A program made the position numbers and the translations under genes. A model generated the notes under the pieces. The model searched no databases. It worked only from the letters and a program-made list of their open reading frames with translations, and was not told the DNA's origin. Below, in pieces: positions 1 to 21,591 of a stretch of 21,591 bases of DNA; within the stretch, counting starts at the first letter, position 1; the number at the start of each line of letters is the position of its first letter. This stretch comes from a virus: IMG/VR virus record IMGVR_UViG_3300030517_000001, positions 1 to 21,591 of that record. One strand, given 5' to 3'.

Positions 1-127
1 CGACGCGCTCGGTGGCGAGCGGACAGAGGCATCGGCAAGGGTAAGCGCTCCGTTGCCATTGCCCGCGTCTTCTCATCTCGCGGGGGCCGATCACAACCCA
101 GCGTCCGAAGCAGTCGCCGTCTTTGAT
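1..127. repeat. Terminal overlap, identical to 21465-21591 (circular closure or direct terminal redundancy)
   Basis: Base-by-base identity of cgacgcgctcggtggcgagcgg...cagtcgccgtctttgat at both window ends. Confidence 0.95.
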
Positions 128-163
128 TTGGTGCGCCCTGGGAAGAGTTTCAGGAGCGAGCAT
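1..163 (-). CDS. HNH endonuclease, 5' part. The gene starts at the ATG at 163-161 and continues across the circle junction into 21464..20953.
   Basis: Minus-strand reading from ATG 163 gives MLAPETLPRAHQIKDGDCFGRWVVIGPREM..., in frame with ORF 20953..21558. The TGATG overlap joins it to the stop of the upstream gene. The G-R-W-V-V-I plus C-x-C ... SCGC N-terminal pattern is typical of this phage HNH family. Confidence 0.7.
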   Translation of the reverse strand, partial: MLAPETLPRAHQIKDGDCFGRWVVIGPREMRRRGQWQRSAYPCRCLCPLATERV

Positions 164-570
164 CAGTTCGCCGCCTTCCCGGCCAGAACGCGGGCGGCCC
201 TGATCCGCGCCCGGACGGCGGCAATCATCAGCGGACCATGCTCCTGTCGGAACGGGGGACAGCAGGCACTCCACTCTTCGGTGCCATCCATGAGCTTGCA
301 GGTGACGAGGTAGCGGTCACGGGGGTCGCTCTTGCTGACAATCTGCATTCCGGCTTGGACACAGAGGCCGGCGCGGAAGAGCGTACTTTGTTCGTCTTGG
401 GTGAAGGTGAAGCCAGCGAGGATGCTGGCGATCCGGTCGGTGCGGGTGCGGGCATGCTCCTCGGCAGCAATGTAGCTGCTCTGGCGCTGCTGATCACGGT
501 CCCACAGGCGATCAGAGAGGGCATTTGAGAGGGCGTCAGAACGGGGCTGACGCAGGGTACAATGCGGCAT
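163..570 (-). CDS. Hypothetical protein (~135 aa), first gene of the leftward operon
   Basis: This is the internal Met (MPHCTLRQ...) of ORF 163..714, preceded by GGAGA 8 nt upstream. The region upstream of it is the promoter/inverted-repeat DNA. No family recognised. Confidence 0.5.
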   Translation of the reverse strand: MPHCTLRQPRSDALSNALSDRLWDRDQQRQSSYIAAEEHARTRTDRIASILAGFTFTQDEQSTLFRAGLCVQAGMQIVSKSDPRDRYLVTCKLMDGTEEWSACCPPFRQEHGPLMIAAVRARIRAARVLAGKAAN

Positions 571-660
571 CTGGACAATCTCCCAACTAGGTTGTTCAGC
601 TAGGCTTCGGCGAGGATCACTAGTTCTCGCCGGGGCCGTCTCTTTATTGCTGACACAGTA

Positions 661-689
661 ATTGTACCAGAAAAACTTATCGTTGTCAA
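661..689 (-). promoter_or_regulatory. Leftward sigma70-type promoter, TTGACA-17 nt-TACAAT
   Basis: Minus-strand -35 is at 689-684 and -10 at 666-661, read directly. It lies in the left arm of the 26-bp inverted repeat. Confidence 0.6.
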
Positions 690-733
690 GTTTTATGGAA
701 AAATAATTTGACAACGATAAGTTTTCCTGGTAC
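664..733. repeat. 26-bp inverted repeat (25/26 match), arms 664-689 and 708-733, 18-bp AT-rich spacer
   Basis: gtaccagaaaaacttatcgttgtcaa versus ttgacaacgataagttttcctggtac. Each arm carries one complete promoter. Confidence 0.9.
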
Positions 734-736
734 AGT
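708..736 (+). promoter_or_regulatory. Rightward sigma70-type promoter, TTGACA-17 nt-TACAGT
   Basis: -35 at 708-713 and -10 at 731-736. The GTG start of the next gene is at 743, implying a leaderless or near-leaderless mRNA. Confidence 0.6.
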
Positions 737-742
737 GATGAC

Positions 743-970
743 GTGGAAAACGAAGACCTACTTACTGTGCCTCAGACAGCGGCGGAACTCGGTGTTACAC
801 GAAGCGCGGTTCACATTGCACTTGCAGAGGGCCGGCTGCCATTCGTCGTGAAGTATCAGCAAAAGTTGGTATCTCGCCCCGACCTAGACGCCTACAAGCA
901 GCGGACGCAGCCAGAGGGCGTGAAGAGGGTGGGGAGGCCGAAGAAGGGGCAGAAGGAAGCGACCTCATGA
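743..970 (+). CDS. Excisionase-family / MerR-like HTH (HTH_17-type) DNA-binding protein, 75 aa
   Basis: LLTVPQTAAELGVTRSAVHIALAEGRLPF is the typical HTH_17 signature. It has a basic C-terminal tail and is the first gene of the rightward unit. Confidence 0.7.
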   Translation: MENEDLLTVPQTAAELGVTRSAVHIALAEGRLPFVVKYQQKLVSRPDLDAYKQRTQPEGVKRVGRPKKGQKEATS

Positions 971-1137
971 GGCACACTGTTCTCTTGCCGCCGACCACGT
1001 CCACGACCGCAACCCTCACTCTGGCAGGGACTACCTACACGTTGCCTCTATGGACGCCCTACGTCATTCTTGGCGTTATTTTGGCAATCGCTGGGATTGT
1101 TCTCTTGATAGCATTGAACTCCCGCCGCTCACATTGA
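967..1137 (+). CDS. Small single-pass membrane protein, 56 aa (not in the supplied ORF track)
   Basis: ATGA overlap with the upstream stop. My translation is MRHTVLLPPTTSTTATLTLAGTTYTLPLWTPYVILGVILAIAGIVLLIALNSRRSH, with one clear TM helix followed by a basic anchor. Confidence 0.45.
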   Translation: MRHTVLLPPTTSTTATLTLAGTTYTLPLWTPYVILGVILAIAGIVLLIALNSRRSH

Positions 1138-1141
1138 GCGG

Positions 1142-1681
1142 GTGGCCCGAGGCCATGCCGATCTGGATGCCTACAAACCTCTCACCCCGGAGCGAAGGAG
1201 CCACCACTTGAATACACCTTCTGATACACCTCTCGACAGCCAACCTGACGACCAGATCGCCCACGTTCCGTTCATGGACCCGCCGCCCCGTAGCGCGGAG
1301 GAGAAGCGTGAAGACGCCGAAAAGAAGCGAGAAACCGCCGAGCAAAAGCGAGAAGATGGCGAGACTTCGCGCTACTCGGGCGAGATCAAGCGGCGCGGTG
1401 AGGAAATCGGGCGTAAGTCCAGCGAGAACAGTCGGGAAGTGGCGGAGGACCAGCGCGAGATTACCGAAGGGCAGAGGCGGATCGTGGAACAGCTTCGTAA
1501 GGAAGCCGAGGGAGCGCGCCGGACTGCCGAGGAGGCGCGGGCGGAGGTAGCAAAGTCCCGCGTGATTGCGGAGACCGCCCGAACCATTGCGGAGCAAGCC
1601 CGCGTGGCGGCAGAGGAAAACCGGCAGAGTCTAGCCGGCATTCGAGAAGAGTTGGTGGAACTGCGGAAACGCCTCCGGTAA
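1142..1681 (+). CDS. Highly charged coiled-coil protein, 179 aa (start uncertain: GTG 1142 or ATG 1274)
   Basis: Long E/R/K/A-rich heptad-like stretch (AEEKREDAEKKRETAEQKRED...AEEARAEVAKSRVIAETARTIAEQARVAAEE). Followed by a terminator. Confidence 0.55.
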   Translation: MARGHADLDAYKPLTPERRSHHLNTPSDTPLDSQPDDQIAHVPFMDPPPRSAEEKREDAEKKRETAEQKREDGETSRYSGEIKRRGEEIGRKSSENSREVAEDQREITEGQRRIVEQLRKEAEGARRTAEEARAEVAKSRVIAETARTIAEQARVAAEENRQSLAGIREELVELRKRLR

Positions 1682-1710
1682 ATGTAAGCACTTCAAGAGT
1701 AGAGACCGAC

Positions 1711-1777
1711 AAAGAGACCCAGCCAGGCGGTTGGGGTCTCTTTTTGTTGGCTGCCCCTTCCTGCTATGGAAGGGGCA
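1711..1777. terminator. Bidirectional terminator region between convergent genes (two hairpins)
   Basis: Hairpin 1 is aaagagaccc/gggtctcttt (1711-1743) followed by TTTTTGTTGG on the + strand. Hairpin 2 is tgccccttcc/ggaaggggca (1752-1777). Confidence 0.65.
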
Positions 1778-1782
1778 ACGTT

Positions 1783-2379
1783 TCAGCGGATGTAGAAGAC
1801 TTCTTCTCCCGGCGTCACGCTCGCCCATTCCATACACTCGCCTGTTTCGGCGTCAACAGCCTGCCCTGCTGCATTTCCTTGAAGCCGTCCCCTGAGCGCA
1901 GCCGTGTCCACGCGCTCGGAGACGGCTTCCGGGCTGCGCTCTTTTGCCCAGGCGACAGCGGCAGCCTCCCCGCCCGGCGCGATCCTTAAACGGCTCGGGG
2001 AAGGCCGGTAGCCGATGACGCCGTGCGGGAGGCGCTTGCTCTTGCTGCTGCCTTTGCTCTCTGCCAGTTCGGCCCGAAGGTAGGTCTGGATTGGGCCGCC
2101 GTACTTCCATTCCAGGGCCTCGGCGCGGCGCTCACAGGCGCGCGCCATCGCTTCCATGTTCTCGCGGATCAGCTTCGCCTCGGCGCGGGCGGCGCTGACT
2201 TTGCGGAGCACCCAGTCCACGCCCGCCGCGTCGGTGGGGCAGAAGGCTTCGCCCTCACATTCTTCGGCCTCCTCTACCGCGATCATTCCGTCGCCGTGTC
2301 CGTCCTGCTCCTCGTGCTGGTAGTCCAGCGCCTCGTTTGCGTCAATGATTTCTTGCTCGGTCTGCATTAGTGCTTGCAT
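1783..2379 (-). CDS. Mu Gam-like host-nuclease inhibitor family protein, 198 aa
   Basis: N-terminal coiled coil, then KSKRLPHGVIGYRPSPSRLRI (compare Mu Gam KTANLVTGDVSWRVRPPSVSI) and a C-terminal EEVFYIR tail. Pattern match by eye only. Confidence 0.6.
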   Translation of the reverse strand: MQALMQTEQEIIDANEALDYQHEEQDGHGDGMIAVEEAEECEGEAFCPTDAAGVDWVLRKVSAARAEAKLIRENMEAMARACERRAEALEWKYGGPIQTYLRAELAESKGSSKSKRLPHGVIGYRPSPSRLRIAPGGEAAAVAWAKERSPEAVSERVDTAALRGRLQGNAAGQAVDAETGECMEWASVTPGEEVFYIR

Positions 2380-2437
2380 GGTCGGTATTCCTCTTGGGGT
2401 CGGTGGGGGCCGGGCTTCAACCCAGCCCCTTGTTGGC

Positions 2438-2656
2438 CTAGGCGGCGATCTGGCGGCTGTGGCAGGCCAGTAGCGCCATGTCCTGCCGCTCGGCCAGCAT
2501 CTCGGCCTGGGCCTCGTCCACGGCGTCTTCCAGGCAGGGCAGGCAGTAGGCGCGGCCCGTCTCCCGGTCGCGGAAGGTGGGGACGGTCCGGCGGCAGCCG
2601 GAGCAGGGCGCGGCGTCGGTGAAGATGCGGGTGAGGATGTCGGCTAGGTCTTGCAT
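2438..2656 (-). CDS. Small zinc-ribbon protein (CxxC...CxxC), 72 aa
   Basis: Contains CSGC ... CLPC. In an operon with the SWIM and Gam-like genes. Confidence 0.55.
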   Translation of the reverse strand: MQDLADILTRIFTDAAPCSGCRRTVPTFRDRETGRAYCLPCLEDAVDEAQAEMLAERQDMALLACHSRQIAA

Positions 2657-2737
2657 GGTCGCTGTCTCCTTTGAGGTCTCGGTAATGGGCGCTGGGGGCG
2701 TTGGAAACCTTTGGTTCGTCCCGCCCCCTTCGGCTGT

Positions 2738-3127
2738 TTAAGCATAATCCAGTTCGTAGCAGCTGTCGAAGAAGCTGCGGGCCTCCTCGGCCTCTTCGCT
2801 CTCCCGGTCGGCGGCCTCGGACTGCGCGGCCTCTTTGAGCATCAGGTCTACCGCCTGATAATGCTTGCAGGTTTCGTATTCGGAGAACGCGGGGCAGTCA
2901 CAGTGGTTGCCGATGGCCGTCCCGATGTTGACTTGGTACTCCTGCCCCTGCGGCCCGCTGACGTAGAAGAGGCCGTTCACGCGGCTCCTCTCCACCGTGT
3001 AGCCGTCTGCGAAGAGGGTTTCGGCTCGGCGCGTGATGTTCGTCAGTGTGCGCCCTCGGCGGTCTTCGTCATTCATGGCTGTCAGTGTCGCGGTATGCAG
3101 GGCTGTCAGTTCGGCGGTGTTCATCAT
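2738..3127 (-). CDS. SWIM zinc-finger domain protein, 129 aa
   Basis: CDCPAFSEYETCKH matches the CxCx(n)CxH SWIM signature. Acidic C-terminal tail. Confidence 0.7.
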   Translation of the reverse strand: MMNTAELTALHTATLTAMNDEDRRGRTLTNITRRAETLFADGYTVERSRVNGLFYVSGPQGQEYQVNIGTAIGNHCDCPAFSEYETCKHYQAVDLMLKEAAQSEAADRESEEAEEARSFFDSCYELDYA

Positions 3128-3171
3128 CGTTTTCCTTTGCTGTTATGGGTTTTACCCCCGTTGTTAGATGT

Positions 3172-3200
3172 ATTATACCTTCTGTTGCATGGGTTGTCAA
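3172..3200 (-). promoter_or_regulatory. Leftward consensus sigma70 promoter, TTGACA-17 nt-TATAAT
   Basis: Minus-strand -35 at 3200-3195 and -10 at 3177-3172, 45 nt upstream of the SWIM start. The -35 overlaps the 9-bp repeat TGTCAAGTG (3195-3203). Confidence 0.65.
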
Positions 3201-3250
3201 GTGTTTTTCCTACGGCAAGAAAAGTTTTATTACCGTCAGCGGGGGCATTA

Positions 3251-3273
3251 CACTTGACAGGGTGTGCTATAAT
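3251..3273 (+). promoter_or_regulatory. Rightward extended -10 promoter (TGcTATAAT) with adjacent operator-like half-site CACTTGACA
   Basis: TG at 3265-3266 and TATAAT at 3268-3273. CACTTGACA (3251-3259) is the inverted copy of TGTCAAGTG at 3195-3203. The GGAGGGAG RBS and ATG 3302 follow. Confidence 0.5.
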
Positions 3274-3301
3274 AGGAGGTCAGCAGAGGAGGGAGACAAC
3301 C

Positions 3302-3550
3302 ATGATCCGCAGCAAGCTCAAGTTCCTGCGCGTGAAGAAGGAAGAGGACGAGGGCCGCAAGCTCTCGTACAGAGTCATCACCGGCGAGACAGGCCTGTCC
3401 GAAGGCGTGCTGGTGCGCCTGATGAACTCCAACTTTGAGCGCGTGGAGACGCCGACACTCAACACTCTCTGCCGTTACTTTAGCTGCGGCATCGGGGAGC
3501 TGCTGGAGTACGTCCCTGATGCAGAAGAGAGGAAGGAAGCTGACCGATGA
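3302..3550 (+). CDS. XRE-family (Cro/CI-type) HTH transcriptional regulator, 82 aa
   Basis: The last 82 codons of ORF 2711..3550, with strong RBS GGAGGGAG. LSYRVITGETGLSEGVLVRLMN...TLNTLCRYFSCGIGELLEY is the HTH_XRE pattern. Confidence 0.8.
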   Translation: MIRSKLKFLRVKKEEDEGRKLSYRVITGETGLSEGVLVRLMNSNFERVETPTLNTLCRYFSCGIGELLEYVPDAEERKEADR

Positions 3551-3801
3551 GCGTCACCCAGGAACAACTCGACCGCTGGCGGGCCTTCGCCGCGCAGACA
3601 CTCGTGGATGTGCGGGAGGTCCGCCGGCTGATCGCATGCGGGCAGACGATGGCCGCCGATCAGCTTCTCCACGGCATGCACGACAGCGCGATCATCGCCG
3701 GCCTTGGCATGGACGACGCCGGGGCGAACCGGCCCGCCGGGATGCCGGCCAGACCGACCGGCGCGGATCGGCGGGCAGCGGAGCATGAAGCCAATGAGTG
3801 A
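3547..3801 (+). CDS. Hypothetical protein, 84 aa
   Basis: ATGA overlap with the regulator stop. High GC3 in frame. Confidence 0.5.
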   Translation: MSVTQEQLDRWRAFAAQTLVDVREVRRLIACGQTMAADQLLHGMHDSAIIAGLGMDDAGANRPAGMPARPTGADRRAAEHEANE

Positions 3802-3825
3802 GGAGCCAGCCAATGAGTGAGGAGC
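3789..3825 (+). repeat. 18-bp direct repeat x2 (agccaatgagtgaggagc), period 19, at a gene junction
   Basis: Copies at 3789-3806 and 3808-3825. Copy 1 supplies the upstream stop and the SD; copy 2 supplies the downstream ATG. Confidence 0.9.
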
Positions 3826-4103
3826 AGGAGCGGTTGAGGGAGCGGGAGGAACTGATCCACGCCCTGCGAAACTTCGCCGAACACTTCGGAGCGGCTGAGG
3901 TCTACGAGCAGGCGAAGGTGATCTACCTGGAAAGTCCCGCCGGGCGGGCCGCGCGAGAACACGAGGCGGCGGCTTCCTTCGACTCTGTTCTGCGCGATAG
4001 CAGCCGGCCTGTCTCCGACCGCCAAAAGTCAGGCGCGTCTGGCAGGAGAGCAGGCAGGGGGTCGCCGGCGTTAGAGGATGCGAAGAAGTTGCTCGGGGGC
4101 TGA
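3813..4103 (+). CDS. Hypothetical protein, ~96 aa (ATG 3813 preferred over GTG 3798)
   Basis: GAGGAG lies 8 nt upstream of ATG 3813. Product begins MSEEQERLREREELIHALRNF.... Confidence 0.5.
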   Translation: MSEEQERLREREELIHALRNFAEHFGAAEVYEQAKVIYLESPAGRAAREHEAAASFDSVLRDSSRPVSDRQKSGASGRRAGRGSPALEDAKKLLGG

Positions 4104-4127
4104 ACTCTTCTCGGGGCTGAACTCTTC
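4093..4127 (+). repeat. 17/18-bp tandem duplication tcgggg(g)ctgaactcttc x2
   Basis: Copies at 4093-4110 and 4111-4127. The first copy contains the stop codon at 4101-4103. Confidence 0.85.
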
Positions 4128-4173
4128 ACGCTGCCGCCTGCCCTTCTGATTTCACCGCAAGAAGAAAAAACCC

Positions 4174-4755
4174 ATGATCTACATTGCCGGCCTCTTTCTC
4201 TTCGTGCTCGGCGCCTTCATCGGACTGAAGCTGCCCGACTTCGACCAGTCCTTCTACTGGCGGCCCCTCATCGTCCATCGGTCGCTGCTGACGCACAGCG
4301 CCCTTCTGCCCCTGATCCTGTTCCTGACGCTGAGAGGGCACGTCCTCGGCAAGCAAGCCGACCCGCGCCTGCGGCTGCCCCTCATGGGGTTCCTGCTGGC
4401 GACGGCCGTGCATCTGTGCTTTGATCTGTTTCCCTACGCCTGGACCGGCTACGCGCTGGTTCACATCCCGCTCCTCGGCTGGGTTGGCGCGTGGCCGTCC
4501 GCGTTCTGGCTCGGCAGCGGCGCTCTCGTCAGTCTGCACTTGGCCTGCCGCCTCTTCCAGCGGATCGCCGACGTGTGGCTGGCGGCGCTCGGACTAGCAG
4601 CCTGCTACGGGTGGTCGGCGGCCCACGCCCCCACCTTTTCCTTCGCCGCTCTGGTGGCGCTCGTGGCGATGTCGCTGATTGCCTTTGCTCTTCCGCGCCC
4701 GCTGCACGACCCGGACAGCCCCGCCGATGCGCTCGCGCGTTGGAAGCGGCTTTAA
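4174..4755 (+). CDS. YdjM-like membrane-bound metal-dependent hydrolase family protein (PF04307-like), 193 aa
   Basis: Multi-TM protein with LPDFDQ...HRSLLTHS (compare YdjM LPDIDH...HRGFTHS) and a later H..FD motif. Confidence 0.55.
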   Translation: MIYIAGLFLFVLGAFIGLKLPDFDQSFYWRPLIVHRSLLTHSALLPLILFLTLRGHVLGKQADPRLRLPLMGFLLATAVHLCFDLFPYAWTGYALVHIPLLGWVGAWPSAFWLGSGALVSLHLACRLFQRIADVWLAALGLAACYGWSAAHAPTFSFAALVALVAMSLIAFALPRPLHDPDSPADALARWKRL

Positions 4756-4850
4756 CCGAAAGGGTAAAAGCCGATGGAGGTGGAGAACGAGCTGGACGTG
4801 TACGGACCGCCAGGGCGGGACCGGGACTGAGCGATCAGCCCAGCCGTGTG

Positions 4851-4920
4851 TGCCTTCTCTTGTATGCCTTCTCTTGTATGCCTTCTCTTGTATGCCTTCT
4901 CTTGTATGCCTTCTTCTGAG
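4851..4920. repeat. Tandem 14-bp repeat TGCCTTCTCTTGTA, 4 perfect copies plus 1 degenerate
   Basis: Perfect copies at 4851, 4865, 4879 and 4893. The degenerate copy is at 4907-4920. Confidence 0.95.
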
Positions 4921-5053
4921 CCTGATGCCTGAGCCTTCGGCTTTTTCGGGTTTTTCGTGGTGGCAGCGGTCTCAGCCAGCGGGCGACTTCTTTCACTTTT
5001 TTATGCCGCTGCGGGGGGACTTTTTTAGCTTTTTTAGCCTATTTCGCCAGGCT

Positions 5054-5086
5054 GAGGCTGCCGACGAGATCCCCGTCGGCAGCCTC
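5054..5086. repeat. Perfect 12-bp stem hairpin (gaggctgccgac / gtcggcagcctc), 9-nt loop, no U-tract
   Basis: Read directly. Lies in the 590-bp intergenic region. Confidence 0.8.
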
Positions 5087-5112
5087 TGACAAGGCCACTA
5101 TTTCAACGCCGT

Positions 5113-5128
5113 TATTTGACGTCAAATA
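5113..5128. repeat. Perfect 16-bp palindrome TATTTGACGTCAAATA, copy 1
   Basis: Exact palindrome, ~145 bp upstream of the promoter at 5272. Confidence 0.95.
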
Positions 5129-5271
5129 CTGCTGCGGGGACGATCCTGGCCCGCCCCCTCGCGCGTGCCCGCGCGTGTGCCCGCGCAGGAGAAACCAGCG
5201 CAGCCTTTCATCCCTGGTTATACTTCCTGAAATCCGCATTATCGGCAGTATAAATGTTACCGCCCGCGCTG

Positions 5272-5300
5272 TTGACAACGGTATTGATAACGGCTATACT
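5272..5300 (+). promoter_or_regulatory. sigma70 promoter, TTGACA-17 nt-TATACT, upstream of the integrase operon
   Basis: -35 at 5272-5277 and -10 at 5295-5300. Confidence 0.65.
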
Positions 5301-5348
5301 GAGATAGAGAAGGCAGACATGAGGGCCACTCAAGGGAGATCAAAATAG

Positions 5349-5672
5349 ATGAGGATAATTATCAGGGGAAAAGCCGGGGTTCATCTTCTCAGCTTTCAGG
5401 AGCCTGCCGAATGGACACAACTGCAAGACTTCGCCAAGCAGGCTGGATGGAAACCGGCACTCGCTAATTATAGCCCGGAAGATGGCTCTCCCGTCATCGT
5501 CGGGGCAGAGGATGCTCAAAGTTTTCTTAAAGCCCTGGCGCGACATATCACCCCTCAGCCGGACCCAAATCAGCCTTCGCATGTGCTGATCGGTAAGGTC
5601 ATCGAGGGGCTGGAAGGCACAATCGCGAATGGATTCACTCTCGAAACCATACCCTTCCTCCCAGGCGCCTAG
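5349..5672 (+). CDS. Hypothetical protein, 107 aa (lower GC than its surroundings)
   Basis: Downstream of the strong promoter, with AGGGAG upstream. Preferred over antisense ORF 5340..5747 because of operon context. Confidence 0.45.
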   Translation: MRIIIRGKAGVHLLSFQEPAEWTQLQDFAKQAGWKPALANYSPEDGSPVIVGAEDAQSFLKALARHITPQPDPNQPSHVLIGKVIEGLEGTIANGFTLETIPFLPGA

Positions 5673-6624
5673 CGAAATAGGCGAAGCCACAAACCCGGCG
5701 TCGGAGGCTCTTCGCCTTTTGCTGGCCGACACCCGGAGCGCCGACACCCGCCGCGCCTACGAGGCCGACCTGCGCGACTTCTTCGCCTTCCACACCGGCG
5801 AAACGGTTACGCCGGCGAGCCTCGCCAGCTTCTGCGCGCTCCCGTCCGGCCCGCTGGCCTTGGCCCTAAATGGCTACAAGGGGCATTTGCAGGGGCGCGG
5901 CCTGGCCGAGTCCACCGTCAACCGCCGCCTGTCCGCCGTCCGCTCGCTGCTCCGCATGGCCCGGCGCCTGGGGGCCATGGGCGCCGACCCCGCCGGCCTG
6001 GTAACAGGGGAGAAGACGTGGAGCTACCGGGACACGCGCGGCCCCGCGCTGTCTGAGGCCCGCCGGCTGCTGGCCGCGCCGGATACGTCCACCCTGCGCG
6101 GCCTGCGGGACCGGGCGCTGCTAATGCTGCTGTGCGAGAACGCCCTGCGGCGCGGCGAGATCCACAAGTGCGACGTGGGCGACTTCCGGCCCGCCGAGAG
6201 CCGGCTGCTGATCCTGGGCAAAGGCCGGGGCAGCCAGAAGGAGCCGGTGACGCTTTCCCCCGCGACCGTGGCGGCGATCAGCGTGTACCTGGCGGCCCGC
6301 CATAGCCCTTCGGCGGACGCCCCCTTGTTCTGCAACCTGGCCCGGTTCTCGGACGGCGGGGCGCGGCTGACCGGGCGCGGCCTGCTGCACGTCGTCAATG
6401 AGTACGGCCGGCGGGTGCTGGGGAAGGACCTGCACCCCCACGCGCTCCGGCACATGGCGATCACCGCTTGCCTGGACGCGACCGGCGGCGACGTGCGGAC
6501 CGCCCAGCGGCTCTCCCGACACGCCGACGTGCGGACCTTGCAGCGCTACGACGACAACCGGGAGGACCTGCAAGGTAAGGCCACGCAGCTCCTCTCGGCA
6601 CTGTTGCATGGGGATGGGGCTTGA
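5629..6624 (+). CDS. Tyrosine recombinase / integrase, XerC/D-like, 331 aa
   Basis: N-terminal SAM-like domain (RAYEADLRDFFAF, LSAVRSLL). Catalytic-domain motifs LRRGEI, GKG, HPHALRH and the RTLQRY tyrosine. Confidence 0.9.
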   Translation: MDSLSKPYPSSQAPSEIGEATNPASEALRLLLADTRSADTRRAYEADLRDFFAFHTGETVTPASLASFCALPSGPLALALNGYKGHLQGRGLAESTVNRRLSAVRSLLRMARRLGAMGADPAGLVTGEKTWSYRDTRGPALSEARRLLAAPDTSTLRGLRDRALLMLLCENALRRGEIHKCDVGDFRPAESRLLILGKGRGSQKEPVTLSPATVAAISVYLAARHSPSADAPLFCNLARFSDGGARLTGRGLLHVVNEYGRRVLGKDLHPHALRHMAITACLDATGGDVRTAQRLSRHADVRTLQRYDDNREDLQGKATQLLSALLHGDGA

Positions 6625-6830
6625 GCAAGCGTCAGGCTGGCGTCTGGGCGGGCAAGCTGGTCGCCCTGGGCTTCGACACGCGCCGCTGCGTGGAGGCGGA
6701 CGACACGGACGAGGGGGAGAGCGCCTGGTCGGTGTGGTGTTCCGACACTGAGCAAGGCGGCTCATACTTCTATGAGCCGGCGGACTGCCGGGGCTTCCTG
6801 CGCTGGGCAGAGAGTCAGGGGCTGGCATGA
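6621..6830 (+). CDS. Hypothetical protein, 69 aa (TTG start overlapping the integrase stop)
   Basis: ORF track entry and translational-coupling geometry only. Confidence 0.4.
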   Translation: MSKRQAGVWAGKLVALGFDTRRCVEADDTDEGESAWSVWCSDTEQGGSYFYEPADCRGFLRWAESQGLA

Positions 6831-6858
6831 GGGAGAAGGGAACCGAGAGGTACGAGGC

Positions 6859-7119
6859 ATGAACGAGACGATCCAGAAGGAGCGCCGCCCTGGCCGCCCG
6901 AGGAAGCGCAGCCCGCGCGGGCCGCAGTACGACCCGATCACCGTGCAGCTCCCGCCGGACCTGGTGACAGCCCTCGACGCCGCCACAGAGGCCGAGGGGC
7001 TGGACAGCCGCAGCGAGGTCATCCGCCAAGCCTGCCGCTCTTACCTGAAGCGCGCGGAGAAGCGACTTGGCGAGAGGCTGGGGATGGTGCCCAGCGGGAC
7101 ATCAGAAAGGACTATCTAA
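6859..7119 (+). CDS. Ribbon-helix-helix (CopG/MetJ-type) DNA-binding protein, 86 aa
   Basis: Internal ATG of ORF 6772..7119. ITVQLPPDLVTALDAATEAEGLDSRSEVIRQACRSYL is the RHH beta-strand plus two helices pattern, preceded by a basic N-terminal arm. Confidence 0.65.
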   Translation: MNETIQKERRPGRPRKRSPRGPQYDPITVQLPPDLVTALDAATEAEGLDSRSEVIRQACRSYLKRAEKRLGERLGMVPSGTSERTI

Positions 7120-7736
7120 TGGCAACTCTTGTACTCAAGATCAACCTGCCAGATGAAGTCAGGGACCAACTCAACGCGCTTCCCGCGCCTCTGAGGGCCA
7201 AGATCAACGACGCGGCCAGGGAACGGGGGCTTGATGGCCTCGGGTTCTTCATCCAAATGAAGACGATGCTCCTTCTCCCCAAAAGCAGCATTACTCTTGA
7301 CCCCATTGAGCAGGACATCCTGAATGAAGTGTGGTTAACCCTGAAGGCTTTTGATGAAGGCGTACTGGGGCAAAATGGAAAGCGGTTAGACGAACTCGCC
7401 GGATTGCAGGCTGACCAGGAAGAAAACAAAGTGGTCACAGTAGATGAAGAGAGCATCGCGCGCCTCGCCAATTCACGCATCAAGGTTTCCCAGATTGCGA
7501 TGGAGCATACGAGACTTGGCCTGACACCCGAACAGATCGCCGAGGCCCATCCGCATCTGTCGCAGCACCAAGTCTATGCGGCCCTTGCCTTCTACTACGG
7601 CCACAAAGACGCCATGGATGCCCAGATCGCCGCGTCCCTGACATTCGCTGACCAGGAGCGCCTAGAGGCCGGACCGTCGCCGCTCGCTGCCCGGTTGCGG
7701 TCTGAGGGGCGGCTGCCAGCAGGACGCGCCGCGTGA
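7119..7736 (+). CDS. DUF433-domain protein (putative antitoxin) with ~120-aa N-terminal extension, 205 aa
   Basis: C-terminal RIKVSQIAMEHTRLGLTPEQIAEAHPHLSQHQVYAALAFYYGH matches DUF433. TAATG overlap with the RHH gene. The N-terminal half is visibly lower in GC. Confidence 0.65.
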   Translation: MATLVLKINLPDEVRDQLNALPAPLRAKINDAARERGLDGLGFFIQMKTMLLLPKSSITLDPIEQDILNEVWLTLKAFDEGVLGQNGKRLDELAGLQADQEENKVVTVDEESIARLANSRIKVSQIAMEHTRLGLTPEQIAEAHPHLSQHQVYAALAFYYGHKDAMDAQIAASLTFADQERLEAGPSPLAARLRSEGRLPAGRAA

Positions 7737-7746
7737 AGGGTTACGA

Positions 7747-8094
7747 ATGAGCCTCGCTCTCTACACGGACGAAAACGTCCTCGGGCAGATCGTCAGCGGG
7801 CTGCGCCGGCGCGGGGTGGACGTACTGACCGTAGTCGAAGACGAACGAACCGGCATCCCCGACCCGGAGGTCCTGGACCGGGCGACGGCGCTTTCCCGGC
7901 TCCTGTTCAGCCAGGACGACGATCTGCTCCGGGAGGCGAAGAAGCGGCAGGAGAACGGGGAGGCATTCGTCGGCGTGGTCTATGGGCACATCCTGCGGGT
8001 GAGTGTCGGCCAGGCTATCGAAGACCTGGAAGTGATCGCAGGCGCCGGCGATTTGGCCGACTTCGCCAATCGGGTGGAATATCTGCCTTTATGA
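7747..8094 (+). CDS. DUF5615-family PIN-like nuclease domain protein (putative toxin), 115 aa
   Basis: LYTDENVLGQIVSGLRRRGVDVLTV...IPDPEVLDRA...LLFSQDDD matches the DUF5615 pattern. This is the canonical partner of DUF433. Confidence 0.65.
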   Translation: MSLALYTDENVLGQIVSGLRRRGVDVLTVVEDERTGIPDPEVLDRATALSRLLFSQDDDLLREAKKRQENGEAFVGVVYGHILRVSVGQAIEDLEVIAGAGDLADFANRVEYLPL

Positions 8095-8930
8095 CAGAGC
8101 CTATGACAGAAGGCAGGGGAAGGGCCATAGGGACAGCAGCCGCAGGAACAGATGAGGAACACGCGCCTGAGCACCTATTGACCATCCCCGAGGCCGCCGC
8201 CAAAATCGGTGTCTCCGAGCGGACTCTGTACCGCCTGCTGAAGAGTGACAACTTCGCCGCCAGAACGGTGACACAGCACCGGCAAACGGTGACAGGGCGA
8301 CGGCTGACAACGTTGCTCCCGCCGGACATGGTGGAAGAGATCGCCCGGATGCAGCCGCCTCCCTCGGTTCAGTCTCTATCTCAGGAGAAGGCAGAAGGAG
8401 CGAAAGGGAGCGGGACGGGTGAGAACGTCGCCGACGCAGGCGAGGACACTGACAACGATGCCGCCAGCGGTGACAGGAACACCGGCAAGGACGCTGACAA
8501 CGCCAGCGGAACGGTGACAGACGGTGACGCTGACACCGTTCTCCCGGAGGATACGGTGTCAGCGGTGACACTGCCGGCCATCGTCTATCAGGCCCGGATC
8601 ATGGATCTGGAGGCAATGAACGCCGAGCTGCGGGCGGACAAGGAGCGGCTGTACCGGCTGCTGGAGATGGCGCAGGCGAACCTCGCGCGGGAACAGGCCC
8701 TGCGGTCTTTGCCAGCCCCAGATGTGGAAGCCTCAGCGACAAAGGCATCGGATGTAGGACAGAACTCGGCGCCGCAGATGCCACCAGTACCTCCAGATGA
8801 CACGGAGACGGGCGCACTGGTTCAGGACGGAGCGGAAGTCAAACGCACTACGGCGGCACCGGCAGAAAGTAAGCTGGCAGAAAGTAAGCCAGTAAGTTTC
8901 TGGGCACGGCTGATGGGTCGGAAGGAATAG
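8091..8930 (+). CDS. HTH (MerR/excisionase-type) DNA-binding protein with acidic repeat region and C-terminal coiled coil, 279 aa
   Basis: HLLTIPEAAAKIGVSERTLYRLLKS, then D/T/N-rich repeats, then ARIMDLEAMNAELRADKERLYRLLEMAQANLAREQ. Confidence 0.6.
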   Translation: MTEPMTEGRGRAIGTAAAGTDEEHAPEHLLTIPEAAAKIGVSERTLYRLLKSDNFAARTVTQHRQTVTGRRLTTLLPPDMVEEIARMQPPPSVQSLSQEKAEGAKGSGTGENVADAGEDTDNDAASGDRNTGKDADNASGTVTDGDADTVLPEDTVSAVTLPAIVYQARIMDLEAMNAELRADKERLYRLLEMAQANLAREQALRSLPAPDVEASATKASDVGQNSAPQMPPVPPDDTETGALVQDGAEVKRTTAAPAESKLAESKPVSFWARLMGRKE

Positions 8931-8934
8931 ACGT

Positions 8935-9606
8935 ATGGCTTTGTTTGGGCCAAGAGATGCGAACGTGCCATTGCTTACTCGCGTTGCACAGGTTGAGACG
9001 AATGAGCTAGAAGCGTTCATCTGGCAAGTAGATCAGCAGGAAATGAAGGCCCCACGCGATACCCAGACTGTTCGGGCGGAAAATCTAAGACAGTTGAAAC
9101 TGATGAGGCGACCCACGGTAGAAAGTATAGAAGGTCTCGGAAAGCCACTAGGTGACTTGTATTTGGAAGAAATCAAGGAATTAAACAAACTGCGATGCAT
9201 GACGTTGCACCTTCTGAACAACATCGCGAAAGCGCCGCCTGACGAAATCATCTTGTCGTCCAATACCCTCTTCGGCACCAGTGAAAAGGATGCGAGACTT
9301 CTCCATGATTGGAACTTGGAGTTCCTCAAGATGAAGCCGATAGTGCTTTATCTAAATCAGGATCGGTTAAGCGAAAAAAAACCCGCAAAGCCACGGCGGG
9401 ATTTAGTTGTCGGCTATGGCGGAGAGGGAATGCTAACAAATCACTGGATCAGGCGCGGGGCACTGGAGCTTCTAACGAAGGACTACGATCAAAAGGTGGC
9501 TTTTTGCCCCGTCTGCTCATTCCCATACTTGGTGCAGCGGACGAATCAACTTGTCTGTAGCGTCCGATGTCGGACCAGACAGGCAAAACGGAAGCAGCTC
9601 AGGTAA
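8935..9606 (+). CDS. Hypothetical protein with C-terminal zinc ribbon (CPVC...CSVRC), 223 aa, in a low-GC island
   Basis: GGAAGGAA RBS. Hand counts of 60-nt lines give 40% and 50% GC, against a GC-rich flank (a line near 10500 looks close to 70%). Confidence 0.6.
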   Translation: MALFGPRDANVPLLTRVAQVETNELEAFIWQVDQQEMKAPRDTQTVRAENLRQLKLMRRPTVESIEGLGKPLGDLYLEEIKELNKLRCMTLHLLNNIAKAPPDEIILSSNTLFGTSEKDARLLHDWNLEFLKMKPIVLYLNQDRLSEKKPAKPRRDLVVGYGGEGMLTNHWIRRGALELLTKDYDQKVAFCPVCSFPYLVQRTNQLVCSVRCRTRQAKRKQLR

Positions 9607-9620
9607 AATCAACTTATTGG

Positions 9621-9649
9621 TTGACGTAAAGCGATGAAATGGGTATAGT
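9621..9649 (+). promoter_or_regulatory. sigma70 promoter, TTGACG-17 nt-TATAGT
   Basis: -35 at 9621-9626 and -10 at 9644-9649, immediately after the stop at 9606. Confidence 0.6.
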
Positions 9650-9655
9650 ACCTTC

Positions 9656-9950
9656 ATCAAAACAGAAGACGCCTCCGGCCGGGGCTGTTTGCAGCAGCCC
9701 GATGTGGCCGAAAAGCGCCTCTGAGGAGAACCAGGGGTGGTTCAGGGTCTTCTGGGCAGAAGACTCCTATTTTACCACTCCCCCAACGTTTTTTCAATCA
9801 TCATCGGCTTACGCTCCCCATAACCAAGTATGGAGCGAGGTCAGGCTTCTTGTCTGTGCTGAAAATGCGCCGCCCGTCGCCACAGCCCTCCAGACAAGAA
9901 TAAAGCGCCCGAACACACTTGGTCCCTGTGTTCGGGCGCTTCGTCTTTTG
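9656..9950 (+). ncRNA. Candidate ~300-nt structured RNA or regulatory leader bounded by a promoter and an intrinsic terminator (alternative: 83-aa ORF 9702..9953)
   Basis: Bounded by the near-consensus promoter and a 15-bp-stem terminator. Internal hairpins at 9677-9709 and 9812-9837. CAGAAGAC occurs twice (9663, 9757), both complementary to GTCTTCTG (9747). No RBS precedes the internal ATG. Confidence 0.3.
9903..9950 (+). terminator. Rho-independent terminator
   Basis: aagcgcccgaacaca / tgtgttcgggcgctt, a 15-bp stem with a 9-nt loop, followed by cgTCTTTTG. Confidence 0.75.
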
Positions 9951-10029
9951 TGAGCATCGAATTCAAAAAGGAGCCAGGCCCCCACCCACGCCGGCAAGCA
10001 ATGGTGGAGACCTGTATGGAGAAGCCGAG

Positions 10030-10437
10030 ATGGATTATAGCACAGGAAGCCCAAAAACACAATCCCCCTATTCCTACCACCGCTACCCGGTCGAAGAGCT
10101 GCGTCGCCTTCCGGTCCGCGACAACCCCCGCTGCGAGACGCTGAGCTACGAACTCACGGCGGCCCCCGGCATGAAGAACTCCCACACTGGAAGGCCGCGA
10201 ACACATGGGCATGGGGCCGTGCGGCTTTTCGGCGGCTTCATCGCCGCCGTCTGCGTTGCACAGGATGCCGGCGAGTGGTTCCTGGAAGCACAGATCGCCC
10301 CATTTGATACGGAGCGGAATGGACGGGCGACGATGGAGTTCTCGCCGCAGATCCTCGCTGACATCTACCGGGTCGTGCAGCAGCACCAGATCGCAGGCCA
10401 GGCCCGCTCCTACGGGCGCGGGGAGGGCCGTAACTGA
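10030..10437 (+). CDS. Hypothetical protein, 135 aa, translationally coupled to the primase
   Basis: Internal ATG of ORF 9919..10437 with GGAGAAG 5 nt upstream. High GC3 in frame. Its TGA stop shares one base with the primase ATG (...ACTGATGCC). Confidence 0.5.
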   Translation: MDYSTGSPKTQSPYSYHRYPVEELRRLPVRDNPRCETLSYELTAAPGMKNSHTGRPRTHGHGAVRLFGGFIAAVCVAQDAGEWFLEAQIAPFDTERNGRATMEFSPQILADIYRVVQQHQIAGQARSYGRGEGRN

Positions 10438-13208
10438 TGCCCAGGTCTTCACACGGGCCTGACAAAGACGCCGTGCTGGCCGCCCTCACAGGCCGCTTCG
10501 CCGAGTTCTACGGTCAGTACGCCGCCCTGAAGTCCGCCGGCGGCGAGCTGCGCGGCCCCTGCCCCGTACACAACGGCCAGCGGGATAGCTTTGCCGTCAA
10601 CCCGGAAAGTGGGCTATGGCACTGCTTCAGCGAATGCGGCGACGTCGGCGGGGATGTATTCGAATTCCTGAAGCGCAAAGAAGGGCTGGACTTCCCGGAG
10701 GCCCTGGCCGCAGTCGCGGCGTGGGCCGGCGTTGCCGAGAGCGCCAGGCCTTCTCCCGGGGCGGCAGGCCGAACTGGGGACCGGCGGAGCGCCGGTCCGC
10801 CGTCGAGGCTGGACATCGCCCAGGCTTATGACTACACCGACGAGGCCGGGAAGCTGCTGTTTCAGGTCGTGCGGCTCAAGACGCCGCCGGGATCGCCGAA
10901 GGAGTTCCGGCAGCGCCATGCGGCAACGGGCGGCACCTGGGTCTGGTCGCTCAAAAGCGTCCGCCGCGTTCTGTACCATCTGCCGGAAGTGCTGGCGGCC
11001 GTCCGCGACAAAAAGACGGTCTGGATCGCGGAGGGCGAAAAGGACGCGGACGCTCTCCGTGCCCTAGGAATGGCCGCCACCTGTAACCCAATGGGGGCCA
11101 GCAAGAACAAGTGGCTGGACGAATACAGTCAGTCCCTGGCCAGCGCGAACGTCGTGATCCTCCCCGATAACGATGACGAGGGCCGGGGCCACGCCCAGCG
11201 CGTCGCCGCTTCTCTTCATGGGACGGCCTCGCGCGTCCGCATCGTCGCTCTGCCGGGCCTGCCGGAGAAGGGCGACGTGTCCGACTGGCTGGCGGCGGGC
11301 GGCGACACCCCGCAGCTCGTTCAGCTCGCAAAGCCCGTGCCCGACTGGACGCCGGGGACTGTCCCCTCCCCGGCGGGGCGTACAGACAAAGGGCTGCCGG
11401 AGTATGCGCCTTACCAGATCGCCCAGATCCTCGGGATAGAGACACAGGCCCCCGACTCCGACGCGGCGCTCTCTTTCCGCGCCGCCCAGGCCTTCCGCGT
11501 GAACCTGTGTTATTGCCAGGGACTTGGCTGGCTCCACTGGGGCGGCGCTCACTGGGAGGCCGATGATCGGGAGGGGAGCCGGACGGCTGCCCTCTTTGTC
11601 ACCCTCTCCAGGAAGGTCCGCGAAGAAGCCGCGTTCCTGTTCCGGCTCGTGTCGGAAGCCATTCAGCAGGGGCGCACGGAGGATGCGGCGGCCCTGGAGC
11701 GGGCGGCCAGGGCACACCTGCGGCACGTCAAGGTGGTCGAGTCCGAGCCGTTCGCGCAGCGGGCGATGATCCTCGCGAGGTCGCCGCTGGCCGCCGACGT
11801 CAAACTGTTCGAGCCGCGCGCCTGGCTGATCGGCTTTGCAAACGGCGTGTGGCACAAAGGCCAGTGGCGCTCCCATCAGCCTGAAGACTACCTGCTGAAC
11901 CTCTGCCCGGTCCGTATTGAGTCCCCGGAAGCCGAGGCGCCGCCCGCCGGGGGAGGGGAGTGGGCTGCTGTCCTGGAGCGGATCACAGGCGGCGAAATCG
12001 ACTACGCGCGCACCTTGCAGGAAGTCGCCGGCTATGCGCTCTCCGGTGCCTCTCACCTGCGCATCCTGCCCTGGGCGTATGGCGGCAAGGGGACGGGCAA
12101 GAGCACCCTTGCCGAGCTACTGACGGCCGTTCTGGGCGAGGGGGCGGCCTCGATTGATACCAAGCTCCTCAGCAACGACGCGCCGCGCGAGCGGCTGGGC
12201 GCGTCGCTCTGGGGCAAGCGCCTGGTCGTGTGTGCCGAGGCCGGCCACCAGCGCATTGACGCCGATCTGCTGAAGACGCTCTCCGGCGGCGACTCCTATC
12301 CGGTCCGCTTTAACTACAAGGAAGCCTTCACCGGGCGCCCCACCCATGTCCTGCTGATGACGGCCAACGACCCGCCGGCCATGAACGCCTACGACGACGC
12401 CCTCCGGGACCGGGTGCTCGCGCTGCCTTGCAATCACCGCCTGGAGGGAGACGACCCCGCGCATCCCGACCGGCTCATCTTCAGCGAAGGCGCGCGCATC
12501 GAGGAGGTCCGCCGCAATCCCGAAAGCGCCCTGGTAAGGGAGTTCGCCGCATGGGCGCTCTCCGGCCTGGCGCGGCTGTATGCTTCTCAGTCTCTCTACA
12601 AGGCCATGCGTGTCCAGATTGCGACCGCGCAGTTCTGGAAAGACACCGACACGCTGACGCCCTTCTGGGAGACGGTTGATGAGGCCGAACTTCGGAAGGG
12701 GATGACGCGGCCTGATCTTCGCCGGCTGTATGAGGCGTGGTGCCTGGCGGAAGGAGTGCGGAAGCCGATTGGACCGCAGCTTTGGACACAGGCTTGTCGA
12801 AGTGCCGGGCTGGAAGAGACTTGGATCGACAAGAAACGAGGGTGGGAGCTGAAGGGAACGCGGCAAAGTTACTACACTTCCTACACTTCAAGCCCTATTT
12901 TAGAACAAAGTCGCCTGAGTCAAGAAATGCCTCACAAGGGTTTGTCTGAAAACAGCAACGGAAGTGTAGGAAGTGTAGTAAAACCCGGCGCTCCTGATGA
13001 GGTAATTGTTGCCTCCTGCGCGCACGATCTGCTCCTTTTCGTGACTCAGGCCGGCCCGGTCAAGTACGGCCAGATCGTCGCTGAGATGAAGTCGCGCGGC
13101 CATACCGAGGAGGAAACCAAGCGCGTGATCGTCCGCCTTCAGCAGCAGGAGCGGCGCATTGAGAACGATCTGAACGCTGGCGGCTACGTCCTGGCACGGG
13201 CCGAGTGA
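10437..13208 (+). CDS. Bifunctional DNA primase-helicase: CHC2 zinc finger + Toprim + P4/D5-family SF3 NTPase, 923 aa
   Basis: CPVHNGQRDSFAVNPESGLWHCFSEC (CHC2). WIAEGEKDADAL ... ILPDNDDEGRGHA (Toprim). GGKGTGKST Walker A and LVVCAE Walker B. Confidence 0.9.
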   Translation: MPRSSHGPDKDAVLAALTGRFAEFYGQYAALKSAGGELRGPCPVHNGQRDSFAVNPESGLWHCFSECGDVGGDVFEFLKRKEGLDFPEALAAVAAWAGVAESARPSPGAAGRTGDRRSAGPPSRLDIAQAYDYTDEAGKLLFQVVRLKTPPGSPKEFRQRHAATGGTWVWSLKSVRRVLYHLPEVLAAVRDKKTVWIAEGEKDADALRALGMAATCNPMGASKNKWLDEYSQSLASANVVILPDNDDEGRGHAQRVAASLHGTASRVRIVALPGLPEKGDVSDWLAAGGDTPQLVQLAKPVPDWTPGTVPSPAGRTDKGLPEYAPYQIAQILGIETQAPDSDAALSFRAAQAFRVNLCYCQGLGWLHWGGAHWEADDREGSRTAALFVTLSRKVREEAAFLFRLVSEAIQQGRTEDAAALERAARAHLRHVKVVESEPFAQRAMILARSPLAADVKLFEPRAWLIGFANGVWHKGQWRSHQPEDYLLNLCPVRIESPEAEAPPAGGGEWAAVLERITGGEIDYARTLQEVAGYALSGASHLRILPWAYGGKGTGKSTLAELLTAVLGEGAASIDTKLLSNDAPRERLGASLWGKRLVVCAEAGHQRIDADLLKTLSGGDSYPVRFNYKEAFTGRPTHVLLMTANDPPAMNAYDDALRDRVLALPCNHRLEGDDPAHPDRLIFSEGARIEEVRRNPESALVREFAAWALSGLARLYASQSLYKAMRVQIATAQFWKDTDTLTPFWETVDEAELRKGMTRPDLRRLYEAWCLAEGVRKPIGPQLWTQACRSAGLEETWIDKKRGWELKGTRQSYYTSYTSSPILEQSRLSQEMPHKGLSENSNGSVGSVVKPGAPDEVIVASCAHDLLLFVTQAGPVKYGQIVAEMKSRGHTEEETKRVIVRLQQQERRIENDLNAGGYVLARAE

Positions 13209-13750
13209 GCGCCCAAGTGAACTACCCGCGCGGAAGCGGCAGGACCGCCCGTCCGGTGGCCCCACCCCGGTTGCCACAAGAGCCGACCGGCCCGCCATCG
13301 GGCACTAGTGCCCCGGAAGACGGCGGCCGGTCGCAGGATCAGGCCCGCGCCCGCCGCCGCAACGTGCGAATCGAGGACGCGGAGCAGGCTGCCTATGTCG
13401 CCGAGGTGGATGCCGCGATCGCGCGGGATCTCCCCGGTGCCGACTGCATCTTCAGCATCCCGAACGCGAACGCCGCCGGCCCGATTGTCGGGCAGACGCT
13501 CAAGGAGACGGGCCGGCGGGCGGGCGTCCCGGACCTGCTGATCGCCGTGCCACGCGAGGTCGCCGGCATCCGTTACGCTGGCTGCTTCTTGGAGATGAAG
13601 CGACCCGCCGGCGCGATCTCGGACGTGTCGGCGGAGCAGCGCGGATGGCTGGACCGGCTGGCGGCGCGCGGCTACATGGCCGTCGTCGTCTTCGGGTGGC
13701 GCGAGGCGTGGGCAGTCACGCGGCGCTACCTGGAGTGGGACGAAGACTGA
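13205..13750 (+). CDS. VRR-NUC domain nuclease (start uncertain: GTG 13205, 13217 or 13364)
   Basis: GVPDLLIAV...GCFLEMKRPAG..S..Q..WLDRLAARGY.AVVV fits the PD-(D/E)xK VRR-NUC core. The N-terminal ~50 aa are low complexity. Confidence 0.7.
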   Translation: MSAQVNYPRGSGRTARPVAPPRLPQEPTGPPSGTSAPEDGGRSQDQARARRRNVRIEDAEQAAYVAEVDAAIARDLPGADCIFSIPNANAAGPIVGQTLKETGRRAGVPDLLIAVPREVAGIRYAGCFLEMKRPAGAISDVSAEQRGWLDRLAARGYMAVVVFGWREAWAVTRRYLEWDED

Positions 13751-13761
13751 AAACAAGCAAG

Positions 13762-13777
13762 TATTTGACGTCAAATA
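13762..13777. repeat. Perfect 16-bp palindrome TATTTGACGTCAAATA, copy 2
   Basis: Lies in the 49-nt gap between the VRR-NUC stop and the tape-measure start. Confidence 0.95.
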
Positions 13778-13799
13778 ATGCGTCACAAAGGAAAACATC

Positions 13800-16700
13800 A
13801 TGCCCGGCTCAGAAGTAAGGATCCGTGTACTCTTTGATTCCGCCGTCGCCAAGGCGGCCGTCGCCGACTTCGCCCGCCAATCCACGACGGCAAACAAAGC
13901 CATCGCCGCCGAGGCACGGGTCGCCTCGACGGCCACACTGGGCCTGGCCCACGCCGTGCAGACGGTGGAGCGCGCGGCCGTCTCCGCCTCCCGTGCCCAG
14001 CTCCTCCATGCCCAGGCGTCGGCCAACGTCGCCAAAGCCTCCCGGATCACGGCGGAAAGCCTGGGGGCCGAGGCTGCGGCTGCCGCAAAAGCAACTGCGG
14101 CTTTTGAGCGTAAGACAGCCGTGCAGGCCCGCGCCGCCGACCGCGCCCTAGTCTCCGCCGACAATCGCATTAACCGTGACATGAGCTGGCTGGCACGGGA
14201 CGAGAAAGATGTCGGGAGTCGGCGGCGACAGATAGCGGGTCAAGCGGCGGGTGCCGCGACGACTGGCGGGGCCGCCGTGCTTGTTGGGCTGGGGGCCACG
14301 TTCGGCCCGATGTCCAACTTCGACCAGGACCTGCGGAACGTCAACTCGCTGGCAAAGGTCTCCGAGGCCGAGTTCAAAAAGCTGCATGATTCCGTTCTGG
14401 ACATCAGCAAGGACCCTCTCGTCCGGCAGATGCCCGCCGACCTCGCCAAAGGTCTGTACGACATCGTTTCGTCGGGCTATTCGGGCAAGCAGGCCCTCGA
14501 CCTACTGCGGGTCTCGGCGGTAGGCGCGGGCGCGGGCATGACCGACACGCTCACAGCGACGAAGGTGATGACTTCCGTACTTCAATCCGGCATCGGCGGC
14601 GTCACTTCGGCCTCTCAGGCAATGGACGTTCTTTTCCAGGAAGTCAATTTCGGGAAGAACACTTTCGAGGAGCTTGCCAGCCAGATCGGGCCGGTACTCC
14701 CTCTGGCCGCGAAGATGGGCGTGACCCTCCCCGAAGTCAGCGCGGCGCTTGCCACGATGACCCTGCAAGGCATCAGCGCGGGCGAGGCTTCCACGGAACT
14801 CAATCAACTCCTCATTCAGCTCAACACGAATAGTCCCCAGGCCGCCAAAGAGATGGACAAACTCGGCATCGTTCATGGCATGGCGGCGGTCCGGGCGGAA
14901 GGTCTGACCGGTGCGCTCAAGAATGTGATCGAGAAGACTCGGGGCCACGATGACGCCCTCCGGCACGTTTTTCCGCGCCTAGAGAGTTTCATCGGATACC
15001 TTGCCCTGTCCAAGAATAACGGGCAGGACTACACGGCCATGCTCGATCATATGGCACACGCCACTGACGGGCTGGGGGCAACCCAGGCCGCCGCCCAGGA
15101 GCAGGCGAAAGGCGCGGCGTTCCAGGCGGACAAGGTGAAGCAAGAGTACGAGCGGCTTGCCATAAGCGTCGGTGAAAAGCTGCTCCCCACTTTTCGAGAG
15201 CTTGGCCGCGAGGCCACTGCGGTTGCCGAGGCGTTTAATAAGCTGACTCCTGAGCAGCAGCAAGCCATCGTTCATGCCCTGGCATTCACGGCGGCCCTCG
15301 CACTCGGTGTTGGATTGCTGACGAAAACGGCTTTCGGCATCCGTGATCTGATGGAGGCGTTAAGTCTAGCCAAGATCTGGTTCGGGGCGCTTGGCGCGGC
15401 GGAAGGGGAGGCGGGCGCGGCGGGCCTGCTCGCCTTCGGGCCGGGCGCGGCCGTCGTTGTCGGGATCGCGGCCCTCGGCGTCGAGCTGATCGCTTTGAAG
15501 AATGATTGGGACGACGTGAAGCGGTCGGAGGACCAGGCCGCGAACTCCGCGATGGCCTACGCCGACAAGCTCAAAGCGCTCAAAGCCGGCACCAATCGGG
15601 ACGCGCTGATCGCCACCAAGAACGACCTCGGACGCGAGAGCGGCGACCTCAAAAGCGCGATGCTCGTCGCGGGCCAGATCAAGCCGCTGCCGGGCCAGAA
15701 CGCCCAGGACATGAAGATCGTCCGCGATGCCAGCCTGCGGAGTCAGCTCGGCGACAGTGGCTACGACACGGCCAACAACAGCTACCGGACGATGGCCGGG
15801 GCGCAGGCCCGTCTCAACGCGCTCCTGCCGGACCTGGCGAAAGTGACGAACGCCCTCCACGCGCAGACGCCCTCGGCCAACGCCGCGAACCGGATGGCGG
15901 ACACCCATGCAGACCAGCTCGCGCCGTATCAGGTCCCTCTCCTCAAAGCCGTCGGACAGTTCCACGATGCTTCGGTGCAGTGCGGCGAGTTCATCCGCAA
16001 GGGCGCGTCGGCGTTCGGCATGGTCGGCAACATCCAGAGCGCGGCCAATGCCGCCTTGAAGGGCAAGAACGTAGTCAAGAGCGACGGCGTGGACAGCCAC
16101 GGCGCACCGCGTTATCCGAATGGCACCGTGATCTACTTCGGGCATCATGGGGCGCAACACTTCGTTTCCACCTATGTCAACGATCGGGGCGAGCAGAAGG
16201 TCGTCGAGAACACCGAGGCGGGCCAGGGCAAGGGCCGCTGGCGCGTCCGGGCCGACCGCGATCTGTCCCGCATTGCGGCGGAGTTTCACGGCCACCAGGT
16301 CGCGTTTCACCTGCCCGGCGTGACGGGGCCGACCGCAGCGCAAGGCGGGCTACCCCCCACCAAATACAACGGCGGCACGTTCGGCGACGCCGGGCCGGAT
16401 AAGTCGGCGGCGGCCGCCCTGGTGGAGAAGGCGGGACTGGCGGCGGACGACGCCAAACGCGCCTACGAGCAGGCGACCAAAGCCTTCGAGGACACCAAAA
16501 GCGTTCATTATCTCGCCGCCGCCGAGTCCCTGCGCCACACACAGGCGACCCGCGAGATCGAGGAAGCCAGGGCGAACAGGGCGAAGGCCGACGCTGTGAA
16601 AGACCCCGAAACGGCGCCCAACGGGGTCGCCTTTGAGCGCAAGCGCCGTGACATCCTTGCTTCCGCCGCGAAGGACATCAAGGCGCTGGAGGAACAGGCG

Positions 16701-18956
16701 GGCGGGACGGCGGAAGATCACCGCAAGGCCGCCGCCGACCTCGCCGTCAACGTCCTCAACGGGCGCCTTGAATCGGCCAATCAAGCGGTCTCCCGGCTGG
16801 AAGCCCTCGCCGCCGTCTCGACCGACCCGAAGAACGCCGACGCGCTCCTGGCCGCCTACAAGACCCAGGCCCAGGCACAGATGGAACTCCTACGGGCGAC
16901 CCTCAAACACACGCTGGCCGACATCCCCAACACGCCGGGGAGGCAGACCCAGCGCCAGGCATTGGTCTCAGGCGAACAGACGCAGGAGCTAAGGGTCATG
17001 GGCGATCTGGCGACCAAGACGGCAGAGGTAGACACGCGGCGCATCGAAGCCAGTCAACGGCTTTTGACACTCCAAAGAGAGCAGGCGGCGGCTTCTCAGG
17101 CGGAACAAGACGCGCTCCTCGCGGCGGCTCAAATCGAGGCTGAACGCCAGCCTTTGCGGGAAGAGATTCATCAGGCGAAATTGAAGGAGCTGAATGCGAC
17201 CCGACGCATGGCGCTCCTCGACAGCGACGCCAAATACAGGCCCCTCCTGGACCGGGCGACCCCGGACACGCGGCCCGGCCTCGAAACTCAGAGCAACGCC
17301 GCCGCCAGGCGGATCAACGAGAATTACGGCACTGCCGTCGGCGCGGAGAACATCGCGTTCGGCACGCAGGAGCGGGAAGCGGCCAACGCCGCCATCTCGA
17401 CCCGCGCCGACCGACTGCGGACCGAGGCGGGCCTGACCGACGACCTGACCGCGAAGATGGCGAAGCTGGCCCAGGCGTATGACCTGATGATCGGCGTCGA
17501 ACCGGACCCGGCGGCGGCGGGGCTAATGCGCCAGCAGAAACAGGACGAGCAGGACAAGCTCGGCTTGCGCCGGGACGCCGACGCCGCCCAGCGTTCCCTT
17601 GCCGGCGGGATGGTTGCCAATGACCCAGCCGCGATCACCGCCGCGCTGGACGCCCTGAAGGCGCTGACGACCGACGCCCGCGCCAACCGCGAGGAACAGG
17701 CGTCGGCACGGGGCGAGTACGGGACGGCGATCCGGGACCTGACCGAGCAGCTCCGCCTGTCGCCGCGCGAGGCGGTCTCCCGGATCAACGACGAGCGCCC
17801 GAACATGACGGCGGGCGAGCTGGCCTCGGCGACGGCGGCGGCGAAGTCCATCCTGGACGGGATGCTGGATCGCAGCTTCACGAGCATTGACACCCTGCAC
17901 GACCCCCGCGACCGCAAGCGCGCGCTGGACGGCCTGAAGAAGTCCGTGGACGCCGATCCGGTCTACCGGGCGGCGGGCGTCACCGGCGACGCCGACAAGA
18001 AGATCACCGAGCGGATCGCCTCGACCTTGAAACGGTCGGGCATCGTGGACGAGTTCATGGGCGAGCTGTCGGCGGGCGCGGGCCGGGCGTCCTCGGGCGT
18101 TGTCCACGCCCTGCTCAATCCGAAGGACCGCAAAAACATCGGCAAGGCGTTCTGGGCGGACATCGCCAGCGCCGCCGAGGGCGCATTGGGGAACGTCGTG
18201 CAGAAGGAGGTCACGCACGGCCTGGAGGGCCTGCTGGGGGCCGGGACGGACGCGCTGGGGAACATCGTGGGCGGACACAAAAAGCGGACGCCGGGCAGCC
18301 TGGCCGACCCCAGCCAGGCGAAGTCTGATCCTAAGAGTGCCGGGGGCGCATCCGCGACAGGCGGGGCGCTGGGCAGCATCACCGGCATCCTGGGGCCACT
18401 GCTGGGAGACAAGGGCAGGACGGGCGACGCGCGGGTCGTGGACACCATGCACGTCGCCAACCTGGTCGTCGCCGGGACCACGGGCAAGCCGGGCGTCAAG
18501 CCGGGCGGCGTCGCCGGCGCGGACAGCGGCGTCGCCGGGGACATCGGGACGGGCCTCGGCATCGCCTCCCTCCTGGCCGGTCCACTGTTCGGCGCGGGCG
18601 CGGGCGCGGCGGTCAGCGGCATCTCCTCGATCTTCGGCAGCATCGGCAGCCTGTTCCACTTCGCCGAAGGCGGCATCGTGCCGGGGCCGGCGGGCGCGGG
18701 CGATGTGATCCACGCGCTGCTGTCTCCCGGTGAGGCCGTCATCCCCGCCGCGCGCGTCCGTGCGTTCCGGGACGCCGCACCGACCGCCCGCGCGTTCCGG
18801 CTGCCGGAGGGCAGCGACCAGGGCACACAGGCGCAGGCGCAGACCGTCAACTACGAAGCTCACTACCACCAGCCCGTCTTCCACAACGCCGAAGACATTG
18901 ACCGTGAGAACCGCCGCAACGCGCAGCGGCTCAGGACCGCCTTCACTGTCGGCTGA
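13800..18956 (+). CDS. Tail tape-measure protein (TP901/PhageMin_Tail-type core) with internal CHAP/NlpC-P60-like domain, 1718 aa
   Basis: Core is DLRNVNSLAKVSEAEF...GLYDIVSSGYSG...AMDVLFQEVNFGKNTFEELASQIGPVLPLAA...ATMTLQGISAGEASTELNQLL. Hydrophobic Gly/Ala segments and long coiled coils follow. C-terminal FAEGGIVPGP...LSPGEAVIPA motif. Confidence 0.85.
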   Translation: MPGSEVRIRVLFDSAVAKAAVADFARQSTTANKAIAAEARVASTATLGLAHAVQTVERAAVSASRAQLLHAQASANVAKASRITAESLGAEAAAAAKATAAFERKTAVQARAADRALVSADNRINRDMSWLARDEKDVGSRRRQIAGQAAGAATTGGAAVLVGLGATFGPMSNFDQDLRNVNSLAKVSEAEFKKLHDSVLDISKDPLVRQMPADLAKGLYDIVSSGYSGKQALDLLRVSAVGAGAGMTDTLTATKVMTSVLQSGIGGVTSASQAMDVLFQEVNFGKNTFEELASQIGPVLPLAAKMGVTLPEVSAALATMTLQGISAGEASTELNQLLIQLNTNSPQAAKEMDKLGIVHGMAAVRAEGLTGALKNVIEKTRGHDDALRHVFPRLESFIGYLALSKNNGQDYTAMLDHMAHATDGLGATQAAAQEQAKGAAFQADKVKQEYERLAISVGEKLLPTFRELGREATAVAEAFNKLTPEQQQAIVHALAFTAALALGVGLLTKTAFGIRDLMEALSLAKIWFGALGAAEGEAGAAGLLAFGPGAAVVVGIAALGVELIALKNDWDDVKRSEDQAANSAMAYADKLKALKAGTNRDALIATKNDLGRESGDLKSAMLVAGQIKPLPGQNAQDMKIVRDASLRSQLGDSGYDTANNSYRTMAGAQARLNALLPDLAKVTNALHAQTPSANAANRMADTHADQLAPYQVPLLKAVGQFHDASVQCGEFIRKGASAFGMVGNIQSAANAALKGKNVVKSDGVDSHGAPRYPNGTVIYFGHHGAQHFVSTYVNDRGEQKVVENTEAGQGKGRWRVRADRDLSRIAAEFHGHQVAFHLPGVTGPTAAQGGLPPTKYNGGTFGDAGPDKSAAAALVEKAGLAADDAKRAYEQATKAFEDTKSVHYLAAAESLRHTQATREIEEARANRAKADAVKDPETAPNGVAFERKRRDILASAAKDIKALEEQAGGTAEDHRKAAADLAVNVLNGRLESANQAVSRLEALAAVSTDPKNADALLAAYKTQAQAQMELLRATLKHTLADIPNTPGRQTQRQALVSGEQTQELRVMGDLATKTAEVDTRRIEASQRLLTLQREQAAASQAEQDALLAAAQIEAERQPLREEIHQAKLKELNATRRMALLDSDAKYRPLLDRATPDTRPGLETQSNAAARRINENYGTAVGAENIAFGTQEREAANAAISTRADRLRTEAGLTDDLTAKMAKLAQAYDLMIGVEPDPAAAGLMRQQKQDEQDKLGLRRDADAAQRSLAGGMVANDPAAITAALDALKALTTDARANREEQASARGEYGTAIRDLTEQLRLSPREAVSRINDERPNMTAGELASATAAAKSILDGMLDRSFTSIDTLHDPRDRKRALDGLKKSVDADPVYRAAGVTGDADKKITERIASTLKRSGIVDEFMGELSAGAGRASSGVVHALLNPKDRKNIGKAFWADIASAAEGALGNVVQKEVTHGLEGLLGAGTDALGNIVGGHKKRTPGSLADPSQAKSDPKSAGGASATGGALGSITGILGPLLGDKGRTGDARVVDTMHVANLVVAGTTGKPGVKPGGVAGADSGVAGDIGTGLGIASLLAGPLFGAGAGAAVSGISSIFGSIGSLFHFAEGGIVPGPAGAGDVIHALLSPGEAVIPAARVRAFRDAAPTARAFRLPEGSDQGTQAQAQTVNYEAHYHQPVFHNAEDIDRENRRNAQRLRTAFTVG

Positions 18957-19030
18957 GATAAATTCGGCTGAGGCACTCTAGGCAGTACGCAACAGACACT
19001 TTTATGGGTTTTCTGTGCTGCCTACGGTGT

Positions 19031-19064
19031 CCGGGCGGCAGACCCCTTTCGGTCTGCCGCCCGG
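19031..19064. terminator. Perfect 14-bp GC-rich hairpin after the tape-measure gene (no U-tract)
   Basis: ccgggcggcagacc / ggtctgccgcccgg with loop cctttc, between convergent transcription units. Confidence 0.45.
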
Positions 19065-19075
19065 AGGAAGTCAGC

Positions 19076-19140
19076 CAATTTTCTAATTTTCTCATGTCGG
19101 TCGAGCAATTCGGTTGAGCAATTTCGTAATTTTGTCATGC
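19076..19140. repeat. Two copies of a ~22-bp AT-rich motif CAATTT(C/T)(G/C)TAATTTT(G/C)T(C/T)ATG
   Basis: Copies at 19076-19096 and 19119-19140. A third copy is at 20340-20361 and a partial one at 19603-19613. Confidence 0.85.
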
Positions 19141-19173
19141 AGGTGGACGTCGCCGAAGCGGGCGGGAGGAGCC

Positions 19174-19197
19174 GCATTATTTGACGTCAAATAATGC
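19174..19197. repeat. Perfect 24-bp palindrome GCATTATTTGACGTCAAATAATGC, copy 3 of the 16-bp core
   Basis: Overlaps the last codons and the stop of the DUF488 gene (..LFDVK*). Confidence 0.95.
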
Positions 19198-19575
19198 CGG
19201 AAGCGGCGCGATGGTTGTCCCCGAGCTGACATCGCCGACAGACAGCTCAGGAACCATCACCCCCAGATGCTGCTCGAACCAGGTCGCCACGAGCCGGCGA
19301 TGACAAAATTCGCCCGGCTTCTCCCAGCACAGCAGGATGGGTTCATGCGGCTCGGCCAGGGCGTGCAGCGCGTCCCACGTTGCCTGTGGGTCCAGCTTGC
19401 TCAGGACCTCCTCGGCGAAGAGGGCGCGGTACTCCTCCTCGCTGACACTGTTGAACCACTTGCCGGGCGCGAGCTTCGAGAAGATGCGGTAGCCGGCGGG
19501 ATGCCGGCGCGGGGCCAGGCGCGCGATCGAGATCCGGCCCTCCATCGGGGTTGTCGAGAACGAGGCGGTTTTCAT
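19177..19575 (-). CDS. DUF488-family protein, 132 aa
   Basis: ISIARLAPRR...LAPGKW...EEYRALFAEEVLSKLDP...ILLCWEKPGEFCHRRLVATWFEQHLGV.VPEL matches my recollection of the DUF488 pattern. Confidence 0.65.
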   Translation of the reverse strand: MKTASFSTTPMEGRISIARLAPRRHPAGYRIFSKLAPGKWFNSVSEEEYRALFAEEVLSKLDPQATWDALHALAEPHEPILLCWEKPGEFCHRRLVATWFEQHLGVMVPELSVGDVSSGTTIAPLPALFDVK

Positions 19576-19698
19576 GCTCTTCTTCTTTCTTCTCTTTTGC
19601 TTTTGTAATTTTGCTTTCGTGACGGTCTCAAGCTTTTACTAGAGCTTTCAGATGAGGGCGGAGCCAGAGCGGTTGACCTGGCTCCGCGTCCTCTGGCC

Positions 19699-19998
19699 TT
19701 AACTCAACCTCCTTGTCTGTTTCCTCGCATACTGAGCGCCCAGATTGTAGGCACGGGCGCTTTCGGCACCCGCGACGGAGGCCCTGGCCGCCTCCAACTG
19801 ATGGCTGAAGGCTGGCGGGCGCGATGCCACCGGACCCTGCGCCCATTCCTCGACGTCCTGGAGGAAGTCGCTGAGGAACGTCGGCACGAGTGCGGTGATC
19901 GCCCGTTCCACCTCGGCCGGCGTGTAGAGGTCGCGGTCCTCCATAACAGCATGGGCTTCGTGGGCGGTCCTGGAGATCTCCTTTTCAGAAGGGTTCAT
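19699..19998 (-). CDS. Small protein paralog C, 99 aa
   Basis: Internal Met of ORF 19699..20304, with ATGA overlap to paralog B. Shares the H..M.D...Y[TS]..[QE]V..A motif. Confidence 0.55.
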   Translation of the reverse strand: MNPSEKEISRTAHEAHAVMEDRDLYTPAEVERAITALVPTFLSDFLQDVEEWAQGPVASRPPAFSHQLEAARASVAGAESARAYNLGAQYARKQTRRLS

Positions 19999-20231
19999 AC
20001 GGCCTTTCCCTTCTCGGCCCTCGTCTCGGCCTGGAGCGCCTTTTCCAGCTCGTCGGGGCGCTCGAACTCGAACTCGGTGACGTTCTCGACGAAGTGGCAG
20101 GCGGTGTGGCGAAGATAGGCTTCCAGGGCGCGGCGGACCTGGCCGACGGTGTATTGGTCCTTGTCCACCATGCAGTGATGGTAGCGGGCCGCTGCTTGGG
20201 CGAGGTCGCCGTCGCTGATCTCGATGGTCAT
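19995..20231 (-). CDS. Small protein paralog B, 78 aa
   Basis: Internal Met (MTIEISDGDL...) of ORF 19995..20282, with an AAGGAA RBS. Confidence 0.55.
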   Translation of the reverse strand: MTIEISDGDLAQAAARYHHCMVDKDQYTVGQVRRALEAYLRHTACHFVENVTEFEFERPDELEKALQAETRAEKGKAV

Positions 20232-20339
20232 TCTTCTTGTTCCTTTCTTCCTTTCCTCGTGGAAGGTCCGGTCTTCGTGCATGTTCTAGGAGGCGCCGGA
20301 CCACCTGGTCGTCGGTCCGGCGTGGGCAATCACGAGAAC

Positions 20340-20361
20340 CAATTTCGTAATTTTGTTATGC
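20340..20361. repeat. Third copy of the 22-bp AT-rich motif (CAATTTCGTAATTTTGTTATGC)
   Basis: 21/22 identical to 19119-19140. Lies in the intergenic gap between paralogs A and B. Confidence 0.85.
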
Positions 20362-20398
20362 TCCCAGAGGTTGGCCGGTCGGCGCTTCTTTTCGCTGC

Positions 20399-20620
20399 CT
20401 ATAAGATGCCCAGCGCCTCGTTGAACTCGGTAGGCCGGCACTCGGGATAGTCGCCCGTGACGCCCTCCGGGTAGGTGAGGAAGGTATTGAGCACTCCGGT
20501 GATGCTGGCGACGAAGGCAGCCCGGACCTGCTCGAAGCTGTAGGCGGCACCGTCCTCCATCACGCGGTGGGTCTTGCGCGCCCCGTCGGTGATCAAGTCT
20601 TCGCTGATGTCGAGTGTCAT
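20399..20620 (-). CDS. Small protein paralog A, 73 aa
   Basis: AAGGAG RBS. MTLDISEDLITDGARKTHRVMEDGAAYSFEQVRAAF aligns with paralogs B and C. Confidence 0.6.
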   Translation of the reverse strand: MTLDISEDLITDGARKTHRVMEDGAAYSFEQVRAAFVASITGVLNTFLTYPEGVTGDYPECRPTEFNEALGIL

Positions 20621-20758
20621 TGTCTCGGTCTCCTTTGTGCGGGTCGGTTTGCTTTCTCGAACGGTGATTGGTTTGCTTCCGGTTGGGCGGTAGGTTTCTG
20701 GTCGGAAATCTGGTTAGGAAAATGGGGTTAGCAGCGGACCCGCCAATCACTTGATCAA

Positions 20759-20956
20759 TCACTTGATGTAAAACACCTCCTCGGCGGGCTGGAAGGCGGC
20801 GAACGGCAGGGCCTCCCCCGTGGCCGTCAGGCGGTCGCTGAGGGCCTTCTTGTCCAGGTGGAGGGTCACGGCGTCCGGCAGGTGCTCTTGTGCCCAGGAC
20901 AGCGCGGCGGCGGGGTCGGTGACACTGACGGCGGCGGGCTTGGTGCGGTAGATCAT
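20759..20956 (-). CDS. Stand-alone Gam C-terminal-domain-like protein, 65 aa
   Basis: IYRTKPAAVSV...AALSWAQEH.PDAV...EEVFYIK aligns with GYRPSPSRLRI...AAVAWAKERSPEAV...EEVFYIR of the 198-aa Gam-like protein. ATGA overlap with the HNH stop. Confidence 0.55.
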   Translation of the reverse strand: MIYRTKPAAVSVTDPAAALSWAQEHLPDAVTLHLDKKALSDRLTATGEALPFAAFQPAEEVFYIK

Positions 20957-21591
20957 CTCTTGCCCTCCTGCACAGGGGACCCAATAGCAGCCTCAGCTTC
21001 CCACCCCAGCCGCAGGCGTTTCATCAATCCCGTGTAGGACACAGTGCAGCGACGGTCAGCGGCCCAGTCTTGACAGCACTTGGTTTCCCCGAAGGCTGTC
21101 AGAAGGTGCGTTCTACGACTGTTCCTGCGCTGTGTCCCGTCCGTCGCCCACCGGCAGTTGTCCGCCTCGTAATTGCCGTCGTTGTTGATTCGGTCAATGG
21201 AGAGGTCGTCGGCGTAGCCATTGGCGAGCGCCCAGGCGCGGAATTCCTCATAGTCTAGCCATTCACGGCAGACGGTGATGCCGCGCCCGCCGTAGTTGTC
21301 GTAACTGCCTGCGTTCGGGTTGTTGCATCGGGCAAGCATTGAGCGCCATGTGTTCCAAAGGCGCTCGCCGCTTCGCCCGTGTGATCGTCGCAGATTGTGG
21401 ACGTTCTCTAAGGCGAGGCACCCGCAGGAGCGGGAGTCATGTCTGAGGAGGTCATCGGCGAACACGACGCGCTCGGTGGCGAGCGGACAGAGGCATCGGC
21501 AAGGGTAAGCGCTCCGTTGCCATTGCCCGCGTCTTCTCATCTCGCGGGGGCCGATCACAACCCAGCGTCCGAAGCAGTCGCCGTCTTTGAT
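20953..21591 (-). CDS. HNH endonuclease (phage HNH_3-like), 3' part. The full gene is 224 aa and spans the circular junction.
   Basis: WNTWRSMLARCNNPN..SYDNYGGRGITVCREWL..F..F..WA..NGY...LSIDRINNDGNYEADNCRWAT...Q..N is the typical phage HNH signature. Confidence 0.8.
   Translation of the reverse strand: MKDGDCFGRWVVIGPREMRRRGQWQRSAYPCRCLCPLATERVVFADDLLRHDSRSCGCLALENVHNLRRSHGRSGERLWNTWRSMLARCNNPNAGSYDNYGGRGITVCREWLDYEEFRAWALANGYADDLSIDRINNDGNYEADNCRWATDGTQRRNSRRTHLLTAFGETKCCQDWAADRRCTVSYTGLMKRLRLGWEAEAAIGSPVQEGKR
21465..21591. repeat. Terminal overlap, identical to 1-127
   Basis: Same 127-nt string as the window start. Confidence 0.95.

Follow-up and report, generated by a model that had tools for sequence, protein, structure and literature searches.

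Can a small circular element that lacks head and packaging genes make use of a tail gene of its own, and what kind of element would it be? The question is raised by IMG/VR record IMGVR_UViG_3300030517_000001, a viral sequence of 21,591 nt (hereafter the window, i.e., the whole stretch analysed), whose one tail gene encodes a tail length tape measure protein (TMP). On balance, and with restrained confidence, we favour the reading that the window represents the entire genome of a self-replicating, helper-dependent phage satellite, or of a satellite-like phage-plasmid, which places its own TMP in the tails of a helper. If so, it would be a satellite that builds chimeric tails with its own tape measure.

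The circle and its genes

The first 127 bases of the window are identical to bases 21465-21591, giving a circular unit of 21,464 nt. An independent MEGAHIT contig from ENA, k141_104243 (18,860 nt; loci L006 and L011; 99.7-100% identity to the window), runs from window position 19388 through 21464/1 to 16811, contains the 127-mer once and reads through the junction. The closure is thus not an artefact of a single assembler, and the closed circle of ~21.46 kb proposed in the initial annotation stands. The same synteny is found in three more JGI/Logan contigs. The features are listed below, where L015 denotes a related circle described in the next section.

1..127, terminal direct repeat, exact copy at 21465-21591 (the assembler's circular overlap)
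163..570, minus strand, orf135, small protein conserved in the family (53% identity to L015 981-1394)
663..734, inverted repeat (30-nt arms) with a mirrored pair of sigma-70-like promoters; control region from which orf135 (minus) and the HTH_17 gene (plus) diverge
743..970, plus strand, HTH_17 excisionase/AlpA-like DNA-binding protein, 75 aa (PF12728, 1.6e-6; phrog_66, 2.4e-5)
1208..1681, plus strand, charged coiled-coil protein, 157-179 aa (coiled-coil-type matches only)
1783..2379, minus strand, Mu Gam-like DNA-end protection protein (PF07352, 4.7e-7; phrog_2205, 1.6e-10)
3302..3550, plus strand, HTH_26 regulator of Cro/CI type, transcribed away from the leftward Gam operon (PF13443, 7e-12)
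4756..5348, long non-coding region with a 5x14-nt tandem repeat (4847-4916), T-tract motif CTTTTTCGGGTTTTTCGT (4941-4958), a hairpin, palindrome copy 1 (5107-5135) and a promoter (5272-5300); a strain-variable lipoprotein cassette inserts here
5719..6624, plus strand, tyrosine recombinase, integrase or Xer-like resolvase (PF00589, 4e-18; phrog_1, 5e-30)
6859..8094, plus strand, RHH (CopG) regulator, then a DUF433/DUF5615 (PIN-like) toxin-antitoxin-type pair
8103..9606, plus strand, 275-aa HTH_17 protein ending in a long acidic/coiled tail, then a 223-aa protein whose C-terminus carries a zinc ribbon
10437..13208, plus strand, P4-family primase-helicase (Zn_ribbon_DnaG, Toprim, D5_N, DUF5906; TIGR01613)
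12869..12981, AT-rich inverted repeat (arms of 54 nt) with CTACACTTC iterated, where the primase gene encodes a linker; candidate origin of replication
13205..13750, plus strand, VRR-NUC nuclease (PF08774, 4e-6; phrog_824, 6e-32)
13761..13781, palindrome copy 2, TATTTGACGTCAAATAAT, 25 nt upstream of the TMP start codon
13800..18956, plus strand, TMP, 1718 aa (PF10145, 6e-25; TIGR01760)
19076..19197, palindrome copy 3 and a 22-nt repeat, CAATTT(C/T)(G/C)TAATTTT.., present twice, in the interval separating the stop codons of TMP and DUF488
19177..19575, minus strand, DUF488 protein conserved in the family (73% identity to L015)
19699..20956, minus strand, four small ORFs of 99, 95, 73 and 65 aa without assigned function; orf99 and orf73 have conserved counterparts in L015, and all except orf65 are 100% identical in element L010
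20953..21339, minus strand, HNH endonuclease, 128 aa from ATG 21339 (phrog_3377, 4e-48; phrog_374, 7e-48), also in the public gene call

All other assemblies break within the TMP gene (at 14049, 15910, 16761 and 16811) and at 19257, the boundary following the TMP gene, where three of them end; in addition, 16812-19256 is supported at full identity by the window assembly alone. Both observations could be taken to indicate a false circle or an element-phage chimera joined through a repeat, a reading that we consider very improbable. The MEGAHIT contig not only spans the junction but joins the VRR-NUC gene to 3 kb of the TMP gene, and L022 (JAABUH010031620.1), an unrelated contig from another project and a fourth metagenome, has the 3' end of a TMP gene joined to DUF488 in the same convergent arrangement. 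The TMP DNA is just 86% identical to the phage copy described below, so phage reads were not spliced in, and co-occurring alleles, together with a variable cassette site, account for the breaks. The 21,464-nt circle is a real mobile element.

All accepted ORFs were scanned with Pfam and PHROGs, and selected ORFs also with NCBIfam and PADLOC. Matches in Pfam, PHROGs or NCBIfam bore out the recombinase, primase-helicase, VRR-NUC, HNH, Gam-like protein and toxin-antitoxin pair assigned previously by eye, and the two promoter switches correspond to divergent promoter regions at 570-743 and 3127-3302 with sigma-70 hexamers near consensus, including a 12/12 consensus promoter at 3200->3172. The primase-helicase, composed of a DnaG zinc ribbon, Toprim, D5_N and SF3 helicase, passes the TIGR01613 (P4 family) cut-off. 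The "integrase" is indeed a tyrosine recombinase (61% identity to that of L015), but its implied integration found no support: its best NCBIfam matches are XerC/D-like and lie under the cut-off, and a search for integrated copies or an att site of the element yielded none. orf135, with only 28 relatives among 1.84 billion representatives, has no Pfam, PHROG, NCBIfam or PDB match, and its AF2 model is poor.

Consistent with the initial annotation, no capsid, portal or terminase family was matched among the accepted ORFs (Pfam and PHROGs; for selected ORFs, NCBIfam and PADLOC), and ORF review agrees that only the recombinase, primase and TMP genes exceed about 279 aa, the recombinase start being ambiguous (331 aa from the longest ORF, at 5629, vs 301 aa in public gene calls). 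On the strand opposite the TMP and primase genes, longer ORFs show the GC1>GC3 pattern of shadow frames and were rejected. The candidates put forward for structural or packaging roles were not confirmed: the TerS-like protein (8091..8930) has nothing beyond HTH and coiled-coil-type matches, with no terminase or capsid match for either protein of 8103..9606, and the scaffold-like one (1142..1681) is backed by coiled-coil-type matches alone (phrog_17134; phrog_23208, "virion structural protein", at 2e-7) and has no conserved counterpart in L015. Nor did we find in the element a TerS, a cos site, an Rpp/Ppi-like redirector, a capsid-size factor or a tail assembly chaperone.

An autonomous tailed phage is ruled out by the sequence, in which no ORF has the size of a portal or TerL gene and nothing matches capsid, portal or terminase families. 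A small autonomous virus whose capsid and packaging proteins have diverged beyond recognition could be sought among the small ORFs, about half of which have no homologues, or none of known function, detected by Pfam and PHROGs; two single-sequence AF2 models of such ORFs were of unusable quality, and an unrecognised structural protein may be among them. Such a virus is nevertheless hardly credible. The SF3 helicase is the sole ATPase, and the largest ORFs of no assigned function encode HTH proteins, a zinc-ribbon protein and a membrane protein. Furthermore, tail length amounts to about 0.15 nm per TMP residue, i.e., about 258 nm here, and a tape measure of that length needs a tail tube, chaperone, hub and terminator, none of which, nor a baseplate gene, is present among the element's ORFs.

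The tape measure, a candidate helper and related elements

The TP901-type TMP gene makes up 24% of the element. The protein scores 109 bits against TIGR01760 (cut-off 28.8) and matches 13 PHROG TMP families; together with PF10145 and a phage homologue, this confirms the earlier identification of a bona fide virion protein. It has two TM-like segments and a Gly-rich C-terminus. The cell-wall-hydrolase domain ascribed to it was not recovered by Pfam (E<=1), by PDB sequence/profile search or by hhalign against a CHAP/NlpC-bearing TMP, leaving a Cys...His motif seen by eye.

The homologue, P0002, lies between Neck1/tail genes and Dit on a complete 49.9-kb (49,940-nt) contig of a lambda-like siphovirus from the same metagenome series, which also carries TerS, TerL, portal, S49 protease, gpD-/gpE-like head genes and a Dit tail module. 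The two proteins are 86% identical over 1714 aa, i.e., full length, with dN/dS of 0.19, dS of 0.47 and an indel difference of only 5 codons over 5.2 kb. Two cores, around aa 200-400 and aa 1200-1400, are the best conserved (w about 0.01-0.1), and divergence is greatest at the N-terminus, the C-terminus and aa 800-1200. The TMP is genuine and under purifying selection. At 1718 vs 1723 aa, the comparison lends no support to the suggestion that the element alters tail length.

We propose this siphovirus as a candidate helper. Of the co-occurrence anticipated for a phage with a matching TMP, the phage itself was found, the co-occurrence with the element being at the level of a common JGI/SRA series. 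Sharing between the two is restricted to the TMP gene, apart from an exact 18-mer, the T-tract, which lies in the phage terS, where it is encoded by rare codons, and may be a packaging signal (pac mimic). The pac-mimic idea concerns one low-complexity 18-mer, and the motif also recurs at cassette boundaries, resembling a promoter element.

A second circle of about 14.8 kb (L015/L016), binned in an Armatimonadales MAG, shares the TMP, orf135, orf73, orf99, DUF488 and recombinase with the window. The palindrome motif also stands 21 nt upstream of its TMP gene and, given this common backbone and palindrome, we regard the elements as a family. Next to the L015 TMP gene is a head-maturation protease gene with 59% identity to that of the phage. 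The L015 TMP is frame-shifted in an assembly of 7.6x coverage and may be a pseudogene. L022 provides a third TMP allele, 87.9% identical to that of the window and 81.5% to that of the phage. All genome matches (6/6) are to Armatimonadota, which probably include the host.

Proposed helper exploitation and competing readings

As a helper-dependent satellite, the element would be maintained, and perhaps integrated, through its tyrosine recombinase, CI/Cro and Xis/AlpA switch, toxin-antitoxin pair and P4-family primase-helicase with VRR-NUC and Gam. The satellite-like layout, with a recombinase, Xis/AlpA-like and CI/Cro-like regulators and an own primase-helicase, supports the satellite proposal of the initial annotation; its helper component can be put forward conditionally. 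With a helper growing in the cell, the element would replicate and express its TMP, around which helper chaperones, tail tube and Dit/Tal hub would assemble, yielding chimeric tails of unchanged length. Its DNA would enter helper heads, probably as concatemers (2.3 x 21.46 kb = 49.9 kb), since the element has no capsid-size gene, and the T-tract shared with the helper terS may act as the packaging signal. The benefit might be escape from defences or exclusion directed at the helper TMP.

The same near-cognate, phage-derived TMP could instead be an anti-phage weapon that an integrative or plasmid-like element keeps for a purpose other than its own transfer; taken up into the tails of infecting phages, it would poison tail assembly or DNA ejection, to the benefit of the host population. 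Interference with tail assembly is widespread among satellites and prophages (PMC11364771), PLE11 carrying Rta for example; a dominant-negative protein could show conserved cores combined with divergent termini and a divergent middle; and no packaging gene or cos site was found in the element. We consider this unlikely: as a decoy, a 5.2-kb gene occupying 24-35% of so small a genome is expensive, conservation at the full phage-TMP length, with the low dN/dS holding across 200-codon blocks, fits a working tape measure better, and PLEs, the sole tested case, use satellite TMPs for transmission. Equally doubtful is a remnant of a prophage or phage-plasmid that has decayed but retains replication and circularisation, its TMP left over from a lost structural module and now without a role. 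Prophage decay can yield satellites and cryptic elements, and the L015 frameshift and lone head-maturation protease are what decay might leave behind; yet the window TMP is intact over 1718 codons and under constraint (dN/dS 0.19 at dS 0.47 against the phage copy), three diverged alleles (window, L022 and L015) keep the gene by the same palindrome and DUF488, and, outside the TMP gene, element and phage have nothing in common, so that the element is not a deletion derivative of that phage.

Comparison with known satellites

The supposition that no satellite had been reported to supply a tape measure has been overtaken by two groups. PLEs of Vibrio cholerae, with helper ICP1, encode a TMP, TAC and hub and form chimeric tails, their TMPs having been shown in virions and to be required for transduction (Mathur, Boyd et al., Nature 2026; PMC12987554); EPIPs of Mycolicibacterium aichiense also encode a TMP (Qian et al., bioRxiv 2025; PMC12822802). 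Like PLEs, the element is free of capsid genes, falls near their size of about 18-21 kb and has its own replication, recombinase and TMP, PLEs obtaining tail tube, fibres and heads from the helper. PLEs additionally possess the TcaP scaffold, a tail assembly chaperone and, in most cases, a baseplate hub, none of which was found in the element. Identity between the PLE and ICP1 TMPs is about 20%, the PLE protein being 95 aa shorter, whereas the TMP of the element is 86% identical to its phage counterpart and of the same length. A myovirus helper, serine recombinase, RepA_N initiator and Vibrio host in PLEs contrast with a siphovirus candidate helper, tyrosine recombinase, P4-type primase-helicase and probable Armatimonadota host here. 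EPIPs resemble the element as small circular satellites with a siphovirus-type helper and an encoded TMP, but are 11 kb long, carry a serine integrase and TerS, head-tail adaptor and stopper, scaffold and MCP annotations, none found in the element, and produce longer, variable tails, whereas no change of tail length is predicted here.

P4-like satellites and Gram-negative PICIs share with the element a recombinase, an AlpA/Xis-type HTH protein, a P4-family primase-helicase, small size and a lack of virion genes; the element in turn lacks Psu/Sid/Delta of P4 and the Rpp/Ppi/TerS/Cpm packaging or capsid-size module of PICIs, and a TMP is not described as a core gene in either group. PICMIs and VEIMEs, minimal satellites that are packaged as concatemers, are likewise without capsid-remodelling genes and have sizes that are simple fractions of the helper genome, making multimer packaging plausible; they lack tail genes, unlike the element, for which packaging as concatemers is suggested by sizes alone. 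Finally, cf-PICIs (capsid-forming PICIs) also encode an HNH endonuclease and, in some cases, putative tmp genes (PMC12987554, Extended Data Fig. 10). They build their own capsids (MCP, portal, protease, TerS/TerL and connectors) and steal tails, whereas the element presents the opposite arrangement, with no head genes and one tail gene.

Circle closure and gene content

An exact 127-nt direct repeat at the ends of the window (1-127 = 21465-21591) gives a unit of 21,464 nt. The circular closure claimed in the initial annotation is upheld by an independent ENA contig, k141_104243 (18,860 nt; loci L006 and L011), which is 99.7-100% identical to the window, runs from 19388 across 21464/1 to 16811 and carries the 127-mer once, so that the circle does not depend on a single assembler. 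The gene order of the window also recurs on JGI/Logan contigs from 3 more samples. Contigs of other assemblies end within the gene for the tape measure protein (TMP), at 14049, 15910, 16761 or 16811, and 3 contigs stop exactly at 19257; hence, 16812-19256 is known at full identity from the window alone. These breaks might be ascribed to an assembly artefact, which we consider unlikely, given that k141_104243 crosses the junction and that contig L022 (JAABUH010031620.1), from an unrelated metagenome, repeats the arrangement of the TMP 3′ end and DUF488. There, a third TMP allele meets the DUF488 gene (95% nucleotide identity) at its 3′ end, the two genes being convergent as in the window but separated by a different 960-nt cassette. 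The breaks are therefore ascribed to alleles that co-occur and to a cassette site that varies, not to a false join. Exact-protein look-ups with the TMP, HNH and DUF488 proteins of the window found none on record.

Gene content was derived from Pfam and PHROGs for all accepted ORFs and from NCBIfam for selected ORFs. Since the G+C content of the element is ~63%, and GC1 exceeds GC3 in them, many long antisense ORFs are regarded as shadow frames. The following genes were assigned:

Genes of the element (window coordinates where noted)
1783-2379, minus strand: Mu Gam-like protein
2738-3127, minus strand: orf129, in the leftward Gam operon, with a SWIM-like CxC...CxH zinc-finger pattern
5719-6624: tyrosine recombinase (longest ORF from 5629)
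6859-8094: RHH regulator, then a DUF433/DUF5615 (PIN-like) pair
10437-13208: primase-helicase with DnaG zinc ribbon, Toprim, D5_N and DUF5906 (TIGR01613, "P4 family", just over cut-off)
13205-13750: VRR-NUC
13800-18956, plus strand: TMP, 1718 aa
19177-19575, minus strand: DUF488
20953-21339, minus strand: HNH
Further genes: HTH_17 protein, 275 aa; Cro/CI-type HTH_26 regulator; Xis/AlpA-type HTH_17 protein, 75 aa

The element thus has its own replication and maintenance or recombination functions, comprising the primase-helicase, VRR-NUC, Gam, the tyrosine recombinase, Xis-like and CI/Cro-like HTH proteins and a toxin-antitoxin pair. The ORFs gave no match to families of capsid, portal, terminase, tail tube, chaperone or baseplate proteins and, beyond the recombinase, primase and TMP, no accepted ORF exceeds ~279 aa, which excludes a portal and a large terminase. 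The reported absence of capsid, portal and terminase genes therefore stands, by Pfam and PHROGs searches of every accepted ORF as well as by size. An autonomous small virus is unlikely on the same grounds, its head, packaging and other tail families being unmatched and ORFs of portal or TerL size being absent. The proposed TerS-like (8091-8930) and scaffold-like (1142-1681) proteins were not borne out: they yielded only HTH and coiled-coil-type matches, and neither is conserved in the sister circle L015. For the orf135 family, neither a profile search against PDB nor a PHROG scan of each member gave a match, a single-sequence AF2 model (pLDDT 60, pTM 0.34) was too poor for a fold search, and a scan of public collections found no confirmed relative. 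PADLOC recognized no known defence system, with weak candidate-family matches only for orf129 (PDC-S62, 1e-8) and DUF488.

The gene annotated as an integrase does encode a tyrosine recombinase, but its role as an integrase is putative: its best NCBIfam matches are Xer-like and under cut-off, and no integrated copy with att flanks occurs among the fetched genome, metagenome or viral loci. The window has no tRNA-like attP and no tRNA or Rfam match (the "miRNA" matches at 653-745 correspond to a long hairpin). The divergent left flanks of strain-variant loci L007-L009, considered as host DNA, turned out to be insertions of a 700-nt lipoprotein cassette.

The tape measure protein and a candidate helper phage

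Identification of the 1718-aa protein as a TMP was corroborated by scores of 109.1 bits against TIGR01760 (TP901 family, equivalog-domain model; cut-off 28.8) and 88.7 bits against PF10145 (cut-off 33.2), and by a close relative located inside a phage tail module. The protein has the Ala-rich helical composition usual for TMPs, two hydrophobic segments and a Gly-rich C-terminus. The nearest relative, P0002 (1723 aa, 86% identity across 1714 residues), is carried on a 49,940-nt JGI contig (locus L001) encoding TerS (phrog_4102), TerL (Terminase_6N/6C), portal, S49 head protease, gpD-like HDPD, gpE-like MCP, Neck1, a 489-aa tail protein, TMP, Dit, an fn3 protein and a 1218-aa distal tail protein; this contig is a complete lambda-like siphovirus. 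In the phage, the order is Neck1, the 489-aa tail protein, small ORFs, TMP, Dit, fn3 and the 1218-aa protein, whereas the TMP of the window neighbours VRR-NUC and DUF488. An IS605-type TnpB gene (OrfB_IS605/Cas12f1-like_TNB; L001 15274-16482, minus strand) lies directly downstream of the phage TMP gene, between TMP and Dit.

DNA similarity between window and phage is confined within the TMP gene (13989-18944), and no DNA or protein similarity between the two was found outside TMP. The TMP genes differ by five codons of indel, with dS of 0.47 and dN/dS of 0.19, the latter staying below 0.3 in each 200-codon block, which indicates that the gene has evolved as a working protein throughout; such divergence and selection are not those of phage reads joined into the assembly, nor those of a remnant in decay. 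Blocks at ~aa 200-400 and 1300-1450 are nearly invariant relative to the phage. Phage and element come from a common JGI/SRA sample series and were not seen together in one sample; a metagenome scan for the phage contig and an IMG/VR scan with the TMP gave no match. P0004 and P0012, on 12.5- and 21.1-kb contigs, were rejected as family members, both lying within ordinary phage structural modules, and L017, a prophage in the same MAG as L015, was dismissed as an obvious helper, its TMP being 43% identical to that of L015.

The cell-wall-hydrolase domain initially attributed to the TMP was not recovered by Pfam at E<=1 (three C-terminal segments), phmmer against PDB, a 3-sequence profile against PDB or hhalign against P0057, a CHAP/NlpC-bearing TMP. 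At window 15900-16200 (TMP aa ~725-800), a motif QCxxF...GxxHFV...EN, seen by eye, is conserved in L015. As a lead from visual inspection, the P(N/G)(G/D).V.Y-containing Cys...His pattern there may resemble an NlpC/P60 or CHAP catalytic core; a single-sequence AF2 model of aa 705-850 (pLDDT 44) was too poor for a fold search.

Relatives, host and shared motifs

The next-closest TMP, P0003, is encoded by L015 (CAXUKS010000067.1; 14,856 nt), a circularly permuted contig in which matches to window TMP aa 5-491 and 923-1496 run off the right end and those to aa 1618-1718 lie at the left. L015 shares with the window the recombinase (61% identity), DUF488 (73%), orf135 (53%), orf99 (43%), orf73 (33%) and TMP (43% over aa 5-965; 57-58% in the best N- and C-terminal segments). 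Its replication module differs, having an O/DnaD-like initiator, and directly upstream of TMP it encodes a head-maturation protease (S49, phrog_53) 59% identical to that of the phage, a possible capsid-remodelling or scaffold gene absent from the window (L015 8546-9961 and 12804-13117 for protease and TMP). The L015 TMP shifts frame once; with 7.6x coverage, this may reflect either an error of assembly or a pseudogene. A genome scan with the TMP alignment returned 6 loci, all of them in Armatimonadota MAGs (Armatimonadales, Capsulimonas, Fimbriimonas, Chthonomonadaceae), and L015 is binned in one of these; thus, the host phylum can be named.

The sole relative in an IMG/VR scan with the primase is a 7.7-kb mosaic, L005 (IMGVR_UViG_3300031470_000103), where the helicase half (2144-4816) is 84% identical to the window primase-helicase and fused to a different N-terminal domain; its flanks are mostly unrelated to the window, and there is no TMP within its 7.7 kb. 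Elements exchange replication modules with one another. Scans of public collections yielded one DUF488 relative (47% identical, on a 99.6-kb phage contig) and, for the recombinase, only 29%-identical relatives. L010 (JGI Ga0500111_002936, 5358-11364) represents another element, which encodes a large serine recombinase and adjoins apparently chromosomal genes. It shares with the window a 98% identical module, orf65-orf73-orf95-orf99-DUF488 (window 19257-20951), plus a Gam gene, and its contig also ends at 19257. In strain variants of the element, a ~700-nt cassette between ~61-nt direct repeats is inserted at window ~5057. It encodes a 141-aa lipoprotein-like protein with a weak Rz-like spanin match (E=0.007) and has its own palindrome and repeat motifs; it could be a superinfection-exclusion or lysis-type moron.

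Two divergent control regions, 570-743 and 3127-3302, have near-consensus sigma-70 hexamers. The former contains mirrored promoters within an inverted repeat with 30-nt arms, and the latter a promoter at 12/12 consensus; promoter-like sites number 11 against 2.6 expected. In both window and L015, the palindrome ATTATTTGACGTCAAATAAT precedes the TMP start by 21-25 nt and also adjoins the DUF488 stop; a third window copy precedes the recombinase operon, and strain variants have more copies before inserted cassettes. None of the fetched phage and prophage loci contains it, and it probably serves as an operator or promoter element. Window and L015 differ by an inversion of the DUF488 block, with ATTATTTGACGTCAAATAAT at the breakpoint. 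Paired copies of a 22-nt repeat containing TAATTTTGT, probably a further regulator binding site, are found close to the palindrome, and the repeat recurs between orf95 and orf73. Within the low-complexity, linker-coding part of the primase-helicase gene, at 12869-12981, is an AT-rich inverted repeat (54-nt arms, iterated CTACACTTC) that, by analogy, looks like an origin embedded in a replication gene, much as the lambda ori sits inside gene O. In non-coding DNA, five tandem 14-nt units (TGTATGCCTTCTCT, 4847-4916) may act as iterons or as binding sites; their copy number varies, this region being 28 nt shorter in the ENA copy of the element.

Repeated motifs and the variable cassette
Palindrome ATTATTTGACGTCAAATAAT: window 5107-5135, 13761-13781 and 19177-19197; L015 2678, 3673 and 9970; L022 288 and 1183; L010 7888
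22-nt repeat CAATTT(C/T)(G/C)TAATTTTGT(C/T)ATGC: window 19076-19140 and 20340-20361; L007 3866 and 3897
T-tract TTTTT(C/T)GGGTTTTT(C/T)G: window 4941-4958; L023 688-705; L015 ~2773-2788 (minus strand); L007 3744, 3950 and 4552
Lipoprotein cassette: L007 3860-4560; L008 1-342; L009 1-158; L010 ~7418-7946

Proposed transmission and comparison with known satellites

The element has replication genes of its own, a recombinase and a lysogeny-type switch but just one virion gene, which is the layout of a phage satellite or a satellite-like phage-plasmid. In the best-supported reading, a siphovirus of the L001 type, a candidate helper, would supply heads and all other tail parts, and the element's own TMP would replace that of the helper in helper tails. 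The helper chaperones and hub would probably accept this TMP because of the 86% identity, and such compatibility, including the near-invariant blocks, may explain why the element has no chaperone or hub genes. The change in tail length envisaged earlier is not expected: at 0.15 nm per residue, the value quoted in the initial annotation, 1718 and 1723 aa both correspond to ~258 nm. Transmission of a satellite with a private TMP could be insensitive to blocks aimed at the TMP of the helper, and escape from such blocks could be the benefit, by likeness to PLE11/Rta and to TMP-targeted superinfection exclusion.

Packaging is the weakest link of this mechanism, in which concatemers of the element would be packaged by the headful into unmodified helper heads. 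None of the element ORFs matched TerS, Rpp or Ppi, no cos site was matched, and blastn (word size 7) of the element against the terS-proximal 1 kb of the phage found no cos/pac match. A k-mer search revealed an exact 18-mer, CTTTTTCGGGTTTTTCGT, common to window 4941-4958, in the long non-coding region, and the phage terS; the phage copy, the only one in 35 kb, lies within terS and specifies FFGFF through rare codons. Close variants are present in L015, L022, L010 and the L007 cassette. Pac sites are frequently inside terS (P22, SPP1, staphylococcal pac phages). The chance of such a match is ~6e-4 by a uniform-composition estimate; however, the motif is of low complexity and has a promoter-like position at cassette boundaries. 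We treat the T-tract motif and 18-mer as no more than a lead: the motif may mimic a pac site, or it may be a promoter element that matches terS by coincidence. The 49.9-kb phage contig equals 2.3 x 21.46 kb or 3.4 x 14.8 kb and its TerL is of the Terminase_6 type, so that concatemers could be packaged by the headful into heads of normal make, with no need for a capsid-size gene.

Two other accounts of the TMP gene bear on this reading. A decaying prophage remnant is contradicted by purifying selection on TMP and by the retention of TMP with its control motif in 3 diverged elements. An anti-phage "poison TMP" that interferes with tail assembly (cf. PMC11364771) is possible, although conservation at full and equal length fits it less well. 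As for the satellite reading in its most complete form, we judge it rather improbable that all its parts hold together, namely, an undescribed Armatimonadota satellite family that contributes TMP alone, kept at 80-88% identity to the helper's by recurrent exchange, whose concatemers would be packaged through a pac-site mimic of terS and whose private TMP would evade TMP-targeted exclusion or defence (e.g., of the lipoprotein Sie type, the lipoprotein cassette of this element being variable between strains).

The earlier statement that no satellite supplies a TMP has been overtaken, since TMP genes are known from both PLEs (preprint January 2025, Nature 2026) and EPIPs (preprint December 2025). 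In Vibrio cholerae, the TMP that PLEs encode along with a chaperone and a hub protein takes the place of the ICP1 TMP in PLE virions, and its deletion lowers transduction by 96-99.9% (PMC12987554). Putative tmp genes are also present in PLE-like elements and some cf-PICIs (PMC12987554). Satellite-encoded TMPs were shown as recently as 2025-26, in Vibrio PLEs, and proposed for mycobacterial EPIPs, and the authors of that work suggest that tail manipulation is widespread. Whereas TMP is accompanied in PLEs by a tail assembly chaperone and, in many cases, by the BhuB hub, in our element VRR-NUC lies upstream of TMP and no ORF matches a chaperone or hub. Likewise, PLEs have a large serine recombinase, a RepA_N initiator and the TcaP scaffold, in contrast to the tyrosine recombinase, P4-type primase-helicase and lack of a scaffold match here, and their helper is a myovirus, unlike the siphovirus-type candidate helper of the element. 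A P4-family primase is shared with P4-like satellites (TIGR01613 109.3 bits, cut-off 108.7; D5_N, DUF5906), but their Psu, Sid and Delta/Ogr-type genes and P2-type cos site have no counterpart in the element (Pfam, PHROGs). The capsid module of cf-PICIs (MCP, portal, protease, TerS/TerL, connectors) is absent from the element, which has only an HNH gene, and with the 11-kb EPIPs, which carry a serine integrase, TerS, adaptor/stopper, scaffold/MCP and TMP, it has TMP alone in common (PMC12822802).

By gene content, therefore, the element is outside the PLE, PICI, P4, cf-PICI and EPIP families. It is set apart by TMP as its sole virion gene, which makes up a quarter of its genome, by the near identity of this TMP to that of the candidate helper, by the siphovirus nature of that helper and by the Armatimonadota host. 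We know of no satellites in this phylum, and the element, if confirmed, would be the first reported for it, as well as an independent, phylogenetically remote and the most stripped-down example so far of a satellite with a TMP. Identity between satellite and phage TMPs is 86% here versus ~20% for PLE and ICP1, which marks a different evolutionary regime and makes the element/phage pair a natural system for learning where a TMP has to fit its helper and where it may diverge.

Follow-up and report, generated by a model that had tools for sequence, protein, structure and literature searches.

Organization of the circular element and its palindromes

The window, by which we mean the whole 21,591-nucleotide stretch of viral DNA that was analysed, is circular in assembly terms: bases 1–127 are repeated at 21465–21591, and the true circle length is therefore 21,464 bp. 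The XerC/D-like tyrosine integrase gene (5629–6624, plus strand; identified with Pfam) is the first gene of its operon, and the primase/D5-type helicase gene (10437–13208, plus strand) encodes the Pfam domains Zn_ribbon_DnaG, Toprim, D5_N and DUF5906. With this replication function of its own, the element should be capable of an episomal form. The tape-measure protein (TMP) gene (13800–18956, plus strand; 1718 aa, PF10145 and TMP PHROGs) is the sole virion gene on the circle, and is followed by the convergent DUF488 gene (19177–19575, minus strand; Pfam). Gam and HNH, like TMP and the primase, belong to its phage-like content. No match to the element as a whole was obtained with megablast in PLSDB or INPHARED. 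A homology search with the ORF at 163–570 matched that ORF alone, and its protein led on to the sister assemblies described below.

Exactly three exact copies of the 16-bp palindrome TATTTGACGTCAAATA are present in the window, at 5113–5128, 13762–13777 and 19178–19193, and no further match was found there when up to three mismatches were allowed. Shuffled windows yield an expectation of 0.01 copies, and three copies were reached in 0 of 100 shuffles, which bears out the claim of the preliminary description that the repetition is not random. The bare centre, GACGTC, is not enriched in the window (7 occurrences observed versus 7.2 expected). Copy 3 extends to the 24-bp perfect palindrome GCATTATTTGACGTCAAATAATGC at 19174–19197, and copies 2 and 3 have TCAAATAATGC in common; both features had been described before and were found again. 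The arcs between the copies measure 8,649, 5,416 and 7,399 bp, in agreement with the modules of about 8.6, 5.4 and 7.4 kb proposed earlier.

How are the three copies placed relative to the genes? Copy 1, an exact match, lies between a repeat-rich stretch (4847–5088) and the promoter of the integrase operon. The repeat-rich stretch, which may be iteron- or origin-like, consists of tandem repeats (five units of 14 bp at 4847–4916), phased T-tracts and a G+C-rich hairpin (5054–5088), all to the left of copy 1, while the promoter-like site TTGACA-N17-TATACT is located about 150 nt to its right, ahead of the integrase operon. Copy 2 occupies the 49-nt gap between the stop of the VRR-NUC gene and the start of the TMP gene, which lies directly downstream, and ends 22 nt before the ATG. 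The extended copy 3 overlaps the last codons and the TAA stop of the DUF488 gene, and its 16-mer begins 218 nt past the TMP stop. The placements of copies 2 and 3 are as previously described. We also considered the palindrome as a pair of −35 boxes (TTGACG on both strands) and rejected this idea, as a weak partner −10 element is found at copy 1 only, and none at copies 2 and 3.

Conservation of the palindrome in related elements and phages

The window TMP is 86% identical to the TMP encoded in a real tail module of a 49.9-kb phage contig (L009, on Ga0500098_001243). In a second small element (L013), the motif is situated 18 nt before the TMP ATG, and in L009 a centre variant, GACATC, is situated 9 nt before it. 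When the regions upstream of the TMP genes of the window, L013 and L009 are aligned, the motif is the single fully conserved block; the flanks, and even the N-terminal codons of TMP, have diverged between these relatives, while the 16-mer has not. At the other position, the DUF488 homologue of L013 is 70% identical to that of the window, and the motif, with one mismatch, abuts its stop. Conservation of position in homologous elements, which the preliminary description had named as a check, is thus observed twice, once ahead of TMP and once at the 3′ end of DUF488. The description of the sites as precisely bracketing the TMP cassette fares less well: the upstream site is kept in the relatives, but the downstream site is missing in L013 and in L009, for which about half of the phage contig was covered.

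In the covered half of the L009 contig, 4 of 4 copies have the asymmetric centre GACATC, a change that may matter for ParB binding. In L013, the integrase (59% identical to that of the window) contains the motif as an in-frame insertion, which is tolerable for a site that a protein recognizes at the DNA level. The motif is absent from the more distant TMP phages (L126, L127 and L129) and from a primase-sharing phage (L007), and therefore the site does not travel with TMP or primase in general. Two further occurrences, within long ORFs of L060 and L131, were treated as probably due to chance or unrelated. Among six near-identical assemblies from other samples, five extend across copy 1 with its junctions intact, and none reaches copy 2 or 3. 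Two sister assemblies (L280 and L281) possess a second exact copy, borne with a lipoprotein-like gene cassette that is inserted beside copy 1; in L280, direct repeats of about 60 bp lie on either side of this cassette.

These arrangements bear on the earlier suggestion that the palindromes are core sites of the XerC/D-like integrase, with 9-bp arms around GACGTC, at which modules such as the TMP cassette would be inverted, excised or swapped. The arms and the 6-bp centre do have a geometry like that of dif/lox-type sites, the DUF488 block is inverted in the window relative to L013 with motif copies at both junctions, and the extra cassette of L280 and L281 brings its own copy. Furthermore, TMP has clearly been exchanged between the phage and the window element, and the left boundary of the homology coincides with the motif. 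However, there is no site at the right edge of this homology in either L009 or L013, the direct repeats account for the L280 insertion better than the 16-mer does, and the five assemblies across copy 1 contain no rearranged junction there. Moreover, the palindromic spacer GACGTC confers no directionality, three such sites would break up the circle, and the plasmid loci with the site beside parAB (see below) have no called integrase gene in their locus tables. We consider recombination sites of this type very unlikely on these grounds.

A function at the RNA level is even harder to credit. The motif would then act as a small hairpin between genes, serving as a processing site, a translational element or a terminator, and its intergenic location just before ribosome-binding sites and the stable fold of copy 3 (−12.9 kcal/mol, z-score −3.7) agree with such a role. 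On the other hand, the palindrome is not used in the minimum-energy fold of copy 2, the fold of copy 1 is weak (z = −1.15), and no U-tract follows any of the three copies, which means that none is terminator-like. The variant copies (AATTTG..., ...GTCGTC..., ...AAATT) break pairs of the hairpin with no compensation, the asymmetric phage variant is found in both orientations relative to transcription, and the plasmid copies are located outside the interiors of transcribed operons.

The same palindrome adjoins plasmid parAB genes

Is the palindrome found outside these elements? In a degenerate scan of viral contigs and in a metagenome scan, the counts of both being counts among the matches listed, nearly all of the listed matches are single and lie in A+T-rich contigs, as chance predicts, and a generic host repeat was rejected as an explanation. 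The G+C-rich matches among those listed belong to parAB plasmids or mobile elements. At least two G+C-rich multi-copy loci emerged from the exact-motif metagenome scan. In the first (L139), the gene order is RepA_C, HTH-ParA and ParB, with two copies of the 16-mer just past parB; in the second (L162, from the same plasmid as L184), three copies are present upstream of NUDIX-parA-parB.

We then examined loci gathered through ParB homology alone, without using the motif as a criterion. In this blind test, the exact 16-mer was found beside parAB in 5 of 5 ParB lineages (L273, L274, L277/L278, L285 and L286), either no more than about 150 nt from the parB stop or immediately before the operon. The site is thereby associated with six ParB lineages in all (L139, L162/L184/L274, L273, L277/L278, L285 and L286), which are 53–77% identical to one another in pairwise comparisons. 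The sequence flanking the 16-mer is not conserved in these plasmid loci, and the HTH segment of ParB is invariant across the clade. The replicons of these plasmid or chromid ParABS systems are of the RepA_C or RPA/Rep3 type. The closest named relatives of the clade are ParB proteins of Azospirillum megaplasmids, at about 50% identity, and the Azospirillum plasmid ParB locus at this 50% identity has no 16-mer. No member of the clade was found in IMG/VR viral contigs. The plasmid contigs come from samples with identifiers different from that of the element, and a tetranucleotide comparison of the element with the ParB plasmids was uninformative about a common host.

The sequence of the palindrome points in the same direction. 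In a direct comparison, the 16-mer is identical to the consensus of the canonical chromosomal parS, TGTTTCACGTGAAACA, at 12 of 16 positions, and the four mismatches fall at positions 2/15 and 6/11, each of which is a symmetric pair. Chromosomal parS often lies within coding sequence, and 16-bp parS variants specific to chromids or plasmids exist, as in the multipartite genomes of Burkholderia. The present variant was not found in the literature searched. Among the earlier suggestions, that of centromere-like sites is the one that finds support, through the occurrence beside parA-parB in six ParB lineages and the likeness to parS.

Could the sites instead be operators? A Cro-like HTH, RHH, HTH_17 or other protein, encoded by the element or by a helper phage, would then act on a dispersed regulon and switch TMP, the integrase operon and the accessory cassettes together, in the manner of stoperators or late-activator sites. 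The sites do lie 9–60 nt ahead of ribosome-binding sites or gene starts, namely those of TMP in three lineages, of two further late genes in L009, and of the lipoprotein cassette in L280; both the window and L013 encode RHH and HTH proteins, and copy 1 shows a weak leftward promoter-like match with TTGACG as the −35 element. Nevertheless, no homology is detectable between the RHH and HTH proteins encoded by the window and those encoded by L013 despite the identical site, and the identical 16-mer occurs in six plasmid ParB lineages that have no regulator in common with the window, which also counts against the original idea of operators for the element's own HTH/RHH proteins. In addition, copies 2 and 3 are accompanied by no promoter-like site, and one copy in L013 lies within the integrase coding sequence. 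We thus regard operators as an improbable explanation, though a less remote one than recombination sites. A related consideration concerns the plasmids themselves, in which ParA is of type Ia, with an N-terminal XRE-type HTH, so that ParA instead of ParB might in principle bind the 16-mer. The location of the 16-mer downstream of parB in most loci speaks against an operator for ParA.

Proposed orphan parS sites and a ParB probably supplied in trans

Does the element encode its own partition proteins? No ParA or ParB was detected among the window ORFs with Pfam, PHROGs or NCBIfam (ParB_N, HTH_ParB and ParA-type ATPase), and an HMM built from 119 ParB sequences found nothing better than an E-value of 1.6 in the window, L013, L190 (part of JAABUZ0100000590.1) and L009 (with about half of the L009 phage contig covered). 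The AlphaFold single-sequence models of the ORFs at 8935–9606 and 8178–8930 have mean pLDDT values of 34 and 57, respectively, which are too low for a search for the ParB fold. Since the window contains three copies of a plasmid-type parS and no detected parAB, we read these copies as orphan parS sites.

We propose that the palindrome is probably a parS-type centromere, and that its orphan copies on the circle use the ParB of another replicon. Judging from the sequences, the circle most likely borrows this ParB for its own inheritance. The palindrome DNA would be the loading site of a ParB-family clamp protein. In a cell holding a replicon with the cognate ParB, this protein is predicted to load onto the small circle at all three sites and to spread along it, after which ParA would segregate the episomal form. 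The source of ParB could be a resident plasmid or chromid, or a helper phage. As a side effect, the circle and the donor replicon would be expected to show partition incompatibility. Genes near the sites may also be silenced, the TMP gene just past copy 2 being one example. Whereas the plasmid sites cluster by parAB, those of the element are dispersed and lie close ahead of gene starts (that of TMP and, in L280, that of the lipoprotein cassette), a placement that would fit a transcriptional role as well.

A broader scenario is conceivable, though we hold it to be doubtful: the phages and the small, satellite-like circles carrying TMP, all within one host lineage, may have adopted the centromere of a resident replicon, whose ParB would partition them in trans and, from sites immediately before the tape-measure gene and further late or accessory genes, silence virion genes in a KorB-like manner during the episomal state, and the plasmid would be displaced through incompatibility. 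Such a scenario would amount to centromere mimicry by phages combined with control of late genes. The conserved site just upstream of TMP raises the idea that ParB loading also gates the virion gene.

The orphan parS assignment has several implications. As a prediction, it would provide an uncultivated clade of plasmid ParB proteins with a parS specificity not described before, and would extend centromere mimicry, experimentally known so far for SGI1/IncC, to phage-like elements and phages. If it is correct, the presence of orphan parS would be an easily read sign in the sequence that a mobile element relies on a given plasmid or competes with it, and it might tie viral contigs to hosts carrying the cognate ParB.

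Comparison with known systems

Type I ParABS: Like the window 16-mer, the canonical parS of these centromeres, TGTTNCACGTGAAACA, is perfectly palindromic over 16 bp, has CG at its centre and has T-rich/A-rich outer arms. The plasmid copies of the window 16-mer agree with this type in their number (one to three) and their position, which is directly past parB or ahead of the operon, and their partner ParB has the ParB_N + HTH_ParB architecture. In contrast, the window sites have no adjoining parAB and are dispersed 5–9 kb apart.

N15: The SopB-bound IR1-4 of this phage-plasmid are single palindromic sites scattered over the phage genome, including its late region, with no single array, and the window sites are scattered likewise. 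However, N15 encodes its own sopAB, and the window encodes none. The N15 partition system reportedly affects late gene expression as well. N15 has four such separate IR centromere sites (PMC7205306).

RK2: KorB of RK2/IncP is a ParB-family protein whose short palindrome, OB, is scattered around the replicon, often beside gene starts, and it acts in both partition and transcriptional silencing. KorB is encoded in cis, and OB (TTTAGCSGCTAAA) is unrelated to the window 16-mer; a silencing role at the window sites is put forward here as a possibility.

SGI1: This island carries two functional mimics of the parS of its IncC helper and lacks its own parAB; it gains stability and expels the plasmid (Muranyi et al. 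2024, PMC10954446). SGI1 and the window element are alike as integrative mobile elements that are competent for replication, lack a parAB of their own and bear the parS of another replicon: the window has the primase-D5 helicase, three exact copies of a plasmid-type parS, and no detected parAB. The two differ in that the mobilizable island SGI1 has a conjugative plasmid as its helper, whereas the window is a phage-like circle known from sequence alone, and phages related to it carry the site too. By analogy with SGI1, stabilization in trans and incompatibility with the ParB donor would be the outcomes expected for the window element.

Three copies of a 16-bp palindrome on a circular element

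The 16-mer TATTTGACGTCAAATA occurs three times in the window without mismatch, at 5113, 13762 and 19178 (hereafter copies 1, 2 and 3), as the preliminary description had claimed. No additional match is present in the window, even when three mismatches are allowed. Dinucleotide-preserving shuffles of the window give an expected count of 0.01, and, since the window has a mean G+C content of about 63%, the A+T-rich 16-mer is still less probable by chance. The extension of copy 3 to a perfect 24-bp palindrome at 19174–19197 was verified, and the arrangement reported previously is correct: copy 2 lies 22 nt from the start of the tape-measure protein (TMP) gene, copy 3 lies 218 nt from the TMP stop, and copy 3 overlaps the DUF488 stop. 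GACGTC occurs seven times in the window, as compared to 11.1 expected, and this depletion is not significant.

The window begins and ends with the same 127 bases, which makes the element, in assembly terms, a 21,464-bp circle. Its genes encode a XerC/D-like integrase, an RHH protein, a DUF433/DUF5615 pair, an HTH_17 protein, a primase–D5 helicase, a VRR-NUC nuclease, a TMP of 1718 aa, DUF488, an HNH nuclease, a Gam-like protein and a Cro-like HTH protein. The circle has genes for replication, integration and regulation, but the TMP gene is its sole virion gene: neither a capsid nor a terminase gene, nor a second tail gene, was found in the window.

The circle contains further repeats. Directly left of copy 1, in the region 4847–5088, a 14-bp unit, TGTATGCCTTCTCT, is repeated five times in tandem and is followed by phased T-tracts and a G+C-rich hairpin, an architecture that resembles iterons or an origin. 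An A+T-rich, 54-nt imperfect inverted repeat with CTACACTTC direct repeats (12869–12981), located in the 3′ part of the primase–helicase ORF, may act as an origin inside this replication gene. Between the minus-strand ORF 163–570 and the plus-strand, excisionase-like HTH gene 743–970, a 30-bp inverted repeat (663–734), whose arms are 93% complementary, creates a pair of promoter-like TTGACA-N17-TACAGT sites that face each other. The 22-nt repeat CAATTTCGTAATTTTGTCATGC is present in three copies, within 19076–19140 and 20340–20361: the TMP terminator hairpin and copy 3 flank two of them, and the third is found 1.2 kb away in a group of small minus-strand genes.

Conservation of the motif in related elements

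How is the motif distributed among the relatives of the circle? The window TMP shares 86% identity with its counterpart in a genuine tail module, which is carried by a 49.9-kb JGI contig (L009/L010) from the same study as the window, and the DNA similarity between contig and window, with about half of the L009 contig read, is limited to the TMP gene. A second small element, L013 (14.9 kb, probably circular), shares the integrase (59% identity), DUF488 (70%), three small ORFs and TMP with the window; it carries the integrase, RHH, S49 peptidase and TMP. The window element and L013 appear to represent a satellite-like, “TMP-only” family of elements, of which we know of no description.

In L013, the motif is 18 nt upstream of the TMP ATG, abuts the DUF488 stop, and also occurs 3′ of an HTH_36 gene. 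In L009, the centre variant TATTTGACATCAAATA is 9 nt upstream of the TMP ATG and also precedes two other late genes. The motif is the sole block conserved in full when the regions upstream of TMP are aligned (window, L013 and L009), and is absent from more distant TMP phages and from the primase-sharing phage. Judged from these alignments, its retention at equivalent sites indicates that the motif is under selection and that its position is conserved both 5′ of TMP and at the 3′ end of DUF488. Neither L009 nor L013 has a site downstream of TMP, and the bracketed TMP cassette proposed previously is therefore particular to the window contig. A role as an RNA hairpin or terminator fails, because the folding results are unfavourable, U-tracts are absent at the motif copies, and the variant copies show no compensatory changes.

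Within the L013 integrase gene (3654–3754), the motif itself forms an insertion of 11 aa, GDGKYLTSNNP..., that preserves the frame; on each strand, the palindrome leaves a single reading frame open. In L009, GACGTC is depleted (2 observed versus 10.4 expected) and all four motif copies have the centre GACATC/GATGTC, a variant that may reflect avoidance of an AatII-type restriction site. Also in L009 (15172–16482), four tandem TAGCTATTCTAATAA copies directly follow the TMP stop, and then an opposite-strand, IS605-type TnpB (OrfB_IS605/Cas12f-like).

The motif accompanies plasmid parA–parB genes

The exact 16-mer was detected in at least 120 metagenome loci by a contig scan, and the counts from both large motif scans are lower bounds. 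Most of the matches listed are chance-like single sites on A+T-rich contigs, from which the G+C-rich, multi-copy loci differ. The plasmid-type locus L139 has the order RepA_C, HTH-ParA and ParB, with two exact copies directly 3′ of parB. In L162 (the same plasmid as L184), three exact copies lie upstream of a ParA and a ParB homologous to those of L139.

As a blind test, we searched for proteins homologous to the L139 ParB and retrieved their contigs without regard to the motif. All five fetched ParB lineages carry the exact 16-mer. It lies 13 nt after parB in L273 and 22 nt after parB in L285; L274 has three sites upstream of NUDIX-parA-parB, L277/L278 has one site on the parB stop and another 150 nt downstream, and L286 has two overlapping sites on the parB stop. 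The six ParB lineages, including that of L139, share pairwise identities of only 53–77%, and the flanks of the plasmid sites are mutually unrelated; the ParB HTH segment, by contrast, does not vary across the clade.

The canonical chromosomal parS is TGTTTCACGTGAAACA. The motif equals it at 12 of 16 positions, and the differences are limited to two symmetric position pairs. From this match and the location beside parAB in six ParB lineages, we conclude, on sequence grounds, that this plasmid ParB clade uses the 16-mer as its parS. The motif sequence was not found in any paper within the literature library searched. Single exact copies also occur near phage-type integrases or a prohead protease in other G+C-rich metagenome matches (L191/L245, L212 and L195), and further mobile elements may hold orphan copies.

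The plasmid loci also bear on two other readings. Operators of the element's own HTH/RHH regulators, an option of the preliminary description, are unlikely, since the plasmid loci keep the site without these regulators and promoter-like sites are absent at copies 2 and 3. The rival reading as Xer-type core sites would suit the mosaicism around the motif: the DUF488 block is inverted in the window relative to L013, and a motif copy marks each junction; a phage and the element have exchanged TMP; and in the sister assemblies L280 (4826–5525) and L281, a ~700-bp cassette adjoining copy 1 brings in a fourth exact copy of the motif, placed ahead of a lipoprotein-like gene of 141 aa. However, this cassette is bounded by ~60-bp direct repeats, the site-bearing plasmid loci have no called integrase gene, and the spacer of the site is symmetric. 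Moreover, the copy 1 junctions are kept in five near-identical assemblies spanning copy 1, the fetched loci stopping before copies 2 and 3. The Xer option is unlikely, and occasional homologous exchange at the shared 16–24-bp site, with no dedicated recombinase, would explain the mosaic boundaries.

Proposed orphan centromeres and known systems

The window contains three perfect copies of the predicted parS, and ParA/ParB were not detected in it with three profile libraries; a clade-specific ParB HMM gave a best E-value of only 1.6. Single-sequence structure models of two unknown window ORFs were of insufficient quality to rule out a hidden centromere-binding fold. The circular assembly encodes a replication protein of its own. 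We regard orphan centromeres as the best-supported reading of the window sites, for which we infer the ParB binding, the donor identity, the co-residence in one host and the phenotype. ParB supplied in trans would load at the three sites, and ParA would then partition the episomal form of the circle. A search of IMG/VR viral contigs did not recover the ParB clade; with about half of the related phage contig read, this mildly favours a resident plasmid or chromid as the donor, rather than a phage. A secondary KorB-like effect on the directly downstream genes, TMP and the L280 lipoprotein cassette, is possible. Overall, this real and conserved feature is best filed as a new parS sequence variant, with orphan copies on a phage-like element.

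SGI1, which lacks parAB, mimics the parS of its IncC helper with two sites, gains stability and expels the plasmid (PMC10954446). The orphan-centromere mechanism is demonstrated in SGI1, whereas the window circle is a proposed counterpart. In N15, single centromere sites are scattered in the phage genome (PMC7205306; also Ravin, Rech and Lane 2008, as cited in PMC11652158), and the window circle, with its putative single centromere sites scattered in a phage-type genome, resembles N15 in this respect.
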